Made by a program: the position numbers and the translations under genes | Notes under the pieces: generated by a model | Database searches by the model: none | Told to the model about the DNA's origin: nothing | The model's input: only the letters and a program-made list of their open reading frames with translations | From: Candidatus Diapherotrites archaeon CG11_big_fil_rev_8_21_14_0_20_37_9 | GTDB lineage: Archaea > Iainarchaeota > Iainarchaeia > Iainarchaeales > Iainarchaeaceae | Assembly: GCA_002762975.1 (NCBI GenBank) | Contig: PCWY01000022.1 | Span: forward strand, 1 to 31,430 | Length of the DNA: 31,430 nucleotides | Reading direction: 5' to 3' | Shown here: positions 1 to 31,430 of the stretch, one piece after another | Layout: each line of letters starts with the position of its first letter | How positions within the stretch are numbered: the first letter of the stretch is position 1

Positions 1-512
1 TTATAAAATGAAATATGAGGTACTTTTGCCATTGCAGTTAACTGGCCCGTCAAATCAATAAGGTAATGGTAACGGTTTTCTTTCACTGGAGTACTTTCAG
101 GAATAGGCACCCCCATTATTCTGATTGACCTGTCCAGAAAATCATCAACTTCTACTTTTGTTTTCCAGACTTTCAAGTATGGAATGCCTTCAAAATAATT
201 CGGGGAAAAAGTCAGCCCCGGAAAAACCACGTGGCCACAATTTCTTTCACGTGCAAATTTTATTGCTTCCCCTATAAGTGTCTATATGTTCTGCTTGTGT
301 TTGAACATCCCTTAGGTAATATCCTTCGTTAATTTTTGCGGTTAAAATTCCTTTGCGGATGCCACATTTTAGACTGGCATTATCCTTAATTGGAGTAAAA
401 CTATTTTTGTGTGACATGGCATTCAAGCCAAAAGAAAAAATCTTTCCCACGCAACGGTGAATTCCTGGATTGACATCTACTCCGCCTTCAGACGTCAAGA
501 GAAAAGTCCCAT
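1..512 (-). pseudogene. Frameshifted or disrupted gene of unknown function, running off the left edge
   Basis: AAGGAG plus 7 nt precedes ATG at 512 (MGLFS then stop). The track ORF 498-247 continues in a shifted frame. A stop-free frame from 281 to the window edge (TLIGEAIKFARERNCGHVVFPGLTFSPNYFEGIPYLKVWK...) is back in the frame of the 512 ATG. Confidence 0.4.
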
Positions 513-559
513 TTTTTTTCTCCTTGCCTAATTACGCAGTCTTGAAGTCCAATTTGTTT

Positions 560-1264
560 TTATCTTATTGCATCCCACAATATTTCGTCTCTTGGTTTCA
601 CTACAACGCCATCTTCGTTGATGTCGAATGCATGAACTGATTTGCTGTGGTTGGTTCCACGCATTTTTCTGATAAAAATACTTCTGTTTGGAGGGGTAAA
701 GTACAAAGAAACAACTCCATCAACAAGGAATTCTTCAACTCCGAAAGCCGAGAAATCAAGTTTTCCGCCTTTTGTTTCTGCAATAAGCATTGTTGTACAT
801 TCAAGCTCTTTCAAAGTATCGGCAAAGGTGTAGAGCATATGTCTCATTTTTCCCTGGTCAGGTATCCACAAACCAAGGGTTGTTGTTGAATCAACCACAA
901 GTCTCTTACAACCCATTTCTTCAACTATTTTTGAAATAACTTTAAGTTCTTCCTCAATTTGTCTCTGCACGTTTTCTGTTGTGTGTAAATTGATTTTATA
1001 AATCCTGAATTTTCCCGCATCCTGTAATGGCTTTACATCCCATCCGAATGATTCCATGTCCCATACAATGTTCTTGAGGTTTCCTTCAAGGGTGATGTAG
1101 AGGCCTGCTTCGTCAAAATTTTTTGCACCATTATAAAGATAACTTAGCCCGAAAATTGTTTTTCCTGTTCCTGCTCCGCCTGAAAGCAGCATTGCTGAGC
1201 CTGTTGGAAAACCGCCTTCAATAAGTTCGTCAAATCCTTTTACTCCTGTTTTAGTTCTGTCCAT
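560..1264 (-). CDS. Single-domain KaiC/RAD55-family RecA-superfamily ATPase
   Basis: Walker A GGAGTGKT, Walker B LVVDS, C-terminal RKMRGTNHS motif; 234 aa, one domain only. Confidence 0.9.
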   Translation of the reverse strand: MDRTKTGVKGFDELIEGGFPTGSAMLLSGGAGTGKTIFGLSYLYNGAKNFDEAGLYITLEGNLKNIVWDMESFGWDVKPLQDAGKFRIYKINLHTTENVQRQIEEELKVISKIVEEMGCKRLVVDSTTTLGLWIPDQGKMRHMLYTFADTLKELECTTMLIAETKGGKLDFSAFGVEEFLVDGVVSLYFTPPNRSIFIRKMRGTNHSKSVHAFDINEDGVVVKPRDEILWDAIR

Positions 1265-1268
1265 AATA

Positions 1269-1835
1269 TCACTCCCTAATTTCCTTCAAAACCTTTTCAA
1301 GAACCTTTTTTTGGGTTAATTCATCAGTATTAAGCGCCAAATTGAATACTTTAAGGTTTTCACCCATAGTGAAATTGTACAACCTCTGATATAAAGCTTT
1401 TGTCTCGTTGTCACGAGCCTTTATTTTGGTCAAAACTTCACCATATTCAAGGTTATCTCTTTCTGAAACTCTTTTCGCGCGCACCTCTGCAGAGGCATTC
1501 AGCCAGACCTTGAAGGCTTTTCCTTTGTAAAGGTAAGGCATTGTCCATGAATCAAGAATAATATTTCCTTTTTCGGCAATCCCAATGAGTTTTTTGTCAA
1601 GTGCAATGTCAAGAGAAGGATCATCCTGTCTTTGTTTCATGAATTTTTTTGCCTCTTCGCTTTCCCACCAATCCTTGCTTTTTTCAACGGATTCATGATC
1701 TACATCGATTCCTGATTTCTTCATTTCTTTAAGAATTGCAGAAGCATGTACAACTTTAATTCCAAGTTTTTTTCCAAGTGAATCTGCCAATGAACTTTTA
1801 CCTGAACCAGCAAAACCGGAAATTATCAAAAGCAT
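1269..1835 (-). CDS. cmk: Archaeal-type cytidylate kinase
   Basis: N-terminal IISGFAGSGKSS P-loop, ILDS, and KVWLNASAEVRAKRVSERD segment typical of archaeal CMP kinases. Confidence 0.8.
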   Translation of the reverse strand: MLLIISGFAGSGKSSLADSLGKKLGIKVVHASAILKEMKKSGIDVDHESVEKSKDWWESEEAKKFMKQRQDDPSLDIALDKKLIGIAEKGNIILDSWTMPYLYKGKAFKVWLNASAEVRAKRVSERDNLEYGEVLTKIKARDNETKALYQRLYNFTMGENLKVFNLALNTDELTQKKVLEKVLKEIRE

Positions 1836-1901
1836 TCTAATCCGTTTAGAATAGGGAAAAAGAGTTTAAGAAAGTAATTATTGTCTTGGGGAATTTAACC
1901 G

Positions 1902-2627
1902 TTAATAAGAATTCTTTTTTGCAGGAAACTTTCCTTCTTGGATATCTTTTGCGTACTTTTTTACCGCAGCAACAGCATCCTTTTTCAGATTGGCGTATTT
2001 TTTCAAAAACCTTGGATTGAAGGAGTCATCTGCATTTAATCCGACAAGATCATGGAAAACAAGAACCTGTCCTGCACAATATTTACCTGCACCGATTCCG
2101 ATTGTCGGGATTGTAAGCGTATCTGAAATTAATCTTGAAATTTTTTCAGGAACAAGTTCAAGTACAATCCATGAACAGCCTGCCTTTTCAAGTGCAATTG
2201 CGGAATCAATTAGTTTTTCAGCATCTTTTTTCACAATTGGTTTTGCATCGCTTTGCGGCAAATAACCGATGTGACCCATTACCCTTATTTTATTTTTTGA
2301 CAGTGCCTTTGCAATTTTTTGCTTTTGGCCCTCAATTTTTACCGCGTTTGCACCTGCTTTAAGAAATTTTTTTGCATTGGCAAGCGCTGTTTTTGGTGTT
2401 GAATAGGATCTGTAAGGCATGTCCGCAATAATCATTGCTTTTGGTTCTGCTCTTGCAACCGCTTTCACATGCACAAGCATTTCATTCATCCCGATTTCTC
2501 TTGTGGATTTCATTCCATGCACGACATTTGCCACTGAATCTCCGACAAGAATAATATCAATACCTGCTTCATCAACTATTTTTGCTGAAGGATAATCATA
2601 TGCTGTTACCATTACAATTTTTGTCAT
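1902..2627 (-). CDS. panB: 3-methyl-2-oxobutanoate hydroxymethyltransferase
   Basis: Motifs MVTAYDY, ILVGDS, ADMPY, VKIEG, MGHIG, PTIGIGAG and GQVLVFHD. Confidence 0.95.
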   Translation of the reverse strand: MTKIVMVTAYDYPSAKIVDEAGIDIILVGDSVANVVHGMKSTREIGMNEMLVHVKAVARAEPKAMIIADMPYRSYSTPKTALANAKKFLKAGANAVKIEGQKQKIAKALSKNKIRVMGHIGYLPQSDAKPIVKKDAEKLIDSAIALEKAGCSWIVLELVPEKISRLISDTLTIPTIGIGAGKYCAGQVLVFHDLVGLNADDSFNPRFLKKYANLKKDAVAAVKKYAKDIQEGKFPAKKNSY

Positions 2628-2668
2628 GAAAAAGATTAGATTTATCTGATTAAATAGTTTGCTGAAAG

Positions 2669-3601
2669 CTATTTTGCGGTTTTTTTCAGTTGTTTTAAAT
2701 ACCTTTGAAATTTTCCTGATTTAATTATTCTAAGTGCACTTGCATGTTTTTCTCCCATTGAACGAATGTATAAGTAATCCCATCCTTTTTGTCCTGGATA
2801 ATTTTTATGCAACCATTCGCCTATGGTTTTTCCCAAATCATAACTCCATTCTGGTTCAAAATAATTAGGATAACCAATAGATTTATTTTTTATTTTAGGT
2901 TTTCTATCAAAATCAATTTTTTTATGTTTCTTTTTTTGCAAAATCATGATTCCATGTTCAAGGGCATAAAAAGCATCAACTGCTTCCGCAAAAGGAACAT
3001 CCATTTTAATCACGCGCAATTGCTGCAATCTATGAATTGCCTCATGAATCGGAGTAACTGAATAATATGGGCTTTCGCTGAATCCTTTTGCAAGGTTCAT
3101 TTTTCCTGTTTTTTCATGGATTACACCGCCACCAATATGCCCGTACTTTTTCATATACTTGTAAATTGTTTTTCCCATCTGCCTTGCTTCCAAAAGCTCA
3201 TCTTTACTTGGATTTTTTTCATCAGTTATTGAGGATATAAGGTTGTGGAATATTGTTTGGGAAGTAATGTCAAGTGAATTTTCAAGTATTTTTTTTATTT
3301 CAGATTTTCTCTTTGCTGAAAGGTGTCTGCAAAAAATTTTTGCTGCAAAATCAACTTGTGCAATGAATAATTTTCTGTCTTTTTTAGTTAATTTTGTACC
3401 TGAAAGCATTTCGTTGTATTGAGGGAGAGGCAATTCAAGGTTTCCTTTTTTAATGTGCTTTTTCCCGTGGTATGTCCATTTTTCCGCAAGAAAATTTTCT
3501 GCAAGTTTCTTTGCTTTTACAGAATCAAAACCATCAATTATTTCTCCGGTTAGAATAAAATGAGCTTCGGGAGAATTATCCTTCAATGAATTTTTTGACA
3601 T
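2669..3601 (-). CDS. Lysine-rich hypothetical protein with an HExxH motif
   Basis: 310-aa open frame containing PIHEAIHRL. No family recognised. Confidence 0.7.
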   Translation of the reverse strand: MSKNSLKDNSPEAHFILTGEIIDGFDSVKAKKLAENFLAEKWTYHGKKHIKKGNLELPLPQYNEMLSGTKLTKKDRKLFIAQVDFAAKIFCRHLSAKRKSEIKKILENSLDITSQTIFHNLISSITDEKNPSKDELLEARQMGKTIYKYMKKYGHIGGGVIHEKTGKMNLAKGFSESPYYSVTPIHEAIHRLQQLRVIKMDVPFAEAVDAFYALEHGIMILQKKKHKKIDFDRKPKIKNKSIGYPNYFEPEWSYDLGKTIGEWLHKNYPGQKGWDYLYIRSMGEKHASALRIIKSGKFQRYLKQLKKTAK

Positions 3602-3671
3602 AATTTACACACGTATTTGATTACAACTACATTGCAAGGATAGCTTTAAATTGTTTTATTGATTTTTAACC

Positions 3672-4517
3672 TCAAAACCATATTTCTGAATATTTTTTTA
3701 TTTTAGGGATTTCCCTGAAAGCAATTGCAAGGTTATGTGCCTTTAATCCAAATTCGGAAAGATAATACTCGCTATTATCCTTCAAATACCTAGATTTTTC
3801 TAGGTTCTTTCCTGTGTAGATTACACAAAGATCGAAATCTTTTCTTTTAAGTAATTTTTCAGGGAGTTTAGTAGTATTTGTTTGGTAAATAATAATTTTC
3901 CCATACTTTGTTAGGGAATCAGTGCATTTTTTGTTCAGTTTCTTGCTGTGCACAGATTTAATAATACTGTGTTTTTTTCCTCTTGCAATTATTTCAAATC
4001 CGTTCTGTAAAAAACAAGCGAGCATTTTTGCTTCTCCTTTTCTGTTTATTTCATCAATCAGGACAGGGCAATTAAATTTTGAAAACAAATCAAAATTAAT
4101 TGCAAACCCCTCTCTTCCTGTTTTGTCAGTAGGACCGTCAACAAGTATCAAAGAATATTTTGCCGCAAGCCCTAATTTTATTTTACTTGTATCATACCAC
4201 AGGTATTTTCCATAATCTTTTATCGGCGCATAAATATATTTCACTTCAGCATACTTCCCAGCATATTTTGAATCATGTTCAATTGAATCCACTTGGTATA
4301 AAATTGAAAATATTTTTGAGCTTTTGCCACTGCCGATTTCAAGAATCCTGCTTCCTTTAGGGATATTTTTCAGAACCCATTCAAATACTTCATAAGAAAG
4401 CACGCATTTTTTTTTGTTTTGTAGCTGGGCTAATTTTAACAATTCAATTTCTTCAATGAATTTTTTTTCCATCTGCATGTAATCATTTTCCAATTGTATT
4501 TTTTTATTCAAAGCCAA
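3672..4517 (-). CDS. Putative class I SAM-dependent methyltransferase-fold protein
   Basis: RILEIGSGKSS motif I, acidic DSIEHD after strand 2, and LILVDGP. Start codon uncertain (TTG). Confidence 0.65.
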   Translation of the reverse strand: MALNKKIQLENDYMQMEKKFIEEIELLKLAQLQNKKKCVLSYEVFEWVLKNIPKGSRILEIGSGKSSKIFSILYQVDSIEHDSKYAGKYAEVKYIYAPIKDYGKYLWYDTSKIKLGLAAKYSLILVDGPTDKTGREGFAINFDLFSKFNCPVLIDEINRKGEAKMLACFLQNGFEIIARGKKHSIIKSVHSKKLNKKCTDSLTKYGKIIIYQTNTTKLPEKLLKRKDFDLCVIYTGKNLEKSRYLKDNSEYYLSEFGLKAHNLAIAFREIPKIKKYSEIWF

Positions 4518-4595
4518 TTTAACACAAGTTAACTTTTTTTATACTCTTATTATTCAATGTAATAAGTAAACTAAATTCTTTTTGGAGGTTTTTGG

Positions 4596-5144
4596 ATGAA
4601 AAATATTTTAGCAATACTTATTTTGTTTGCAATTGTTGTTTCAGGATGCACTGCCCAACCGCAAGCACAGGCGGATGATTCAATGATGGAGGATACCTAC
4701 AGGACAGGCGATAATTCTGTTATTGGTGATGATATGGGCGATTCAATGGGTGATGTAATGGATGATCACATGGGCGATACTGTCGGAGACGCAATGGACG
4801 ACCACATGGATGATATGATGGGTCATGAAAATACTATTGAATTCACCGAAACAGGGTATGTTCCAAATGAGCTTACAATAAAGGTTGGTGACACTGTTAC
4901 CTGGGTGAATAAAACACAATCATTGACCTGGCCTGCTTCTGCAAAGCATCCAACGCATACAGCTTACCCTGGATCAGATATTCAAAAATGTGGCACTGAT
5001 GAACAGGCAGGTATTTTTGATGCGTGCGCTGGCTTTGGTGAAGGTGAATCATATAGTTTTACTTTCAATGAACCTGGTGAATGGTTTTACCATGATCATC
5101 TGAATGCAAGCAAGTTCGGAAAAATAATTGTTAAAGCGCAATAA
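4596..5144 (+). CDS. Secreted or lipid-anchored cupredoxin (plastocyanin/azurin-like) domain protein
   Basis: Signal peptide with lipobox-like VVSGC, then P.ELTIKVGDTVTW.N, HPTH, YSFTF.EPG.W.YHDHL...G.IIV. Confidence 0.8.
   Translation: MKNILAILILFAIVVSGCTAQPQAQADDSMMEDTYRTGDNSVIGDDMGDSMGDVMDDHMGDTVGDAMDDHMDDMMGHENTIEFTETGYVPNELTIKVGDTVTWVNKTQSLTWPASAKHPTHTAYPGSDIQKCGTDEQAGIFDACAGFGEGESYSFTFNEPGEWFYHDHLNASKFGKIIVKAQ
4725..4826 (+). repeat. Degenerate 4-residue Asp/Met/His repeat in the cupredoxin linker
   Basis: GDDMGDSMGDVMDDHMGDTVGDAMDDHMDDMMGH read directly from the translation. Confidence 0.8.
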
Positions 5145-5159
5145 ATGTGCCTAGAGTTG

Positions 5160-5206
5160 CCTGCTTTGCTTTTGCATTGCAGGTTATCTCCTATTTTTTA
5201 ATTTTT
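5160..5206 (+). terminator. Hairpin plus T tracts after the cupredoxin gene
   Basis: cctgc (5160-5164) pairs with gcagg (5179-5183), inner tgc-tttt-gca; T runs at 5194-5199 and 5202-5206. Confidence 0.5.
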
Positions 5207-5230
5207 CTAATAGTAATTTATGTAATTTTC

Positions 5231-6145
5231 ATGGAAGAAACAAAATTCATTTGGATGAACGGAAAAATGGTTCCTTGGAAGGAAGCAACAGTCCATGTTC
5301 TTACGCATACTCTTCATTACGGCACAGGTGTCTTTGAAGGTATAAGATGCTATGATACAAAGGATGGCTCTGCAATTTTCAGGTTAAAGGAACATGCGAA
5401 AAGACTTCTTGATTCCGCGCACATAATGCAAATGAAAGTTCCTTTTACACAAGAGCAGATTGAAAGTGCCTGTAGGCAGATTGTAAAAGAAAATAATCTA
5501 AAAGAGTGCTACATAAGACCTCTTGTTTATTTTGGTTATGGCCAAATGGGTCTTGCAACAAAAGGTTGCAAGGTTGATGTTTCTGTTGCTGCTTGGCCAT
5601 GGGGTTCATACCTTGGCGAAGATGGCATAAAAAATGGTATCAGGGTTAAGGTTTCTTCGTTTACAAGGCACCATGTGAATGTGATGCCTACAAAATCAAA
5701 AACAGTGGGCAATTATGCGAATAGCACGCTTGCAAAAATGGAAGCACTTAATTCAGGTTATGAGGAAGCAATAATGCTTGATGCTCAAGGTTATATCAGC
5801 GAGTGCAGTGGAGAAAACATTTTCATTGTAAGGGATAATGAAATAATTACTCCTCCTACAACAAATGCGCTTGAGGGAATAACAAGAAAATCAATTATTG
5901 AAGTTGCAAAGTCTTTTGGTTATACTGTTAAAGAAGAGCTCTTTACAAGAGACCAACTTTACATTAGCGATGAAGCTTTTCTTACAGGGACGGCCGCTGA
6001 AGTAACTCCTATAAGGGAAGTTGACAACCGCACAATTGGTAATGGAATGCCAGGGCCAATTACAAAGAAATTCCAGTCAACTTACTTTGACGCAATTCAC
6101 GGCAAGGTTCCTGAATATAAAAAGTGGCTTGATTTTGTAAAATAA
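5231..6145 (+). CDS. ilvE: Branched-chain amino acid aminotransferase
   Basis: LHYGTGVFEGIR, YIRP, EAIMLD.QGYISECSGENIF, LEGITR, FLTGTAAEVTPI. Start moved to ATG 5231 (MEETKFIWMNG) from the track's 5147. Confidence 0.95.
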   Translation: MEETKFIWMNGKMVPWKEATVHVLTHTLHYGTGVFEGIRCYDTKDGSAIFRLKEHAKRLLDSAHIMQMKVPFTQEQIESACRQIVKENNLKECYIRPLVYFGYGQMGLATKGCKVDVSVAAWPWGSYLGEDGIKNGIRVKVSSFTRHHVNVMPTKSKTVGNYANSTLAKMEALNSGYEEAIMLDAQGYISECSGENIFIVRDNEIITPPTTNALEGITRKSIIEVAKSFGYTVKEELFTRDQLYISDEAFLTGTAAEVTPIREVDNRTIGNGMPGPITKKFQSTYFDAIHGKVPEYKKWLDFVK

Positions 6146-6177
6146 GCCTTAAATAGTTCATTAATCTTTAATATATT

Positions 6178-6617
6178 ATGAAGTCTAGACGAACTCTTTT
6201 TCCTAGAGGGGTATTAAGAAGAATTTCCTGACGCTGATTGGTTGAACCAGTTTTGCCCGGAGTAAAACGGGTCTCAGTGCCTTTATCAAAACCTAAAATA
6301 GGTGAAAAATCAGGAACAAAAATAAAACTAGGTTTCGGAAAAAGAACTGTTGATTTAAGGCAGCAGCAACCAAATTATTCTTCTCGGGTAGTTCCTGGAA
6401 AATCTACTGCTGAAAGAGTTTCCCCTAAAAAATAACTGCAAGATTAGCTGCAAGGCAAAAAGTTGCAGAGGAAAGAAAAAATAGGTCGCCAAAAAAACTT
6501 ACTGCTGCAGGAAGAGCAAGATTAGTTGATGCAAAAAAATTAAAATCCAGCAGACAACCTTCAGGATATCCTGAACCGCCACTCAAAAAACCTGCTAAAC
6601 CAAAGCGAAGAAGATAA
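6178..6617 (+). pseudogene. Disrupted K/R-rich orphan gene
   Basis: ATG 6178 follows TTAAATAG (6149-6156). In-frame TGA at 6229 and 6235. A shift at the A6 run (6427-6432) continues into ITARLAARQK...SPKKLTAAGRARL...KPAKPKRRR stop (6617). Confidence 0.6.
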
Positions 6618-6645
6618 CATCTAATTTTTACCGGTTTAATTTTGA

Positions 6646-7302
6646 TTATTCAATGTTGCGTATTTCATTTCCATGCTGATCCATAATTTTTTTCCCATGG
6701 CCTAGTTTTCTTCCTTCATTTTCAAGTGTAATTATCCTATGCCCGCTTCTTGTTTTGGCTAATAATTCTTTTTGTGCAGCAAGAATCATTCTTGTTTTTG
6801 GTCCGGTTTCAGGTTCAAAAAGAGTGTCAAAAAATTCTGCAAGAACACCCATTTTTCTTTCATGATCTGCAAGCTGATCTCTCATTCTTTCTATTTTCAA
6901 ATAATCATGGCTTTCGTTTTTCAATTCTCTTCGAAGTGCAATTCCTCTGCTCTGAAGCATCGCATACATTAATTTGTATTCCCTTATAACTCTAGGATTA
7001 TGATCAATAAACAAATCAGTAGCTTGTCTTACAACTGCCTGAAATTCTTCTGGGGATGCGCTTATAATATTTTTTATTATTGGTTTTCCGCTGTGGTCAA
7101 AAAGAATTGTTGGTTCCTTAACTTTTTCCCTAGGTTTTTCAGTTGATTCACCACGCAGTGCCTTTGCCCTATCTTGCGCAGGTTTTTCAAAATATCTCGC
7201 AGGCAAACTTAAATCATGGCTTATGAGTTCTCCGCTTGGCCCGTATAAAACTCCTTTGATTCCTTTAGGTAAATTATGCCCATGCACTGTAACCCGTTTC
7301 AT
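6646..7302 (-). CDS. Hypothetical protein with three short hhDxxGxxI-like motifs
   Basis: 218-aa ORF containing LYGPSGELI, LFDHSGKPI and IMDQHGNEI. A TATA-like tttaaatt lies about 25-30 nt upstream on the minus strand. Confidence 0.7.
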   Translation of the reverse strand: MKRVTVHGHNLPKGIKGVLYGPSGELISHDLSLPARYFEKPAQDRAKALRGESTEKPREKVKEPTILFDHSGKPIIKNIISASPEEFQAVVRQATDLFIDHNPRVIREYKLMYAMLQSRGIALRRELKNESHDYLKIERMRDQLADHERKMGVLAEFFDTLFEPETGPKTRMILAAQKELLAKTRSGHRIITLENEGRKLGHGKKIMDQHGNEIRNIE

Positions 7303-7358
7303 TAAGAATAGTAAATTTTCCTTTAATTTAAACCTTTCCTGCTTGTTTTAGCGATACT

Positions 7359-7368
7359 TATTTAAATT
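7359..7368 (+). promoter_or_regulatory. Putative TATA box of the leu/ilv leader transcript
   Basis: TTTAAATT at 7361-7368, starting 28 nt before ATG 7389; spacing fits an archaeal leaderless start. Confidence 0.55.
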
Positions 7369-7388
7369 TCTAGGACTTAATTATTAAC

Positions 7389-7457
7389 ATGAATTTTAAT
7401 GCAAGAATAAGGAAATTAGGCATTTTGCTTGTCCTTGTACTTGTATTGCTAGCTTAA
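7389..7457 (+). CDS. Putative Leu/Val/Ile-sensing leader peptide MNFNARIRKLGILLVLVLVLLA
   Basis: 22 codons with 7 Leu, 3 Val and 2 Ile; 11 of the last 13 are branched-chain. Lies directly upstream of leuA-ilvB-ilvN-ilvC-leuB. Confidence 0.8.
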   Translation: MNFNARIRKLGILLVLVLVLLA

Positions 7458-7530
7458 GCACCCGCAAAAATTTTCGACTTCTGCGGGGTGCGATTCCAAA
7501 AACACAGAAGTCTTTATAGTAAAGAAGGAG
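7458..7530 (+). promoter_or_regulatory. Attenuator-like alternative hairpins of the leu/ilv leader
   Basis: gcacccgca (7458-7466) with tgcggggtgc (7482-7491) excludes gacttctg (7476-7483) with cagaagtc (7505-7512), which is followed by ttta and then aaggag (7525-7530). Confidence 0.65.
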
Positions 7531-7558
7531 AAATGAAAAAAAAAGAAAAGTGAATTTA

Positions 7559-9109
7559 ATGGAAAAAAAAGTAATTAGAATTTTTGACACAACGCTTCGT
7601 GACGGTGAACAAAGTCCGGGCGCGACACTTTCGCATAAAGAAAAAATTTTAATTGCACAGCAACTTGAACGCCTTAATGTTGATATTATTGAAGCTGGTT
7701 TTCCTGTTGCCTCAAAAGATGATTTTAAAGCAGTGAATGAAATCGCAAAAATACTAAAAAAAAGTATTGTTTGTGCTCTTGCAAGATGCAAAAAAGAGGA
7801 TATTGATGTTGCTGCAAAAGCACTTGAGCCTGCAAAGAAAAAAAGGATTCATGTATTCCTTGCAACATCCCCAATCCATATGAAGTACAAGCTCAAGATG
7901 GATGAATCGCAGGTTCTTGAAGAGGCAGAGAAATGGGTTAAGTATGCAAAGCAGTTTGCTGAGGATATTGAATTTTCTCCTGAAGATGCCGGACGATCAA
8001 ATCCTGAATTTCTTTACAAGGTTCTTAGTGTTGCAATAAAAGCAGGCGCAACAACCCTCAATATACCTGATACTGTTGGTTACACTGAACCTGCAGAGTA
8101 CGGAAAATTAATTAAAGGAATAATTGAAAATACTCCTGGATATCATAAAGGAATTATAATTTCCACGCATTGCCATGATGATCTTGGTTTGAGTGTCGCA
8201 AACAGCCTTGCCGCAATTGATGCAGGCGCGACACAGGTTGAGGGTACAATAAATGGTATTGGTGAAAGAGCAGGAAACACTGCGCTTGAAGAGGTAATAA
8301 TGAACCTTCATTCAAGAGAAAATTATTTCAATGCAACAACCAACATTAATCTTTCAGAAATTTACAATACAAGTAGGATGGTTTCATCTTTTACTTCTCT
8401 TGTGGTTCAGCCTAATAAGGCAATTGTTGGAAGGAATGCGTTTGCGCACGAAGCAGGTATTCATCAGCATGGGATTCTTGCAAACAGGGAAGTTTATGAA
8501 ATAATGAATCCAAAAACAATTGGAAAGGAAACTGAACTTGTTATTGGCAAACATTCAGGAAAAGCAGCTATTAATGATTTTTTAAAAAAGAATGGCTATG
8601 ATTTAAACGAACCTGATGTTGCAGAAGTAACTGAAAGGGTTAAGGCTCTTGCGGATAAGAAAAAAATTATTTTTGATGAAGATGTAATTGCAATTGCAAA
8701 CAGCATTACAAACAGCCTTGAACCTGAAACGGTTTTTGTAAAACTCGAAGAAATAATTATTAATACAGGAAATAAAATGAAACCAACTGCAACTGTGAAG
8801 CTCAGTTATCTTTCACATGAAAAAACAGCAGTTGCTTCAGGAGTTGGACCTGTTGATGCAATGGCAAAAGCAATAAGCTCCGCGCTTGGGGAAAAATTTG
8901 AATTAAAAGAATACAATCTGAAAGCAATAACAGGCGGGACTGATGCGCTTGCTGATGTCACTATTGTGGTTTCAAATAAGGGTGGAAAAATTTTTAGTGC
9001 TGAATCACTGAATGAGGACATTACAATGGCTTCTGCTGAGGCTCTGATAAAGGGTATTAATAAAGCAATTGCGTTTGAAAAAAATGAAAAGGGAGATGAG
9101 TCAAAATGA
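7559..9109 (+). CDS. leuA: 2-isopropylmalate synthase
   Basis: [38 protein letters not shown] and a C-terminal regulatory domain with G.GPVDA. Start is GTG 7550 or ATG 7559. Confidence 0.93.
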
Positions 9110-10800
9110 ACGGTGCGCAACAATTTCTTAAATCTTTGAGGAAAAACAAAGTAGAACATGCTTTCGGCATTCCTGGAGGAGTGCTAATTCCATTCTATGA
9201 TGAATTGTATAAGGATAACAGCGGGCTTAAACATATTCTTGTAAGGCATGAGCAAGCAGGAGCCCACATGGCTGAGGGTTATGCAAAAGTATCCGGAAAA
9301 GTAGGCACATGCATTGGAACATCAGGACCTGGTGCCACAAATCTTGTTACAGGTATTGCGGATGCGTTTATGGATTCTGTGCCAATTGTTGCGATTGGCG
9401 GACAAGTTGCTACATCTCTTATAGGAAAGGACGCTTTTCAGGAAGCAGATATGATGGGAATTACGAATCCAATTACAAAGCATAATTTCCAGATAAGAAA
9501 TCCGAATAAGATTGAATCTGTTGTTGATGCGGCTTATTTTATTGCTTCCACAAACAGACCCGGTCCGGTTTATATTGATCTTCCTAAAGATACTCAGCAA
9601 AAAGATGTAACTGGTTCTGAAAAGGTAAATTTATCTGGTTACAAAGTTCTTGAAGGTTTTGATAAAGAGGCTGTAAAGGAGGCTGCAAAACTTTTACTTT
9701 CTGCACAAAGACCTGTAATTCTTGTTGGCGGTGGAGCAGTTCATGCGAATTGTTCACAGGAATTAAAGCAGCTTGCTGAAATTTGTATGATTATGGTTGC
9801 AAGTACCAGTCAAGGTAAGGGCGTTTTTGATGAAAGGCATCCGCTTTCAATTGGCATGACAGGAATGCATGGTAAACCGCCTGCTGTTTTTGCAATTCAA
9901 AAAAGTGATGTGCTTTTTACAATTGGAATGCGTTTCGATGATCGTGTTACAGGACAATTGAATTCTTTTGCACCAGAAGCAAAGGTTATTCATATTGAAA
10001 TTGATCCTAGTGAGATTCACAAAAACAGAACTGCTAACATCCCTATTCTTGGTGATGCAAAAGATGTTCTTACTGAATTAGTTATTGTTATAAAAAAAAT
10101 GCAATGGAAGAACACTGCTTGGTTGGATAAACTGAAATTATTGAAGAAAGAATACCAGGATGATAATCTTGATATTAATACTGAGCCGATTGATCCGAGA
10201 AAATTGATGTTCGAGCTTCAGAAAGTAATTGATGATGACACTATTGTTGCAACAGGTGTCGGCGAGCATCAAATGGATGTTGCGCATTTCATTAAGTTTG
10301 CAAAACCAAGAAAATTCATTACTTCAGGCGGTCTTGGAACAATGGGTTTTGGTTTTCCTGCAGCAATAGGCGCGAAAGTTGCGATGCCAAAAAATGATGT
10401 AATTAATGTTGATGGTGATGGTAGCTTTATGATGACAATGCAGGAACTTGCCACAGTAAAGGTCAATGATATCAAGGTTACTAATATTATAATGAATAAT
10501 GGTTACCTTGGAATGGTAAGAAGTTGGCATGATCTTTTCTATGAAGGTAGGAGAAGCCAGGTTCATCTTGGAAAAATACCTGATTTTGAAAAGCTTGCAA
10601 ATGCATTTTCGCTTGAGGGCATTACTGTTGAAAGGCCATCTGAAATAGGAGATGCATTTAAAAGAGCGCTTGCAAGTGATGGTACTTCTATAGTGAATGT
10701 GCATGTTAAAGAGGATGCAATTGTATTACCTATAGTTCCTGCAGGTGCAAGCAACAGCAAGATGATTGGAGATATGATTCCAAAGGATTATTTTGAATGA
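9106..10800 (+). CDS. ilvB: Acetolactate synthase large subunit
   Basis: FGIPGG, RHEQAGAHMAEGYA, SGPGATN, GQV, TSGGLGTMGFG and the ThDP motif GDGSF...NN. ATGA overlap with leuA. Confidence 0.95.
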   Translation: MNGAQQFLKSLRKNKVEHAFGIPGGVLIPFYDELYKDNSGLKHILVRHEQAGAHMAEGYAKVSGKVGTCIGTSGPGATNLVTGIADAFMDSVPIVAIGGQVATSLIGKDAFQEADMMGITNPITKHNFQIRNPNKIESVVDAAYFIASTNRPGPVYIDLPKDTQQKDVTGSEKVNLSGYKVLEGFDKEAVKEAAKLLLSAQRPVILVGGGAVHANCSQELKQLAEICMIMVASTSQGKGVFDERHPLSIGMTGMHGKPPAVFAIQKSDVLFTIGMRFDDRVTGQLNSFAPEAKVIHIEIDPSEIHKNRTANIPILGDAKDVLTELVIVIKKMQWKNTAWLDKLKLLKKEYQDDNLDINTEPIDPRKLMFELQKVIDDDTIVATGVGEHQMDVAHFIKFAKPRKFITSGGLGTMGFGFPAAIGAKVAMPKNDVINVDGDGSFMMTMQELATVKVNDIKVTNIIMNNGYLGMVRSWHDLFYEGRRSQVHLGKIPDFEKLANAFSLEGITVERPSEIGDAFKRALASDGTSIVNVHVKEDAIVLPIVPAGASNSKMIGDMIPKDYFE

Positions 10801-11276
10801 ATGGGGGTGCATGGGTTATGGAAAAATATATTATAAAATTTCTTGCAGTAAATTCAAGAGGAGTAATTGCACGGCTTTCTGCTCTTATTGCAAGAAAAGG
10901 TTTCAATATTGAGTCTTTTTGTGCAGGCCATCATATCAAAGATGGTGAAAGTTCTATTGTAATAACTTTTTCAGGGTCTGAGGGAGATGTTCAGCAGGCT
11001 GTTGCACAGATGAGCAAACTGATTAACATTATCAGTGCTGAATATTATCACGAAAAGGATGTTGTACAGCGTGAGCTTCTTCTTGTGAAACTCAAAAATG
11101 TTTCAGGAGTAAAAGAAAAGGCTCAGGCTCTTGGCGGCAGGCTTATGAAAGAATATAGTGGATTTGTTGATTTTGAATTTGTCGATAAACCAAACAGTAT
11201 TGAAAAAAATGTCGCTGAATTAAAGAAAAATTTTACTGTGATTGATATTTCAAGGAGCGGTAACAATGCGATTTAA
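10797..11276 (+). CDS. ilvN: Acetolactate synthase small (ACT regulatory) subunit
   Basis: N..GVIARLSALIARKGFNIES ACT domain, QMSKLINII, QRELLLVK and terminal SRSG. Alternative start ATG 10818. Confidence 0.85.
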   Translation: MNGGAWVMEKYIIKFLAVNSRGVIARLSALIARKGFNIESFCAGHHIKDGESSIVITFSGSEGDVQQAVAQMSKLINIISAEYYHEKDVVQRELLLVKLKNVSGVKEKAQALGGRLMKEYSGFVDFEFVDKPNSIEKNVAELKKNFTVIDISRSGNNAI

Positions 11277-11321
11277 TAAAAATTTGCATTGGAAAATATT
11301 ATTGATTAATGGGGTGATGAT

Positions 11322-12305
11322 GTGAAATTTTTGAAGGACAAAGATGCTGATGTTAATTCAGTAAAGGGAAAAACTATTGCAGTTATTGGTTATGGTGCAC
11401 AGGGTGCTGCTCAGGCAATGTGTATGAAAGATTCTGGTCTTAACGTAATAATTGGATTGAGGCAGGGCAGCGAGAAATGGAAAACTGCAGAACAGTATGG
11501 TTTTGAGGTTCTTGAAACAGCAAAAGCTGCTGAGAAAGCCGATATAATCCATGTTCTTATGCCTGATGAAAAGCAGGCTGATGCATTTGAAAATGACATT
11601 AAACCTCATTTAACAAAAGGAAAAACTCTTTCATTTTCACATGGATTTAACATTTGTTACAAGTTCATTGTTCCTCCAACAGACATTGATGTTATAATGG
11701 TTGCGCCGAAAGCCCCTGGCACAGAAGAAAGAAAACAGTTTTTGCAGGGCTTTGGTGTTCCTGGTCTTATTTCAATAAGGCAGGATGTTTCAGGCAATGC
11801 AAAAAAAACCGCGCTTGCAATGGCAAAAGCATGTGGTTTCACAAGGGCAGGAGTAATTGAATGCACTTTTGAACAGGAAACATTTGAGGATCTTTTCGGA
11901 GAACAGGCTGTTCTTTGTGGAGGGCTTTCTGAATTGATTACTACAGGCTTTGAAACTCTTGTTGAGGCGGGTTATCCTGCTGAAATGGCTTATTTTGAAT
12001 GCCTTCATGAAACAAAACTCATTGTTGACCTTATTTATGAAGGCGGAATGACTCATATGTGGGATGTTGTTTCAAATACTGCTGAATACGGTGGCAGGAC
12101 AAGAGGAAAGGCAATTATAGATCCTGAAGTAAAGCAGAGAATGAAGAAGCTTCTTGCTGATGTTGAATCAGGGAAATTTGCCAATGAGTGGATTGCCGAG
12201 TATAAAAGCGGATTGAAGAATTTCAAAAAACTCAGGGAAGAGCAGAATAACCATGAGATTGAAATTGTTGGCAAAGAGATTAGGGATCTTTTCAAAAAAG
12301 AGTGA
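11322..12305 (+). CDS. ilvC: Ketol-acid reductoisomerase
   Basis: [48 protein letters not shown] and [17 protein letters not shown] precedes the GTG start. Confidence 0.96.
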
Positions 12306-13447
12306 TTTCATTGGTTAAATATAAAATTGCGCTGATGCCCGGAGACGGCATCGGTCCCGAAATAATTTCTGAGGGCAGAAAAGTAATTGATGCTGTTTCA
12401 GAGCTCAATGGATTTGAAATTGATTGGGTTGAGTATAATAATGGCGCCGAGAAATATCTCAAAACTGGTGAATTAATTACTGAAGAAACCCTTGCGGAAA
12501 TTAAGGGTTCATGTAAAGCAATTTATCTTGGCGCGCTTGGAGATCCAAGGTGCAAGCCAGGTATTTTAGAAAAAGGAATTCTTCTCAAAACAAGGTTTTA
12601 TTTTGACCAGTATGTTAACTTAAGGCCAATTAAATTACTTGATGGTGTTGATTGTCCGCTTAAGGGTAAGGGTCCAAAGGATATTGATTTTACTGTTGTA
12701 CGCGAAAACACTGAGGACTTTTATGTTGGCATAGGTAATCGTGTTGGTAAAGGAAATTCAAAGCAGGGGCTTGAAGTTCTTCGTGAATTGTATAAAGTTA
12801 AATTTGGTCTTGATATTGAAAGCACGGATGAAATTGCTTATCAGATTGGTGTGATGAGCAAATCTGGTGCTGATCGCGTGATAAAATATGGGTTTGAACT
12901 TGCAAAAAAAGAAAATGTTGAAACAGTTTATTTTGTTGACAAGGCAAATGTGCTTTCCGACATTTATGGTTTTTGGCGTGAAAGGGTTGAGTTGCAGGCA
13001 AAGAATTATCCTGGCATAAAACCTGAGTTCATGTTTGTTGACGCAATTACCATGTGGTTTGTGAAAAATCCTGAATGGTTTAAGGTTGTCACAACTCCGA
13101 ACATGTTTGGTGATATTATAACTGATTTAGGCGCAATGATTCAGGGTGGTTTAGGTTTGGCGCCTGGCGGAAACATTAATCCTGATGGAATTTCAATGTT
13201 CGAACCAATTCATGGTTCTGCTCCAAAGTATAAGGGTCTTGATACTGCAAATCCACTTGCAACAATATGGGCAGGTGCATTAATGCTTGAGGAAATAGGT
13301 GAACCAGAATCAAAGGAGCTTATTGTGAATGCAATTCAGGAAATTTTGAAAGAAGGGAAAGTAAAAACAAAAGACCTTGGTGGCACGCATAAATGCAGTG
13401 AAATGGGTTCTGCTGTTGCTGAAAAGTGCAAAGAGCTTTTTCAGTAG
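12302..13447 (+). CDS. leuB: 3-isopropylmalate dehydrogenase (isocitrate/isopropylmalate dehydrogenase family)
   Basis: [33 protein letters not shown] and FEPIHGSAP, plus operon context. Confidence 0.85.
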
Positions 13448-13509
13448 TTTATTTTTCTGAACTTATTTTTGGAGATAAAAATAATAATTCAACTTAACCT
13501 AATTCTTTA

Positions 13510-14385
13510 ATGTTATTTGATCCCTTAATTATTGCTTTTATTGTAGCTTTTATTGGATTTATTTTTCAGAAAAAATTTGGTTTTGATCAAAAATCACTGG
13601 CAAATATCCTTATTTACATTACTGGTCCGGCGCTTACATTTGCAGCAATTTATTCAAAAGAAATTATTCTTCATGAATTTTTTGTAATAGGGGTTTCGGC
13701 ATTTGCTGTGATGTTTGCATCAGGTATTTTTGCATATTTGCTTTATCGTGTACTTGGTTACACTGGAACGGGAATGATTCTTCCTGCAATGTTCATGAAT
13801 TCTGCCTATCTTGGTTTTCCTGTTGCGCTTTTTGCTTTTGGAGAAGAAGGTTTACAATATGCAATAATTTATGATTTATTTGAAACACTTTTGATGTTTT
13901 CGCTTGGGGTTTTTCTTGTTCAAAGTGCATTGAAAAAAAAGCGGGAAAAACTTGCAGGAATTTTAAAATTACCTTTGATTTATGCCATTTCATTTGCAAT
14001 TATTTTTAATTTTGCACAAATTCAGATTCCTTCAGTTCTTGTTGAATCATTGAACCTATTGGGTCTTGCTACAATACCTCTTGCTTTACTTTCACTTGGG
14101 GGAAGACTTGCCCAACTTAAAATTGGTTCATTAAAAATACCGGTTGCTGCGGTTTTTTCAAGGCTTGCAATAGGCGCGGTAATCGGACTTGCTTTTGTAT
14201 ATTTATTTAATCTCTCTGGAATTCTTGCTTCAATTGTTCTTTTGCTTTCGGTGATGCCTCCTGCGGTTAACAGTTATGTGCTTAATGAAAAGTTTTCAAA
14301 TGAAGCTGATAATGCAGCAACTGCTGTTTTAATTGGAACTATTTTGAGTGTGATTCCTATAGGCATTATTCTTTTTTTCCATTAA
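13510..14385 (+). CDS. AEC (auxin efflux carrier / malate permease-like) family transporter
   Basis: About 10 hydrophobic segments; NSAYLGFPV and SVMPPAVNSY motifs. Confidence 0.85.
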   Translation: MLFDPLIIAFIVAFIGFIFQKKFGFDQKSLANILIYITGPALTFAAIYSKEIILHEFFVIGVSAFAVMFASGIFAYLLYRVLGYTGTGMILPAMFMNSAYLGFPVALFAFGEEGLQYAIIYDLFETLLMFSLGVFLVQSALKKKREKLAGILKLPLIYAISFAIIFNFAQIQIPSVLVESLNLLGLATIPLALLSLGGRLAQLKIGSLKIPVAAVFSRLAIGAVIGLAFVYLFNLSGILASIVLLLSVMPPAVNSYVLNEKFSNEADNAATAVLIGTILSVIPIGIILFFH

Positions 14386-14439
14386 TTTAAATTTTTTGTG
14401 TAAACAAAAAGAATATAATGTACAAAATGCATTAGTTGA

Positions 14440-14841
14440 ATGTTCATTATGTCTGCACAACAAACAAATACTTCAAATAATTCAGCTGATGTAAATTCTG
14501 ATTCAAATTTAATTGCGGCGCTTGCTTACCTGCCTGTTCTTCAGCCGTTTATTCCAATAGTTACTTTGCTTTTGAGGCCTAATGATAAATTTGTAAAGTT
14601 TCATTCAATTCAGGCGCTTGGACTTTTTCTTGCAATATTTATTGGCGGGTTGATTTTCAGCATAATTGCAATCATATTTGCTGTGGCAACCCTTGGTCTT
14701 GGCATATTTTTGCTTTTGCCGATATTTGCAGTATGCGGGCTTGCTGAACTCATTTTAAGCATTATTTTGATGATTAAGGCATACCAAGGGGAAAAGTACA
14801 AGCTTCCTGTAATTGGCGAATGGGCTGAAACTTTCAAGTAA
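14440..14841 (+). CDS. DUF4870-like small membrane protein
   Basis: AALAYL, FVKFHSIQAL and KAYQGEKYKLPVIGEWAE pattern. Alternative start 14449. Confidence 0.8.
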   Translation: MFIMSAQQTNTSNNSADVNSDSNLIAALAYLPVLQPFIPIVTLLLRPNDKFVKFHSIQALGLFLAIFIGGLIFSIIAIIFAVATLGLGIFLLLPIFAVCGLAELILSIILMIKAYQGEKYKLPVIGEWAETFK

Positions 14842-14856
14842 ATTTAACAAAAACCT

Positions 14857-14864
14857 TTTATATT
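14857..14864 (+). promoter_or_regulatory. Putative TATA box of the pheA leader transcript
   Basis: TTTTATAT preceded by A-rich BRE-like caaaaacc; starts 29 nt before ATG 14886. Confidence 0.6.
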
Positions 14865-14885
14865 TCCTGCAACCCATATATTATA

Positions 14886-14978
14886 ATGTTATACGCTACA
14901 ATTGCAAAGAATGATTCAGCTGTTTCAAAAGTAGCTTCGGCATTTGCTTTTTATTTCTATTTCTTTTTCTTTAAATAA
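14886..14978 (+). CDS. Putative Phe/Tyr-sensing leader peptide MLYATIAKNDSAVSKVASAFAFYFYFFFFK
   Basis: 30 codons ending FAFYFYFFFFK (7 Phe and 3 Tyr in total), 102 nt upstream of pheA. Confidence 0.8.
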   Translation: MLYATIAKNDSAVSKVASAFAFYFYFFFFK

Positions 14979-14979
14979 C

Positions 14980-15029
14980 ACCCTTTCTGACCTTTGGCAA
15001 GAAGGATTGGGTTTCCAAAAAGTTTTTTT
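14980..15029 (+). promoter_or_regulatory. Attenuator-like hairpins and T7 tract after the Phe/Tyr leader
   Basis: Imperfect stem accc/gggt plus tttct/agaag (14980-15012) competes with ttgg-gttt-ccaa (15007-15018). T7 at 15023-15029. Confidence 0.5.
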
Positions 15030-15080
15030 AAGTTAAATTAAATTAGGGTTGAAAATAAATTTTGAAAATTGGTGAGGTTT

Positions 15081-16148
15081 ATGAGTTTGGAGAAAACAAG
15101 AAAAAAAATTGATGAAGTTGATGATGAAATAGTTGATTTATTGAATAAGCGCCTTGAACTCGCTATTGATGTTGGCAAAGAAAAAAAAGAACACAGCGAA
15201 ATTGTTTATGATCCTGTAAGGGAAGAACAGATAATTGAAAAGCTTGCAAAAAAAAGCAAGGGTTTTCCAAAAGAGGGCATTGAGTCAGTATTCAGAGAAA
15301 TTTTTAGTGTTTCAAGAAAGGCACAGTCCCCTATAAAGATTGCTTACCTTGGGCCTGAAACAACATTCACGCATTCAGCTGCATTAAAACAATTTGGTAC
15401 GCAGGCGGAGTATAAATCAAAAGACTCTATTAATGATGTTTTTCTTTCCGTTGAAAAAGGCGAAACCGATTTTGGTGTTGTTCCTGTAGAAAATAGCATG
15501 GAAGGTTCAGTCAATAGAACCTACGATAGGCTCATTACATCGGAACTTAATATTGTTGGTGAAATCTCATTGAAAGTAAACCATAATCTTCTTTCTAAAT
15601 ACAGGTTAAGAGATATCACAAAGATCTACAGTCATCCTATGGCGATTGCTCAATGCAGGGAATGGATTTCGAAGAATTTGCCAAAAGCGGAAATATTTGA
15701 AGTGAGTTCAACTGCGGCAAGTGTTGAAGCAGGCACTTTGTATTTAAATTCTGCTGGCATTGGTTCTGAGCTTGCTGCACAAAAATTTGGTTTGCAGGTT
15801 GTTGAAAAAAATATTCAGGATTTAAGCTCCAATTATACAAGATTCCTTGTGCTTGGCAGGGTGATGCCTAAAAAATCTAGTAAAAGCAAAACAAGTATTG
15901 TTTTTTCGGCAAAGCATGAACCAGGTTCTTTGTTTAATGCACTTGAGCCTCTTAAAAAGCATATGATTAACATGACTAAAATAGAGTCAAGACCGACAAG
16001 GATGAGAAACTGGGAGTATGTGTTCTTTGTTGATTTCCAGGGGTATGTTGAGGATGAAAATGTGGTAAAAGCACTTGGGGAAATGAAGAAAAATACTGCC
16101 CTACTGAAAATACTCGGGTCTTATCCTGAAAAAGCGAGGTTTGAATAA
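15081..16148 (+). CDS. pheA: Bifunctional chorismate mutase / prephenate dehydratase with ACT domain
   Basis: N-terminal R.KIDEVD..IV.LLNKR (AroQ), LGPETTFT, VPVENSMEGSV, NYTRFLVL, INMTKIESRP and LGSY. GGTGAGG RBS precedes ATG 15081. Confidence 0.95.
   Translation: MSLEKTRKKIDEVDDEIVDLLNKRLELAIDVGKEKKEHSEIVYDPVREEQIIEKLAKKSKGFPKEGIESVFREIFSVSRKAQSPIKIAYLGPETTFTHSAALKQFGTQAEYKSKDSINDVFLSVEKGETDFGVVPVENSMEGSVNRTYDRLITSELNIVGEISLKVNHNLLSKYRLRDITKIYSHPMAIAQCREWISKNLPKAEIFEVSSTAASVEAGTLYLNSAGIGSELAAQKFGLQVVEKNIQDLSSNYTRFLVLGRVMPKKSSKSKTSIVFSAKHEPGSLFNALEPLKKHMINMTKIESRPTRMRNWEYVFFVDFQGYVEDENVVKALGEMKKNTALLKILGSYPEKARFE
16128..16148 (+). repeat. Direct repeat copy 1 (pheA 3' end)
   Basis: gaaaaagcgaggtttgaataa, identical to 17138-17158. 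Confidence 0.95.
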
Positions 16149-16151
16149 TTC

Positions 16152-16176
16152 TTAAAAAAATGGGAGATTTTTTTAA
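16152..16176 (+). terminator. A/T hairpin and T tract after pheA
   Basis: ttaaaaaaa-tgggaga-tttttttaa. Confidence 0.35.
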
Positions 16177-16213
16177 AAAAAAAACTCGCACCGACAAAGT
16201 AGCTTAAAAATGG

Positions 16214-16251
16214 TTATAAATGCCAAAAATTTAGTTTAGTATTAAACTAAA
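16214..16251 (+). promoter_or_regulatory. TATA box plus 9-bp inverted repeat (candidate operator) of the Bro-N gene
   Basis: TTATAAAT at 16214-16221; tttagttta-gtat-taaactaaa at 16230-16251. Confidence 0.55.
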
Positions 16252-16260
16252 ATACGGGGT

Positions 16261-17091
16261 ATGGTTATGGAAGAAACAAATGCATTGGCAATATTTCAAG
16301 GCAAGAAAATAAGGAGAACCATGCATGATAGCGAATGGTGGTTTTCAATCGAGGATATTGTAAAAGCTCTAACTGATTCTCAGGATCCAAAACAATATAT
16401 CAATAAATTGAGAAAAAGGGATGAACCCCTTTCAAAAGGGTGGGTACAATTTGTACATACCCTTCCTGTTTTAACTTCTGGGGGAAAGCAAAAAGTGAAT
16501 TGTTCTAATACTAAAGGTATTTTTAGAATAATCCAGTCAATTCCCTCTCCAAAAGCCGAACCATTCAAACTCTGGCTTGCTAAGGTAGGGTATGAAAGAG
16601 TAGAGGAAATTCAAAATCCTGAACTTGCTCAAAAAAGAATGAAAGAATTGTACAAACAAAAAGGTTATTCTGATGACTGGGTTGAAAAAAGAGTAAGAGG
16701 AATTGCAATTAGGGATGAACTAACTGATGAGTGGAAAAAAAGAGATGTAAAAACAAATAAAGAATATGCTATTCTTACTGCTAAAATTTCAAAAGAAACG
16801 TTCGGCATGACTCCTGGTGAATACAAGAAATTCAAGGGTTTGAAGAACGAAAACCTAAGGGATTATATGGATGATTTAGAACTCATTTTTTCAATGTTTG
16901 GAGAAAGAGTTACAACCGAAATAACCAAAAATCAAGACACCAAAGGGTTTGATGAATGTAAGGGTGCGGCAAAAAAAGGCGGAAAAGTAGCAGGAAATGC
17001 AAGAAAAGATGCTGAAAAACAGATTGGAAAACCAATTTCAAAAAAAGATAATTATAAGCAATTAACGGAAAAAAAGAAACTTAAAAGGTAA
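16261..17091 (+). CDS. Bro-N domain protein (phage antirepressor-like DNA-binding protein)
   Basis: F.GKKIRR....EWWFSI.DIV..LTDS.DP.QY, and GIFRIIQSIPSPKAEPFKLWLA.VG.ER.EEI.NPEL. Confidence 0.85.
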   Translation: MVMEETNALAIFQGKKIRRTMHDSEWWFSIEDIVKALTDSQDPKQYINKLRKRDEPLSKGWVQFVHTLPVLTSGGKQKVNCSNTKGIFRIIQSIPSPKAEPFKLWLAKVGYERVEEIQNPELAQKRMKELYKQKGYSDDWVEKRVRGIAIRDELTDEWKKRDVKTNKEYAILTAKISKETFGMTPGEYKKFKGLKNENLRDYMDDLELIFSMFGERVTTEITKNQDTKGFDECKGAAKKGGKVAGNARKDAEKQIGKPISKKDNYKQLTEKKKLKR

Positions 17092-17095
17092 TAAA

Positions 17096-17158
17096 ATGAT
17101 ACAATTACAAAATATATTAACCAATGGTAGTTACCTAGAAAAAGCGAGGTTTGAATAA
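17096..17158 (+). other. 20-aa mini-ORF MIQLQNILTNGSYLEKARFE ending in the duplicated pheA tail
   Basis: ATG 17096 to TAA 17158; the stop is 2 nt before the transketolase ATG. Confidence 0.4.
17138..17158 (+). repeat. Direct repeat copy 2
   Basis: gaaaaagcgaggtttgaataa, identical to 16128-16148. Confidence 0.95.
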
Positions 17159-17160
17159 AA

Positions 17161-17970
17161 ATGGCTGAAGTTAAGGAACTGGAAAAAATCGCAAAATCCC
17201 TGAGAAAGGACATTGTTGAAATGACCAATATTAGCCAATCGGGTCATCCGACTACCTCAATGAGCTGCATAGACATACTCACGGCACTTTACTTTTCAGA
17301 ATTGAAACACAACCCAAAAAACCCAAAAGACCCTAATAGAGATAGGTTCATTTTGAGCAAGGGGCATGGCGCTCCTGCAATTTATGTGTGCCTTGCGCAT
17401 GCAGGTTATTTTCCGAAAGAGGAATTAAAGCATTTAAGAGAAATCAATCATTTATTGCAAGGTCATCCAAGTACGAGCATTCCAGGTATAGAGATTGCCA
17501 CCGGCTCCTTGGGCATGGGTCTTAGCGTTGGCAATGGCATTGCATGGGCTGCAAAGCTTGACAAAAAAGATTATCACACTTATGTGATGTTCGGCGATGG
17601 TGAATTGCATGAGGGCCAATGTTGGGAATCCATAATGGCTACTCCTGATTTTAAACTTGATAATGTAACATTAATTGTTGATAGAAATAGATTACAGAAT
17701 GATGGTTGGATTGATGCTGAAAAACAGCTCGAGCCACTTGACAAAAAATTCGAGGCATTCGGCTGGGAAGTACTTACAATAAACGGTCATGACATGAAAG
17801 AAATCCTTGATGCGTTAAGGCATGCATGGAAATCAAAAAATCCTGTATGTGTTATTGCAAATACAATCAAGGGCAAGGGCGTAAAAATAATTGAAGATGA
17901 TCCTGATATGCATGGAAAACCTTTGAGCAAGGAACAATACGCTGAAGCAATAAAGGAGTTGGCAGAATGA
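17161..17970 (+). CDS. Transketolase, N-terminal (ThDP-binding) subunit
   Basis: SGHPTTSMS, DRFILSKGH, LQGHP, TGSLGMGLS, GDGELHEGQCWE...DRNRLQ and TIKGKG. Confidence 0.95.
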   Translation: MAEVKELEKIAKSLRKDIVEMTNISQSGHPTTSMSCIDILTALYFSELKHNPKNPKDPNRDRFILSKGHGAPAIYVCLAHAGYFPKEELKHLREINHLLQGHPSTSIPGIEIATGSLGMGLSVGNGIAWAAKLDKKDYHTYVMFGDGELHEGQCWESIMATPDFKLDNVTLIVDRNRLQNDGWIDAEKQLEPLDKKFEAFGWEVLTINGHDMKEILDALRHAWKSKNPVCVIANTIKGKGVKIIEDDPDMHGKPLSKEQYAEAIKELAE

Positions 17971-18920
17971 ATAAGTACAAAGTCGGTGAAAAGGCCGCAA
18001 GTAGAGATTCTTACGGACAGGCGCTTATTGAGCTTGGAGAAAAACATGAGGAAATTATTGTAATGGATGCGGATCTTGCAAAGAGTTCCAAGGCGTATGA
18101 TTTTGCAAAAGTTTTTCCAAACAGATTCAAGTATGCTGGGATTTCAGAACAAGATATGGTTTCAATGGCTGCGGGTCTTGCAACTACAGGAAAAGTTCCT
18201 TTTATTAGTTCGTTTGCCTGCTTTTTGCCGACGCGCGGTTATGACCAGATAAGAGTTAGCGTCTGTTATTCAAACACAAATGTGAAAATAACTGGTTCAC
18301 ATGGCGGTTTAATGACAGGAAAGGACGGTCCTACAGGTCAGGGTATTACTGATTTGGCTCTGATGAGAAACCTGCCTAATATGCATGTTCTTGTTCCTGC
18401 TGATGTTCAAGAAACCATTGCGTGTACAAGGGCAATGTATGAAAATAAAGGCCCTTTTTACATGAGGACTGCGAGGGAAAAAACAGTTATTCTTAATGAA
18501 AATGTTCCTGAGGTAAAATTAGGAACTTCTTTTTTGTTAAGGGATGAAAGCGATGCAGTAATCATTGCTGTTGGTGCAATGGTTCCTGAGGCGGTAAAGG
18601 CTGCTGATAGCCTGAAGCAAAAGGGTATATGTGTGAGTGTCCTGAACTGTGTTTCACTCAAGCCAATTGATGAAAAAGCAGTTCAAAAAGTTTCAAAAAA
18701 CGGGCTTGTTGTTTCTGCTGAAGATGGTGTTGTCGAGGCTCTGGGTGCGAGTGTTGCGGAAATAATTGCAGAAAAAAGAATTGATGCAAAACTCATTCGG
18801 GTTGGATTGAATAACAAATTTGCAGAATCAGGTGATGCATTTGATTTGCTTGCAAAATACAAAATGGATGCAAATGCAATTGAAAAAAATATACTTAATG
18901 GTTTAAAGGAGATGAAATAA
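17967..18920 (+). CDS. Transketolase, C-terminal (pyrimidine-binding and C-terminal) subunit
   Basis: ADLAKS, GISEQDMV..AAGLA, DQIR, G.DGPTGQ, D..LMRNLPNM.V..PAD and GPFYMR. Confidence 0.93.
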   Translation: MNKYKVGEKAASRDSYGQALIELGEKHEEIIVMDADLAKSSKAYDFAKVFPNRFKYAGISEQDMVSMAAGLATTGKVPFISSFACFLPTRGYDQIRVSVCYSNTNVKITGSHGGLMTGKDGPTGQGITDLALMRNLPNMHVLVPADVQETIACTRAMYENKGPFYMRTAREKTVILNENVPEVKLGTSFLLRDESDAVIIAVGAMVPEAVKAADSLKQKGICVSVLNCVSLKPIDEKAVQKVSKNGLVVSAEDGVVEALGASVAEIIAEKRIDAKLIRVGLNNKFAESGDAFDLLAKYKMDANAIEKNILNGLKEMK

Positions 18921-19936
18921 TGTTGATGATATTAAAGATGGGTGTAACCCAACAGCAGATTGACAAGCTTGTTGATTTTATTGAAAAACACAAGCTTAAG
19001 GCGCATGTTTCTATTGGAGAAACAAAAAGTATTGTTGGGATTATTGGCGATGAGTCAAAGATTTCCAAAGAGCATCTTGAAAGTTTTGATTTTGTTGAAA
19101 AGGTAATGCCTGTGCAGAAACCTTATAGGCGAGCTTCAAGGGAAATTCATCCTGAGAATACAGTAATTGATGTAAAGGGCGTTAAAATCGGCGGAAATGA
19201 AATTACAATGATAGCAGGTCCTTGTAGTATTGAAAGCGAGGAACAGGCTTTTGAGATTGCAACAGCTTTGAAAAAAATGGGTGTAAAGGTTTACAGGGGA
19301 TCTGCTTACAAGCCGAGAACATCGCCTTATGCATTCCAGGGTCTTGGACTTAAGGCACTTAAAATTTTGAGAAAAATCGGTGACGAATTAGGCCTTGTTG
19401 TTGAAACAGAATTAATGGATATAAGAAATATTGAAGTTGTTGCAAAACATGTGGATATGATTAGGATTGGTGCAAGGAACACGCAAAACTTTGATTTGCT
19501 AAAAGAGGTTGGAAAAGTTGACAAACCGATAATTTTGAAAAATGGGGTTTCAACCACAATGGAAGAATGGTTGTTTGCGGCAGAGTATATTCTTAATGAG
19601 GGCAACAATAATGTGATTCTTTGTGAAAGAGGAATAAGGACTTATGAGCCTGCAACAAGAAACACTCTGAATTTAAGCGTGATTCCTATTCTAAAGGAGC
19701 TTACTCATCTGCCAGTAATTGTAGATCCTTGCCATGCGGCAGGAAAGCGTGGGCCTATACCTGCATTAAGTAAAGCTTCTGTTGCTGTAGGCGCAGATGG
19801 TTTGCTTATAGAGGTGCATAATAATCCTCAAGTTGCTTTGTCAGATGCGGCTCAGCAATTGACTCCAAAGGATTTTGAAATACTTTATAACGACCTGAAA
19901 AGAGTTGCTAAATCTGTTGATAGAACGTTGGTGTAA
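18920..19936 (+). CDS. aroF: DAHP synthase, type I-beta with N-terminal regulatory domain
   Basis: [52 protein letters not shown] and EVHNNP..ALSD..Q. Confidence 0.95.
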
Positions 19937-20578
19937 ATGAAATTAATTTTGTGCAGACACGGACAAACAGACTACAATAAAGAGCACAGGCTACAGGGAA
20001 GTCTTGAAACTGACATAAGTTCAGAAGGTAGAAAGCAGGCCAGGGAAGTTGGGGATTTTTTAAAATCAAAAGAATTTGATTTTGCTTTTTGTTCTCCTCA
20101 AAAAAGATGTATGCAGACTGCTTCTGAAATAATGGCATTTCATAAGGATAAAGAGCTTGTTCAGCGAAATGAATTAAGGGAAATAGATGTTGGTAAATAT
20201 GAAGGAATGAATCCGGCGGAAATAGAAAAAAAATTTCCAGGAGACTGGAAAAAGCGTATGCAGGATAAATATTCTTTTGTTCATGCAGCTGGTGAAAGTT
20301 ATGCCAAAATGGATTCTGAAAGAATAAAGCCTTTGCTTCAGGAATTTAAGGAAAAATATTACAGCCGAACCTTGTTGTTGGTAACTCATATGGGAACTGG
20401 CAGACTCATAATAGGGAATATGCTTGGGCTCAAAGGAAAAGAAATGATGGAAATTCATTTTCCTAATGACTGTATTTATTTTATTGAATATAGACCACAT
20501 AAAACCGTACTTGAATATGTTCTTGTTGAAACAGGGAAAAAAGGAAAAGGATTCATAACAGATACTGATTATTATTGA
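19937..20578 (+). CDS. Histidine phosphatase (phosphoglycerate mutase-like) family protein
   Basis: LILCRHGQTDYN, SPQKRCMQTA, LREID.G.YEG, GES and VTH. Confidence 0.9.
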   Translation: MKLILCRHGQTDYNKEHRLQGSLETDISSEGRKQAREVGDFLKSKEFDFAFCSPQKRCMQTASEIMAFHKDKELVQRNELREIDVGKYEGMNPAEIEKKFPGDWKKRMQDKYSFVHAAGESYAKMDSERIKPLLQEFKEKYYSRTLLLVTHMGTGRLIIGNMLGLKGKEMMEIHFPNDCIYFIEYRPHKTVLEYVLVETGKKGKGFITDTDYY

Positions 20579-20699
20579 AAATCAGCTTTTTTTCATGATT
20601 TAAGGGACGTTTATTCAAGGTATTTTGAATTTTATACCGAAAAATATTTATTCAACCTCCAAGCTATTAGTGTTATAGTTTTGGTTTGGGGGGATTGGT

Positions 20700-21971
20700 T
20701 TGAATTCTAATCAGGAAAGCAGTGAAGTTATTTGTGAAGTTTGTAAAATCCAATTAGATAAAATTGCACAGGTAAAGCATTTAACTAATCTTGAATTAGC
20801 TGTTCTTACTCAGCCGAAACGCGTGCTTAACATAAATATCCCTCTTATTATGGATAATGGGGTTGTAAAAATTTTTCCTGCATTTAGAGTGCAGTACAAT
20901 GATGCCCGAGGTCCTACAAAAGGAGGAATAAGGTTTCATGACCATATTAATCTTGCACATGTAAAGGAACTTGCATTTTTAATGAGTCTTAAATGTGCAC
21001 TTGTAGATATTCCGCTTGGTGGATCAAAAGGGGGAATTAAAGTTAATCCACGCGAACTAACTAAAGGAGAATTACAAAGACTTAGCAGGTCTTACATAAG
21101 GGAATTTGTTGATTTTATTGGTCCTGACAGAGATATACCTGCTCCTGATCTGAATACAACTCCTGAAATAATGGGTTGGATGCTTGATGAATATGAAAAA
21201 ATAATGGGCAAAAAAGCACCTGGGATGATTACAGGAAAACCTCTTTCAATTGGAGGAAGCAAAGGAAGAGTATATTCAACTTCTCTTGGGGGAGCTTTTA
21301 CAATTAGAAATTATTTTAACTCAATTTCAAAAAAAGAAAAAGGAACAACTGTTGCAATTCAGGGATTTGGAAATGTTGGTTCTCACCTTGCCAAAATTCT
21401 TGATGAGTGGGGTTATACTGTTGTTGCAATTTCAGATTCAAAAGGCGGAGTTTACAAAAAATCTGGTTTAGATATAAAAAAGCTTTTAGCAGAAGCTGAT
21501 TCAGGAAAAAAAGTTCAAGAAACAAGTGTTGGTGAAAAAATAAGTAATGGTGATTTGCTTGAACTTGATGTTGATGTGCTTGTTCCTGCTGCAGTTGAAA
21601 ATGTCATTAATTCAGGAAACATAGAAAAAATAAAAACAAAACTAATTGTGGAACTTGCGAATGGTCCTATTACAACTGACGCGGATGATTTTTTTGAAAA
21701 AAAGAATGTTGTTATTTTGCCTGATATTCTTGCAAATTCAGGTGGGGTAATTGTAAGCTACTTTGAATGGGTACAGAATCAGTCAAATTATTATTGGGAA
21801 GAGGAAGAAGTAAATCAAAAACTTGAAATGTATATGAAAAGAGCTTTTGATGAAGTAAATAAGTTAAAGAACGAGGGTGAATTTTCTTTCAGAAAAGCAT
21901 CCTATGTGCTTGCTGTAAAAAGAATTCTTCAAGCTGAGGAAGATAGGGGAATAATAGTTAAAAAAAAGTAA
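20700..21971 (+). CDS. gdhA: Glu/Leu/Phe/Val dehydrogenase, most likely glutamate dehydrogenase
   Basis: RGPTKGGIRF, GGSKGGI, DIPAPD, TGKP..GGS.GR, IQGFGNVG, ELANGP and PDILANSGGV.VSYFEWVQN. Confidence 0.93.
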   Translation: MNSNQESSEVICEVCKIQLDKIAQVKHLTNLELAVLTQPKRVLNINIPLIMDNGVVKIFPAFRVQYNDARGPTKGGIRFHDHINLAHVKELAFLMSLKCALVDIPLGGSKGGIKVNPRELTKGELQRLSRSYIREFVDFIGPDRDIPAPDLNTTPEIMGWMLDEYEKIMGKKAPGMITGKPLSIGGSKGRVYSTSLGGAFTIRNYFNSISKKEKGTTVAIQGFGNVGSHLAKILDEWGYTVVAISDSKGGVYKKSGLDIKKLLAEADSGKKVQETSVGEKISNGDLLELDVDVLVPAAVENVINSGNIEKIKTKLIVELANGPITTDADDFFEKKNVVILPDILANSGGVIVSYFEWVQNQSNYYWEEEEVNQKLEMYMKRAFDEVNKLKNEGEFSFRKASYVLAVKRILQAEEDRGIIVKKK

Positions 21972-22029
21972 TTTTTGTAAAGGGCAATTATAACTAACAT
22001 TTAAATACTTTAGGTAATGGTATTATTGT

Positions 22030-22077
22030 ATGGCTAGAAGGGATTTACTTTGGCTCAAATCAATTTGTTTTGAGTAG
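22030..22077 (+). other. Candidate leaderless uORF MARRDLLWLKSICFE (one Trp codon)
   Basis: ATG lies 30 nt after the start of TTTAAATA (22000-22007), upstream of tRNA-Trp and trpE. Confidence 0.3.
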
Positions 22078-22165
22078 TCCTAGGAATGCCATAGCAACTA
22101 TTTTTATTAAATTCTACTCTATTTACGCATGGCACTGGCTTTAAGCCACTGCATTGTAACTGATT

Positions 22166-22238
22166 GGGGATATAGCATAACCTGGTAGTGTACCTGGCTC
22201 CAGACCAGAGGATGGGGGTTCAAATCCCTCTGTCCCCA
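22166..22238 (+). tRNA. tRNA-Trp (anticodon CCA), intron-less, CCA tail not encoded
   Basis: Acceptor ggggata/tgtcccc plus discriminator A, D-arm gcat/gtgt, anticodon arm ctgg-ct-CCA-ga-ccag (CCA at 22200-22202), T-arm ggggg-ttcaaat-ccctc. Confidence 0.93.
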
Positions 22239-22240
22239 CA

Positions 22241-22275
22241 TCTTTTTATTTCTCTTAAAAAGAGAAAGGAAAAAG
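22241..22275 (+). promoter_or_regulatory. T-rich tract after the tRNA, able to pair into a long hairpin
   Basis: cttttt (22242-22247) with aaaaag (22270-22275), and tttctctt (22249-22256) with aagagaaa (22260-22267). Confidence 0.5.
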
Positions 22276-22326
22276 CGGTATCAAAAAGAAAGAGAATCAA
22301 GCATAATTTGTGCTTATAATGAAAAA

Positions 22327-23934
22327 GTGAGTTTATTGGAAGGGCTAAAAGAGCTGAAAAAAGCAAAGAAAGGAAGCATTGTTCCATTATACGAGGAAAT
22401 GTCCACTGAAATGAATGCATTTGATTATTTTAGTAGACTCTCAAATCACGGTGCTTCAAAAAATTCTATTTTACTTGAAAGCGCGGACATAATTACAAAG
22501 TATGGTGAAAAAAGCATTGGTTCTGTTGATCCATGCATTAAAGTAATTGGGCGAAGCGAGAAGTTTGAAATAATTTCTCTTAATTCTTTGGGTGACGAAT
22601 TCCTGAAAAATATTGTTCAGAATTTGCAGTTTTGTTCAGACTTAAAAATTGAAAAGAAAAAAATTTCAGGTACAATAAAAAAATCAAGTGCAATTACCTC
22701 TGAAAATGAAAGGCTTAACTCAAAAACACAGGCAGATATTCTAAGGGCAATTGCATTCAAACTTGTTCCTGTTTACAAACCTTTTCCTGTTTATGGCGGT
22801 CTATTTGGGTGTATTGCGTATGATTTTATTGATCAGTTTGAAACCCTTCCTGAAAACAAAAAAGATGTGCTTAACGAACCTGATTATGAAATGAATTTTT
22901 ATAATAATATTTTTATTTTAGACCATAAAAAGGAAAAAATTACTTTTGTTGCAAACGCCCTTATTTTTGATGAACAGGATAAAGATAAAGAATTAAAACG
23001 CTGCCAGAAAATAATTGATTCTTATAAAAAGGTGTTTTCAAAATCGCCAAATGGAAAAAAAACTAATTATTCAAAAAGAGTTGTTTCAACAGATACAACC
23101 AAAGAAGAATTTGAAGAAACCGTTTCTGAGCTTAAAAAAAATGTTTTTTTAGGGGATGTGTTTCAGGTTGTTCCTTCAAGAACCATAACTTCGACTTTTA
23201 GTTGTGAACCTCTTGACATCTATAATTCATTGAGAAATCTTAATCCAAGTCCTTACATGTTTTTCTTTTCAAATGAAGCAGGAATACTTTTAGGAAGCAG
23301 TCCGGAAACATTCATTAAAGTTTCAGGAGAAAAGAGAAAAAAAATTGAAATCAGACCTATCGCAGGAACCAAACCAAGAGGTTTTGTAAATGGGTTACTT
23401 GATGCAGATCTTGATTCAAGGTTTGAGGCGGAACTGAAAACAGATCAGAAAGAAATTGCCGAGCATACGATGCTAATTGATCTTGCGAGAAATGATGTTG
23501 CAAGAGTTTCAGAAGCAGGAAGCAGGCATTGTGATATGCCATACCGTATAGAAAAATATTCACATGTTCAGCATATTGTAAGCACGGTTTCAGGAACACT
23601 TAAAGCGAATATGGATGCATTACATGCTTACCTTGCATGTATGAACATGGGTACACTTACCGGTGCACCAAAAGTTGAGGCAATGAAACTTATAAGAGTA
23701 CATGAAAAAACACGGCGTGGTTTTTATGGTGGGAGTATTGGTTATCTTACTCCTTCAGGTGAATTTGATTCTGCAATAGTAATCAGAAGCATGACCCTTA
23801 AAGGAAACACCGCTTATATTCGGACAGGCGCGGGAATTGTTTATGATTCTGTTCCTGAGAAGGAATTTTTTGAGACTGAAAAAAAGGCACGGGCGTGTCT
23901 TGAGGCAATTGAAGTTGCGGAGGCAAAAAAATGA
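22327..23934 (+). CDS. trpE: Anthranilate synthase component I
   Basis: LLESAD, NPSPYMF, SSPE, PIAGTKPRG, EHTMLIDLARND, MNMGTLTGAPK and AGAGIVYDS.P..E..ET..K. Confidence 0.95.
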   Translation: MSLLEGLKELKKAKKGSIVPLYEEMSTEMNAFDYFSRLSNHGASKNSILLESADIITKYGEKSIGSVDPCIKVIGRSEKFEIISLNSLGDEFLKNIVQNLQFCSDLKIEKKKISGTIKKSSAITSENERLNSKTQADILRAIAFKLVPVYKPFPVYGGLFGCIAYDFIDQFETLPENKKDVLNEPDYEMNFYNNIFILDHKKEKITFVANALIFDEQDKDKELKRCQKIIDSYKKVFSKSPNGKKTNYSKRVVSTDTTKEEFEETVSELKKNVFLGDVFQVVPSRTITSTFSCEPLDIYNSLRNLNPSPYMFFFSNEAGILLGSSPETFIKVSGEKRKKIEIRPIAGTKPRGFVNGLLDADLDSRFEAELKTDQKEIAEHTMLIDLARNDVARVSEAGSRHCDMPYRIEKYSHVQHIVSTVSGTLKANMDALHAYLACMNMGTLTGAPKVEAMKLIRVHEKTRRGFYGGSIGYLTPSGEFDSAIVIRSMTLKGNTAYIRTGAGIVYDSVPEKEFFETEKKARACLEAIEVAEAKK

Positions 23935-24518
23935 AAAAAATTCTTTTTATAGATAATTTTGATTCCTTTACATATAACCTTGTGGATGAATTTGAAAAAA
24001 GAAACTGCGAAGTTATTGTGTACAGGAATAATACCCCAATTGAAAAAATAAAGGAAATAATTTCAGAACTCAAACCAGGATTAATAGTAATTTCTCCAGG
24101 TCCTTCAAACCCGGCAAATGCGGGCAACTGCATGCCTATAATAAAGGAATTTTCCGGAAAAGTGCCTATTTTCGGGGTTTGTCTTGGGGAGCAATGCATG
24201 GTTGAGGCATTTGGTGGAAAAGTTGGCAAGGCCCCCGAGACAATCCATGGGAAACCATCTCAGATTTTTCATGATTCCAAAGGGCTTTTTTCAGGGCTTT
24301 CAAACCCTTTTCAGGCAGGCCGTTATCATTCTCTTGCGGGCATTGAAATTCCGAATTGTTTTGAAATCAGCGCCAAAACTGCAGGCGGAATTGTGATGGG
24401 AATACGGCACAGGGAATTTTTTGTTGATGGAGTGCAATTTCACCCTGAAAGCATCCTTACGCCTGAAGGTGGAAAAATTATTGAAAATATTCTCGCAATG
24501 CTGGAGGCAAAAAAATGA
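23931..24518 (+). CDS. trpG: Anthranilate synthase component II (glutamine amidotransferase)
   Basis: IDNFDSFTYNL, SPGPSNP, GVCLG, RYHSL and QFHPES. Confidence 0.95.
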   Translation: MKKILFIDNFDSFTYNLVDEFEKRNCEVIVYRNNTPIEKIKEIISELKPGLIVISPGPSNPANAGNCMPIIKEFSGKVPIFGVCLGEQCMVEAFGGKVGKAPETIHGKPSQIFHDSKGLFSGLSNPFQAGRYHSLAGIEIPNCFEISAKTAGGIVMGIRHREFFVDGVQFHPESILTPEGGKIIENILAMLEAKK

Positions 24519-24598
24519 GTTTTGATAAAAGCCTCCTGCAGAGCAGGGTGCATCGCATCCAACTGACGAAACTGTTGCAGGAGGAAAAAAATGATTAA
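24515..24598 (+). other. 27-aa bridging [30 protein letters not shown] between trpG and trpD
   Basis: GGAGG (24503-24507) plus 7 nt precedes an ATG overlapping the trpG stop (ATGA). Its stop lies just after the trpD ATG. Confidence 0.5.
24532..24584 (+). promoter_or_regulatory. GC-rich hairpin sequestering the trpD RBS
   Basis: Perfect 9-bp cctcctgca (24532-24540) / tgcaggagg (24576-24584), with inner gggtgc-atc-gcatcc. Confidence 0.7.
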
Positions 24599-25604
24599 AG
24601 AAGCAATTTCACAGGTTATTGAAGGCAAAAGCCTTGGCAAAAATGAAGCAAAAGAAGTTTTTGATGAAATAATGTCAGGTAAATGTACTGACGCACAAAT
24701 AGCTTCGCTTATTACTGCGCTTCGCATGAAAGGTGAATCAGTTGAGGAAATAACTGGTGCAGCAGAATCAATGAGAAATGTTGTTGCAAAAGTAAATTAT
24801 TCTGGAAAAGAAGATCTTTTGGATATTGTGGGTACCGGCGGGGATAAGAAAAGCACTTTTAATATTTCAACTGCTTCTTTTTTTGTTGCCGCAGGTGCAG
24901 GATGTATTGTTGCAAAACATGGCAATAAAAGTGTTTCAAGCAAATCGGGAGCTGCTGATGTACTTACTGAGTTAGGGATTAATGTTGAAACATTGCCTGA
25001 AAGAAATTCTCAGATCCTTTCAAAAATCGGTTTAACTTTCATGTTTGCCCCTAAACATCACCCTGCAATGAAATATGCAATCGGACCAAGAAAGGAAATT
25101 GGGGTAAGAACTATTTTCAACATTCTTGGACCAATAACAAATCCTGCAAATGCAAATACTTATTTGCTTGGAGCTTATTCAAAGGAACTTGCGGAAAAAC
25201 TTGCTAATGTACTTTTAGGTCTTAATGTAAAAAAAGCAATTGTTGTTCACGGCTCGGGCTATGATGAGGCAACTCTTGTTGGAAAAACAGCTGCTTTTAT
25301 TGCTGAAAATAATTTTGTAACAAAAATAGAATTTGCTCCTGGAAAATTTGGGTTTTCTGCATGCTCTGATAAAGATCTTATGGTTGATTCTCCAAAAGAA
25401 TCTGCGGAAATAATAAAAAAAATTCTTGAAGGAAAAGAAAAAGGCCCAAAAAGGGATATTGTTCTCCTTAATGCAGGGATTGCGATTTATGCAAACGGGA
25501 AAGCAAAAAGTATTTCCAATGGAATTGAAATGGCAAAAAATAGCATTGAGTCTGGAAAAGCGCTTGCAAAACTAATGGAACTTTTGGAGGAATCAAACAA
25601 ATGA
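24591..25604 (+). CDS. trpD: Anthranilate phosphoribosyltransferase
   Basis: [47 protein letters not shown] and G.DE. Confidence 0.96.
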
Positions 25605-26989
25605 ATTTTCTTGAAAAAATTGCGGAAAGCACCGAAGCACAAGTTATAATGAAGAAAAAAATTCTTCCATTAGACAAAATAATGCGAAATGTGAAAAAGG
25701 GAAACCACGCTTTTTTGAATACAATTAAGGGAAAAAATAAGTTGTCTGTTATAGCCGAATTCAAAAAAAGTTCTCCTTCCGCAGGAAAAATTAACTCTTC
25801 CGCAAATTTGAAACAATTCATAAAACTTTATGATGAATATGCTGACTGCATATCCATTCTTACTGAAGAAAAATATTTTTCAGGGAAAATAAGTTATATT
25901 GCCGATGCTAAAAAAATTACTAAAAATCCTTTGCTTAGAAAGGATTTCATTATTGATGAATACCAGATTTATGAAGCAAGGTACTTTGGCGCGGATGCTG
26001 TTCTTTTAATTGAAAAACTTTTATCCAAAAAAATGCTTGAATATTTTATTAGCATAGCTGATTCAATTGGAATGGATTGCCTTGTGGAATGCCATGATAT
26101 ACGCGGACTGAAAAAAGTTCTTGATTCTGGTGCGAAAATTATTGGCATTAATAATAGAAATCTTGAAACTTTTAAAGAGGATTTTGGTAATACTGAAAAA
26201 CTTGTAAAAAAAATTCCTATAAAGAAAAGAAAAGATGTTATAATTGTTTCAGAATCATCAATTGATTCGATTGAAAAAATACGAAAATTACAGGGCAAAG
26301 TTGATGCTGTACTTGTGGGTTCTGCTATAATGTCTGCACCTGTTCCAAGAGTAAAGCTCAGGGAAATTAATGGAAAAACTCTTACAAAGATATGCGGAAT
26401 TACAACTGAAAGTGATGCAAAACAAGCTGTTTCTCTTGGTGCTGATTTTATTGGACTTAATTTTTATTCAAAAAGCCCAAGGTTCGTTTCGGTAAAAAAA
26501 GCCAAAATAATTGCCAATGCGGTTAAAGGAAAGTGTGTTTTGGTAGGGGTTTTTGTCGATGAATCTTCTGTAAAAGTAAAGCGAATTGCAAAAACAGTTG
26601 GATTGAATATGTTGCAGTTTTCCGGGAACGAATCTGAAAGTTATGTTAAAAAATTTAAAATTCCTTCAATAAAGGCAGTTCGTTTGAGCAAAAAAAATGG
26701 TATTAAAAAGTATTTTAAATACAAAACAAATTTTTTGTTAATTGATGCATTTGAAAAAGGACTTTTCGGCGGAACCGGTAAAACAGTTTCCAAAAACCTT
26801 TTGAATAAGTCTATTTTCAGTACGGGAAAAGTTGCTTTGTCAGGCGGATTAACCCCTGAAAATATAACTGATTTGGTAAGGCAGTATAATCCTGTTTTTG
26901 TGGATGTTTGTTCAGGAGTTGAATCATTTCCCGGAAAGAAAAGCTTTTCTAAAATGAAATCGTTTATTAGATATACACAGGTGATTTAA
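25601..26989 (+). CDS. trpCF: Fused indole-3-glycerol-phosphate synthase / phosphoribosylanthranilate isomerase
   Basis: [34 protein letters not shown] and GINNRNL, then KICGIT, GLNFY.KSPR, D.F..G.FGGTG, LSGGL.PEN and DVCSGVE in one 462-aa frame. Confidence 0.93.
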
Positions 26990-28179
26990 TGATTGGTAGA
27001 TTTGGCGAATATGGCGGACAGTTTGTTCCTGAAACACTTATGCCTGCAGTTAAAGAACTTGAAGTTGCATTTGAAAAATATAAAAATGATTCTGAATTTA
27101 ATGCCGAATTTGAATCTTTGTTAAAAAATTTTGTAGGCAGACCTACAGCACTTACTTTTGCCAGGCATTTAAGCAAAAAACTTAATTGTAAAGTTTATTT
27201 GAAACGCGAAGATCTTGCACATACTGGTGCGCATAAAATTAACAATGCGCTTGGTCAGGCATTGCTTGCAAAAAAAATGGGTAAAAAAAGAGTTATTGCA
27301 GAAACAGGTGCAGGTCAACATGGTGTTGCAACTGCAATTGCGTGTGCAATGCTTGGAATTGAATGTGAAATTTATATGGGTGAAGTTGATATTGAAAGAC
27401 AGAAACCAAATGTTTTCAGAATGAAACTTGCTGGTGCAAAGGTGACGCCTGTTGCAAGCGGAACAAAAACTCTGAAAGATGCTATTAATGAAGCTTTGCG
27501 CGACTGGACTGCAAATGTGAATACAACACATTATCTTCTTGGTTCGGTTCTTGGTCCGCATCCTTATCCTGAAATGGTTGCACATTTCCAAAGTGTTATC
27601 GGAAAGGAAGCAAGGGCACAGATACTTGAAAGAGAAGGCCAATTACCGAAAGCTATTATTGCTTGTGTTGGCGGAGGCAGTAATGCAATAGGAATTTTCA
27701 GCGGTTTTTTGAAAGATAAAGAAGTTGAACTTATAGGAGTTGAGGCAGGTGGGCTTGGAATTAAAAGTGGTAAGCACGCAGCCAGATTTGCAGATCCTAA
27801 ATTGGGGCGAAAGGGCGTGCTCCATGGAACAATGACTTATGTTCTCCAAGATAAATTCGGGCAAATTTATAATACTCATTCAGTTTCAGCTGGACTTGAT
27901 TATAGTGCGGTTGGTCCTGAGCATGCTAATCTGAAGGATATTGGTAGGGCAAGTTATAGTTATGCAACCGATTCTGAAGCACTTGCTGCATTCAAATTGC
28001 TTTCTGAAAAAGAAGGAATTATTCCTGCATTAGAATCAAGTCACGCAGTTGCCTACCTTTTGAAATATGCAAAAAAACTTTCTCCTGAGGATATTGTAAT
28101 TGTAAACATTTCAGGAAGAGGAGATAAGGATCTGGATATTGTTTTAAAGGAAATGGGGGGTAAAAATGAGGCATTTTAA
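26989..28179 (+). CDS. trpB: Tryptophan synthase beta chain (TrpB1-type)
   Basis: [62 protein letters not shown] and SGRGDKD. Confidence 0.97.
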
Positions 28180-28573
28180 AAAACTCCCAACTCAGGAAGT
28201 AGTGGATTTGACTGTTACAACAAAAAGTTTGTGTACTCGGACTCAGGGTTATTTTTTAACTGCACTTAAGCAAGGAAAAATACATGAAATTAAGGCAAAC
28301 ATTAGGGGAAAGCCTACTAGGCTTTTTGTCAAAGGAATTGAAGAAGCAAATGGGAAAGTAGTATATAATCATACTCCTGTTGGTAGTGAAGTAATTGGGT
28401 ATGCTGCAGGGTATAACTCAGAAACTCACCAATATTGTCGTCTTGGGGTAGAAGATGGCAAAATTTTTGTTTATAATGCTTATAATCTGGATGCAAGTAC
28501 GGGCAAACCAGGTTTTGAAGCAAGTCATAAAGTTAAAACTGCTTTTAAAAATCACGGTGAAACTCATGAATAG
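28166..28573 (+). CDS. Uncharacterised 135-aa protein inserted between trpB and trpA
   Basis: Overlaps trpB by 14 nt and trpA by 8 nt, and carries the GGTGA RBS of trpA. No recognised family. Confidence 0.7.
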
Positions 28574-29366
28574 ATACAAAATTACTTTTGAAAAATTAAG
28601 GCAAAAAAAACAAGGCGCTTTTATTCCATTTGTTGTTTTGGGGGACCCTGATTTTGAAACTTCGAAAAAGATTCTTGAAAAAATGGTAAAACATGCTGAT
28701 TGCATTGAACTAGGTTTTCCTTTTTCGGATCCGATTGCTGATGGAAAAAGAATTCAGGCAGCGGATGAACGTGCGATTAATGCTGGAATTAACCCTGATA
28801 AGTGCTTTGAACTTATAAAACATGTAAGGTCAATCAATAAGGAAATACCTATAGGCCTTTTGATTTATTATAATATAGTTTTTACTTCAGGAATAAATAA
28901 TTTTTTGGCAAAAACAAAAAAAGCAGGGGTTGATGCAATTCTTGTTGCTGACATGCCATTGGAAGAATCAAGTGAATTTAATTCTAAATGTATTTCTTCT
29001 GGTATTGAACAGGTTTTTATTGCAGCGCCAACAACAGGCAAGGAAAGGCTTGCCAAAATTATTTCCAAAAGTACTGCCTTTGTATATGTGGTAGGTGTTC
29101 TGGGGGTTACAGGAGAAAGGAAAAATGTTGATTCTTCTGCTGGAAGAATAGTTTCTTCGATAAAAAATATTTCAAAAATACCTGCGTGTGTGGGTTTTGG
29201 AATTTCAAAACCTGAACATGTAAAAAAAATTATTGGAGAAGGTGCAGATGGAGCAATAGTGGGATCTGCAGTTGAGGCAATAATTGAAGAAAATCTTTGT
29301 AATAAAAAAATCATGCTTGAAAAACTTGATGCTTTTTTTAAGGCAATAAAAAATGCGACGTGTTGA
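28566..29366 (+). CDS. trpA: Tryptophan synthase alpha chain
   Basis: FIPFVVLGDPD, IELGFPFSDPIADG..IQ, LIYYN, GVTG, VGFGIS and ADGAIVGSA. Start moved to ATG 28566 (GGTGA RBS). Confidence 0.95.
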   Translation: MNRYKITFEKLRQKKQGAFIPFVVLGDPDFETSKKILEKMVKHADCIELGFPFSDPIADGKRIQAADERAINAGINPDKCFELIKHVRSINKEIPIGLLIYYNIVFTSGINNFLAKTKKAGVDAILVADMPLEESSEFNSKCISSGIEQVFIAAPTTGKERLAKIISKSTAFVYVVGVLGVTGERKNVDSSAGRIVSSIKNISKIPACVGFGISKPEHVKKIIGEGADGAIVGSAVEAIIEENLCNKKIMLEKLDAFFKAIKNATC

Positions 29367-30631
29367 AAATGGATTTTGTTGAAATCAAAAAAATTGGTTC
29401 CTTATCAGCGGATATTGTAGCACCTCCTTCAAAAGCACATACTTTGAGAGCGCTTTTCATAAGCGCGCTTGCTGAAGGAAAAAGTACGCTTAGAAATGCC
29501 CTGAATGCTGAGGATCAGCAGATTGCAGCAAAAGCACTAAATGATCTTGGGGCAAAAATAGTTTTTAATGGAAAAGATTACCTTGTGCAGGGTGCTGAAG
29601 GGCAACTTTCTTCACCAAAGGAAATTATTTATACTGCTAATTCAGGTGTTACAACAAGATTTTTGATTCCAATTGCAGGAATAGCAAAAGGCAATACTAT
29701 TATTGATGGCTCTGAAAGAATGCGGGAAAGACCAATTAAAGAATTACTTGAATCTGCATCAAAAATTGGACTTAAAACAGAATCAAAAGAAGGAAAACTT
29801 CCAGTAAAAGTGATTGGTAAAACTCTTATCGGAGGCAAAACAGAAATTGATGCTTCTGAAAGCTCACAGTTTTTAAGCGCCCTGCTTATTGCAGGCCCAT
29901 TGACAGAAAATGGTATGTCTGTTTCTGTAAAGGGTGAAATGCGATCAAAACCCTATGTGGATATTACTCTTGATTGCATGGCTGATTTTGGAGTTAAAAC
30001 TGATAGGGAAGGATATGAAAGTTTTTTTGTGAAAAGCGGACAAAGTTACAAAGGAAGGGATTATTTAATTGAAGGAGACTACAGTTCTTCCTCTTATTTA
30101 TTTGCAGCAGCAGCAATTACAGGCGGAATTGTAAAAGTAAGGAATCTCAATAAAAATTCTGCACAAGGAGATAAAGAATTTATTTATTTTTTGGAAAAAA
30201 TGGGATGCAATGTTAATTTTTCAGGAGACTCTATTGTTGTTGAAGGAAATTCGCTCAATGCAATTGATGTTGACATGTCTTCCTGTCCTGATGTTGTGCC
30301 CACGCTTGCAGTTGTTGCCGCATTTGCAGAGGGTAAAACAAGAATTAGTAACATTTCTCATCTTTCTGCAAAGGAAAGTAATAGGATTGAAACAACCGCT
30401 GAAAACCTACGCAGGTGCGGGATAAAAGCAATTCCTGGAAAGGATTTTCTTGAAATAATTGGTGGCAAACCCCATGGCGCGGTTATTGAACCGTATAATG
30501 ATCACCGTATTGCAATGGCCTTTTCAATTATGGGGCTTCAAACAGGTGAAATGAGAATCAATAATCCAAATTGTGTTGGAAAAAGTTTTCCTGATTTTTT
30601 TTCAGTATTGAAAAAGTTTTATGGTGATTAA
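29360..30631 (+). CDS. aroA: 3-phosphoshikimate 1-carboxyvinyltransferase (EPSP synthase)
   Basis: PPSKAHTLRA, NSG.T.RF, RERP, SSQFLSALL, SKPYVDIT, EGDYSSSSY, KESNRI and DHRIAM...V.KSFPDF. Confidence 0.95.
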   Translation: MLKMDFVEIKKIGSLSADIVAPPSKAHTLRALFISALAEGKSTLRNALNAEDQQIAAKALNDLGAKIVFNGKDYLVQGAEGQLSSPKEIIYTANSGVTTRFLIPIAGIAKGNTIIDGSERMRERPIKELLESASKIGLKTESKEGKLPVKVIGKTLIGGKTEIDASESSQFLSALLIAGPLTENGMSVSVKGEMRSKPYVDITLDCMADFGVKTDREGYESFFVKSGQSYKGRDYLIEGDYSSSSYLFAAAAITGGIVKVRNLNKNSAQGDKEFIYFLEKMGCNVNFSGDSIVVEGNSLNAIDVDMSSCPDVVPTLAVVAAFAEGKTRISNISHLSAKESNRIETTAENLRRCGIKAIPGKDFLEIIGGKPHGAVIEPYNDHRIAMAFSIMGLQTGEMRINNPNCVGKSFPDFFSVLKKFYGD

Positions 30632-31147
30632 TTGAATATTGCACTTATTGGTTACAGGGCTACTGGCAAAACAACAATCGGAAAAAAACTTGCTAAAAGA
30701 ATGAATATGAAATTTTTGGATACTGATAAGATTATTGAAAAGAAAATAGGTAAAAAAATAAAAGATTTTTTTGATGAGCACGGAGAAAAGGAATTCAGGG
30801 AAATTGAATCAACTGTTCTTAAAGAAATTTGTTTGGGGGATGAACAATGTATTTCTTGCGGTGGGGGAATAGTTATTCTTCCTGAAAACAGGGATTTGCT
30901 GAAAAAAAAATGTGTTGTTGTATTACTTGAATCAACTCCTCAGGCTATTTACATGAGAACAAAAAAGGATAGTAAAAGACCCGCATTAACTTCGTTCGAT
31001 AAATTTGATGAAATCGTAAATGTTCTTGAGGAGCGTAAGGATAAGTATGAATCAATTGCAAATGTCCGTGCAGACACTTCCAGCATATCCATTGAAAAGG
31101 TTGTTCAAGTTATAATTGATAAACTTGTTGAGGGGGGTTACATTTGA
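30632..31147 (+). CDS. aroK: Shikimate kinase, bacterial P-loop (AroK/AroL) type
   Basis: IGYRATGKTTIG, DTD..IE, FREIE, GGG, RP.L and R...Y. GGTGA RBS precedes the TTG start. Confidence 0.9.
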   Translation: MNIALIGYRATGKTTIGKKLAKRMNMKFLDTDKIIEKKIGKKIKDFFDEHGEKEFREIESTVLKEICLGDEQCISCGGGIVILPENRDLLKKKCVVVLLESTPQAIYMRTKKDSKRPALTSFDKFDEIVNVLEERKDKYESIANVRADTSSISIEKVVQVIIDKLVEGGYI

Positions 31148-31430
31148 AGGTCCGTGTTAACCTGTTTAAAAAAACTGATTTGAGCTACGATATTGAAATT
31201 CACGAATCTGCAAATATGGCTGAATTGATTTGTTCGGATAATTTTGGTTTGAAATACTGTATTATTACTGATTCTAATCTGGAAAAATCTCTTGGCAAAA
31301 AACTTTTAGATCAATTCAAAAAACAGGGTGCAAATGCCGAATTAGTGTCTTTTCCAAGCGGTGAAAAGAACAAGAATCTGAAAACTGTAGCAGGTATTCT
31401 TGAAAAAATGCATGAATTTGGATTTGACAG
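31144..31430 (+). CDS. aroB: 3-dehydroquinate synthase, N-terminal part (truncated by the window edge)
   Basis: TTG overlapping the aroK stop; hand translation gives ...YCIITDSNL...SFPSGEKNKNLKTV..ILEKM...GFD. Confidence 0.85.
   Translation, partial: MKVRVNLFKKTDLSYDIEIHESANMAELICSDNFGLKYCIITDSNLEKSLGKKLLDQFKKQGANAELVSFPSGEKNKNLKTVAGILEKMHEFGFD

What the first reader, a model, noticed from the sequence alone, without database searches (positions are those of the whole stretch)
1902..31430. Amino-acid biosynthesis supercluster of mixed ancestry in a probable DPANN genome
Seen: about 25 branched-chain, pantothenate-entry, shikimate, Phe, Trp and glutamate genes, including precursor supply (transketolase for erythrose-4-P, GdhA for amino groups). 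Established: most DPANN lack these pathways; many euryarchaea use a non-canonical route to dehydroquinate; archaeal shikimate kinase is typically GHMP-type. Here the DAHP synthase/AroB route, P-loop AroK, TrpCF fusion and enteric-like TrpE motifs (LLESAD, MNMGTL) look bacterial, while the signals are archaeal. Inference: horizontally assembled prototrophy island.
Basis: partly seen in the sequence, partly recalled or inferred. Interest (0 to 1): 0.65.

Follow-up and report, generated by a model that had tools for sequence, protein, structure and literature searches.

The report
Conserved amino-acid biosynthesis supercluster, Iainarchaeota
A small-genome DPANN archaeon (Iainarchaeota) carries one long run of genes for making branched-chain and aromatic amino acids. 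The run is an old, inherited feature of its order built largely from bacterial-type genes, not a recently acquired island, and this fits what is already reported for this unusually self-sufficient DPANN group.

Summary
The window is a whole 31.4-kb contig with 21 amino-acid or precursor genes: panB, ilvE, leuA-ilvBNC-leuB, pheA, split tkt, aroF, gdhA, tRNA-Trp, trpEGD(CF)BA, aroA, aroK and the first 95 codons of aroB. The host is DPANN. Its nearest relatives are named Ca. Iainarchaeum/Diapherotrites, and AR10 is in the same order.

The cluster is compositionally native. It keeps its gene order across several Iainarchaeales families, and it diverges in step with its archaeal flanks (kaiC, cmk). 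So it is old and vertically inherited, and patchily present, not a recent island.

Ancestry is mixed:
- **Bacterial-type:** TrpE, TrpD, the TrpC-F and CM-PDT fusions, P-loop AroK and LeuA. The GHMP kinase passes its cut-off in 0 of 215 Iainarchaeota genomes.
- **Nearest non-DPANN relatives:** for TrpE and AroF, every labelled one is bacterial.
- **Archaeal-type:** GdhA, cmk, kaiC and the split transketolase.
- **New detail:** this genome's leuB is a replacement at the same slot. It is 75-84% identical to Woesearchaeota/Nanoarchaeota-labelled genes and about 36% to the leuB of its own family.

Interest is modest. Anabolic richness in Iainarchaeota is already published.

The parts
560..1835 (-). 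kaiC-family ATPase (560-1264) and archaeal-type CMP kinase (1269-1835). These are archaeal flanking genes kept next to the cluster in relatives.
   Evidence: NCBIfam KaiC_arch models and TIGR02173 cyt_kin_arch. Same neighbours in G008 (73% and 70% identity) and G038/AR10 (60% and 51%).
1902..2627 (-). panB, ketopantoate hydroxymethyltransferase. It takes 2-oxoisovalerate into pantothenate synthesis.
   Evidence: PRK00311 284.9 bits (cut-off 272) and TIGR00222. Syntenic in G008 and G038.
5147..6145 (+). ilvE, branched-chain amino-acid transaminase.
   Evidence: PRK06606 479 bits (cut-off 279). 70% identical in G008 and 62% in G038 at the same place.
7550..12305 (+). leuA-ilvB-ilvN-ilvC: 2-isopropylmalate synthase, acetolactate synthase large and small subunits, and ketol-acid reductoisomerase.
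   Evidence: leuA passes TIGR00973 leuA_bact (666 vs 598.7) and fails LEU1_arch (415 vs 484.75). 73-80% identical to L001 and G008, except the fast-evolving ilvN, which is 45% identical even in the same genus.
12302..13447 (+). leuB, 3-isopropylmalate dehydrogenase of a different subfamily from the one in relatives. It is a xenologous replacement at the same slot.
   Evidence: No orthologue above 44% identity in 214 other Iainarchaeota genomes. 75-84% identical to Woesearchaeota/Nanoarchaeota-labelled proteins. Nested among them in the tree, in a 41-row clade with SH-aLRT 97. Codon usage at the 90th percentile of the genome background.
13510..14385 (+). AEC-family (Mem_trans) permease conserved inside the cluster.
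   Evidence: PF03547 and TIGR00946. 53-60% identical in L001, L003 and G008 at the same place.
15069..16148 (+). pheA, a chorismate mutase-prephenate dehydratase fusion with a C-terminal ACT region.
   Evidence: PRK11898 279 bits (cut-off 219) plus chorismate mutase domain models. This fusion is common in Bacteria and rare in Archaea, where it is seen in a few DPANN and TACK genomes (PMC11237513).
16261..17091 (+). Bro-N domain gene inserted between pheA and tkt. It is not part of the pathway.
   Evidence: PF02498 49.7 bits. Absent at this place in all relatives. G008 has a 65% identical copy between aroD and aroE.
17161..18920 (+). Split transketolase, N half (17161-17970) and C half (17967-18920). 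It supplies erythrose-4-phosphate.
   Evidence: NF004559 halves. The split form is the usual archaeal state (PMC11237513). A second, divergent tkt type (32-46% identity) sits at this slot in G008, L002 and L004.
18920..19936 (+). aroF, DAHP synthase type I-beta with an N-terminal FXD regulatory domain.
   Evidence: PRK08673 478 bits (cut-off 335) and TIGR01361 397 (cut-off 267.75). Carries PF18152 plus PF00793. PDB 1rzm matches over the full length.
19937..20578 (+). Histidine-phosphatase (PGM/cobC-like) family gene always found next to aroF. Its role is unknown; phosphoserine phosphatase or phosphoglycerate mutase is a guess.
   Evidence: Hits only below the cut-offs. Conserved after aroF in L001-L005, G008 and G038.
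20700..21971 (+). gdhA, glutamate dehydrogenase of the archaeal/thermophile type.
   Evidence: Best model is NF040817 GdhA_Arch (494 bits, below its cut-off of 750). Best PDB matches are 1euz, 1gtm and 1bvu. Present here in L001, L002, L004 and L005, but not at this place in G008 or G038.
22166..22239 (+). tRNA-Trp(CCA), 88 nt upstream of trpE.
   Evidence: ARAGORN. The same tRNA sits just upstream of trpE in L004, L005, G008 and G038.
22327..29366 (+). trpE-trpG-trpD-trpCF-trpB-(orfX)-trpA, a whole-pathway tryptophan operon with a trpC-trpF fusion. orfX (28166-28573) is an extra 135-aa ORF found only here.
   Evidence: TrpE passes PRK13564 (502 vs 471) and fails TrpE-arch (380 vs 512). PDB: enteric TrpE 327 bits full length vs 1qdl 221; TrpCF best match is 1pii; TrpD nearer to bacterial chains. 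Trees. orfX.
29360..31147 (+). aroA (EPSP synthase) and aroK (P-loop shikimate kinase).
   Evidence: TIGR01356 434 bits. AroK best model is PRK13947, and it passes PF01202. The archaeal GHMP kinase passes its cut-off in 0 of 215 Iainarchaeota genomes but in all 4 archaeal controls.
31144..31430 (+). aroB, 3-dehydroquinate synthase. Only the first 95 codons are present because the contig ends here.
   Evidence: 45-46% identical to the N-termini of TIGR01357-positive AroB in G008 and G038, where aroD, aroE and aroC follow.

Best explanation
This is a native, long-standing biosynthetic supercluster of an Iainarchaeales (DPANN cluster 1) archaeon.

**What it encodes.** Co-directional, translationally coupled operons cover four functions:
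- Val/Leu/Ile synthesis: leuA-ilvBNC-leuB plus ilvE, with ilvD and leuC elsewhere in the genome.
- Entry to pantothenate: panB.
- Chorismate synthesis by the canonical route: split transketolase makes E4P, followed by DAHP synthase, AroB, [AroD, AroE], P-loop AroK, AroA and [AroC].
- Phe (CM-PDT), Trp (TrpEGD(CF)BA) and ammonium assimilation (GdhA).

Several enzymes carry regulatory parts: the FXD domain on DAHP synthase, ACT regions on PheA and IlvN, the LLES motif in TrpE and the C-terminal domain of LeuA. This points to a working, end-product-controlled pathway.

**Evolution (inferred).** The modules, which are mostly of the type found in Bacteria, were already present before the Iainarchaeales families diverged. 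They have since been inherited vertically. Since then they have been lost often, so their presence is patchy. They have also been rearranged, and single genes have occasionally been replaced in place. The clear case here is leuB, taken from a Woesearchaeota/Nanoarchaeota-type donor.

**Shown:** gene identities, host lineage, synteny, native composition, distribution, and the leuB replacement.
**Inferred:** enzyme activity, feedback control, and a bacterial source for the trp and aro modules.
For: **Gene identities:**

**Host lineage:**
- The nearest aroF loci are archaeal MAGs, including Ca. Iainarchaeum archaeon UBA10205 (75% identity).
- TrpE hits are labelled Diapherotrites or AR10. AR10's 1,241,428-bp contig matches G038, which is 'same order'.
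- The genome is 1.13 Mb and 85% complete.

**Native composition:**
- Contig C66 ranks 15th of 87 in tetranucleotide distance, and all of its 5-kb segments lie inside the background.
- Codon usage of every cluster gene lies between the 4th and 90th percentile.

**Synteny:**
- G008 (same family) keeps the full order from kaiC and cmk through panB/ilvE and the BCAA, pheA-tkt-aroF, trp and aroAKBDEC blocks. G038 (another family) keeps the same order without the BCAA block. Identities are similar for flanks and cluster genes.
- Identical TrpE, LeuB and AroF proteins also occur on an independent 73.7-kb contig.

**Distribution:**
- aroF is in 15 of 22 same-family genomes and about a third of other families.
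- TrpE is in 58 of 215 genomes of the phylum, all in one order.
- AroK is in 57 of 215.

**Bacterial type:**
- TrpE passes PRK13564 and fails TrpE-arch.
- PDB matches favour enteric TrpE, E. coli TrpCF and bacterial TrpD.
- In the careful ML tree, the window sits in a family clade (100/99), a core Iainarchaeales clade (100/97) and a DPANN clade (89/95). The labelled neighbours outside that clade are all Bacteria.
- AroF forms separate Iainarchaeales and Woesearchaeota clades in a trichotomy with Omnitrophota, Spirochaetota and Proteobacteria.
- The GHMP kinase passes its cut-off in 0 of 215 Iainarchaeota genomes, against 4 of 4 archaeal controls.
- TrpCF and CM-PDT fusions are rare in Archaea (PMC11237513).

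**leuB replacement:**
Against: - No taxon-labelled non-DPANN archaeal sequences could be placed in my trees. Only 5-10 outgroup tips carry names, so 'bacterial origin' rests on similarity ranking, curated-model membership and a few labelled neighbours.
- The direction of transfer (Bacteria to DPANN, or the reverse) is not rooted.
- DAHP synthase is uninformative. Its catalytic core scores as high against 1vs1 and 1zco (A. pernix and P. furiosus, organisms from my memory) as against bacterial chains.
- Patchy presence could reflect repeated gain rather than loss. Some Iainarchaeales TrpE sequences (G040, G172, G053, G070) do not join the core clade, and other genomes in the phylum hold quite different TrpE types.
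- aroD, aroE, aroC and most of aroB are missing from this assembly, and no prephenate dehydrogenase was found. Pathway completeness in this genome is therefore inferred from relatives.
- No activity has been measured.
Confidence: 0.7

Rival explanations
1. Modular exchange among DPANN. The aromatic, tryptophan and branched-chain modules move repeatedly between DPANN phyla (Iainarchaeota and Woesearchaeota/Nanoarchaeota). Patchy presence would then mainly reflect gains, and the supercluster would be assembled from such transfers.
For: - leuB here clearly comes from a Woesearchaeota/Nanoarchaeota-type lineage.
- The tkt slot holds two unrelated types among close relatives.
- Woesearchaeota-labelled TrpE is 57-59% identical, almost as close as TrpE from other Iainarchaeales families (54-63%), and the DPANN TrpE clade is an unresolved mix of both labels.
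- TrpE and LeuB hits labelled Woesearchaeota share contig lengths (22699, 58135, 33504 and 100624), so those contigs carry both genes.
- Genus g6 of the same family holds a different TrpE and a different AroF type.
Against: - The window's TrpE and AroF sit in well-supported Iainarchaeales clades that follow family groupings.
- Flank and cluster genes show similar divergence to G008 and G038.
- In the AroF tree the Iainarchaeales and Woesearchaeota clades are each monophyletic.
- Taxon labels are the submitters' own and were not checked.
Confidence: 0.2
2. Pure vertical retention. The genes descend from the free-living DPANN or archaeal ancestor, and their bacterial look is only rate or sampling bias.
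For: [quoted passage not shown]
- GdhA, cmk, kaiC and the split tkt are archaeal-type.
- The DAHP synthase core scores well against crenarchaeal and thermococcal enzymes.
Against: - TrpE fails the archaeal equivalog and passes the enteric-type one.
- All labelled non-DPANN neighbours of TrpE and AroF are Bacteria.
- The P-loop AroK replaces the GHMP kinase that all four archaeal controls have.
- The TrpCF and CM-PDT fusions are bacterial traits that are rare in Archaea.
Confidence: 0.08
3. Recent genomic island, or a mis-binned or chimeric contig of bacterial DNA.
For: - The contig carries many bacterial-type genes.
- A Bro-N gene and an orphan ORF are inserted in it.
- The genome is a fragmented MAG of 87 contigs.
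Against: - Tetranucleotide and codon usage are native.
- Archaeal genes lie on the same contig.
- The same arrangement occurs in at least 7 related genomes, including the closed AR10 genome.
- No integrase or flanking repeats were seen.
- Estimated contamination is 1.6%.
Confidence: 0.02

Closest known systems
Anabolic repertoire reported for Iainarchaeota/Diapherotrites (Ca. Iainarchaeum andersonii; archaeon GW2011_AR10)
   Same: Same order. AR10 (G038) holds the same pheA-tkt-aroF-phosphatase-tRNA-Trp-trpEGD(CF)BA-aroAKBDEC run next to kaiC-cmk-panB-ilvE. The literature says this phylum may have enough anabolism for free life (PMC10936187; PMC6349945; PMC8407392).
   Different: This genome also joins the leuA-ilvBNC-leuB block and gdhA to the run. 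It carries a Woesearchaeota-type leuB, a Bro-N insert and an orphan ORF inside the trp operon. I could not read Youssef et al. 2015 (not held). A 2021 survey listed complete aromatic and branched-chain pathways only for Altiarchaeota and Micrarchaeota.
Enterobacterial-type tryptophan operon (TrpE of the PRK13564 type, bifunctional TrpC-TrpF as in E. coli, PDB 1pii)
   Same: Whole-pathway gene order E-G-D-(CF)-B-A. The TrpC-TrpF fusion is in the same orientation. TrpE aligns over its full length and passes the PRK13564 cut-off. The LLES feedback motif is present. A gammaproteobacterial MAG (L008) has aroF-trpEGD(CF)BA in the same order.
   Different: Identity is only 34-58%. trpG and trpD are not fused. 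No leader-peptide attenuator of the enteric kind was established here. A tRNA-Trp gene precedes trpE. The host is an archaeon.
Bacillus subtilis aromatic supraoperon (trp operon nested among aro genes; from my own knowledge)
   Same: The trp genes are embedded in a longer co-directional run of common-pathway aro genes, so aromatic precursor supply and Trp synthesis are linked.
   Different: The gene set and order differ: here there are tkt, pheA, gdhA and aroAKBDEC, with no hisC-tyrA. No TRAP-type control is known. This is similarity of layout, not homology of the arrangement.
HGT and gene loss shaping host dependency in Micrarchaeota (PMC12892359)
   Same: The same evolutionary pattern is proposed for a sister DPANN cluster 1 phylum. 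Some lineages keep or gain substantial biosynthetic capacity while others lose it (abstract).
   Different: A different phylum. I did not compare gene sets.

Membership tests
DPANN host (phylum Iainarchaeota, order Iainarchaeales) | Closest genomes are named members of the lineage | tested here: met
   L001 is Ca. Iainarchaeum archaeon UBA10205 (aroF 75%, kaiC 74% on another contig). TrpE and AroF hits are labelled Candidatus Diapherotrites and archaeon GW2011_AR10, and AR10's 1,241,428-bp contig is G038, 'same order'. Iainarchaeota belongs to DPANN cluster 1 (PMC13473441).
DPANN host (phylum Iainarchaeota, order Iainarchaeales) | Small genome of about 1-1.5 Mb | tested here: met
   1.13 Mb at 85% completeness. 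Relatives are 0.5-1.5 Mb.
Recently acquired genomic island | Composition or codon usage deviates from the host genome | tested here: not met
   Tetranucleotide rank 15 of 87. All 5-kb segments lie within the background. Codon usage lies between the 4th and 90th percentile.
Recently acquired genomic island | Absent from sister genomes at the same site | tested here: not met
   The same order and flanks occur in G008, G038 and L001-L005.
Recently acquired genomic island | Bounded by integrase, tRNA target and direct repeats | tested here: not met
   No integrase among the ORFs. The tRNA-Trp is internal and conserved in relatives. I did not scan systematically for flanking repeats.
Canonical shikimate pathway (DAHP synthase plus AroB) | DAHP synthase and 3-dehydroquinate synthase are present, and the archaeal DHQS-II is absent | tested here: met
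   TIGR01361 scores 397.9 against a cut-off of 267.75. The AroB N-terminus is present, with full AroB in relatives. PF01959 was not found in G000 and matches only M. jannaschii, H. volcanii and M. acetivorans among the controls.
Canonical shikimate pathway (DAHP synthase plus AroB) | All seven steps are encoded in this genome | tested here: inconclusive
   aroD, aroE, aroC and most of aroB are not in the assembly because the contig ends inside aroB. They follow aroK directly in G008 and G038.
Archaeal GHMP-type shikimate kinase (TIGR01920) | Match above the curated cut-off | tested here: not met
   G000's best match is 26.6 bits against a cut-off of 126.85. 0 of 215 Iainarchaeota genomes pass, against 4 of 4 archaeal controls. 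The kinase here is the P-loop SKI type.
Enteric/proteobacterial-type TrpE (NCBIfam PRK13564) | Score above the curated cut-off over the full length | tested here: met
   502.4 bits against 471, covering residues 22-533. TIGR00565 trpE_proteo scores 436.8 and is below its cut-off of 494.65. TrpE-arch scores 380 and is below 512.
Bifunctional TrpC-TrpF (NCBIfam PRK09427) | One polypeptide with IGPS then PRAI domains, and a score above the cut-off | tested here: inconclusive
   Both domains lie in one 462-aa ORF, covering model positions 8-456 of 461. The score of 360.9 bits is just under the cut-off of 380. The best PDB match is 1pii over its full length. The architecture is met; equivalog membership is not.
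Xenologous replacement of leuB from a Woesearchaeota/Nanoarchaeota-type donor | Same slot, a different subfamily from sister genomes, and nested within the donor clade | tested here: met
   Relatives have a leuB of 36% identity at this slot. None of 214 genomes in the phylum has this type. It is 75-84% identical to 17 proteins labelled Woesearchaeota or Nanoarchaeota and nests among them. Donor labels are the submitters' own.

The most novel reading that the evidence does not exclude
Prototrophy modules (aro, trp, BCAA) circulate as cassettes between DPANN phyla. Iainarchaeales and Woesearchaeota-type lineages would share a common, originally bacterial-type supercluster and exchange parts of it, letting small-genome archaea switch between host dependence and autonomy. 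The leuB swap seen here would be one visible event of that traffic. The conserved tRNA-Trp in front of trpE might belong to a lineage-specific control of the operon.
Probability: 0.25. Interest if true: 0.55.

Novelty: new member of a known kind. Interest (0 to 1): 0.3.

Why it matters
DPANN archaea are usually described as host-dependent organisms with almost no biosynthesis. This window shows in detail how one of the known exceptions is built: a compact, feedback-regulated set of operons, mostly of bacterial type, that the order has carried for a long time and that many of its members have lost. That bears on whether DPANN autonomy is ancestral or regained. It also gives concrete genes for testing function by complementation: the TrpCF fusion, the P-loop AroK, the FXD-domain DAHP synthase and the swapped leuB. 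The finding is not surprising to specialists. Anabolic richness and cross-domain transfer in Iainarchaeota/Diapherotrites are already in the literature.

Tried and rejected
1. **Wrong first guess.** I first took the host for an ammonia-oxidising Nitrososphaerota, because of 36% G+C, a cupredoxin and KaiC. I dropped this: no AmoA was found (though the control did not match either), and the nearest genomes are Iainarchaeota.
2. **No 16S rRNA** in the assembly.
I could not fetch the Woesearchaeota contigs that carry leuB and trpE, nor name the unlabelled TrpE neighbours (P0121, P0125, P0126, P0128).
4. **The metagenome scan with LeuB** returned 80 loci at 59-76% identity from organisms of 32-65% G+C. 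None had the supercluster. It showed only that this LeuB subfamily is widespread and slowly evolving.
5. **ilvN as a second replacement:** rejected. It is 39-49% identical across the whole family and 45% in the same genus, so it is simply fast-evolving.
6. **DAHP synthase as a bacterial marker:** rejected as undecidable.
7. **orfX** (28166-28573): no Pfam hit, and ESM Atlas scores of 0.87 are below the level that means anything.
8. **Youssef et al. 2015** is not held.

Full report
**What is there.** The window is the whole of contig C66 (31,430 bp). It belongs to a 1.13-Mb, 87-contig genome that is 85% complete with 1.6% contamination. ORF listing and NCBIfam/Pfam scans give this gene map:
- On the minus strand: a KaiC-family ATPase, an archaeal-type CMP kinase, panB and two unknown genes.
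- On the plus strand: a cupredoxin, ilvE, leuA-ilvB-ilvN-ilvC-leuB, an AEC-family permease, a DUF4870 protein and pheA (chorismate mutase-prephenate dehydratase).
- Then a Bro-N domain gene, transketolase as N and C halves, a type I-beta DAHP synthase with an N-terminal FXD domain (PF18152), a histidine-phosphatase-family gene and gdhA.
- Then tRNA-Trp, trpE, trpG, trpD, a trpC-trpF fusion, trpB, an orphan 135-aa ORF, trpA, aroA, P-loop aroK and an ORF cut by the contig end.

The cut ORF is the N-terminus of AroB. It is 45-46% identical to the start of the TIGR01357-positive gene that follows aroK in two relatives, where aroD, aroE and aroC come next. That makes 21 biosynthetic genes. The motifs LLESAD and MNMGTL are in TrpE. 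Most junctions overlap by a few bases or abut.

**Who the host is.** My first guess, a Nitrosopumilus-like archaeon, was wrong. The closest aroF loci in the species-representative genomes are archaeal MAGs, one named Candidatus Iainarchaeum archaeon UBA10205 (75% identity). TrpE and AroF homologues are labelled Candidatus Diapherotrites and archaeon GW2011_AR10. AR10's 1,241,428-bp contig is the single contig of G038, which the genome tool ranks as 'same order'. Iainarchaeota is placed in DPANN cluster 1 (PMC13473441).

**Is it an island?** No.
- *Composition.* The contig's tetranucleotide profile ranks 15th of 87 contigs in distance from the genome mean. Every 5-kb segment lies inside the background range.
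- *Codon usage.* Each cluster gene lies between the 4th and 90th percentile of 481 long ORFs from the rest of the genome. leuB is the one at the 90th.
- *Same-family synteny.* G008, in the same family, has the arrangement on a 76-kb contig: kaiC, cmk, panB, ilvE, leuA-ilvBNC-leuB, permease, pheA, tkt, aroF, phosphatase, tRNA-Trp, trpEGD(CF)BA, aroA, aroK, aroB, aroD, aroE, aroC.
- *Other-family synteny.* The closed AR10 genome, in another family, keeps everything except the branched-chain block and gdhA.
- *Matched divergence.* Identities to G008 are 70-73% for the flanks (kaiC, cmk) and 66-83% for ilvE, ilvB, pheA, aroF, trpE, trpD and trpB. To AR10 they are 51-60% and 56-73%. Flanks and cluster have therefore diverged together.
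- *Independent assembly.* Identical TrpE, LeuB and AroF proteins are also recorded on an independent 73.7-kb contig. This argues against a chimeric assembly.

**Distribution.** aroF is found in 15 of 22 other genomes of the family and in roughly a third of the other families sampled. A TrpE homologue is in 58 of 215 genomes of the phylum, all within one order: f1 16/22, f21 13/23, f11 10/38, f3 0/22, f27 0/13. AroK is in 57 of 215. Modules move as units. AR10 has no ilvN or leuB match at all. G037 keeps trp on another contig. Genus g6 of the same family has a different TrpE and a different DAHP synthase type.

**Ancestry, gene by gene.** The evidence falls into three groups.

*Bacterial-type:*
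- **TrpE** passes the curated cut-off of PRK13564 (502 vs 471) and fails the archaeal equivalog TIGR01820 (380 vs 512). It aligns over its full length to chains 1i7q and 1i1q (327 and 317 bits), which I know as the Serratia and Salmonella enzymes. Chain 1qdl, the Sulfolobus enzyme, gives 221 bits on the C-terminal half only.
- An exhaustive search of 1.8 billion cluster representatives found no TrpE representative above 51% identity. Every named one I could look up is bacterial: Eremiobacterota, Acidobacteriota, Phycisphaerales and two Gammaproteobacteria.
- A careful ML tree (LG+C20, 50 rows) places the window in its family clade (100/99), then with AR10 (100/98), then in a core Iainarchaeales clade (100/97). 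That clade sits inside a DPANN clade with Woesearchaeota/Nanoarchaeota-labelled sequences (89/95). Only Bacteria are among the labelled rows outside it (quick tree).
- **TrpD** scores higher against bacterial chains (264) than against 5noe and 1gxb (226 and 205).
- **TrpCF** best matches the bifunctional 1pii.
- A survey of archaeal fusions found trpF-trpC fused in only two assemblies. It found CM-PDT fusions only in a few DPANN and TACK genomes, whereas they are common in Bacteria (PMC11237513).
- **Shikimate kinase.** The GHMP kinase model passes its cut-off in all four archaeal control genomes, in none of the ten bacterial controls, and in 0 of 215 Iainarchaeota genomes. G000 has one P-loop kinase, the one in this window.
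- **LeuA** passes leuA_bact and fails LEU1_arch.

*Undecided:*
- **DAHP synthase.** The database neighbours beyond the order are a mix of Woesearchaeota-labelled and bacterial proteins at 52-56% identity. The tree is a trichotomy of an Iainarchaeales clade, a Woesearchaeota clade and a bacterial clade. The catalytic core scores as well against 1vs1 and 1zco (Aeropyrum and Pyrococcus, organisms from my memory) as against the Thermotoga core.

*Archaeal-type:*
- GdhA: best model GdhA_Arch, best chains 1euz, 1gtm and 1bvu.
- CMP kinase and KaiC.
- The split transketolase, which is the usual archaeal state.

The archaeal DHQS-II is not found in G000.

**A replacement caught in place.** leuB stands out. 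Neighbours ilvC and the permease are 53-80% identical to relatives, but leuB is only 36%.
- None of 214 other genomes of the phylum has this leuB type.
- More than a hundred database clusters are 75-84% identical. All 17 that carry an organism name are labelled Woesearchaeota, Nanoarchaeota or Nanoarchaeia.
- In the tree the window's LeuB is nested several levels deep among them (clades at SH-aLRT 97, 99 and 93). The resident Iainarchaeales leuB lies across a branch of about 3 substitutions per site.

This is a xenologous displacement at the same slot, from another DPANN lineage. The transketolase slot shows the same kind of turnover in G008, L002 and L004 (32-46% identity, against 52-82% in the others). 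ilvN, which also looked odd, is just fast-evolving.

**How it most likely works.** Transketolase supplies erythrose-4-phosphate and GdhA supplies amino groups. The FXD-domain DAHP synthase commits carbon to the canonical seven-step route to chorismate. CM-PDT and the Trp operon branch from there. The branched-chain block, together with ilvD (contig C76) and an aconitase-family leuC (C69), makes Val, Leu and Ile and feeds panB. Regulatory domains on DAHP synthase, PheA, IlvN, LeuA and TrpE suggest classical end-product inhibition. All of this is inferred from family membership. No prephenate dehydrogenase was found, and the last four aro genes are off the end of the contig.

**Novelty.** That Iainarchaeota/Diapherotrites have unusual anabolic capacity is published, and cross-domain transfer into DPANN is widely reported. 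The points that go beyond what I could find are:
- the conserved supercluster layout across Iainarchaeales families;
- the phylum-wide absence of the archaeal shikimate kinase;
- the close tie to Woesearchaeota-type genes;
- the leuB swap.

This is a well-characterised new member of a known kind, of modest interest.

Noticed in passing
window 22166-22239; L004 10399-10473; L005 10483-10558; L011 19072-19145; L014 2092-2164: tRNA-Trp(CCA) lies directly upstream of trpE on the same strand. This holds here and in four of six related loci, spanning at least two families (G008 and AR10). The linkage is conserved, not accidental. Its meaning (co-transcription or regulation) is untested.
   Followed up: partly
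window 28166-28573: A 135-aa ORF sits between trpB and trpA. Its start overlaps the trpB stop by 14 nt, and its end meets the likely trpA start (about 28569). It has no homologue in any fetched relative or elsewhere in the genome, and no Pfam hit. ESM Atlas gives only sub-threshold viral look-alikes (0.87) and a poor structural model.
   Followed up: partly
window 16261-17091; L011 6224-7090: A Bro-N domain gene interrupts pheA and tkt only in this genome. G008 has a 65% identical copy inserted elsewhere in the same supercluster, between aroD and aroE. These genes seem to land repeatedly inside the cluster.
   Followed up: partly
window 19937-20578 and the matching gene in L001-L005, L011, L014: A histidine-phosphatase-family gene (cobC/PspA/dPGM-like, below all curated cut-offs) always follows aroF. 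It could supply serine for TrpB or act on phosphoglycerate for PEP supply. The function is unknown.
   Followed up: no
G011, G014, G018, G027, G046, G047, G053, G070, G095, G149, G172 (places listed): In several Iainarchaeales genomes the AroK match lies in open frames of 520-636 aa. This suggests AroK fused to a neighbouring aro enzyme. In this window aroK is a separate 171-aa gene.
   Followed up: no
G013, G019 (family f1, genus g6); G139-G156 (f11 g43); G026, G057, G067 (f5): Other Iainarchaeota genomes carry a quite different TrpE (34-41% identity, aligning from about residue 150). In g6 the DAHP synthase also matches only from about residue 79, the catalytic core. This implies separate origins of the aromatic genes within the phylum.
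   Followed up: partly
window 2669-4517 (-), 4596-5144 (+), 6646-7302 (-), 14440-14841 (+): Two unknown ORFs (310 and 281 aa, no family hits), a cupredoxin, a 218-aa ORF with a weak DUF3348 hit and a DUF4870 protein lie between the biosynthetic blocks. None was found at these places in the relatives' loci.
   Followed up: no

Follow-up and report, generated by a model that had tools for sequence, protein, structure and literature searches.

In bacteria, leader-peptide attenuation is the textbook outcome of the coupling between transcription and translation, and the enterobacterial attenuators of the leu, ilvGMEDA, ilvBN and pheA operons carry the leader peptides leuL, ilvL, ivbL and pheL, respectively. 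Factor-dependent forms of bacterial leader-peptide attenuation, i.e., tnaC-tnaA and mgtL-mgtA, operate with Rho. The enterobacterial principle has been described previously (PMC3082878; bioRxiv 10.1101/834739), and leaderless leader ORFs are on record in bacteria, as the polycysteine leaderless small ORFs of mycobacteria (bioRxiv 10.1101/834739) and as leaderless leader peptides in Deinococcus deserti, where 14 are predicted (PMC4007540). The literature that we searched describes leader-peptide attenuation for bacteria only and gave no archaeal example, in accordance with the first-pass annotation of the DNA studied here, which took no archaeal case to be experimentally established, and with a 2014 archaeal transcriptome paper, in which attenuators in Archaea had no direct experimental support (PMC4247193).

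Here we analyze a stretch of 31,430 nt (the window; positions 1–31,430 of the forward strand of contig PCWY01000022.1, assembly GCA_002762975.1) from Candidatus Diapherotrites archaeon CG11_big_fil_rev_8_21_14_0_20_37_9, in which the first-pass annotation had noticed two operons with small leader ORFs and had interpreted them as a candidate ribosome-mediated attenuation system. The observation is partly confirmed and the interpretation partly supported by the analysis below. Both leader ORFs look like ribosome-based amino-acid sensors, because the Leu/Val ORF and the Phe/Tyr ORF open the matching synthesis operons and are kept in relatives.

Leader ORFs, promoters and regulated genes

The genome is archaeal and belongs to the Iainarchaeota (GTDB Iainarchaeota, Iainarchaeia, Iainarchaeales, Iainarchaeaceae) of the DPANN. 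A search of the genome recovered TBP and ribosomal protein S3Ae and found no sigma-70, and the nearest relatives of LeuA are those of Candidatus Iainarchaeum MAGs; a bacterial origin of the contig is rejected on these grounds, as the earlier taxonomic claim had anticipated, with the 16S gene searched for and absent from the assembly. All features described below lie on the forward strand. The first operon, leuA-ilvB-ilvN-ilvC-leuB (7559–13447), comprises leuA (7559–9109), ilvB (9106–10800), ilvN (10797–11276), ilvC (11322–12305) and leuB (12302–13447). The second unit has pheA (chorismate mutase/prephenate dehydratase; 15081–16148) as the first gene past the aromatic leader, preceded by the Shine-Dalgarno (SD) sequence GGTGAGG. 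NCBIfam matches bear out all six gene assignments made from the sequence at first reading. The best model for LeuA is the bacterial-type TIGR00973 (666 bits, versus 415 bits for the archaeal type).

The Leu/Val leader ORF (7389–7457) has 22 codons, ends in the residues LLVLVLVLLA and is closed by a TAA stop codon at 7455–7457, whereas the Phe/Tyr leader ORF (14886–14978) has 30 codons, the tail AFAFYFYFFFFK and a TAA stop codon at 14976–14978. Both had been described correctly as cognate-rich small ORFs ahead of leu-ilv and pheA, and both carry a run of cognate codons in a 5' leader ORF, one of the features of a classical attenuator. Such tails are rare in this genome. Among 1715 intergenic ATG ORFs of 10–45 codons, taken from the whole genome, the Leu leader alone reaches at least 80% L/V/I in the last 10 residues (1/1715), and five, the Phe/Tyr leader among them, reach at least 60% F/Y/W (5/1715). 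A single-Trp ORF on the same contig is a third candidate leader (Trp); this ORF aside, the intergenic small ORFs of the genome gave no convincing leader for other amino acids.

Orthologous loci retain the cognate codon runs, as the attenuation reading had predicted. A Leu/Val leader is present at 28 of 30 related leuA loci, spanning the order, and in all 12 leuA-bearing genomes of the family; a metagenome scan for further relatives added one locus (L145). An aromatic leader is present at 21 of 30 related pheA loci, always at the head of a pheA or tal-pheA unit, and the 13 aromatic leaders that directly precede pheA have 78% F/Y/W over the last 10 codons. The Leu leaders carry codon periodicity: in the final 12 codons of 28 distinct sequences, the entropy at codon positions 1, 2 and 3 is 1.40, 0.73 and 1.57 bits, all six Leu codons and all four Val codons are in use, and L, V and I together account for 264 of 336 residues. 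The frame is open in 28/28, and the +1 frame is interrupted by stop codons in 24/28. The N-terminal halves of the leaders are poorly conserved, whereas conservation extends to the codon run and to the spacing between stop codon and hairpin (see below).

We also compared the leuA loci with those of bacteria. At none of the 77 nearest bacterial leuA loci did the scanned upstream flank (at most 2.4 kb, less at some loci, and short of operon heads lying farther away) contain a small ORF rich in L/V/I, two unrelated hits excepted, and co-inheritance of the leader with the bacterial-type leuA is therefore not supported. The Rfam families of bacterial leaders (Leu, Phe, Trp, His and Thr) have no match in the window at gathering score, and none in either leader region at E values up to 10.

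Each leader ORF is preceded by an archaeal promoter element. For the Leu leader (7351–7366), a BRE-like GCGATAC is joined to the TATA box TATTTAAA (7359–7366), and the start of the TATA box lies 30 nt from the ATG at 7389; the element CGAAAnn-TATTTAAA recurs with a spacing of 30–31 nt in 10 of the 12 loci of the family. For the aromatic leader, the TATA box TTTTATAT (14856–14863) likewise starts 30 nt from the ATG at 14886, and relatives keep this spacing. The TATA-then-ATG layout first noticed for the two operons is thus common to both. TATA-like motifs peak at −29/−30 genome-wide, and both leaders display the hallmarks of archaeal leaderless mRNAs, i.e., a TATA box about 26–30 nt before the start codon and no SD sequence. 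The earlier notion of leaderless leader peptides is a sound one, because the promoter-to-ATG spacing fits the leaderless class of this genome.

Structures and motifs between leader ORF and first gene

Hairpin A of the Leu leader (7458–7491; arms 7458–7466 and 7482–7491) begins 1 nt past the stop codon and is supported by covariation in the Leu set. Its positions are 88% paired across 25 sequences, versus 38–76% for slid controls, and the alignment contains 13 double-change cells versus 6.0 in shuffles, with none of 500 shuffles attaining 13. The aromatic counterpart, hairpin A' (14982–15005), is weak in the window (−9.3 kcal/mol, z +0.4) and begins 4 nt past the stop codon; of the hairpins first noticed within 1–2 nt of the stop codon in both operons, that of the Leu leader is confirmed. 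Single-sequence folds of the window alone are no better than shuffles on either side (z −1.3 for Leu). Across the relatives, a stop-proximal hairpin begins 1–5 nt past the stop codon in 49 of 49 leaders, Leu and aromatic together, including 21/21 aromatic leaders with a mean z of −1.7. When a folding energy of −8 kcal/mol or lower is demanded in addition to this position, 47 of the 49 leaders qualify, versus 10% of the other intergenic small ORFs. We note that in other families GGUUUU follows hairpin A on the 3' side; if this were a terminator, the logic of the switch proposed below would be inverted.

Candidate hairpin B (7476–7512) is formed by complementarity between 7476–7483 and 7505–7512, with its 5' arm located within the loop and 3' arm of hairpin A. 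It folds at −12.4 kcal/mol once the first 12 nt past the stop codon are blocked, a block under which it forms in the family as well, and is 73% paired in register, versus 27–48% when slid; in the Leu-leader alignment, no covariation beyond shuffles was detected for it. The core of B does not overlap A, so that both might be present at once, as a pseudoknot. On its 3' side, B is followed by UUUAUAG (nUUA) rather than by a U tract. Of the competing downstream hairpin with a T tract that had been suggested for the Leu leader, the complementary pair is present, but the T tract is not; the only U-rich stretch of this leader is a T4 in the loop of hairpin A.

The 3' arm of B and the nucleotides beyond it make up the conserved motif AGAAGTCnTTAnAG (7506–7519), whose form AGAAGUC-UUAGA is common to Leu leaders of several families and some aromatic leaders; downstream elements are thus shared by the two kinds of leader. 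The motif AGAAGTC-TTA occurs once in the genome, and was rejected as a general genomic element; it was also rejected as an internal BRE/TATA promoter, its spacing to leuA being inconsistent across families. The remaining interval before leuA (7520–7558) is a purine-rich spacer with an SD-like GAAGGAG (7524–7530) and a 6-codon mini-ORF (7533–7553), the latter not kept in relatives, where the spacers before leuA span 34–213 nt with a mean of 66% purine. A conserved helix between the ORF tail and the region past hairpin A was considered as well, and was inconsistent from locus to locus.

In the aromatic leader, the A-run CCAAAAAG is followed by T7 (15023–15029), and the two together (15015–15029) constitute a candidate archaeal oligo-T terminator. 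Of the five closest relatives, L115, L116, L118 and L119 have an A-run plus T-run (T4–T9) past the hairpin, and the aromatic leader L117 has broken T runs only. Genome-wide, runs of at least seven T are 7 times denser past stop codons than within genes; T runs here behave like terminators. Archaeal termination at T tracts is not known to require a hairpin, which counts against a gating of the T7 by RNA folding. The T tract claimed for the Phe side is confirmed, but window folds gave no stable, convincing competing hairpin beside it. A terminator scan reported no site in the Leu or aromatic leader, and neither has a GC-rich hairpin with U tract, i.e., an intrinsic terminator, before the first gene. 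Of the two outputs envisaged at first, hairpin switching at a T tract has thus become a weak proposition, with B lacking covariation and a T tract and the Phe T7 lacking a stable neighbor. As for the other, termination through aCPSF1/FttA, an ortholog of this factor is encoded in the genome (839 bits, exceeding the cut-off).

Proposed mechanism and alternative explanations

From the sequence comparisons, the two small ORFs are probably amino-acid-sensing, cis-regulatory leader ORFs. The best explanation overall, to which we give somewhat better than even chances, is that they signal to their own operon how much charged tRNA is available, the likeliest mode being that the position of the ribosome gates premature termination. 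Transcription would begin at or beside the leader ATG, yielding a leaderless mRNA, and translation of the leader by a ribosome would proceed with RNA polymerase still near. Scarcity of Leu/Val-tRNA or Phe/Tyr/Trp-tRNA would stall the ribosome within the codon run, 2–11 codons ahead of the stop codon, and hairpin A (with its onset 1–5 nt past the stop codon) would be able to fold, leaving the operon on. When these tRNAs are plentiful, the ribosome would reach the stop codon and keep the 5' arm of A open, and the released loop and 3' arm would either pair elsewhere (as hairpin B in the Leu leader of this family) or remain unstructured, which would favor premature termination ahead of the first gene. 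The site might be the T7 of the aromatic leader, and aCPSF1/FttA might be involved in both leaders. That the output of the sensor is premature transcription termination is a tentative proposal, with chances we put below even.

The same ribosome sensor could instead act on translation initiation of leuA and pheA, or on message stability, perhaps through the AGAAGUC-UUAGA motif and the SD-like purine tract past hairpin A, an arrangement that we regard as rather unlikely. It would suit the Leu leader, which has no T tract, and the spacers, which are purine-rich and seemingly unstructured; in one family (f13) the motif sits just 5' of the SD sequence of leuA, and a mycobacterial leaderless Cys-rich leader ORF acts translationally (bioRxiv 10.1101/834739). 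However, the idea that the codon run pairs with the start region of leuA is not supported, the duplex energies at 28 loci being no better than those of shuffles (mean z −0.42), and a conserved helix masking the SD sequence was looked for across loci and not found. In addition, the leader stop codon lies 76–185 nt from the leuA start within the family and the motif about 50 nt past that stop codon, which places the motif tens to more than 100 nt from the start it would have to control.

Two further explanations dispense with a ribosome-based sensor. The ORFs might encode small hydrophobic or aromatic peptides acting in trans, e.g., membrane micropeptides, and the Leu/Val peptide, in which a hydrophobic run comes after an N-terminus of polar or basic character, does resemble a short membrane anchor. 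Yet this run spans merely about 10–12 residues, nearly all Leu and Val, and a run of F/Y/W is atypical for a membrane segment; the composition fits the product of the downstream operon for both leaders independently and in more than one family, and it is the run and its distance to the hairpin, rather than the N-terminal half, that evolution has kept, which makes a trans-acting peptide very improbable. Slightly less probable still is that the conserved element acts as non-coding RNA or as an operator in the DNA, e.g., for an Lrp-type regulator binding the inverted repeat GACTTCTG...CAGAAGTC, with the reading frame incidental. A protein-binding inverted repeat is expected to be conserved in sequence without covariation, as B is, and the nucleotides around the stop codon (TTGCTAGCTTAA) are conserved, synonymous sites included. 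The three-base periodicity, the constant spacing between TATA box and ATG and the contrast between open frames and interrupted +1 frames all argue against it, as do the retention of the cognate amino acid through many synonymous codons and the variable spacing of the half-sites.

Comparison with described attenuators

Like the enterobacterial attenuators, the leaders in the window start the transcript with a short ORF that carries a run of codons for the amino acids made by the operon; they stand immediately 5' of the first biosynthetic gene, with a hairpin where a terminating ribosome would melt it and a second complementary segment downstream. Unlike them, they reside in an archaeal host, where a BRE/TATA promoter and a leaderless start replace the SD-led leader; no GC hairpin with U tract was found before leuA, no Rfam leader similarity was detected, and the closest bacterial leuA loci are without such a leader in the flanks scanned. 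The leaderless leader ORFs of mycobacteria and Deinococcus belong to bacteria with sigma-type promoters, and differ in this respect from the present archaeal leaders. The mycobacterial Cys ORF differs further in that its codon run pairs with the downstream SD sequence, a pairing for which the Iainarchaeota leuA loci offer no support.

If the leaders do sense amino acids, archaea would use the position of the ribosome for gene control, and these short, defined sequences would lend themselves to reporter tests in tractable archaea and would serve to probe the response of archaeal polymerase and FttA to RNA structure and a trailing ribosome. In evolutionary terms, the operons combine genes of bacterial type with a promoter and a leaderless start of archaeal kind, and no such leader occurs in the scanned flanks of their nearest bacterial counterparts. 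A broader conjecture, which we consider improbable as a whole, is that in Iainarchaeota leaderless leader peptides control bacterial-type branched-chain, aromatic and tryptophan operons through a shared non-bacterial platform (the stop-abutting hairpin, an A-rich linker and AGAAGUC-UUAGA), in which ribosome position gates aCPSF1/FttA or oligo-U termination; ribosome-mediated attenuation would then have evolved apart from the bacterial terminator-hairpin design.

A factor-dependent reading brings the leaders closer to tnaC and mgtL, by a parallel that is speculative: the archaeal factor would be aCPSF1/FttA, unrelated to Rho. Like those Rho systems, a leader ORF together with RNA structure could set the access of the termination factor to the nascent RNA, and an intrinsic terminator would be unnecessary, which suits the Leu leader.

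Leader ORFs before leuA and pheA

The first-pass annotation proposed ribosome-mediated amino-acid attenuation for two operons, and the gene identities that it claimed (leuA, ilvB, ilvN, ilvC, leuB, two unrelated genes and pheA) are borne out by NCBIfam matches. The TATA box TATTTAAA (7359–7366, +) is followed by the Leu/Val leader, an ORF of 22 codons (ATG 7389, end 7457, +) with the ten-residue tail LLVLVLVLLA. Likewise, the TATA box TTTTATAT (14856–14863, +) precedes the aromatic leader, an ORF of 30 codons (ATG 14886, end 14978, +) with the tail AFAFYFYFFFFK, and pheA starts at 15081 (+) behind a strong SD. We note that NCBIfam gives no match for a 276-residue ORF (16261–17091, +), a possible inserted cassette flanked by pheA and the split transketolase genes.

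Among all ATG-started ORFs of 10–45 codons outside long ORFs in the whole genome (n = 1715), the ORF preceding leuA is the only one with at least 80% Leu/Val/Ile in its final ten residues, and the ORF preceding pheA is one of five with at least 60% Phe/Tyr/Trp. The leader analysis as a whole rests on comparing sequences of related MAGs, most of them incomplete. The scan of orthologous loci that the first-pass annotation suggested finds the cognate codon runs kept. A Leu/Val leader, with an ATG start, 21–36 codons and a Leu/Val-rich tail, lies shortly 5' of leuA in 28 of the 30 leuA loci of the phylum, including all 12 genomes of the source genome's own family that have leuA; the 77 nearest bacterial leuA loci have no such ORF in the upstream flank available (up to 2.4 kb). 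The aromatic leader is immediately 5' of pheA in 13 of 30 pheA loci, where the tails hold 61 Phe, 28 Tyr and 12 Trp among 130 residues, and in eight further loci it is 5' of a transaldolase-like gene that precedes pheA.

The final 12 codons of the 28 distinct Leu leaders encode 180 Leu, 73 Val and 11 Ile (264 of 336 residues), with every one of the six Leu and four Val codons in use and entropies of 1.40, 0.73 and 1.57 bits at codon positions 1, 2 and 3; the +1 frame is interrupted by stops in 24 of the 28. Together, this residue excess, the codon-position entropy and the +1 stops form the sequence signature of a frame that is translated and conserved at the level of the amino acid or its codon family. 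In the family, the 8-nt TATA box begins 30 or 31 nt upstream of the ATG in 10 of 12 Leu leaders, and most members' leaders have a CGAAA-like BRE upstream of it. Across 765 likely genes of the source genome, TATA-like motifs peak sharply at -29/-30 (37 and 25 occurrences versus a background near 5) and SD-like motifs at -12/-11, and the genome thus uses both leaderless and SD-led starts, with the leader ORFs falling in the leaderless register. In more distant families an AGTGA motif is present instead, some 8 nt 5' of the leader ORFs; in either arrangement, the ORFs are positioned for translation.

A third leader-like ORF, MARRDLLWLKSICFE (15 codons, 22030–22077, +), lies upstream of a tRNA-Trp and the trp operon, with a TATA box (22000–22007, +) starting 30 nt before it. 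The tRNA-Trp (anticodon CCA, 22166–22239, +) is on the same strand, 88 nt upstream of trpE (22327), and is followed by a T5 run and a hairpin. A tRNA-Trp precedes trpE in 9 of 22 trpE loci, from five families of the order, and seven of eight related loci retaining it have ORFs with a single invariant Trp codon (e.g., MARRDLLWSNFQ, MKRRDSLWQLSFGFE and MPSGLLWLLE), with T4–T6 runs 3' of the ORF in most. The nucleotides GATTTACTTTGG are almost invariant, which suggests an RNA-level constraint.

The source organism and its biosynthetic genes

The contig (C66) belongs to an assembly of 1.13 Mb, 85% complete, which lacks a 16S gene. The assembly encodes TATA-binding protein and ribosomal protein S3Ae and gives no match to sigma-70 region 2; the contig carries a KaiC-like ATPase and archaeal-type CMP kinase and glutamate dehydrogenase genes; and the closest relatives of LeuA (70–72% identity) are from MAGs titled Candidatus Iainarchaeum. 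These features place the source in the Iainarchaeota, among the DPANN archaea. The remaining LeuA matches are all bacterial (49–54% identity), with Clostridia, Aquificota and Chloroflexota nearest outside Iainarchaeota, and LeuA best fits the bacterial-type model TIGR00973 (666 bits; archaeal-type model, 415 bits). Many biosynthetic genes at 7559–13447 and 26989–31147 are best matched by bacterial-type models (leuA_bact, AroK-type shikimate kinase). These fits, together with the bacterial LeuA neighbors, are consistent with acquisition from bacteria.

Hairpins downstream of the leader ORFs

In the Leu/Val leader, the stop-proximal hairpin A (7458–7466 with 7482–7491, +) begins 1 nt past the stop codon, and the candidate competing hairpin B (7476–7483 with 7505–7512, +; 8 nt complementary), whose 5' arm lies within the loop and 3' arm of A, is followed by UUUAUAG. 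A purine-rich spacer then leads to leuA (start 7559). Within it, a mini-ORF of six codons, MKKKEK (7533–7553, +), follows a strong SD-like GAAGGAG and terminates 5 nt upstream of the leuA ATG; it is not conserved, relatives having different short purine-rich ORFs there, or none. The stop-proximal hairpin of the aromatic leader (14982–15005, +) is weak, and 3' of it are an A-run and then T7 (15023–15029, +). Because the folds computed for the window alone do not outperform those of shuffled sequence (z of -1.3 for the Leu and +0.4 for the aromatic leader) and a bacterial-style terminator scan finds no site in either leader, the window taken alone supports the leader ORFs but not an RNA switch.

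Folding the 45 nt 3' of the stop gives, in all 49 leaders (28 Leu and 21 aromatic), a minimum-energy structure that starts 1–5 nt past the stop, with mean z against mononucleotide shuffles of -2.7 for Leu and -1.7 for aromatic leaders. Such a start with an energy of -8 kcal/mol or better is found in 47 of 49 leaders versus 10% of the genome's other intergenic small ORFs, a comparison that is not a probability because the relatives are not independent. In a 25-sequence alignment of Leu leaders, hairpin A is 88% paired, versus 38–76% in registers shifted by 1–3 columns, and has 13 double-change cells versus 6.0 in shuffles, none of 500 shuffles reaching 13. Hairpin A joins the ORF as a second solid element. 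In the Leu leaders of one family of relatives (f13; L104, L106, L096, L097 and others), the 5' arm of A contains TCCTAG or TCCTGG, complementary to the final two sense codons of the leader (CTAGGA or CTGGGA), and a third helix in competition with A may thus be possible.

Hairpin B is the fold predicted in the family, at -10 to -20 kcal/mol, once the first 12 nt past the stop are blocked, mimicking a terminating ribosome. It is 73% paired in register versus 27–48% in shifted registers, with covariation no greater than in shuffles. Its 3' arm is part of the motif AGAAGTCnTTAGA, which is conserved even without the 5' partner, occurs also in some aromatic leaders and is unique in the source genome. 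Since the core of B adjoins A without overlap, an H-type pseudoknot of the two is sterically possible; in some loci B reaches 3–4 nt into the 3' arm of A, and there the two would compete.

Output of the putative switch and known systems

In the source genome, the 60 nt past stop codons hold T runs of at least 7 at seven times the density seen within genes, so that oligo-T is probably the terminator signal here, as it is in other archaea (PMC7515710). The T7 of the aromatic leader is such a run within a transcription unit. Among its five closest relatives, four (L115, L116, L118 and L119) likewise have an A-run followed by a T-run (4–9) there, and the fifth (L117) has broken T runs only. No T run is present between the Leu/Val leader of the window and leuA. 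In other families, GGUUUU comes after hairpin A, and the logic would be inverted if this were a terminator. We tentatively propose, from these comparisons, that a ribosome stalled upstream would let hairpin A fold and the operon stay on, and that a terminating ribosome would hold A open, such that the exposed RNA would refold or recruit termination machinery; aCPSF1/FttA, the archaeal termination factor suggested in the first-pass annotation, is encoded in the genome. Translational or stability control, rather than termination, is a somewhat unlikely output. As for the mechanism of the mycobacterial Cys leader, in which the codon run pairs with the start region of the downstream gene, the comparison does not support an equivalent pairing at the leuA start region.

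No Rfam family matches the leaders of the window, and the literature searched yielded no archaeal leader-peptide attenuator. The hairpin-plus-U-tract terminator, one defining feature of the classical attenuator class, is missing in them. In their putative function they resemble leaders of the leu, ilv and pheA operons of enterobacteria, and they share a leaderless start with leaders of mycobacteria and Deinococcus.

Follow-up and report, generated by a model that had tools for sequence, protein, structure and literature searches.

We propose that a very short open reading frame (ORF) at the head of the leuA-ilvB-ilvN-ilvC-leuB operon of a Candidatus Diapherotrites archaeon (DPANN, order Iainarchaeales) is the sensing part of a ribosome-mediated attenuator that responds to leucine and valine. 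The window—i.e. the whole stretch of 31,430 nucleotides that was analysed—holds this leader frame 101 nt upstream of leuA. The whole statement, with its OFF/ON switch, we hold at a probability of roughly 0.6, and its parts do not stand equally firm: that the frame is an amino-acid-sensing regulatory leader is highly probable, with the reservation that neither translation nor regulation has been shown experimentally; that the output is hairpin-driven premature termination in the form written below is tentative and, in our estimate, falls somewhat short of an even chance. The sensing step appears well supported by the comparative evidence; the output step is inferred, and is partly contradicted by the missing terminator. 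The features on which the argument rests are collected in Table 1.

Table 1. Features of the two leader regions and of the leu/ilv operon (positions in the window).
Feature	Positions	Strand	Basis or remark
Archaeal promoter: BRE-like purine stretch and TATA box TATTTAAA (7359-7366)	7351-7367	+	30 nt before the ATG
Leader ORF	7389-7457	+	ATG at 7389, TAA at 7455-7457; 22 sense codons
H0, hairpin within the ORF	7397-7448	+	outer helix 7397-7405 (codons 3-6) with 7440-7448 (codons 18-20)
H0, inner helices	7407-7413 with 7432-7438; 7417-7422 with 7426-7431	+	
H1 hairpin	7458-7491	+	7458-7466 with 7482-7491, G7485 bulged; begins 1 nt past the TAA
U4 tract in the H1 loop, A5 before it	7471-7474	+	sequence
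E3, 5′ arm of the alternative helix	7476-7483	+	in the H1 loop, 2 nt shared with the H1 3′ arm
TTCCAAAAA element after H1	7494-7502	+	A-run conserved in the family; same 9-mer after the Phe leader hairpin (15013-15021)
E5 (CAGAAGTC), 3′ arm of the alternative helix, then TTTAT	7505-7517	+	nearly invariant; pairing part 7505-7512
Purine-rich spacer before leuA	7518-7558	+	contains AAGGAG and a 6-codon mini-ORF (7533-7553)
Operon leuA-ilvB-ilvN-ilvC-leuB	7559-13447	+	Pfam; genes overlapping or almost contiguous
leuA	7559-9109	+	Pfam
ilvB	9106-10800	+	Pfam
ilvN	10797-11276	+	Pfam
ilvC	11322-12305	+	Pfam
leuB	12302-13447	+	Pfam
Phe/Tyr leader ORF, 30 codons, before pheA	14886-14978		TATA box at the same leaderless distance; Phe/Tyr run at the end
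Elements after the Phe/Tyr leader	hairpin; TTCCAAAAA 15013-15021; T7 15023-15029		all upstream of pheA

A leader peptide of Leu, Val and Ile had been proposed at this place by an earlier, sequence-only reading, and the peptide, its tail codons and its start and stop codons were recovered exactly as given there, as was the use of four different Leu codons (TTA, TTG twice, CTT three times, and CTA). The mixed leu/ilv gene order that it had read downstream is confirmed by Pfam for leuA, ilvB, ilvN, ilvC and leuB. The L/V/I codons occupy positions 12-21 of the frame as a ten-codon run (7422-7451) and make up 10 of its last 12 codons; rare codons are not favoured in this leader. The frame is shut upstream by an in-frame TAG (7371-7373), 18 nt before the ATG. 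Tails of this kind are scarce in the genome: among 11,219 ATG-initiated ORFs of 15-45 codons in the six frames of its 1.13 Mb, three loci have at least 10 L/I/V residues in the last 12 codons; and of the 277 ORFs with a TATA-like motif at leaderless distance, the leader ORF is the sole one with at least 10 of 12 L/I/V in its tail.

The host genome (1.13 Mb, 85% complete) encodes TATA-binding protein (TBP), a KaiC-like ATPase and a split transketolase. Two classes of gene starts can be told apart in it: TATA-like motifs peak 27-32 nt before start codons, the mark of a leaderless gene class, and a second class carries Shine-Dalgarno (SD)-like motifs 9-14 nt before its start codons. Because its TATA box lies 30 nt upstream, as in the leaderless class, the leader ORF probably belongs to that class and its ATG probably stands at the very start of a leaderless mRNA; this is inferred from geometry, with no mapped 5′ ends. 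A C directly precedes the ATG, which gives a pyrimidine-purine start site. The TATA box keeps the same distance in 12 of the 13 members of the window's own family, and the start codon lies at leaderless distance from a TATA box in all lineages. A second promoter after 7512 was considered and rejected, as TATA-like sequence occurs there in few relatives only and its distance to leuA does not fit.

The leader is conserved across the order. A LeuA orthologue was found in 49 of 196 Iainarchaeales genomes, and 50 upstream regions, falling into 10 families, were read; on the first pass 46 of these had an ORF of 20-40 codons with a Leu-rich end. The leuA gene of one genome (G175) also has the leader, with six extra codons; in G026 (family f5) leuA is third in its operon and a Leu leader stands ahead of the first gene; in G049 leuA is preceded by an aminotransferase-like reading frame, and no leader was found there in the first pass; in G097 there is a Leu-rich frame without an ATG in the stretch read. 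The f5 operon headed by the Leu leader (L014, G026) has three members, namely a 133-aa ORF without known function, ilvE and leuA.

What is kept between families is the Leu-rich tail and where the stop codon stands, the N-terminal halves of the peptides diverging widely; within the window's family, the peptides also share a conserved V-L-L-A C-terminus. In 54 leaders, taken over their last 12 codons, U occupies codon position 2 in 75% of cases (79% within the family) and entropy is lowest there; codon position 3 is the most variable. The comparison of small upstream ORFs in relatives thus met the prediction that had been made for a leader, namely conserved L/V content and position with free drift of the remaining sequence. 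Two outcomes that would have counted against a leader did not occur: in the relatives the mini-ORF is found only ahead of leuA or ilvB operons, and not away from ilv/leu genes; and it is not the remnant of a longer gene, given the stop codon 18 nt upstream and an ORF that is short everywhere (about 20-40 codons). The claim that all three branched-chain residues match the mixed operon holds in part: Leu and Val are conserved, and Ile, present twice in the window's peptide (I7 and I12), is not, with a mean of 0.4 per last 12 codons in relatives. Judged from the aligned codons, the conserved signal is Leu plus Val, and Ile is no conserved component of it.

The codon content of the leader follows the gene content of the operon behind it. 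We located ilvB in all genomes, read the operons, and counted Val codons among the last 12 of each leader. Where the leuA operon includes ilvBNC (n = 24, seven families), the leader has 2-4 Val codons, whereas leaders of leuA operons without ilvBNC (n = 21) have 0-2, and 17 of them none; separate ilvB operons (n = 10) have a Val+Leu leader of their own, with 2-6 Val codons. The correspondence is kept within families: in f11, ilvBNC stands behind leuA only in G128 and G139, and Val-containing leaders of that type occur only in these two genomes; in f25, the two genomes without ilvBNC (G097 and G102) have Leu-only tails. It is kept within single genomes as well, seven of which carry both a Leu-only leader before leuA and a Val+Leu leader before ilvB. 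On comparative sequence alone, this contrast is the strongest argument that the codons are regulatory, and explanations for it other than sensing of charged tRNA are hard to find. In G175, the separate ilvB operon (L243, 2337-2475) has a Val-rich leader followed by an H1-type hairpin, a CGAATTCTG arm and a CAGAAGTC element, as in the leuA leader of the window; before leuA, this genome has a Leu-only leader with an RNA different from that of the ilvB leader.

The same data bear on an alternative close to one that the sequence-only reading had itself raised, that the peptide is a signal peptide or a small hydrophobic membrane protein, or a remnant of one, that stands before leuA by accident. The basic N-terminal half followed by a hydrophobic run, and the V-L-L-A end that is conserved within the family, are what such a peptide might show. 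The run, however, comprises 10-13 residues, too few to span a membrane (about 18-20), and it ends at the C-terminus; the frame is closed on both sides, with no mature domain after the run; and the conserved N- and C-terminal codons are explained by a covarying hairpin within the ORF, H0 (see below). The ORF is always before leuA or ilvB, and its Val codons come and go with ilvBNC, which is not expected of a signal or membrane peptide. We therefore regard this alternative as very improbable and the leader-peptide reading as supported, in the absence of an experimental demonstration of regulation.

Two RNA hairpins, one within the leader ORF (H0) and one just behind it (H1), are backed by covariation; jointly, the covariation observed was reached by none of 500 shuffles. 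H0 has a predicted minimum free energy (MFE) of −20.8 kcal/mol, against −9.4 ± 2.7 kcal/mol for shuffled sequences, and its outer helix shows changes on both sides in six of nine pairs, with 86% of cells paired (alignment A7). By pairing the opening codons of the ORF with its closing Val-Leu-Leu codons, H0 accounts for the nucleotide-level conservation of both. H0 could serve as a pause signal, in protection of the 5′ end or in control of re-initiation. In H1 (27 sequences, model-guided alignment), 93% of cells are paired, against 37-64% in slid controls; eight of nine pairs have changes on both sides, and again no shuffle of 500 matched it. Counted from the stop codon, the first hairpin begins at −3 to +4 nt in 52 of 54 leaders, and the hairpin sequences themselves are unrelated between families. 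A run of at least four T lies inside this hairpin in 38 of 54 leaders, mostly just 5′ of its 3′ arm; in the window, the U4 tract may be a site of pausing, of termination or of aCPSF1 binding. MAFFT with RNAalifold on the raw alignments found almost nothing, the 3′ arms being out of register, and the alignments used here were made with covariance models that took the window's sequence as seed (R1, R2); such model-guided alignments are fitted to the structures, and the paired percentages are somewhat inflated by this. The arms of H1 resemble mimics of SD and anti-SD sequences.

The evidence for the helix that would compete with H1 is of another kind. Its 3′ arm, E5, lies 46-50 nt from the stop codon in 13 of 13 family members, and pairing of E3 with E5 is found in 82.5% of cells, against 42-55% in slid controls; the helix shows no covariation, 117 of 500 shuffles doing equally well. 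In three relatives E5 has changes that are uncompensated, and it persists in relatives without a good partner arm; its near-invariance suggests, so far as conservation can tell, an additional sequence-specific role. The E5 motif occurs in no other intergenic leader of the genome; that 7505-7512 is a general motif of the genome could be discarded, as the extended motif occurs once outside the leader, within a gene. In most family members the alternative helix has 10-12 bp and reaches 4-6 nt into the 3′ arm of H1, so that the two structures would be mutually exclusive; an H-type pseudoknot, in which H1 and the pairing of 7476-7483 with 7505-7512 exist together, is less likely for the same reason. 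In MFE folds, the RNA up to 7504 forms H1 (−13.4 kcal/mol), and with the stop codon and the following 12 nt covered, as by a terminating ribosome, it forms the alternative helix at a similar energy (−11.3 kcal/mol); covering these positions switches the MFE structure from H1 to the alternative helix in 9 of the 13 leaders of the window's type.

The behaviour of the two repeat halves could also be read in another way: the region may be an RNA or DNA element recognized by a protein or a ligand, with 7476-7483 and 7505-7512 as an operator or a protein-binding RNA, and the ORF no more than a by-product of pyrimidine-rich arms. Conservation of both halves in sequence without compensatory change is as expected for a protein site, and so is a nearly invariant 7505-7512 that is kept where no good partner exists. 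Such an element leaves unexplained, however, the period-3 pattern of the tail codons, the leaderless distance of the start codon in all lineages, the stop codon fixed beside H1 in 52 of 54 leaders with unrelated hairpins, and the correlation of Val codons with ilvBNC; nor did Rfam return a match. We consider it improbable as a replacement for the leader, if not to the degree of a membrane or signal peptide; a protein site could coexist with the leader.

In the attenuator that we propose, the leader would be a cis-acting peptide ORF at the 5′ end of the probably leaderless leuA-ilvBNC-leuB mRNA, and the ribosome translating it would gauge how much charged tRNA-Leu and tRNA-Val is available. Where both are plentiful, the ribosome would reach the stop codon at 7455-7457, where its footprint would cover the 5′ arm of H1; with H1 blocked, 7476-7483 would pair with 7505-7512, giving the OFF state. 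With Leu or Val in short supply, the ribosome would stall among the ten L/V/I codons at 7422-7451, upstream of H1; a ribosome held at codons 12-19 would not cover the 5′ arm of H1, and H1 would form once transcribed, lock 7476-7483 away and let the operon be read—the ON state. Translation, stalling, the exchange of H1 for the alternative helix and the action of the OFF state are all inferred. The OFF state might act through premature release of the transcript at TTTAT (7513-7517), through cleavage-coupled termination by a homologue of aCPSF1/FttA, or through an effect on leuA translation or mRNA stability.

The output is the weakest part of this proposal. No terminator-like site was found in 7200-7700, and behind the alternative helix there is only TTTAT (7513-7517); in some relatives the hairpin is followed by T4-T9. 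The same Leu/Val sensor might therefore be coupled to another output: factor-dependent termination, mRNA cleavage by aCPSF1/FttA on exposed U-tracts such as 7471-7474, or control of leuA translation or mRNA stability. The absence of a hairpin-plus-U-tract terminator from the window favours such an output, as do the U-runs of 4-8 inside or right after the first hairpin in 43 of 54 leaders. Published archaeal terminators are U-tracts of four or more that require no hairpin and are read together with aCPSF1, which binds U4 in single-stranded RNA and cleaves on its downstream side (PMC8716108); the genome encodes a 632-aa beta-CASP protein of aCPSF1 size. In addition, TTCCA within the TTCCAAAAA element (7496-7500), a 9-mer that recurs after the Phe leader hairpin, pairs in the MFE fold with TGGAA (7560-7564) at the start of leuA. 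Against this stand two points: the window's sole U4 tract, placed in the H1 loop, is unpaired in either state, which leaves unclear how ribosome position would gate it; and the pairing to the leuA start has just 5 bp, with conservation not shown. A different output is possible, and in our estimate less likely than not; it would leave the Leu/Val sensor itself in place.

Other families point to variation downstream of the sensor. In sister families the elements are arranged otherwise, with a U-run after H1 and with pairing between the H1 5′ arm and the end of the ORF. In family f25, pairing joins the final codons of the ORF to a stretch just past the stop codon that overlaps the 5′ arm of H1, and H1 has a U-run behind it; in G102 of this family there are matching changes in all three pairing partners. 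From these sequences, H1 in f25 looks like an OFF element; the pairing rests on direct reading of nine sequences, in which the alignment register differs between rows. The role that we give to H1 may hence not be general: the sensor would be conserved and its wiring not uniform.

Between E5 and leuA lies the purine-rich spacer, in which an AAGGAG is followed after 2 nt by the 6-codon ORF, M-K-K-K-E-K (7525-7553 in all); for the leuA ATG (7559) there is just a weak SD-like AGTGA. In relatives, too, the spacers are A/G-rich, and the length from the stop codon to leuA varies from 72 to 257 nt. Outside the Iainarchaeales, the best LeuA matches (loci L034-L110 and L112-L190) are bacterial (Clostridia, Aquificota, Chloroflexota), at 50-54% identity. 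LeuA scans of metagenomes and genomes gave mostly bacterial LeuA at about 50% identity, and one new relative only (L111). It is possible that the operon was acquired from bacteria, which, in a pattern-limited search, is only a hint. There is no sign that the leader was brought along with a bacterial operon: an L/I/V-rich small ORF was found upstream in 2 of 153 bacterial-type leuA loci, and neither is similar.

The window holds a second leader of the same design, before pheA, and 12 relatives have leaders rich in Phe, Tyr and Trp ahead of pheA; relatives in which pheA sits within an operon have no such leader directly upstream of it. A scan of the genome for further leaders gave only the Leu and the Phe cases as clear ones. 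The TTCCAAAAA element after the Phe leader can pair with TTTGGA at codons 3-4 of pheA, and the pairing with a downstream start at both loci could be chance. The window's only tRNA gene, tRNA-Trp (CCA) at 22166-22239, is followed after 88 nt, and on the same strand, by trpE, with which the trp operon opens. A Bro-N domain gene (16261-17091) that separates pheA from the split transketolase genes looks like an inserted mobile or viral gene.

In bacteria, attenuation by leader peptides is a textbook outcome of the coupling between transcription and translation. The enterobacterial leuL, ivbL (ilvBN) and ilvL (ilvGMEDA) leaders are classical cases of ribosome-mediated transcription attenuation, with a Leu-only leader before the leu genes and a Val+Leu leader before acetolactate synthase genes. 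The window's leader resembles them in several respects: a short ORF with a run of end-product codons heads the biosynthetic transcript; the stop codon stands right beside a hairpin, with a second helix that could compete with it; and the division of labour between Leu and Val+Leu leaders is reproduced across Iainarchaeales genomes. It differs from them in its archaeal host, its TATA promoter and an ORF that lies without a ribosome-binding site at the (inferred) 5′ end of the mRNA; in that the regulatory codons form the 3′ arm of H0, with their partner upstream inside the ORF; and in the lack of a U-tract terminator after the second helix and of a match to an Rfam leader family. Rfam gave no match at gathering score in the window, and none of relevance at E up to 10 in 7250-7620.

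Three bacterial systems come close in other ways. In Corynebacterium glutamicum, the leader peptide of ilvBNC is described as lacking a ribosome-binding site and rich in Ile, Val and Leu (PMC11857589, PMC10272879; Morbach 2000, through a citing paper), and leaderless poly-Cys small ORFs of mycobacteria are regulatory leaders (bioRxiv 10.1101/834739). These share with the window's leader a start that is leaderless or without a ribosome-binding site ahead of an amino-acid biosynthesis operon, which in Corynebacterium is also ilvBNC; unlike it, they are bacterial, their outputs are bacterial terminators or translational coupling, and there is no sequence homology. In Staphylococcus aureus, a Leu-rich attenuator peptide precedes a mixed ilv-leu operon (PMC5794164), as here; that system is bacterial, uses an intrinsic terminator and acts together with CodY. 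By analogy, the window's leader would work like the enterobacterial leu/ilv leaders and the Corynebacterium ilvBNC leader; we do not take it for a member of either group because it has no homology to them, no U-tract terminator, an archaeal promoter, and an H0 that pairs upstream.

For archaea, a paper of 2021 stated that no example of attenuation or antitermination was known (PMC8448881). Our literature search found no archaeal leader-peptide attenuator either, but subscription journals were mostly outside its reach, and absence is unproven. It is the archaeal host that makes the leader notable. Beyond the window, we suggest that the Iainarchaeales run a family of ribosome-mediated attenuators, in which Leu, Leu+Val and Phe/Tyr/Trp leaders on leaderless transcripts control the matching operons, and in which archaea may use an output step of their own (for example aCPSF1/FttA reaching U-tracts under the control of ribosome and structure, or pausing at oligo-U) rather than a bacterial hairpin terminator; the chances that this wider proposal is right seem to us evenly balanced.

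In conclusion, the locus offers a clear comparative case in which leader codons change with the genes of the operon, within families and within single genomes. If the proposed reading is true, it would be a documented case of transcription attenuation in Archaea; if confirmed, it would mean that archaea use the position of the ribosome for gene control, it would provide a defined RNA (H0, H1 and the 7505-7512 element) for studying conditional stopping of archaeal RNA polymerase or the action of aCPSF1, and it would indicate that the reduced genomes of DPANN archaea keep fine control of amino-acid synthesis.

Follow-up and report, generated by a model that had tools for sequence, protein, structure and literature searches.

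Leader-peptide attenuation is a textbook form of control that needs translation close behind transcription. According to the literature that we found, it has so far been described only in bacteria, and a full-text literature search returned no report of leader-peptide attenuation in archaea. In the classical attenuators (leuL-leuABCD, ilvL, ivbL, pheL and trpL of E. coli and Salmonella; Rfam Leu_leader, RF00512), a short ORF of cognate codons stands before a biosynthetic operon, one RNA strand has two possible pairings, a ribosome that has reached the stop codon hides the first arm of the upstream helix, and the module is complete in itself, its distance from the first gene being variable. The locus analysed here, upstream of leuA on a 31,430-nucleotide contig from an archaeon (this whole stretch is called the window below), appears to resemble them in these respects. 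It differs from them in its archaeal host, its TATA promoter and its predicted leaderless or near-leaderless leader ORF, in the lack of a U-tract after the downstream helix, and in the lack of a 1:2 pairing that engages the leader codons, instead of which it has a helix (P0) inside the ORF.

Leader peptides have been described for ilvB, leuA, trpE and aroF of Corynebacterium glutamicum (PMC3890552), and a three-hairpin Ile/Val/Leu attenuator model has been proposed for ilvBNC of the same organism (PMC11857589). As in the archaeon, both branched-chain and aromatic pathways carry leader peptides in this species; unlike the archaeal element, with which they share no sequence, these leaders are bacterial and have an intrinsic terminator at their end, where the archaeal element has none. 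Upstream of leuA in actinobacteria, the LEU element consists of an ORF with a run of Leu codons and a conserved structure that is readable as a pseudoknot or as an alternative hairpin, with no obvious terminator, and its base stem joins the Leu codons to the Shine-Dalgarno box of leuA (Seliverstov et al., 2005; PMC1262725). In this pseudoknot-or-alternative-hairpin character without a terminator it bears the closest resemblance to the archaeal element, from which it differs in that the modelled accessibility of the archaeal leuA ribosome-binding site is unchanged when the Leu/Val run is masked, the archaeal spacer is variable and the two have no sequence similarity. In mycobacteria, leaderless first ORFs rich in cognate Cys codons control their operons by ribosome stalling, and this poly-Cys system is translational, working through Shine-Dalgarno masking with polar downstream effects (10.1101/834739). 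The archaeal leader shares with these the predicted leaderless ORF rich in cognate codons; it differs in that the mycobacterial system is bacterial and that modelling leaves Shine-Dalgarno masking unsupported in the archaeal element. The archaeal element thus resembles the bacterial leu, ilv and phe leaders in input logic and is a member of none of these families, because it has no terminator, no 1:2 helix and no Rfam match, and lies behind an archaeal promoter. Neither RF00512 nor any other Rfam family matches it in sequence or structure, with no match at the gathering score in the window and none at E-values up to 10 in 7340-7600.

The window belongs to a 1.13-Mb assembly (37% G+C, 85% complete) of Candidatus Diapherotrites archaeon CG11_big_fil_rev_8_21_14_0_20_37_9, a DPANN archaeon of the Iainarchaeota. 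A profile search of this assembly found two encoded TBP repeats, TBP family matches being confined to archaeal control genomes, and its aCPSF1/FttA orthologue scored 839 bits, where only archaeal control genomes scored above the aCPSF1 cut-off; TBP, too, exceeded its cut-off. A thaumarchaeal origin, suggested at first by plastocyanin and KaiC-like genes, was rejected, close relatives being Candidatus Iainarchaeum. DNA of the host is found by metagenome search in groundwater and aquifer metagenomes. A search of RNA runs returned none that contains this DNA, and reads from related metatranscriptomes matched it only in scraps. The locus comprises the following features.

7358..7367, + strand: TATA box ttatttaaat of the leader transcript, whose TTTAAA begins 28 nt 5′ of the leader ATG
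7389..7457, + strand: leader ORF of 22 codons, MNFNARIRKLGILLVLVLVLLA, closed by the stop codon TAA (7455-7457)
7397..7448, + strand: hairpin P0 inside the leader ORF, the MFE structure, in which polar N-terminal codons pair with Leu/Val codons
7458..7491, + strand: hairpin P1, GC-rich, starting at the first base after the TAA; 7458-7466 pairs with 7482-7491 over 9 bp with G7485 bulged (G7458-C7491, C7459-G7490, A7460-U7489, C7461-G7488, C7462-G7487 and C7463-G7486, then above the bulge G7464-C7484, C7465-G7483 and A7466-U7482)
7476..7512, + strand: helix P2, in which GACUUCUG (7476-7483) pairs perfectly over 8 bp with CAGAAGUC (7505-7512), with the A-rich linker 7492-7504 in its loop
7505..7518, + strand: conserved box CAGAAGUC-N-UUA-(G/U)-A, in alignments the most conserved stretch of the element and its 3′ boundary
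7519..7558, + strand: purine-rich spacer from the box to leuA, containing aaggag (7525-7530) and a mini-ORF, MKKKEK (7533-7553)
7559..9109, + strand: leuA (2-isopropylmalate synthase; NCBIfam NF002086, 705 bits), with its ATG at 7559, the first gene of the operon
9106-10800: ilvB, second gene of leuA-ilvB-ilvN-ilvC-leuB
10797-11276: ilvN, third gene
11322-12305: ilvC, fourth gene
12302-13447: leuB, fifth gene

We consider it somewhat probable that leuA-ilvBNC-leuB has a leader-peptide amino-acid sensor of which the interval after the leader stop (7458-7530) forms the RNA-switch half and whose output is, we infer, on the transcript. The sensor part is well supported, in its ORF and P1 as in the conserved complementarity of P2 and the arrangement of these elements. 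The output step probably lies at the transcript level, a view favoured because the module is complete in itself, has the box as its end and stands at a variable distance from the first gene. From archaeal promoter geometry, with the TATA box 28 nt before the ATG, the leader mRNA is predicted to begin at or near that ATG and so to be leaderless or almost leaderless. The TATA-to-ATG distance is 28-31 nt in the majority of the family, with a few members at 35-40 nt.

Genome searches were made with a covariance model built from the leuA-upstream regions of 12 relatives. The module is present as one copy per genome in 20 related genomes, in which it precedes leuA, except for two (G064 and G078) in which it precedes ilvB. 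Within the family, 13 of 23 genomes match the model, exactly once each: all 12 that have this leuA (G000 included) carry the module, and the thirteenth, G014, has it at a contig end. It is found in none of the 10 family genomes that have neither this leuA nor an element-bearing contig end. Among 151 sampled genomes of the order, members of four other families have the module as well, and a pattern scan of metagenomes produced two true matches only, identical to G003 and G018. Transfer of the module along with a bacterial leuA was considered and rejected, as the covariance model found nothing similar upstream of 40 bacterial leuA homologues.

The Leu leader that a first-pass annotation of this DNA had seen ahead of the hairpins proved to be conserved, as a Leu/Val leader ORF, in 20 genomes. 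These leaders have 21-32 codons, end in a Leu/Val run and carry L, V or I at 7-11 of the last 12 residues; the window leader has them at 10 of 12, and nearly every one of its last 13 codons encodes Leu, Val or Ile. Inspection by eye found a leader of 21-25 codons ending in VLVLLA and a stop upstream of the leuA orthologue in 12 relatives, its ATG following the TATA box after some 25-30 nt. Over the ten C-terminal codons of the 20 leaders, T holds position 2 almost throughout (19 non-majority letters), and positions 1 and 3 are free (69 and 88 non-majority letters). All six Leu and four Val codons are in use, many changes are synonymous, more than half of the amino-acid differences remain within L, V and I, and the stop codon may be TAA, TAG or TGA. 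Judged by its NTN codons, free third position and varying stops, the leader ORF is under coding-type conservation, and it is presumably translated. With about 12 residues, its hydrophobic run is too short to cross a membrane. In the two genomes in which ilvB follows, the leader is rich in Val (V6 L3 in G064 and V4 L3 in G078, within the last 12 residues), a shift from Leu to Val in the direction expected of an amino-acid sensor, seen in two genomes only, which are related to each other.

The ORF folds on itself more stably than expected, with a z-score for P0 of -4.5 in the window and a mean of -2.4 over 20 genomes, and P0 duplexes formed within a genome average -18.6 kcal/mol versus -14.9 kcal/mol for cross-genome pairings. 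A MAFFT alignment gave no P0 consensus. P0 pairing would explain the nucleotide-level conservation of GUAUUGCUAGC and of the N-terminal 'S/N-G/A-N' codons. The leader had also been said to be able to pair with the sequence after its stop, through ttttgc (7423-7428) and gcaaaa (7464-7469). These stretches are complementary in the window, but the pairing is not conserved: duplexes between the Leu/Val run and the first 14 nt after the stop have a mean z of -0.05 against shuffled arms in 20 genomes, and no 1:2 helix emerges.

P1 had been placed exactly, as a 9-bp stem with one bulged G right after the leader stop. Its loop of 15 nt is made up of an A-run, a U-run and CGACUUC, and gacttc occupies 7476-7481 within it, again as annotated. 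RNAfold returns P1 as the MFE and the centroid hairpin in the window, and the surrounding 186-nt region, as a single sequence, folds mildly better than its shuffles (z=-2.0). The hairpin is present in 20/20 genomes, beginning 0-1 nt past the leader stop. Because alignments by MAFFT and RNAalifold misplace the 3′ arm, P1 statistics were taken from an ungapped, end-anchored register counted from the stem base. For seven positions in 20 genomes, 133 of 140 cells are canonical, and a pairing or covariation score as high as the observed one came up in 0 of 2000 column shuffles, a count that is not a probability since the sequences are related by descent, though the double changes are plain. When the partner is slid by 1-2 positions, pairing falls to 54-89 cells. 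Compensatory changes occur at five of the seven positions: position 1 is GC, AU or CG; position 2 is CG or UA; position 3 is AU, GC, UA, GU or UG; position 5 is CG in 8 genomes and UA in 8; and position 6 is CG, UA or UG. The frequent G-U pairs indicate that the folded molecule is the + strand RNA and not the DNA duplex. To judge from this covariation, P1 is a real RNA helix.

P2 likewise has the coordinates first given for it, a perfect 8-bp stem of 7476-7483 with 7505-7512 followed directly by ttta (7513-7516). It draws on the loop and 3′ arm of P1 together with the conserved box CAGAAGUCNUUAGA. The box lies 46-50 nt from the stop in 13 genomes and, taken with its context, occurs once in the 1.13-Mb assembly; in relatives a conserved UUCGRCUUCUG, which includes loop sequence, precedes the box. 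In a model-based alignment of a 12-pair P2, 74.8% of cells hold standard pairs compared with 28-53% in slid registers. Compensatory P2 changes beyond sequence conservation were not found, and within-column shuffles do as well (32/500); of the two stems, only P1 shows covariation in related genomes. Changes in the P2 core are all one-sided: 8 of 17 paired sequences have G-U in place of A-U, and C-G is changed to U-G. The purine thus alternates between A and G opposite a U that never varies, as suits RNA pairing better than a DNA palindrome. We regard P2 as a conserved complementarity that is kept by sequence and by wobble changes, of which covariation gives no proof. Five of 19 genomes have a weak P2 or none, namely G014, G064, G042, G157 and, by the masked fold only, G149, for which the extension analysis gives a 6-bp wobble-rich core plus 2 bp and the masked fold none. 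The box is retained in G149 and G042 despite a diverged CUUCUG partner, and in G157 it has diverged to GAUGAGUC. Being kept in most genomes with a weak P2, the box probably has an additional sequence-specific role.

In most relatives P2 extends 2-5 bp further into the 3′ arm of P1, adding up to 30 bp in 16 genomes versus 9.7 ± 3.6 bp in linker shuffles (0/3000 reach the observed value), and the bases just 5′ of CAGAAG show an excess of pyrimidines able to pair with the G-rich P1 3′ arm. Because this extension is above chance, P1 and P2 appear to compete in most relatives, where the overlap is often 4-7 nt. In the window the extension is 0 bp and the overlap only 2 nt (U7482 and G7483). The mutual exclusivity claimed for the hairpins is consequently better supported in most relatives than in the window, where it is weak and where, the helices sharing two bases, an H-type pseudoknot is topologically possible. 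The helices have similar predicted stability (P1 -13.7 versus P2 -12.4 kcal/mol in the window), the MFE alternates between them from genome to genome, and because the energies are so close the thermodynamic predictions are fragile.

We then folded 7389-7520 with a 28-nt ribosome footprint masked. With the stop codon in the ribosomal A site, P2 formed in the window, in agreement with the earlier suggestion that a ribosome at the stop favours the downstream stem. The companion suggestion, that stalling at L/V/I codons frees the upstream stem, fits the middle of the run, where a P site at 7431-7443 gave P1, but not its extremes, where stalls with the P site at 7425 or 7446 gave P2 again. These modelled folds fit a geometry in which the ribosome selects the helix, but with energies so close they are no more than indicative.

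On the reading of the locus as an amino-acid sensor, the messenger would start at or just 5′ of the ATG of the 22-codon ORF. When Leu, Val and Ile are plentiful, the ribosome would reach the stop and its footprint would cover the 5′ arm of P1, and the strand thus freed, made up of the P1 loop and 3′ arm, could pair with the box as P2. With charged Leu or Val tRNA in short supply, the ribosome would stall inside the run, P1 would form once transcribed and the box would be left single-stranded. P1 would then be the 'on' state and P2 the 'off' state, and the output would fall on the transcript, as pausing or premature 3′-end formation at P2 and the box or immediately beyond them, perhaps with aCPSF1/FttA. 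An RNA free of ribosomes is predicted to fold into P0 and P1, which would make 'on' the default; in classical attenuators it is the reverse, the default being the terminator-like helix.

Archaeal intrinsic termination depends on oligo-U. The first-pass annotation had seen classical attenuator geometry in the two hairpins, and it is the terminator of that scheme that fails here: no U-run of at least 4 follows P2 in the 19 genomes examined, and ordinary gene ends in the window carry T5-T7, often opposite an A-run. A U-tract in the P1 loop or after P1 was likewise rejected as a terminator, being U4-U7 in some genomes and absent from others (e.g., G009, G064 and G027). We also rejected read-through or frameshifting driven by structure after the stop, as the stop-to-box distance of 46-50 nt does not keep the frame.

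Control at the level of translation, which had been offered as the alternative to a terminator, would require the switch to alter access to the leuA ribosome-binding site, either through CUUCU:AGAAG pairing near AAGGAG or through pairing of Leu/Val codons with the purine-rich spacer. The complementarity behind this proposal exists, cttct (7478-7482) matching agaag (7523-7527) beside aaggag, many genomes have Shine-Dalgarno-like purine motifs 3′ of the box, and a mechanism of this kind has been proposed for the actinobacterial LEU element and for the mycobacterial ORFs, which provide a precedent (10.1101/834739). Yet the model gives masking of the leuA site no support: the mean unpaired probability of positions -14 to +5 over 13 genomes is 0.49 in the free RNA, 0.47 with a ribosome mid-run and 0.49 with one at the stop. 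The distance from the box to the leuA start ranges from about 20 to 130 nt among relatives across a purine-rich spacer that cannot be aligned, and the aaggag of the window lies 28 nt upstream of the leuA ATG and serves only the 6-codon ORF MKKKEK, neither of them conserved in relatives' spacers. A further helix, P3, which would join the UCNUUA of the box tail to purines downstream, seemed compensatory on inspection and was dropped, as it is no better than cross-genome pairings (485/3000 permutations reach it). We therefore hold translational attenuation of leuA to be very improbable. Hardly credible is the absence of any regulatory function, with a chance ORF or a gene for a small hydrophobic peptide next to incidental hairpins: the single-sequence fold z of -2.0 would suit it, but the module as a whole is shared by five families or more, is found strictly ahead of leuA or ilvB, and combines P1 covariation with a coding-type codon pattern, and a run of about 12 residues that are almost only L, V and I is too short to span a membrane.

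Two further explanations accept the conserved parts and dispense with the switch. P1 and P2 might coexist as an H-type pseudoknot after the leader stop, with the 5′ arm of P2 in the P1 loop and the A-rich 7492-7504 as a third loop; together with the box, this pseudoknot would then serve as a fixed element to be recognised by a protein, a ligand or the terminating ribosome. The overlap in the window is only 2 nt, the linker is A-rich in all genomes, as are the linkers of many pseudoknots with minor-groove triples, and both the box and the UUCGRCUUCUG loop vary less in sequence than pairing alone would require. We nevertheless find such a fixed element unlikely, as full P1 and full P2 are incompatible in most relatives by the 2-5 bp extension (30 versus 9.7 bp expected), the MFE alternates among genomes as for a balanced switch, and no Rfam match appears even at E-values up to 10. 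It is also quite unlikely, in our judgement, that P1 and the box act separately, P1 as a protection of the transcript or a block to ribosomes or exonucleases and the box as the site of an RNA- or DNA-binding regulator, with the ORF sensing through mRNA stability or not at all. P1 is indeed the only helix with compensatory covariation, the box is kept where its partner is not (G149 and G042), and a near-identical AAAAGUCUUAGA occurs in the pheA leader of one relative, G012. In other families of the order, moreover, different Leu-rich ORFs precede leuA and sequence-unrelated helices are predicted right after their stops, clearly more stable than shuffles in one of three and no more stable in the other two. 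A stand-alone protein site would, however, leave unexplained that pyrimidines 5′ of CAGAAG are enriched well above the composition of the linker, and an R that faces an unvarying U agrees with RNA pairing. A site some 115-130 nt 3′ of the predicted transcript start would also be unusual for a DNA-binding regulator in archaea.

A second leader lies further along the window.

14886-14978: leader before pheA, rich in Phe, Tyr and Trp, ending in AFAFYFYFFFFK and a stop codon

Relatives keep this pheA leader as an F/Y/W-rich ORF with a hairpin right after the stop. In two genera the hairpin is followed by an A-run and then four to nine U, with T7 in the window. A crude assembly-wide scan for single-amino-acid leader ORFs behind TATA boxes found, besides the leuA leader, the pheA leader only. 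A Leu-rich match of the scan on contig C34 has no biosynthetic gene downstream. The conserved pheA leader suggests that the lineage uses the leader principle more than once. A more specific form of the sensor reading, to which we give tentative credence, is that the leuA leader is a true archaeal attenuator, one of at least two in the genome, whose 'off' structure would do without oligo-U, the hairpin and the box CAGAAGUCNUUAGA directing pausing or 3′-end formation of the aCPSF1/FttA type.

The locus may thus represent a conserved and covarying archaeal case of a leader-peptide sensor, with clear input logic and an output that appears to be non-bacterial. If this is true, it would be direct evidence for transcription-translation coupling in archaeal gene control, with an output mechanism that has no bacterial counterpart. 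It would make testable whether coupled translation regulates transcription in archaea, and also how archaeal RNA polymerase or aCPSF1 stops at a regulated site without an oligo-U tract. DPANN archaea are usually regarded as dependent symbionts; the genes and leaders found here suggest that some of them make, and finely regulate, their branched-chain and aromatic amino acids.

The Leu/Val leader ORF upstream of leuA is itself structured, and the window contains both a second leader ORF before pheA and a mini-ORF between the leu element (the Leu/Val leader with its hairpins and conserved box) and leuA:

7397-7448, + strand: P0 hairpin inside the Leu/Val leader ORF, its N-terminal codons paired with the Leu/Val codons
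7533-7553, + strand: mini-ORF of six codons (MKKKEK and stop) with a strong aaggag 5' of it
14886-15030: pheA leader region, in which its own TATA box is followed by ORF MLYATIAKNDSAVSKVASAFAFYFYFFFFK and stop, 5' of pheA

The P0 hairpin has a z-score of -4.5 in the window and averages -2.4 across the 20 genomes with the leu element, and its arms form better duplexes with partners from their own genome than with arms from other genomes. This pairing accounts for the conservation of GUAUUGCUAGC at the nucleotide level. Possible roles of P0 include pausing, transcript protection and acting as a brake on the ribosome.

The stop codon of the pheA leader in the window is immediately followed by a hairpin, then by CCAAAAAG and a T7 run. 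Relatives retain both the F/Y/W-rich ORF (ending, for example, in AFYFYFWFFK or YFNSFFYFFW before the stop) and the post-stop hairpin; in two genera (g1 and g2), four to nine U come directly after the A-run. T5-T7 runs also occur at gene ends of this genome (window 13445-13500, 14383-14420, 16146-16190 and 20576-20600), often preceded at a distance of a few bases by an A-run with which they could base-pair, as in the A7-loop-T7 arrangement after pheA. Terminators in this genome may typically take this form. The pheA leader of one relative (L148 in G012) carries AAAAGUCUUAGA about 10 nt 3' of the post-stop hairpin, a near-match to the leu-element box which, as a single case, could be due to chance.

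Leu-rich small ORFs unrelated to the leu-element leader precede leuA in other families of the order (L017 in G032, L010 in G040 and L012 in G037; e.g. ending in SLTLLLLLAL or LEKLLLLLR). Predicted helices begin directly after all three stops, with only that of G032, which is followed by UAGAAAUUUUUU, clearly stabler than shuffles (z = -2.95, versus -0.90 and -0.15 in the other two). The leu element itself lies 5' of ilvB rather than leuA at L124:1501-1595 (G064) and L130:308-396 (G078), both from one other family, where the leader peptide is Val/Ala-rich, not Leu-rich.

The stop of the mini-ORF overlaps a GTG at 7550, shortly 5' of the leuA ATG at 7559. This mini-ORF is not conserved among relatives, whose spacers are purine-rich and 20-130 nt long, with repeated GGGRAAA units in some (G003, G021 and G012).

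Outside Iainarchaeota, the genome collection's closest homologues of leuA (7559-9109) come from bacteria (Clostridia, Aquificota and Chloroflexota; 50-54% identity), which may point to a bacterial source of the operon. The leu element was not found upstream of these bacterial homologues.

Follow-up and report, generated by a model that had tools for sequence, protein, structure and literature searches.

The coupling of transcription and translation finds its textbook application in leader-peptide attenuation, which, to our knowledge, has been established only in bacteria. The enterobacterial pheL-pheA attenuator (represented in Rfam as Phe_leader) resembles the locus described here in that an ORF enriched in end-product codons lies directly before pheA, its stop codon adjoins an RNA hairpin, and charged tRNA is presumed to be sensed via the speed of the ribosome. 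Other bacterial leader peptides, i.e., tnaC and mgtL, control Rho-dependent termination. The leaderless poly-Cys short ORFs of mycobacteria (Ms5788A) have been described as translational attenuators, in which the codon run, once the ribosome has left it, pairs with RNA further downstream while a stalled ribosome prevents this pairing (bioRxiv 10.1101/834739). A full-text literature search returned no archaeal case of leader-peptide attenuation, a 2021 review of archaeal transcription-translation coupling leaves attenuation and leader peptides unmentioned (PMC8116511), and leader-peptide control in archaea seems to be unpublished.

The window, i.e., the whole stretch of 31,430 nucleotides of archaeal DNA that was analyzed, holds a short ORF directly before pheA, for which sequence and comparison with relatives establish the reading frame, a cognate-codon bias, a leaderless geometry, an adjoining hairpin (H1) and the order of the genes that follow. 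This ORF probably corresponds, in an archaeon, to the leader peptides of bacteria, i.e., to a ribosome-based sensor that would control an aromatic operon, and the sensing of charged tRNA-Phe, tRNA-Tyr and tRNA-Trp that such a role would entail is strongly supported by the comparative data.

The leader ORF and its genomic setting

The host genome (1.13 Mb, 37% G+C) encodes a TBP with two repeats as well as aCPSF1/FttA (839 bits, above the curated cut-off), which together identify it as archaeal. Pfam assignments place ilvC and a leuB-like gene (11322-13447), a gene for a Mem_trans protein (13510-14385) and a DUF4870 gene (14440-14841) before pheA (15081-16148, + strand), the product of which combines chorismate mutase, prephenate dehydratase and ACT domains (Pfam CM_2, PDT and ACT, respectively). 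The Shine-Dalgarno (SD) sequence GGTGAGG and the ATG of pheA span positions 15071-15083 of the + strand. On the downstream side, pheA is followed by a Bro-N gene (16261-17091), a split transketolase (N-terminal part at 17161-17970, C-terminal part at 17967-18920, + strand) and a DAHP synthase gene (18920-19936, + strand), all likewise assigned via Pfam.

The leader ORF occupies positions 14886-14978 of the + strand, comprises 30 codons and is leaderless by spacing; its translation reads MLYATIAKNDSAVSKVASAFAFYFYFFFFK up to the stop codon. Codons 20-29, which form the putative regulatory tail (14943-14972, + strand), read TTT GCT TTT TAT TTC TAT TTC TTT TTC TTT, i.e., seven Phe, two Tyr and one Ala, so that Phe or Tyr is specified by nine of these ten codons and by nine of the eleven final sense codons of the ORF; the corresponding RNA is U-rich and contains two U5 runs. 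A TATA box, TTTATATT, is located at 14857-14864 (+ strand) with its first T 29 nt before the ATG, and is itself preceded by an A-rich, BRE-like stretch at 14848-14853 (+ strand). Across the genome, the distance of TATA-like motifs from the first ATG of long ORFs peaks sharply at 28-31 nt upstream (67 of 809 ORFs), which indicates that leaderless mRNAs are a normal gene start in this organism. The leader ORF thus has the standard leaderless geometry of its genome, and this spacing would place the 5' end of the transcript at the start of the ORF. The initial annotation had described a Phe/Tyr-rich, TATA-positioned leader ORF heading pheA, and the translation and the TATA spacing bear this out.

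An ORF of this kind could also be a chance product devoid of function that happens to span the T-rich DUF4870 terminator and the pheA promoter region, since stretches rich in T encode Phe, Leu or Ser and T-runs are common after genes. Aromatic composition alone is weak evidence against such an origin: a similar content, i.e., at least eight aromatic residues among the last 14, is found in nine of the 11,309 small ATG-ORFs of the genome. Among the 203 small ORFs that are preceded by a TATA box, the aromatic filter is passed by the leader ORF only, and a comparable bias is displayed by just one other member of this set, namely the Leu/Val/Ile ORF at 7389-7457 described below. It is conservation in relatives that raises the leader above chance, as it is kept in operons of nine families with different upstream neighbours and has its own TATA box at the leaderless distance, while related leaders contain TGG codons, which are not T-rich, and the aromatic content in frame is two- to three-fold above that of the other frames. 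We therefore consider a chance origin highly improbable. The differing upstream neighbours and the ORF's own TATA box likewise uphold the initial view that the stretch is not simply the DUF4870 terminator.

Two further possibilities were set aside. On contig C25, an ORF that is led by a TATA box and biased towards Thr and Ile has no cognate genes downstream and was regarded as noise, and inspection by eye for programmed frameshifting or readthrough at the UUU-rich end before the hairpin identified no canonical in-frame slippery heptamer and no continuing ORF.

Conservation of the leader and its operons across the order

The family to which the host belongs is represented by 23 genomes, of which 15 possess a pheA of the same chorismate mutase-prephenate dehydratase (CM-PDT) type at 60% identity or more. 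An upstream ORF of 28-33 codons is present in 13 of these 15, with tails such as SAFYFYFWFFE, AIAFYFYFWFFK, IGFYFYFYFFSW, AIYFNSFFYFFW, GSYFYYFFW and AQYFCVYFFW, each running up to the stop codon, and a profile HMM built from the family leaders returned exactly one match per genome in the 13 family genomes (E-values of 1e-7 to 1e-14). Inspection of the regions that precede CM-PDT pheA genes elsewhere in the order, which comprises 196 genomes, yielded further leaders in families f4, f6, f19, f23, f25, f26, f29 and f31. Their tails, again read up to the stop codon, include NFFQYFWYFFQ, FFYFNYSYFF, AAAWFFNFFFFY, RQWFASFFYFFK, YFAYWYFYFFE, SSIPYFFFYW, KAFYYYFAYFFQ and LVGFYYFW, and additional tails, e.g., FYFYFWFFK, YFNSFFYFFW and SYFAYWYFV, likewise differ in sequence and are alike in composition. 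In total, a leader ORF of 28-44 codons stands at the operon head in 29 of the 33 assessable CM-PDT pheA operons, distributed over nine families of a single order; it is lacking in four genomes with the same pheA (G005, G011, G037 and G038).

The aromatic bias is specific to the reading frame. Within the last 12 codons of 30 leaders, aromatic residues account for 227 of 360 positions in frame (63%), as compared to 73 of 360 (20%) and 103 of 360 (29%) in the other two frames. The aromatic run reaches the last or penultimate codon in all copies, TTT/TTC and TAT/TAC vary synonymously among leaders, and the N-terminal halves have diverged freely without loss of length or frame. In 29 of the 30 related leaders, the TATA box begins, counted from its first T, 27-34 nt ahead of the ATG, and no frame-breaking indel was encountered among the leaders; the frame-preserving conservation in pheA relatives that the initial annotation had proposed as a check is seen in the 29 operons mentioned above. 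Phe and Tyr codons are present in all 30 leaders and Trp codons in 27, the leader of the window being one of the three that lack Trp, with TGG replaced by TTT. The original description as a Phe/Tyr leader accordingly stands with regard to the Phe/Tyr bias and falls short with regard to its restriction to these two residues, and the element would be predicted to sense all three aromatic amino acids.

Conservation of the frame at a constant length, together with the hydrophobic nature of the tail, may equally be expected of a functional small aromatic protein, e.g., one that is membrane-associated or a partner of PheA, and that is co-expressed with the operon without acting as a sensor. Here, it is composition alone that is conserved, and not the positions of individual residues, with an N-terminal half that is nearly free to vary; the ORF matches no protein family and is found nowhere else in these genomes, and a hairpin always follows directly past its stop codon.

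The window furthermore contains a parallel case. Before leuA, at the head of the leu/ilv operon, a leaderless ORF rich in Leu, Val and Ile codons (MNFNARIRKLGILLVLVLVLLA) is located at 7389-7457, with a hairpin directly 3' of its stop codon (7458-7491) and an alternative 8-bp pairing (7476-7483 with 7505-7512). At 27 of the 30 leuA loci compared across the order, this leader and both of its pairings are conserved upstream of the gene, many copies with a TATA box near -28; the hairpin right past the stop takes the form GCACYCC...GGRGUGC, and the alternative pairing joins CGRCUUCUG to CAGAAGUCG. Although the Leu/Val/Ile ORF may be read as a transmembrane helix, which would suit a small protein, the codon bias matches the pathway end products twice, in the aromatic and in the branched-chain operons, and two different operons that are each headed by a leader rich in their cognate codons are difficult to reconcile with small proteins or with chance. 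A small-protein function for the aromatic ORF is consequently quite unlikely.

Two additional small ORFs of the window may be mentioned at this point. A six-codon mini-ORF encoding MKKKEK (7533-7553) is preceded by a strong SD sequence (AAGGAG), and its TGA overlaps an in-frame GTG (7550) that lies shortly upstream of the leuA ATG (7559); it may represent a translational coupling device. In the region 22000-22330, a TATA-led ORF of 15 codons with one Trp (MARRDLLWLKSICFE, then stop) is followed by tRNA-Trp (22166-22239) and subsequently by trpE. A Trp-rich leader before trpE was considered and dismissed, this ORF, which precedes the tRNA-Trp gene, being the only one there.

The leader stands at the head of the aromatic operon whether that operon opens with pheA or has either a transaldolase-like gene or two ORFs ahead of pheA, which indicates that it tracks the operon head and not pheA itself; it also draws attention to unannotated first cistrons overlooked by gene callers. 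The two transketolase genes (tktN-tktC) directly follow pheA in 16 of 16 relatives checked, from which the Bro-N gene that separates pheA from the transketolase in the window appears to be an insertion. On this comparison, the order pheA-transketolase N-transketolase C is ancestral, and the gene order that underlies the ancestral pheA-transketolase-aroF transcript postulated in the initial annotation is thereby supported.

A TATA-like sequence, TTAAATTAAATTA, at 15033-15045 (+ strand), 43-48 nt before the pheA ATG, is a possible separate pheA promoter, and pheA in this window might thus have a promoter of its own. Of 28 related leader-to-gene spacers, 20 are purine-rich and devoid of any TATA-like motif, and a downstream promoter is unlikely in these 20 relatives. 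An SD-like sequence precedes the next gene in all 28 leaders examined, as expected of internal cistrons; spacers devoid of TATA and SD-led downstream genes together argue for a single transcript, in which the downstream genes would depend on the leader's promoter. The spacer between leader and pheA in one genome (G021, L007:148-340) is 190 nt long and 68% purine, and contains approximately four repeated GGNNAAAUG units, which are SD-plus-AUG-like, as well as a possible second small ORF.

The closest homologues of the CM-PDT pheA outside the order are bacterial, i.e., those of Desulfobacterales and of marine metagenome contigs (44-48% identity; L027-L040 and L118-L193), which suggests an old horizontal transfer. 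Nothing comparable to the archaeal leader is present at these bacterial loci, and no convincing leader was apparent upstream of the Desulfobacterales homologues (~45-48% identity).

RNA structure past the stop codon and candidate read-outs

Hairpin H1 (ACCCUUUCU...AGAAGGAUUGGGU; 14980-15012, + strand) begins 1 nt 3' of the stop codon of the leader ORF. A G+C hairpin begins 0-8 nt past the stop in 30 of 30 copies, which places it inside a ribosome footprint of the stop codon, with energies of -6 to -21 kcal/mol, and the summed energy of the 13 family copies amounts to -124.7 kcal/mol as compared to -44.7 kcal/mol for shuffled sequences. The stem sequences differ between clades, and among the six closest sequences seven of the eleven base pairs show compensatory changes. 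Given the usual size of the ribosome footprint, a ribosome whose A site is occupied by the stop codon would cover the 5' arm of H1, and one stalled at least four codons upstream would not.

In the window, H1 is followed by an A-run (CCAAAAAG) and then by T7 (15023-15029), a combination (15015-15029, + strand) that represents a candidate archaeal termination signal, archaeal termination being expected at oligo-U. This succession of an A-run and a run of U4-U9 has been kept in genera g1, g2 and g4, which include the window, while at one locus (L004) the pair is replaced by the complementary ACAAAU and AUUUGU. The U-tract after H1 is confined to these three genera, and approximately 40% of leaders have no run of U5 or longer after the stop. 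Many leaders of family f25, as well as the Leu leaders, carry a U-run inside the H1 loop. Runs of at least five T are enriched three- to four-fold within the first 10 nt past ORF stops in this genome, and the aromatic codons, read as RNA, amount to a succession of U-tracts. An A-rich tract past H1 recurs in most families, and UUCCAAAAA is found a few bases past H1 in both the Phe leader (15015-15022) and the Leu leader (7495-7504).

The U-tract is absent from genus g5, from genomes G003 and G014 and from family f26, where the strand of aromatic codons is base-paired along its entire length to a purine-rich partner situated just past H1. The resulting bipartite hairpins reach -24 to -34 kcal/mol (seven family copies and family f26), and in g5, G003, G014 and f26 the leaders' own purine partner strands outperform shuffled strands (0-10 of 200) and most cross-pairings; the same duplex test was not significant for genera g1, g2 and g4. 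Such copy-specific pairing, together with the H1 loop UGACCYUUGSCAAG, which is conserved at the sequence level in genera g1 and g2, would also be compatible with the RNA itself being the active element, i.e., with H1 and neighbouring helices binding a protein, a tRNA or a metabolite and with the frame as a by-product of a U-rich pairing strand. Pairing alone, however, leaves unexplained why the ATG is fixed 30 nt past the TATA box and the frame is intact, why TGG and TAT codons are conserved and third positions change synonymously, and why the stop codon lies just before H1. Nor is there a matching Rfam family: a cmscan of positions 14000-16000 at E-values up to 10 returned no leader or riboswitch family, Phe_leader included. 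We consider an RNA element of this type unlikely.

With regard to the preferred reading, that of a ribosome-based sensor, transcription would start at or beside the ATG at 14886 and generate a leaderless mRNA, on which the first ribosome would translate the 30-codon ORF and its ten final, mostly Phe/Tyr codons (Phe/Tyr/Trp in relatives). If charged aromatic tRNAs are scarce, we infer that the ribosome would park on the aromatic codons; if they are plentiful, it would reach the stop codon, melt H1 and leave, and the U-rich codons would then lie exposed. Where the ribosome stands would thus set how the initial ~150 nt of the mRNA fold and how far they are accessible, which in turn would set expression of the pheA-transketolase-DAHP synthase genes, with higher levels under starvation. 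This direction of control is proposed by analogy, because the simple geometry of coupling predicts less, and not more, read-through upon stalling.

Several conventional read-outs were considered, none of which accounted for all clades. A classical 3:4 terminator/antiterminator arrangement would require a hairpin in competition with H1, and no conserved one was found in the Phe leaders; nascent-RNA folding did not favour a terminator stem formed by the codon run and the A-run in the window's clade. The fold of the whole leader region is no more stable than that of shuffled sequences (z = +1.4), and a scan with a sigma-70 promoter model, which is not applicable to archaea, and a hairpin-terminator model identified no + strand terminator in the leader. 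Modelled stalling raised the mean accessibility of the SD sequence from 0.47 to 0.53 across 28 loci, with increases at 10, decreases at three and no change at 15; SD unmasking by a stalled ribosome is therefore inconsistent, opening being predicted at 10 of 28 loci.

For the window's clade, a sensor might act via premature termination, as opposed to read-through, either at the U-tract at 15023-15029 or by aCPSF1/FttA on exposed U-tracts, to which we assign somewhat less than an even chance. Termination at T7 or by aCPSF1 is favoured for the window because T-runs mark gene ends in this genome, aCPSF1 is encoded by it, and aCPSF1 binds U-tracts specifically (PMC8716108). For the sister clades in which the codon run is paired with a purine strand just past H1, a read-out at the level of translation or mRNA stability is about as likely. 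A more far-reaching proposal is true archaeal ribosome-mediated attenuation, in which Phe codons would double as U-tract termination signals, hidden from RNA polymerase and aCPSF1/FttA by the stalled ribosome or by H1 behind it, such that read-through would occur only with uncharged aromatic tRNAs; extended to the entire order and to its Leu/Val/Ile leaders, this proposal appears rather doubtful.

Relation to described leader systems

Archaeal termination uses U-tracts together with aCPSF1/FttA, and the present locus departs from pheL-pheA in several respects: its host is an archaeon, its promoter is of the TATA/BRE type, and its mRNA is, by spacing, leaderless, with no SD sequence for the leader. 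Furthermore, the sensory codons are a mixture of Phe, Tyr and Trp with no match in Rfam, and neither a conserved terminator/antiterminator pair nor a terminator composed of a hairpin plus U-run was found here, as distinct from pheL-pheA.

Short F/Y-rich ORFs, e.g., MERNYRNYFFSFYFYAGA and MSSVRPQGFFYFSYFFYGQP, also occur upstream of prephenate dehydratase genes of Bacteroidota (Saprospiraceae and others; L047-L104). These ORFs are a bacterial analogue of the archaeal leader, with convergent composition.

If the proposed role is correct, leaderless cognate-codon leaders would act on aromatic and branched-chain operons throughout an order of small-genome archaea. The regulatory role of coupling in archaea would then become directly testable, as would signalling from a stalled ribosome to a eukaryote-like RNA polymerase and aCPSF1/FttA.

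The mycobacterial Cys ORFs share with the present leaders the position of a leaderless, putatively sensory ORF as the first cistron of a biosynthetic operon, as well as a codon run that pairs downstream, which here is the aromatic run paired with the purine strand in several clades. The mycobacterial system is bacterial and its duplex covers the SD sequence of the next gene, whereas the paired strand in the archaeal leaders is usually 20-150 nt away from the SD sequence and the modelled SD opening varies from locus to locus. A translational read-out such as that of the mycobacterial ORFs may also apply, above all in those clades that possess a long codon-strand helix. As for tnaC and mgtL, the likeness would lie in a ribosome that, depending on its position, might mask or uncover the signal through which a termination factor enters, with the difference that here the Phe codons are themselves the U-tracts and the putative factor is not Rho but the archaeal nuclease aCPSF1/FttA.

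What the first reader, a model, noticed from the sequence alone, without database searches (positions are those of the whole stretch)
14945..15029. Phe codons double as an archaeal U-tract signal, followed by a second T7 tract
Seen: the Phe/Tyr codons form a near-continuous pyrimidine run (about 14943-14972). It is followed by an imperfect hairpin (14980-15012), a small competing hairpin (15007-15018) and T7 (15023-15029). The ttcttt of the Phe codons can also pair with aagaag (14999-15004). Established: archaeal termination relies on oligo-U signals and aCPSF1/FttA. Inference: ribosome occupancy of the U-rich codons could directly gate access of the termination factor, a mechanism distinct from bacterial hairpin attenuation.
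Basis: inference. Interest (0 to 1): 0.7.

Follow-up and report, generated by a model that had tools for sequence, protein, structure and literature searches.

The report
Archaeal Phe-leader tail plus T7 tract
The T-rich stretch is the phenylalanine/tyrosine-codon tail of a small conserved "leader peptide" gene in front of an archaeal aromatic amino-acid operon. Relatives keep the hairpin after its stop codon, but nothing shows that the U-rich codons are a termination signal, and the T7 run could be a terminator or a promoter.

Summary
The window lies in a 1.13-Mb archaeal MAG that encodes aCPSF1/FttA and has no sigma-70 match.

The pyrimidine run (14947-14972) is the last ten sense codons (FAFYFYFFFF) of a 30-codon ORF (14886-14978). 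A TATA box sits 29 nt before its ATG, so the mRNA is leaderless. The ORF lies 102 nt upstream of pheA.

I found the same mini-gene in 18 archaeal loci (several are duplicate or near-identical records) and in none of about 90 bacterial pheA loci.

- **Conserved:** the F/Y/W tail and a hairpin starting 0-6 nt after the stop codon.
- **Not conserved:** the U-runs. Trp (TGG) and Tyr codons interrupt them. TTT/TTC usage matches the genome average. The longest T-run is what random synonymous recoding gives. T5 runs are common inside this genome's genes.
- **T7:** an A-run plus T6-T9 is kept in four of the five loci of the nearest clade (T4 in the fifth). Most other relatives have purine-rich spacers with no T6 or longer run. 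The tract also resembles a BRE/TATA at the usual distance for SD-led genes.

Best reading: a ribosome-read aromatic leader. T7 is a possible clade-specific oligo-T attenuator. U-tract gating is unsupported.

This scan has already noted similar archaeal aromatic leaders on other DNA.

The parts
14848..14863 (+). Promoter of the leader: an A-rich BRE-like stretch (CAAAAACC) followed by the TATA box TTTTATAT. The TATA hexamer starts 29 nt before the leader ATG, which implies a leaderless mRNA.
   Evidence: PWM score 9.7, above the median of 104 putative promoters in this genome. TATA hexamers peak at -30 to -26 from ATGs genome-wide. The best hit lies 29-32 nt before the leader ATG in 14 of 18 orthologous loci, and scores 8.9 or more in 11 of them.
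14886..14978 (+). Aromatic leader-peptide ORF of 30 codons: MLYATIAKNDSAVSKVASAFAFYFYFFFFK, then stop.
   Evidence: Orthologous ORFs of 28-41 codons with F/Y/W-rich tails occur in 18 archaeal loci. None occurs in 14 Desulfobacterales loci or about 75 other pheA loci from the metagenome scan.
14943..14972 (+). Sensor codons F20-F29 (TTT GCT TTT TAT TTC TAT TTC TTT TTC TTT). This is the 'pyrimidine run' and holds two T5 runs.
   Evidence: Codon choice and T-run length are as expected from the genome's codon usage. Among the closest relatives the changes are synonymous third-position changes or Phe to Trp.
14980..15012 (+). Post-stop hairpin H1, imperfect: ACCC/GGGU plus UUUCU/AGAAG. Its 5' arm starts 1 nt after the stop codon, inside the footprint of a terminating ribosome.
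   Evidence: -5.7 kcal/mol. A hairpin at the same position, with different stem sequences, occurs in all 18 orthologues.
15007..15018 (+). Small 4-bp hairpin UUGG/CCAA that overlaps the 3' arm of H1.
   Evidence: -2.5 kcal/mol. By my own reading of the sequence, a UUUG/CAAA equivalent exists only in the same-genus relative L085. It is not conserved elsewhere.
15017..15029 (+). A5-G-T7 composite. It is a candidate oligo-T terminator (attenuator) or a BRE/TATA-like element.
   Evidence: An A-run plus T9, T8, T8 or T6 sits at the homologous place in L085, L086, L115 and L089; L088 has only T4. Such composites are rare: 4 in 249 tandem intergenic regions. Promoter PWM score 6.8, 55 nt before the pheA ATG.
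15033..15043 (+). TTAAATTAAAT, a second weakly TATA-like element.
   Evidence: PWM score 5.6, 43 nt before the pheA ATG.
15071..15077 (+). Shine-Dalgarno sequence GGTGAGG of pheA.
   Evidence: SD-like motifs peak at -15 to -11 from ATGs in this genome.
15081..16148 (+). pheA, encoding chorismate mutase, prephenate dehydratase and an ACT domain. It is the first enzyme gene of the controlled operon.
   Evidence: Pfam CM_2, PDT and ACT. In relatives it is followed directly by tktN-tktC or by DAHP synthase.

Best explanation
The stretch is the 3' half of an aromatic leader-peptide gene plus its downstream leader RNA. It heads the pheA-(transketolase)-DAHP synthase operon of a small-genome archaeon.

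**How it probably works**
- Transcription starts at or next to the leader ATG, 29 nt after a TATA box, so the mRNA is leaderless.
- A ribosome reads the roughly 30 codons. When charged Phe, Tyr or Trp tRNA is scarce, it stalls in the F/Y/W tail. Otherwise it runs to the stop codon.
- The hairpin that starts 0-6 nt after the stop can fold only when the ribosome is held back upstream. A terminating ribosome covers its 5' arm. This is the conserved sensor step; it is inferred from geometry and not shown.

**The U-rich look of the codons** is a by-product of Phe and Tyr codons in a 37%-GC genome. It is not a selected signal.

**The output step is open**
- In the window's own clade the best candidate is read-through versus termination at the A-run/T7-T9 tract, which begins 44 nt after the stop codon. 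This could be archaeal oligo-T termination, possibly helped by FttA.
- The same tract could instead, or also, be part of a promoter close to pheA.
- In most other relatives no run of T6 or longer exists, so the family as a whole cannot depend on oligo-T termination.
For: - **Host:** archaeal, with aCPSF1/FttA.
- **Leader ORF:** present in 18 archaeal loci across at least five families of one order, and in none of about 90 bacterial pheA loci.
- **Operon fit:** the tails mix F, Y and W, which suits an operon that also carries transketolase and DAHP synthase.
- **Promoter:** the best TATA hit lies 29-32 nt before the leader ATG in 14 of 18 loci (score 8.9 or more in 11), matching the genome-wide peak for leaderless genes.
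- **Hairpin:** a post-stop hairpin occurs in all 18 loci with different stem sequences. Mean stem score is 16.6 against 10.5 (p = 1e-7), and about 4 standard deviations above shuffles.
- **Co-transcription:** outside the window's clade, most spacers have no promoter-like site (best PWM score 4.3 or below in 9 of 12), so leader and pheA must share a transcript there.
- **U-runs are neutral:** codon usage and longest T-run equal expectation. T5 runs are common in genes and TTTTTT is not avoided.
- **T-runs as terminators:** they are enriched after stop codons, 13.8% against 2.1%.
- **Recurring T-runs in this family:** four of the five loci of the nearest clade keep an A-run plus T6-T9, 10-15 nt after H1. 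L085 has three successive T-runs, and its T9 makes a poor TATA. The distant L105 has a T8 only 19 nt before the start codon, too close to be a TATA.
Against: - There are no transcript data of any kind.
- In the window itself the RNA folds are no better than shuffles, and the two hairpins can coexist.
- No conserved alternative '3:4' hairpin appears when the 5' arm of H1 is masked.
- A run of T6 or longer is present in only 6 of 18 spacers, which is not above background.
- The T7 region scores as a moderate promoter: 6.8, the 25th percentile of promoters. It sits at -55, where TATA hexamers of SD-led genes show a modest peak at -60 to -51.
- In L088 and L089 the element lies 33-36 nt before a start codon that has only a weak SD by my reading, as expected for a promoter.
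- The Leu/Val leader of the same genome has no T-run.
- The relatives are kin, so the statistics overstate.
Confidence: 0.5

Rival explanations
1. The U-rich Phe/Tyr codons are themselves an oligo-U or aCPSF1/FttA recognition signal. A ribosome stalled on them hides it, so termination or cleavage happens only when Phe is plentiful.
For: - aCPSF1/FttA is encoded.
- FttA is reported to favour U-rich nascent RNA (PMC13681488).
- The tail contains two T5 runs, and orthologous tails contain T5-T8 runs.
- The logic resembles E. coli tnaC, where a stalled ribosome blocks Rho loading. That comparison rests on my own knowledge.
Against: - U-runs are exactly what Phe/Tyr codons give with normal codon usage: 49 TTT to 24 TTC against a genome value of 66% TTT, and longest T-runs of 93 against 94.5 +/- 5.5.
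- Their register is not conserved. TGG, TAC, AAT and TCC codons break them, and T/C wobble changes occur among the closest relatives.
- T5 or longer runs occur 3.3 times per kb in sense-strand coding sequence, and TTTTTT for Phe-Phe is not avoided.
- The sister Leu/Val leader has no U-runs.
- A ribosome reaches the codons only after the polymerase has passed them.
Confidence: 0.08
2. The A5-G-T7 tract, together with the TTAAAT repeats after it, is the BRE/TATA promoter of pheA itself. The leader transcript ends or is processed upstream, and T7 is not a regulated terminator.
For: - PWM score 6.8 with an A-rich BRE-like stretch directly upstream.
- The position, -55, lies in the modest TATA peak (-60 to -51) of SD-led genes.
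- In the relatives with only a weak SD (my reading; L088, L089) the element sits at -33 to -36. In the SD-led ones the best site lies at -53 to -72 (-72 in L085), except L115, whose best site is at -37 with the T8-associated site at -53.
- In L088 the run has decayed to TTTTAATTTAAG, which scores 9.9 as a promoter.
Against: - Position 3 of the hexamer is T, whereas 91% of promoters have A there. TTTAAG has a G that is never seen in the training set.
- The L085 T9 is followed by CAACG and scores 5.5.
- Nine of the 12 orthologues outside the clade have no promoter-like site in the spacer, so co-transcription is probably the ancestral state.
- A private promoter would make a conserved cis leader pointless.
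- A score of 6.8 also arises by chance inside the leader ORF, at 14970.
Confidence: 0.27
3. Translational attenuation. Ribosome position on the leader changes RNA folding, which frees or hides the pheA Shine-Dalgarno sequence and start codon. Transcription termination plays no part.
For: - Most orthologues lack any T-run, yet they keep the leader and hairpin.
- In L199 the freed 3' arm of H1 can pair across the start codon.
- The pyrimidine-rich tail is complementary to purine-rich spacer and SD segments.
Against: Partition-function accessibility of the SD/AUG region did not change consistently under three conditions: no ribosome, ribosome at the stop codon, and ribosome stalled. Means were 0.45, 0.46 and 0.45-0.49. 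Accessibility was higher when stalled than at the stop in only 9 of 18 loci.
Confidence: 0.1
4. The leader is a nascent-peptide arrest sensor, like TnaC or the fungal arginine attenuator peptide. It responds to free aromatic amino acid at the stop codon and not to hungry codons.
For: - Leader length is held near 30 residues (28-35 in 16 of 18 loci).
- Non-aromatic positions are conserved within clades, for example SA-x-x-FYFYFWFFK and A-x-YFNSFF-x-x-FW. That is more than a pure codon counter needs.
Against: - The dominant shared feature across clades is the run of 6-9 F/Y/W codons, the hallmark of hungry-codon sensing.
- No sequence is shared across all clades.
- There is no experimental handle.
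Confidence: 0.05

Closest known systems
E. coli pheL-pheA leader-peptide transcription attenuator (Rfam Phe_leader class) and its relatives trpL, leuL and hisL
   Same: - A short ORF packed with the cognate amino-acid codons lies directly upstream of, and co-oriented with, a chorismate mutase-prephenate dehydratase gene.
- An RNA arm begins just after the leader stop codon, where a terminating ribosome would cover it.
   Different: - The host is archaeal, with TATA/BRE promoters and no sigma-70 match.
- The mRNA is leaderless.
- The leader has 30 codons and mixes F, Y and W.
- There is no GC-rich stem directly followed by a U-run.
- No Rfam family matches at the gathering threshold or at E < 0.3.
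- No conserved 3:4 alternative hairpin was found.
- The nearest bacterial PheA relatives (Desulfobacterales, 41-48% identity) have no such leader.
Archaeal oligo(dT) intrinsic termination and FttA/aCPSF1 factor-dependent termination
   Same: - A T7 run lies on the coding strand between the leader and the gene.
- T-runs are enriched after stop codons in this genome.
- FttA is encoded.
- Both mechanisms are described for Archaea (PMC13681488).
   Different: - Neither has been described as being under the control of a translated leader; my literature searches found no such report.
- Here the T-run is clade-specific and preceded by an unusual A-run.
- No 3'-end data exist.
E. coli tnaC-tnaA Rho-dependent attenuation (from my own knowledge)
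   Different: - tnaC senses free Trp through the nascent peptide and induces a catabolic operon.
- Here nothing indicates that the codon tract is a factor-loading site.
Archaeal BRE/TATA promoters of this genome
   Same: An A-rich stretch is followed by a T/A-rich box, with a PWM score of 6.8 at a distance typical for SD-led genes.
   Different: - The core is a pure T-run rather than TTTATA, TTAAAT or TTTAAA.
- It is absent from most orthologous spacers.

Membership tests
Classical leader-peptide transcription attenuator | A short translated ORF enriched in codons for the end-product amino acid | tested here: met
   Nine of the last 11 sense codons are Phe or Tyr. All 18 orthologues have F/Y/W-rich tails, and about 90 bacterial control loci have none. 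Translation itself was not tested.
Classical leader-peptide transcription attenuator | The leader lies directly upstream of, and is co-transcribed with, the cognate biosynthetic operon | tested here: inconclusive
   It lies 102 nt upstream and is co-oriented. Nine of the 12 orthologues outside the window's clade have no promoter-like site in the spacer. The window's own clade has a promoter-like A/T element.
Classical leader-peptide transcription attenuator | Mutually exclusive antiterminator and terminator hairpins | tested here: inconclusive
   The post-stop hairpin H1 is conserved. The overlapping small hairpin has 4 bp, appears only in the same genus, and can coexist with a variant of H1.
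Classical leader-peptide transcription attenuator | An intrinsic terminator: a GC-rich stem followed immediately by a U-run | tested here: not met
   The terminator scan reports nothing at this site. T7 starts 10 nt after H1 and 4 nt after the weak hairpin. Fold z-scores are +0.75 and +1.7.
Archaeal oligo-T intrinsic terminator | A run of five or more T on the non-template strand, downstream of a transcribed unit | tested here: met
   T7 at 15023-15029. T-runs are enriched after stop codons in this genome.
Archaeal oligo-T intrinsic terminator | RNA 3' ends map to the tract | not testable with these tools
   No transcriptome data are available for this MAG.
FttA/aCPSF1-dependent termination | The factor is encoded in the genome | tested here: met
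   TIGR03675 at 839 bits (cut-off 580), a 632-aa open frame on contig C61.
FttA/aCPSF1-dependent termination | Termination at this site depends on the factor and on exposed U-rich RNA | not testable with these tools
   Indirect evidence only: the U-richness of the codon tract is no more than codon usage predicts.
Archaeal BRE/TATA promoter (rival reading of the T7) | A match to the genome's own promoter profile at a working distance from the start codon | tested here: inconclusive
   Score 6.8, the 25th percentile of 104 promoters, at -55. SD-led genes show a modest TATA peak at -60 to -51. An equal score arises by chance inside the leader ORF.
Rfam Phe_leader and other curated RNA families | A covariance-model match | tested here: not met
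   No hit at the gathering threshold. The best E-value hits are unrelated families on the minus strand, all at E >= 0.32.

The most novel reading that the evidence does not exclude
The A-run/T7 tract is a terminator controlled by the ribosome. When aromatic amino acids are plentiful, the ribosome reaches the leader stop codon and the polymerase stops at the oligo-T tract, intrinsically or with FttA. When the ribosome stalls on F/Y/W codons, the post-stop hairpin folds and the polymerase reads through into pheA. This would be leader-peptide attenuation wired to the archaeal termination machinery, which has no hairpin-dependent terminators.
Probability: 0.3. Interest if true: 0.85.

Novelty: new variant of a known kind. 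Interest (0 to 1): 0.55.

Why it matters
Ribosome-mediated attenuation is a textbook bacterial mechanism. I found no report of it in Archaea in the searchable literature.

Archaea couple transcription and translation, but they terminate through oligo-T tracts and FttA rather than hairpin terminators. A working archaeal leader peptide would show how ribosome position is passed on to that machinery.

This locus gives concrete elements for that test:
- a leaderless 30-codon sensor ORF;
- a hairpin abutting the stop codon;
- in one clade, a T7-T9 tract.

The negative result also matters. The U-rich look of Phe codons should not be read as a termination signal here, and T5 runs are tolerated throughout this genome's genes.

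Tried and rejected
- **RNAalifold on all 16 sequences:** I replaced it with per-sequence stem scoring against shuffles and natural post-stop regions.
- **SD sequestration:** no consistent change in SD/AUG accessibility under ribosome masks.
- **A conserved 3:4 alternative hairpin:** none appears when the 5' arm of H1 is masked.
- **Metagenome scan with a PheA profile:** only one new leader locus, L115. The other loci it returned showed no such leader.
- **Placing A-run/T-run composites by genomic context:** uninformative, because my gene proxies are crude and the composite is rare in convergent, divergent and tandem spacers alike.
- **Shared motif TTCCAAAAA:** it follows H1 in both the Phe and the Leu leader, but the 9-mer occurs 146 times in the genome. 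I treat it as probably chance.
- **A second mini-ORF coupled to the pheA start:** not consistent across orthologues.
- **Tandem-repeat search in the purine-rich L090 spacer:** nothing found.
- **Rfam with permissive thresholds:** nothing relevant.
- **Desulfobacterales pheA loci (nearest bacterial relatives):** no aromatic leader, so the leader did not arrive together with a transferred gene.

Full report
**Setting**

The window is contig C66 of a 1.13-Mb, 87-contig, 85%-complete genome. It encodes a full-length aCPSF1/FttA (TIGR03675, 839 bits against a cut-off of 580). I found no sigma-70 region-2 match.

The 196 genomes of its order that were searched are all listed at 1.5 Mb or smaller among those whose sizes were shown. 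Close relatives are deposited only as 'uncultured archaeon'. Earlier notes from this scan call it DPANN; I did not verify that.

The window is an amino-acid biosynthesis cluster. On the + strand after 14841 it carries pheA (chorismate mutase, prephenate dehydratase, ACT domain), a Bro-N gene, a split transketolase, DAHP synthase, a His_Phos-family gene, gdh, tRNA-Trp, the trp genes (trpE, G, D, a fused C-F, B, A), aroA and aroK.

**Checking the observation**

- The pyrimidine run is codons 20-29 (F A F Y F Y F F F F) of a 30-codon ORF, 14886-14978. It has 24 pyrimidines in 26 nt at 14947-14972 and two T5 runs.
- The imperfect hairpin 14980-15012 is worth -5.7 kcal/mol. The small hairpin 15007-15018 is worth -2.5 kcal/mol and shares two G residues with it.
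- T7 is at 15023-15029.
- The codon tract can pair with the purine-rich segment 14999-15022 (-9.8 kcal/mol).

Taken alone, none of this exceeds chance.

- Fold energies are no better than shuffles (z = +1.7 and +0.75).
- The post-stop stem is at the 75th percentile of natural post-stop regions.
- The minimum-energy fold lets a variant of H1 and the small hairpin coexist.
- A run of T7 or longer is found in 8-14% of comparable 60-nt spacers.
- The terminator scan reports nothing here. No Rfam family matches.

**What relatives show**

I collected pheA loci from four searches. Eighteen archaeal loci from at least five families of the order carry a 28-41-codon ORF upstream of pheA. Its tail is rich in Phe, Tyr and Trp, for example FYFYFWFFK, YFNSFFYFFW, FYFYFYFFSW, FQYFWYFFQ and FYYFW.

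Several of these loci are the same record or near-identical records fetched by different routes (L004 and L085; L005, L086 and L114; the window itself is L084).

None of 14 Desulfobacterales loci has such an ORF, although these are the nearest non-archaeal PheA relatives at 41-48% identity. Nor do about 75 other loci from the metagenome scan.

The leader appears where pheA is not closely preceded by another gene. Where pheA closely follows a gene such as transaldolase or ilvC, the leader is absent.

Downstream of pheA the relatives have tktN-tktC or DAHP synthase directly. A sensor that counts all three aromatic amino acids therefore makes sense.

**The leader has its own promoter**

This genome shows a sharp peak of TATA hexamers at -30 to -26 from ATGs, meaning many of its mRNAs are leaderless.

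A profile built from those promoters scores 9.7 at 14857, 29 nt before the leader ATG. The best hit lies 29-32 nt before the leader ATG in 14 of 18 orthologues, and it scores 8.9 or more in 11 of them.

**The conserved RNA element is the hairpin that abuts the stop codon**

In all 18 loci a stem starts 0-6 nt after the stop. In most, the loop is 11-17 nt. Stem sequences differ while complementarity is kept, for example GGCTC/GAGCC, GCCCC/GGGGC, ACACCC/GGGTGT and GGGCTCTCC/GGAGAGCC.

- Mean stem score is 16.6, against 10.5 +/- 4.7 for 440 natural post-stop regions (Mann-Whitney p = 1e-7).
- The summed score is 252, against 191 +/- 15 in shuffles.

Kin are not independent, so these numbers overstate. 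The window's own hairpin is one of the weakest.

The geometry matches 'region 2' of bacterial attenuators. A ribosome at the stop codon would cover the 5' arm, and a ribosome stalled some ten codons upstream would not. This step is inferred.

**Are the U-rich codons a signal?**

The evidence says no.

- Among the closest relatives, the only changes in the eight aromatic codons are third-position T/C flips and Phe to Trp (TTT to TGG).
- Across the 16 tails tallied, the run is broken by 15 TGG codons and by TAC, AAT and TCC codons.
- TTT:TTC in the tails is 49:24, which is the genome's own 66%.
- The summed longest T-run is 93, against 94.5 +/- 5.5 when Phe and Tyr codons are redrawn at genomic frequencies.
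- In genes of this genome, T5 or longer runs occur 3.3 times per kb on the sense strand. The Phe-Phe hexamer TTTTTT is not avoided (436 observed, 412 expected).
- The Leu/Val leader in the same window (7389-7457) has no U-runs, and no run of T5 or longer before leuA.
- A ribosome can sense Phe codons only after the polymerase has transcribed them. 3' ends inside the codons could not be gated by that stall in the first round of translation.

**The T7**

T-runs do behave like terminators in this genome. T7 or longer occurs in 13.8% of 60-nt post-stop regions, against 2.1% inside genes, and T6 or longer runs peak in the first 10 nt after the stop.

In the window's clade an A-run followed by a T-run sits 10-15 nt after H1. 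The T-runs are T9, T8, T8 and T6 in L085, L086, L115 and L089, and only T4 in L088. Such composites are rare: 4 in 249 tandem spacers.

- L085 has three T-runs in series, and its T9 is a poor TATA.
- The distant L105 has a T8 only 19 nt before the start codon, which cannot be a TATA.
- L104 has a stem followed by U5.

These points favour an oligo-T attenuator as a recurrent solution.

However, 12 of the 18 spacers have no run of T6 or longer. Many of these are purine-rich and 80-190 nt long, and nine of the 12 spacers outside the window's clade have no promoter-like site either. Leader and pheA are co-transcribed there without any oligo-T.

The T7 region also looks like a promoter.

- The A-run mimics the A-rich BRE, and the profile score is 6.8, the 25th percentile of promoters.
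- Its position, -55, lies where the TATA hexamers of SD-led genes have a modest peak at -60 to -51.
- In the two relatives with only a weak SD by my reading, the element is at -33 and -36.

Against the promoter reading:

- The core hexamer has T where 91% of promoters have A.
- An equal score arises by chance inside the leader ORF.

I cannot settle this from sequence alone.

**Other mechanisms tested**

SD sequestration gave no consistent signal. No conserved alternative hairpin appears when the H1 5' arm is masked.

**Literature**

Full-text searches found leader-peptide attenuation only in bacteria. A 2025 review describes archaeal termination as oligo(dT)-dependent or FttA-dependent, with FttA favouring U-rich RNA. 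It lists attenuation only as a role of bacterial coupling (PMC13681488).

**Earlier notes of this scan**

Similar aromatic leaders have been noted on other archaeal DNA. One is the ...GFYFYFYFFSW leader, which is my locus L087. Another is a Bathyarchaeia case with a hairpin plus U8. I used these as leads only.

**Verdict**

- The underlying object is a conserved archaeal aromatic leader peptide with a stop-abutting hairpin.
- The idea that the Phe codons double as a U-tract termination signal is not supported.
- The T7 is a plausible clade-specific attenuator terminator, with a serious promoter rival.

Noticed in passing
window 22000-22327: A TATA-like TTTAAA at 22000 lies 30 nt before a 15-codon ORF (22030-22077, MARRDLLWLKSICFE, one Trp codon). 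After it come tRNA-Trp(CCA) at 22166-22239 and then trpE at 22327. This may be a third leaderless mini-ORF heading an amino-acid operon. The sequence was read directly; the tRNA is.
   Followed up: no
window 16261-17091: The Bro-N domain gene between pheA and tktN is peculiar to this genome. In the 18 relatives whose fetched locus holds tktN, it follows pheA without an intervening gene.
   Followed up: partly
window 7533-7553: After the Leu/Val leader hairpins, a strong SD (AAGAAGGAG) leads into a 6-codon ORF (MKKKEK). Its TGA overlaps the GTG at 7550 that opens the leuA frame (GTGA). This looks like a translational-coupling arrangement.
   Followed up: no
window 7494-7502 and 15013-15021: The same 9-mer, TTCCAAAAA, follows the post-stop hairpin in both the Leu and the Phe leader. 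In each case it lies 56-59 nt before the first enzyme gene. The 9-mer occurs 146 times in the genome, so this may be chance.
   Followed up: partly
L090:148-339, L092:1309-1500, L096:2560-2684 (minus strand): In one genus the spacer between leader and pheA is 125-192 nt long, strongly purine-rich and almost free of T-runs. By eye, it carries a shared motif of the form AGRCAGG..UAAGUGG just after the hairpin. Its function is unknown, and no tandem repeat was found.
   Followed up: partly
L006-L019: The nearest non-archaeal relatives of this PheA are Desulfobacterales/Desulfobacteraceae proteins at 41-48% identity. This suggests an old transfer of the bifunctional gene. None of them has an aromatic leader ORF.
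   Followed up: partly
L085 and L089, 20 nt before the pheA start: Both loci have a 7-codon ORF that begins ATG GTT A and whose TGA overlaps the pheA ATG (ATGA). The window and the other orthologues lack it.
   Followed up: partly

Follow-up and report, generated by a model that had tools for sequence, protein, structure and literature searches.

A tRNA-Trp gene between a Trp-codon mini-ORF and trpE in a DPANN archaeon: a candidate ribosome-based sensor of charged tRNA-Trp

Introduction

Ribosome-mediated attenuation of amino-acid operons is a textbook bacterial mechanism. In Escherichia coli trpL, represented in Rfam by the family Trp_leader, the trp transcript begins with a short ORF that contains Trp codons, trpE is separated from this ORF by RNA pairings that compete with one another and by a U/T-rich tract, and charged tRNA-Trp is sensed through the speed of the ribosome. 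Translation of bacterial prfB (release factor 2) depends on an autoregulatory +1 programmed frameshift at the sequence AGGGGG-UAU-CUU-UGA-C. tRNA genes can also share a transcription unit with other genes, as in thrU-tyrU-glyT-thrT-tufB of E. coli, pylT-pylS of Methanosarcina and the dicistronic tRNA-sRNA genes of Nanoarchaeum.

Here we describe a locus that combines features of all three systems, found in a 31.4-kb stretch of DNA (31,430 nt; hereafter the window) from a small DPANN archaeon. Related loci are identified by L-numbers, and WIN denotes the window's own locus. The best explanation for the locus as a whole, to which we assign a probability of about 0.6, is that a tRNA-Trp gene is built into the leader of a trp operon and is transcribed together with it as a single RNA, with a ribosome-based sensor ahead of the tRNA.

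The locus resembles trpL in the short Trp-codon ORF, the T-rich tract and possibly in competing pairings, and the proposed logic of sensing would, by analogy, be the same. Unlike trpL it is archaeal, its mini-ORF is leaderless and has a single frame-0 Trp codon, Trp-x-Trp is reached only through the +1 frame, and a functional tRNA gene lies between the sensor and trpE. The leader also lacks a classical GC-rich hairpin directly followed by a U-run, and an Rfam cmscan search of positions 21950–22400 with E values up to 5 returned the tRNA and chance matches only, with no Trp_leader. The features shared with prfB are a P-site CUU, a slowly decoded next codon and a Shine–Dalgarno (SD)-like element 3 nt upstream, and shifting would be expected, by the same analogy, to rise when the factor that decodes this next codon runs short. 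Here, however, the slow codon is UGG (Trp) rather than a UGA stop, and the shifted product is a leader peptide and not the regulated protein. A +1 shift would be without experimental precedent in archaea, a 2021 review of archaeal recoding having only −1 frameshifting and no +1 (PMC8211752). As in tRNA–mRNA units, the tRNA precedes a same-strand protein gene, from which no consensus TATA box separates it, and its release by RNase P and tRNase Z would be expected from those examples; unlike them, the tRNA is cognate to the product of the pathway and lies downstream of a codon-specific sensor, and would therefore be controlled by its own codon. Our search of the archaeal literature found nothing on ribosome-mediated attenuation, Trp leaders, linkage of tRNA-Trp to the trp operon, or the present layout.

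Organization of the trp locus

All parts of the locus lie on the plus strand, in the order leader promoter, mini-ORF, +1 extension, tRNA-Trp, hairpin/mirror element, SD sequence and trpEGDCFBA-aroA-aroK. Some 340 nt (21990–22340) hold the promoter and the trpE start and, between them, the tRNA and the candidate sensor ORF, shift site and attenuator, making the region compact, conserved and testable. Pfam matches and ORF coordinates place trpG, trpD, a fused trpCF, trpB, trpA, aroA and an SKI-type aroK at 23931–31147. The genes flanking the tRNA in the window are assigned by Pfam to GDH, His_Phos, trp and aro, and the contig ends at 31430.

The tRNA-Trp(CCA) gene occupies 22166–22238 (3′ end 22238/9 in ARAGORN/Rfam) and scores 60.4 bits against Rfam RF00005, for which the gathering score is 29. 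It has no intron and does not encode its CCA end. Its GGGG...CCCC-A termini provide G1–C72 and the discriminator base A73, the identity elements of archaeal and eukaryal tRNA-Trp; bacteria have G73. It is the only tRNA-Trp gene among the 36 tRNAs found in the genome when introns are allowed for, although at 85% completeness a second copy is possible. In the complete AR10 genome the homologous trp-linked gene is the only BLAST match. The trp-linked gene is the cell's working tRNA-Trp.

The original observation that the window contains no other tRNA, and that this one lies on the same strand 88 nt before trpE, is borne out by ARAGORN and Rfam if trpE is taken to begin at GTG 22327. The more likely start of trpE (Pfam Chorismate_bind and Anth_synt_I_N; 22336–23934) is TTG 22336, because this codon aligns with the trpE ATG of L001, L006 and L007 and is preceded by the SD-like word GTGAG (22327–22331). 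With this start the gap is 97 nt. An SD-like word lies 3–10 nt before trpE in all relatives, and such words are the norm in this genome, where the SD word is GGTGA/GTGAT. The claim that neither a TATA box nor a ribosome-binding site separates the tRNA from trpE thus holds in part: no 8/8 TATA-like word is present there in the window, but GTGAG provides a weak SD-like sequence. The best TATA-like word in the gap, CTTAAAAA, matches at 7/8 and lies within a hairpin loop, and a second, CTTATAAT at 22312, is too near the trpE start codon. A small hairpin, AAGCA-TAATTTG-TGCTT (22299–22315), just 5′ of the trpE ribosome-binding site, is found only in the window.

Conservation of the tRNA-Trp–trpE linkage

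A same-strand tRNA-Trp gene lies just 5′ of trpE in 18 further genomes. The synteny proposed at the outset as a check is found in 18/19 testable relatives that belong to one well-supported Iainarchaeota TrpE clade, so that the linkage is far beyond chance; the related loci are kin, and the counts therefore overstate independence. Outside the clade, L060 has both the linkage and a homologous leader. That the linkage arose independently in L060 was considered and rejected, as its leader end is homologous to that of the window, with TGG CTT TAG and the same hairpin.

The genes on the 5′ side vary (GDH, DAHP synthase with His_Phos, AbiEi, VIT1 and glycosyltransferases) and some are on the opposite strand. 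The comparison shows that the promoter–leader–tRNA–trp unit is inherited as a block across the Iainarchaeota.

The shortest tRNA–trpE gaps are 11 nt (L009), 20 nt (L064, from AR10) and 26 nt (L011). These gaps contain no T-run of five or more (the longest is T4, in L011) and leave no space for a promoter, which supports co-transcription in these relatives. On this evidence the trp genes are probably expressed by transcription that continues through the tRNA, as originally suggested.

A promoter and Trp-codon mini-ORF upstream of the tRNA

A start of the read-through transcript at a promoter of the tRNA itself, as had been supposed, is not supported, since the only promoter kept across loci is the archaeal TATA box TTTAAATA (22000–22007; 8/8 match), which lies upstream of the tRNA and 22 nt before the ATG of the mini-ORF. 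The same word is found 22–23 nt before the homologous mini-ORF with an 8/8 match in 13/16 loci and as 7/8 variants in two (L060 and L064), and it is of the TATA type that precedes other tRNAs and leaders of this genome. From TTTAAATA to trpE there is no other TATA-like word of at least 7/8 in L007, L011, L014 or L029.

The mini-ORF (22030–22077) is leaderless and encodes MARRDLLWLKSICFE (MARRDLLW...) in frame 0, with a single Trp codon at 22051–22053. The suggestion that the tRNA takes the place of a leader peptide is therefore not supported, for the mini-ORF with its Trp codon lies upstream and the tRNA sits inside the leader. The mini-ORF is conserved in at least 13 loci. Homologues lie 5′ of tRNA-Trp in L003–L007, L009, L011, L012, L014, L021, L022 and L029, and 5′ of trpE without a tRNA in L018, L048, L036 and L037. 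L018 and L048 belong to other DPANN lineages and have the leader directly before trpE, indicating that tRNA-Trp is embedded in the leader. The Trp codons of frame 0 are neither tandem nor clustered, with the exception of L060, where an ATG-started leader ends in WCWW and so has clustered Trp codons in the initiated frame. Two sister operons of the window also begin with leaderless mini-ORFs, one Leu/Val-rich and the other Phe/Tyr-rich.

A candidate +1 frameshift site

Around the Trp codon lies a candidate +1 frameshift cassette (22039–22054) identified by sequence comparison, which consists of an SD-like AGGGAT, a TTA spacer, CTT, TGG and C. The run AGA AGG GAT TTA CTT TGG is invariant in WIN and L004–L007, without a single synonymous change. 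In all 17 loci compared, G[GCT]G[AG][TG] is found 3 nt 5′ of CTT TGG; in L024, L025 and L036 the shift site takes the form CCG TGG. The genome has a tRNA-Leu(GAG). An apparent depletion of CUU-UGG in ordinary genes (43 versus 80 expected) was dropped as evidence because the CTT share ranges from 0.12 to 0.72 depending on the next codon and the gene calls are crude; with codon-pair context taken into account, ordinary genes show no specific avoidance of CUU-UGG.

The +1 frame that would be entered at this site, GSNQFVLSSPRNAIATIFIKFYSIYAWHWL (22052–22144), ends 21 nt before tRNA-Trp and has Trp codons at 22130–22132 and 22136–22138. It is open for 28–54 codons in 15/17 loci, and the other frames stop early (frame 0 after 3–8 codons and +2 after 1–16). 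None of the 15 open +1 ORFs contains an ATG, and in seven loci GTG and TTG are missing as well. Differences in the conserved block fall 25/15/40 by position of the +1-frame codon, a coding-like excess at third positions. A W-x-W lies near the end of the +1 ORF in 13/17 loci and is absent in L007, L019, L013 and L064. In L037 and L057 the same shift site runs in the +1 frame directly into TrpE.

Pairing and T tracts in the leader

In the minimum free energy fold the 5′ end of the transcript, start codon included, pairs with a downstream strand to form helix P1 (TATGGC 22029–22034 with GCCATA 22088–22093; overall 22029–22093), which encloses the mini-ORF. The two strands vary between loci yet are complementary, as in GAAGC:GCTTC, GAGACTAT:ATAGTCTC, GTGGAAGC:GCTTCCGC and TGCAAGGC:GCCTTGCA. 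RNAalifold on a MAFFT alignment of 15 leaders found no consensus structure, the 5′ strands being misaligned, and for this reason we compared self with non-self pairing of the strands; only 2/20,000 permutations reach the observed value. This significance is obtained across loci, the comparison of individual P1 helices with shuffled partners being mostly non-significant. Folding energies are no better than those of shuffled sequences (z = −1.25 for the leader and −0.94 for the post-tRNA stretch), and stability is therefore not used as evidence.

Oligo-T is a termination signal for archaeal transcription. A T5 tract (22101–22105), 7 nt 3′ of P1 and inside the +1 ORF, is a candidate attenuation site, and T4–T6 tracts lie 1–12 nt 3′ of P1 in most loci. 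Further downstream, a hairpin ATGGCACTGGC-TTTAA-GCCACTGCAT (22129–22154) is predicted that takes up both Trp codons of the +1 ORF in its 5′ arm, while the stop codon of this ORF falls in the loop. A TGGC...GCCA hairpin at or just after the last Trp codon is found in WIN, L001, L003, L005, L009, L011, L021 and L060; L012, L014 and L029 have variants of it.

A repeated element after the tRNA

Between the tRNA and trpE, folding and genome comparison identify a generic element (22242–22296) composed of a pyrimidine arm (22242–22256), a loop, a purine arm (22260–22275), a 7-nt spacer and a mirror purine tract (22283–22296). The element is not specific to trp, as the genome has at least 15 copies built on this three-part plan. 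Aligned as a mirror, 15 copies score 191/199 over their full length, versus 163/177 over part of the length for a direct repeat. Copies follow the ends of genes and tRNAs, including convergent gene ends, and also lie in the purN–purH and Spt5–L11 intervals, in neither of which is there a TATA box 3′ of the element. The element follows tRNA-Trp in at least 10 relatives and tRNA-His ahead of hisS. It is also found, in the same orientation and with T5–T7 runs, inside the tRNA-Trp introns of L008, L020, L022 and L041.

A tRNA intron requires transcription through the element, as does the purN–purH pair, which points to a leaky element. We consider it likely to be a leaky terminator or an RNA-end protection element; a tight bidirectional terminator was rejected because of these positions inside tRNA introns and operons. 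As a main reading, a trpE promoter formed by the purine arm and mirror tract was also rejected, since these sequences are unlike the TATA boxes of the genome and since the element occurs in tRNA introns and at convergent gene ends.

The succession of pyrimidine tract, reverse complement and mirror purine tract, repeated across the genome, has the design of an intramolecular triple helix and resembles the bacterial intrastrand triplex motifs PIT, BoxC and TMECO, for which DNA instability has been proposed (Holder et al. 2015, PMC4666352). Unlike those motifs, the present element is A/T-rich and archaeal, and its copies are associated with the ends of genes and tRNAs, with introns of tRNAs and with gaps between cistrons. 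Judged by these positions, a role in RNA (end protection or leaky termination) seems at least as likely as DNA instability.

Proposed mechanism

We propose, with moderate confidence, that the leader, tRNA-Trp and trp genes form one transcription unit. RNA polymerase would start at the leader promoter and produce one primary transcript, from which RNase P and tRNase Z would excise tRNA-Trp. The post-tRNA hairpin element would pass only part of transcription into trpE, and may also shield the new 5′ end of the trp message.

Less certain than the single transcript is a role of the mini-ORF in sensing charged tRNA-Trp by means of the ribosome. When Trp-tRNA is plentiful, the ribosome would read UGG and stop at 22075, P1 would close, and transcription would tend to end at the T5 tract 22101–22105. 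When Trp-tRNA is scarce, the ribosome would pause at UGG and slip +1 on CUU-U, aided, as in bacterial prfB, by the SD-like AGGGAU 3 nt upstream. The shifted ribosome would translate across P1 and the T tract and stall again at the two Trp codons of the downstream hairpin, so that more polymerases would reach tRNA-Trp and the trp genes. A shortage of charged tRNA-Trp would therefore raise both tRNA-Trp and tryptophan synthesis. As the only tRNA-Trp gene found would lie behind the attenuator, the mechanism would require substantial basal read-through.

If this is true, it would be the first leader-peptide attenuation in archaea, and no regulatory +1 frameshift would have preceded it in an archaeal cell. 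A tRNA gene would be autoregulated through decoding of its own codon, and coupled transcription–translation would be used for archaeal gene control.

Alternative readings

The strongest alternative is that the tRNA and the trp genes are separate units. The tRNA would have its own promoter in the TATA-like word TTTATTAA (22103–22110), which overlaps the T5 tract and, both in the window and in L004–L006, is located 63 nt 5′ of the tRNA, and its transcript would end at the T-rich tract; trpE would be transcribed from a weak non-consensus promoter in or after the element, and the adjacency would result from clustering of cognate genes. Directly after tRNA-Trp the window has a T5 run (22243–22247), as found after the stand-alone tRNA genes of this genome, and much transcription may therefore stop there. 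The element usually follows gene ends, and the distance of about 22 nt from the purine arm to just past the mirror tract equals a TATA-to-start spacing, which makes a promoter role conceivable. However, TTTATTAA is missing in L007, L011, L014 and L029, and in the window's subclade, where it could be a separate internal tRNA promoter, the word shows synonymous changes when read in the +1 frame and so looks like coding sequence. The purine arm is unlike the TATA words of the genome, the 11–26-nt gaps of the relatives have no space for a trpE promoter, and the element is read through inside tRNA-Trp introns and between purN and purH. We therefore regard two separate units as unlikely.

A second alternative keeps the single transcript but not the Trp sensor. 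The tRNA would serve as a strong constitutive expression and processing module whose excision defines the trp message and whose folding or processing sets output, and the leader would be kept for RNA structure or for promoter-proximal reasons. Four other tRNAs in the same genome lie directly 5′ of their own cognate gene (tRNA-His before hisS, tRNA-Lys before lysS, tRNA-Arg before argS and tRNA-Ile before ileS), and the tRNA-His–hisS pair is found in 17/29 loci of the order. Pairing of tRNAs with cognate genes is thus a systematic feature of the genome, which also fits the preferred reading. Upstream of the hisS, lysS, argS and ileS pairs no obvious leader ORF with cognate codons was noted, which favours a tRNA module that works without a sensor, and the nucleotide-level invariance of the leader could likewise reflect an RNA structure such as P1. 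The invariant core, however, is exactly the Trp codon after CUU and the SD-like word, and the +1 ORF is open and free of ATG, changes between loci as a coding sequence would and has W-x-W at its end. Loci without the tRNA have a homologous Trp leader ahead of trpE, and the mini-ORFs of the sister operons are rich in Leu/Val and Phe/Tyr. A leader that does not sense Trp is on these grounds distinctly improbable.

tRNA genes are common integration sites. The proposal that tRNA-Trp is the attachment site of a horizontally acquired trp-aro block, with the Trp/Trp match a coincidence, would fit trp genes that look bacterial in type (fused trpCF and SKI-type aroK) and close relatives of TrpE in Planctomycetota and Fidelibacterota, but we give it almost no weight. 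A search of the window, up to the contig end at 31430, for a duplicated tRNA 3′ fragment did not find its 25-nt 3′ end a second time when up to three mismatches were allowed, and no integrase is present among the annotated flanking genes (Pfam). The trp-aro block follows the tRNA in the same orientation and begins with a gene that has its own SD sequence, and the discriminator base of the tRNA is the archaeal A73. Upstream of the tRNA there is a homologous Trp leader, which in lineages without the tRNA stands immediately ahead of trpE, and the arrangement is clade-wide with varying 5′ neighbours. The four other cognate tRNA–gene pairs of the genome are too many for all to have arisen by coincidence.

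Returning to the preferred reading of a tRNA embedded in a sensing leader, its most specific and most general form is more tentative. It combines archaeal sensing of charged tRNA-Trp, in which a hungry UGG and a prfB-like +1 shift would carry transcription into tRNA-Trp and the trp operon, with a wider DPANN rule, by which tRNAs would act as processed 5′ modules before hisS, lysS, argS and ileS and would be followed by triplex-type end-protection hairpins. If true, tiny DPANN genomes would save promoters in this way, with tRNAs in the role of leader modules that are released by processing.

The locus also bears on annotation, as mini-ORFs of this kind, tRNA-Trp genes with introns and the start of trpE are easily missed or mis-called; one intron-bearing tRNA-Trp gene was called tRNA-Arg by ARAGORN.

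tRNA-Trp is retained directly upstream of trpE

The only tRNA that ARAGORN detects in the window is tRNA-Trp(CCA), on the forward strand at 22166–22239 (60.4 bits with the Rfam tRNA model at 22166–22238). Pfam matches identify trpE, trpG, trpD, a fused trpCF, trpB, trpA, aroA and an SKI-type aroK on the same strand 3′ of the tRNA, confirming that it heads the trp operon, and the two ORFs before it encode a histidine phosphatase and a glutamate dehydrogenase. The originally noted spacing of 88 nt is correct as the distance to GTG 22327, but the gap is probably 97 nt with a start at TTG 22336, because this codon aligns with the ATG starts of relatives' trpE (M-E-G-L-K-E-L versus M-E-G-K-N-E-L in related locus L001) and is preceded by a Shine–Dalgarno (SD)-like GTGAG at 22327–22331. 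The mechanical trpE ORF begins at GTG 22327, three codons before the favoured start.

The window is an entire contig of a 1.13-Mb genome that is 85% complete and in which ARAGORN in intron mode finds 36 tRNAs, only one of them tRNA-Trp. Its closest TrpE relatives are Candidatus Iainarchaeum-type DPANN archaea, including AR10, where the trp-linked tRNA-Trp matches nothing but itself in the complete genome. Among 80 loci fetched with TrpE, a same-strand tRNA-Trp without an intron lies directly 5′ of trpE in 13, and intron mode adds five more (L008:2740–2900, L020:201–389, L022:803–1012, L041:4–138 and L005:2832–2930, the last a tRNA-Trp(CCA) gene mis-called by ARAGORN as tRNA-Arg(CCG) with an intron). 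The introns are 26–136 nt long and lie 3′ of the anticodon.

In a TrpE tree the linked loci make up one clade of 22 rows (SH-aLRT 99), the tRNA being present in 18 of them and absent from L037, while the other three have no sequence upstream; the synteny proposed for checking in related genomes is thus kept clade-wide. One further linked locus, L060, falls in a Woese/Nanoarchaeota-type clade. A second invention of the linkage is ruled out there, because L060 shares with the window a leader ending in TGG CTT TAG and the same hairpin, indicating homology. Upstream neighbours vary (glutamate dehydrogenase, DAHP synthase with histidine phosphatase, AbiEi, VIT1 or glycosyltransferases, several on the opposite strand), and the retained block therefore begins just 5′ of the tRNA.

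A Trp leader with a candidate +1 frameshift site

An archaeal TATA box, TTTAAATA, matches at 8/8 positions in 13 of 16 loci (window copy 22000–22007), with 7/8 variants in L060 and L064. It is followed at 22–23 nt, the spacing expected of a leaderless message, by a mini-ORF that in the window reads MARRDLLWLKSICFE up to its stop codon (22030–22077, + strand) and in relatives MARRDLLW..., MKRRDSLW..., MQGDSLWLR-stop, MNSGDLLWLH-stop and similar. Lineages without the tRNA keep a similar ORF immediately before trpE (MKKCDLLWLNTE in L048 and MKQSDCLWHEQPLF in L018, each followed by a stop), and the tRNA therefore sits between the Trp leader and trpE. This contradicts the idea that the tRNA replaces a Trp leader peptide: a mini-ORF with a Trp codon is present 5′ of the tRNA, and the leader also occurs where the tRNA does not. 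The window's two other biosynthetic operons likewise open with leaderless mini-ORFs, one Leu/Val-rich and one Phe/Tyr-rich.

Within the mini-ORF, AGA AGG GAT TTA CTT TGG is identical in the window and L004–L007, with zero synonymous changes. The terminal CTT TGG is found in 17 loci tested and is CCG TGG in L024, L025 and L036, and in every locus an SD-like word (GGGAT, GTGAT, GCGAT, GTGAG or GTGGT) lies exactly 3 nt 5′ of it; the Shine–Dalgarno word of this genome is GGTGA/GTGAT. The bacterial prfB frameshift site has the same geometry. Past this point frame 0 ends within 3–8 codons and frame +2 within 1–16, whereas the +1 frame stays open for 28–54 codons in 15 of 17 loci. None of these 15 +1 ORFs contains ATG, and seven loci have no ATG, GTG or TTG. 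The +1 ORF of the window, GSNQ...TIFIKFYSIYAWHWL up to the stop, occupies 22052–22144, and 13 of 17 loci carry W-x-W near its end, 1–5 codons before the stop.

In the conserved block of the four closest loci, differences number 25, 15 and 40 at +1-frame codon positions 1, 2 and 3, with 22 synonymous codon differences, a signature of +1-frame translation at the level of sequence. In L037 (2913 onward) and L057 (2919 onward), the +1 frame from the same shift site continues directly into TrpE. Separately, in L024 and L025 (CCG TGG) and in L030 (CTT TGG) it spans about 70 codons, ending within a few nucleotides of the trpE start, which suggests translational coupling. Overall, the trp leader resembles a sensor that works by frameshifting.

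A segment 11–16 nt past the frame-0 stop pairs back to the first nucleotides of the transcript, the start codon among them; in the window TATGGC (22029–22034) pairs with GCCATA (22088–22093). The strands of this helix, P1, vary among loci yet stay complementary, and swapped partners pair as well in just 2 of 20,000 permutations. Oligo-T is an archaeal termination signal, and a T4–T6 tract lies 1–12 nt 3′ of P1 in most loci (T5 at 22101–22105 in the window). A second hairpin (22129–22154) holds both Trp codons of the +1 ORF in its 5′ arm and the stop codon in its loop, and 21 nt separate that stop from the tRNA. Single-sequence folds of the leader are no more stable than shuffled sequences.

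We infer a working model of attenuation by frameshifting. A ribosome halting in frame 0 would allow P1 to close, and polymerase would tend to stop at the T tract; at a hungry UGG the ribosome would instead slip +1 and translate through P1 and the T tract, so that more polymerase would reach the tRNA and the trp genes. The locus would then be a new combination of known devices, namely leader-peptide sensing, prfB-like shifting and tRNA–mRNA co-transcription; we did not find the regulatory ones among them reported in archaea. Full-text searches returned nothing on tRNA-Trp/trp-operon linkage, archaeal Trp leaders or tryptophan control in Iainarchaeum, Rfam holds no family for the trp leader, and a 2021 review of archaeal recoding (PMC8211752) records only −1 frameshifting.

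Four relatives (L001:90–147, L006:2745–2815, L020:60–200 and L022:720–802) have long 5′ leaders to tRNA-Trp with the motif GCGAAGAT(G/A)G and then a GC-rich hairpin that ends 2–5 nt before the tRNA. Motif and hairpin also precede both tRNA-Ile genes of the window's genome (contigs C21 and C49). The motif is similar to a kink-turn's bulged strand and is a putative L7Ae site.

The element between tRNA-Trp and trpE

Downstream of the tRNA lie a pyrimidine arm, CTTTTTATTTCTCTT (22242–22256), a loop, a purine arm, AAGAGAAAGGAAAAAG (22260–22275), a 7-nt spacer and a third tract, AAAAAGAAAGAGAA (22283–22296). The same three-part element has at least 15 copies in the genome, and thus has no trp specificity; the others are at C7:6815, C19:2993, C21:15079, C22:8612, C26:5605, C29:10895, C29:11818, C34:4960, C36:670, C38:5356, C43:4727, C45:6773, C49:8676 and C57:7193. 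Across the family the mirror purine tract begins 7–8 nt 3′ of the purine arm. The third tract mirrors the purine arm at 191 of 199 positions at full length, versus 163 of 177, partial, for a direct repeat. This is the design of a predicted intramolecular triple helix, as in bacterial intrastrand triplex motifs (Holder et al. 2015, PMC4666352).

At least one gene or tRNA end adjoins each copy, with the hairpin lying 1–10 nt from a stop codon or tRNA 3′ end or 3–7 nt from a tRNA 5′ end. Copies follow the thermosome, FtsZ and Spt5 genes, and those between purN/purH and Spt5/L11 have no TATA box after them. The element follows tRNA-Trp in at least ten relatives, separates tRNA-His from hisS in three other genomes, and, in the same orientation and with T5–T7 runs, fills the tRNA-Trp introns of L008, L020, L022 and L041. 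A tight terminator is excluded, as these introns must be transcribed to make the only tRNA-Trp; for that reason we read the element as a candidate leaky stop and/or a structure protecting the RNA end left by tRNA excision.

At five copies the hairpin ends 3–7 nt 5′ of a tRNA (Ser, Val, Glu, Ala or Cys), with an extra pyrimidine tract upstream. RNase P cleavage there would leave the upstream RNA with a U·A-U-type triple helix at its 3′ end, recalling MALAT1–mascRNA.

Separate transcription units for tRNA-Trp and trpE in the window are unlikely, though the T5 after the tRNA and a TATA-like word before it favour them. Where the gap shrinks to 11, 20 or 26 nt (L009, L064 and L011) there is no element, no T-run of at least 5 and no room for a promoter, and L007, L011, L014 and L029 have no second TATA word of at least 7/8 between the TTTAAATA box and trpE. 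A tRNA module that acts constitutively, with no sensor, is more doubtful still. In the window's subclade TTTATWAA (22103–22110) might give the tRNA a second promoter, active constitutively; these bases also code, with synonymous differences, for the conserved I-F-I-K-F of the +1 ORF.

Cognate tRNA–gene units in the lineage

Such cognate units are a habit of this lineage. In this genome tRNA-His, tRNA-Arg(UCU), tRNA-Lys(UUU) and tRNA-Ile lie directly 5′, on the same strand, of hisS (C26:1743–3094, gap about 24 nt), argS (C46:4189–5824, 44 nt), class II lysS (C19:10208–12031, 85 nt) and ileS (C49:3625–6897, 348 nt). Counting Trp, five of the 36 tRNAs form cognate pairs, against a chance expectation of well under one. 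Of 29 loci taken from 40 genomes of the order, 17 have tRNA-His at most 150 nt 5′ of hisS. The unit often has tRNA-Thr next.

This habit of pairing favours a functional link over an integration scar in which tRNA-Trp served as the attachment site of an acquired trp block, a reading made very improbable by a tRNA 3′ end that is not repeated in the window, annotated flanks without an integrase, clade-wide inheritance, a homologous leader 5′ of the tRNA, and a tRNA with G1–C72 and discriminator A73, the archaeal and not the bacterial tRNA-Trp identity. The original reading is thus partly supported: the conserved linkage stands, and neither leader replacement nor the alternative of an integration site finds support.

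Contigs labelled Fidelibacterota/Neomarinimicrobiota (L046, L050, L054, L058 and L062) or Nomurabacteria (L068) nest within the DPANN TrpE clade beside L010, and are either mis-binned DPANN contigs or evidence of DPANN–bacteria transfer. In the window, about 44 residues of the trpA ORF (28455–29366) precede the start of its Pfam Trp_syntA match, and a 135-aa ORF in another frame (28166–28573) spans the trpB–trpA junction (region 28166–28580), which may reflect an insert or a mis-called start.
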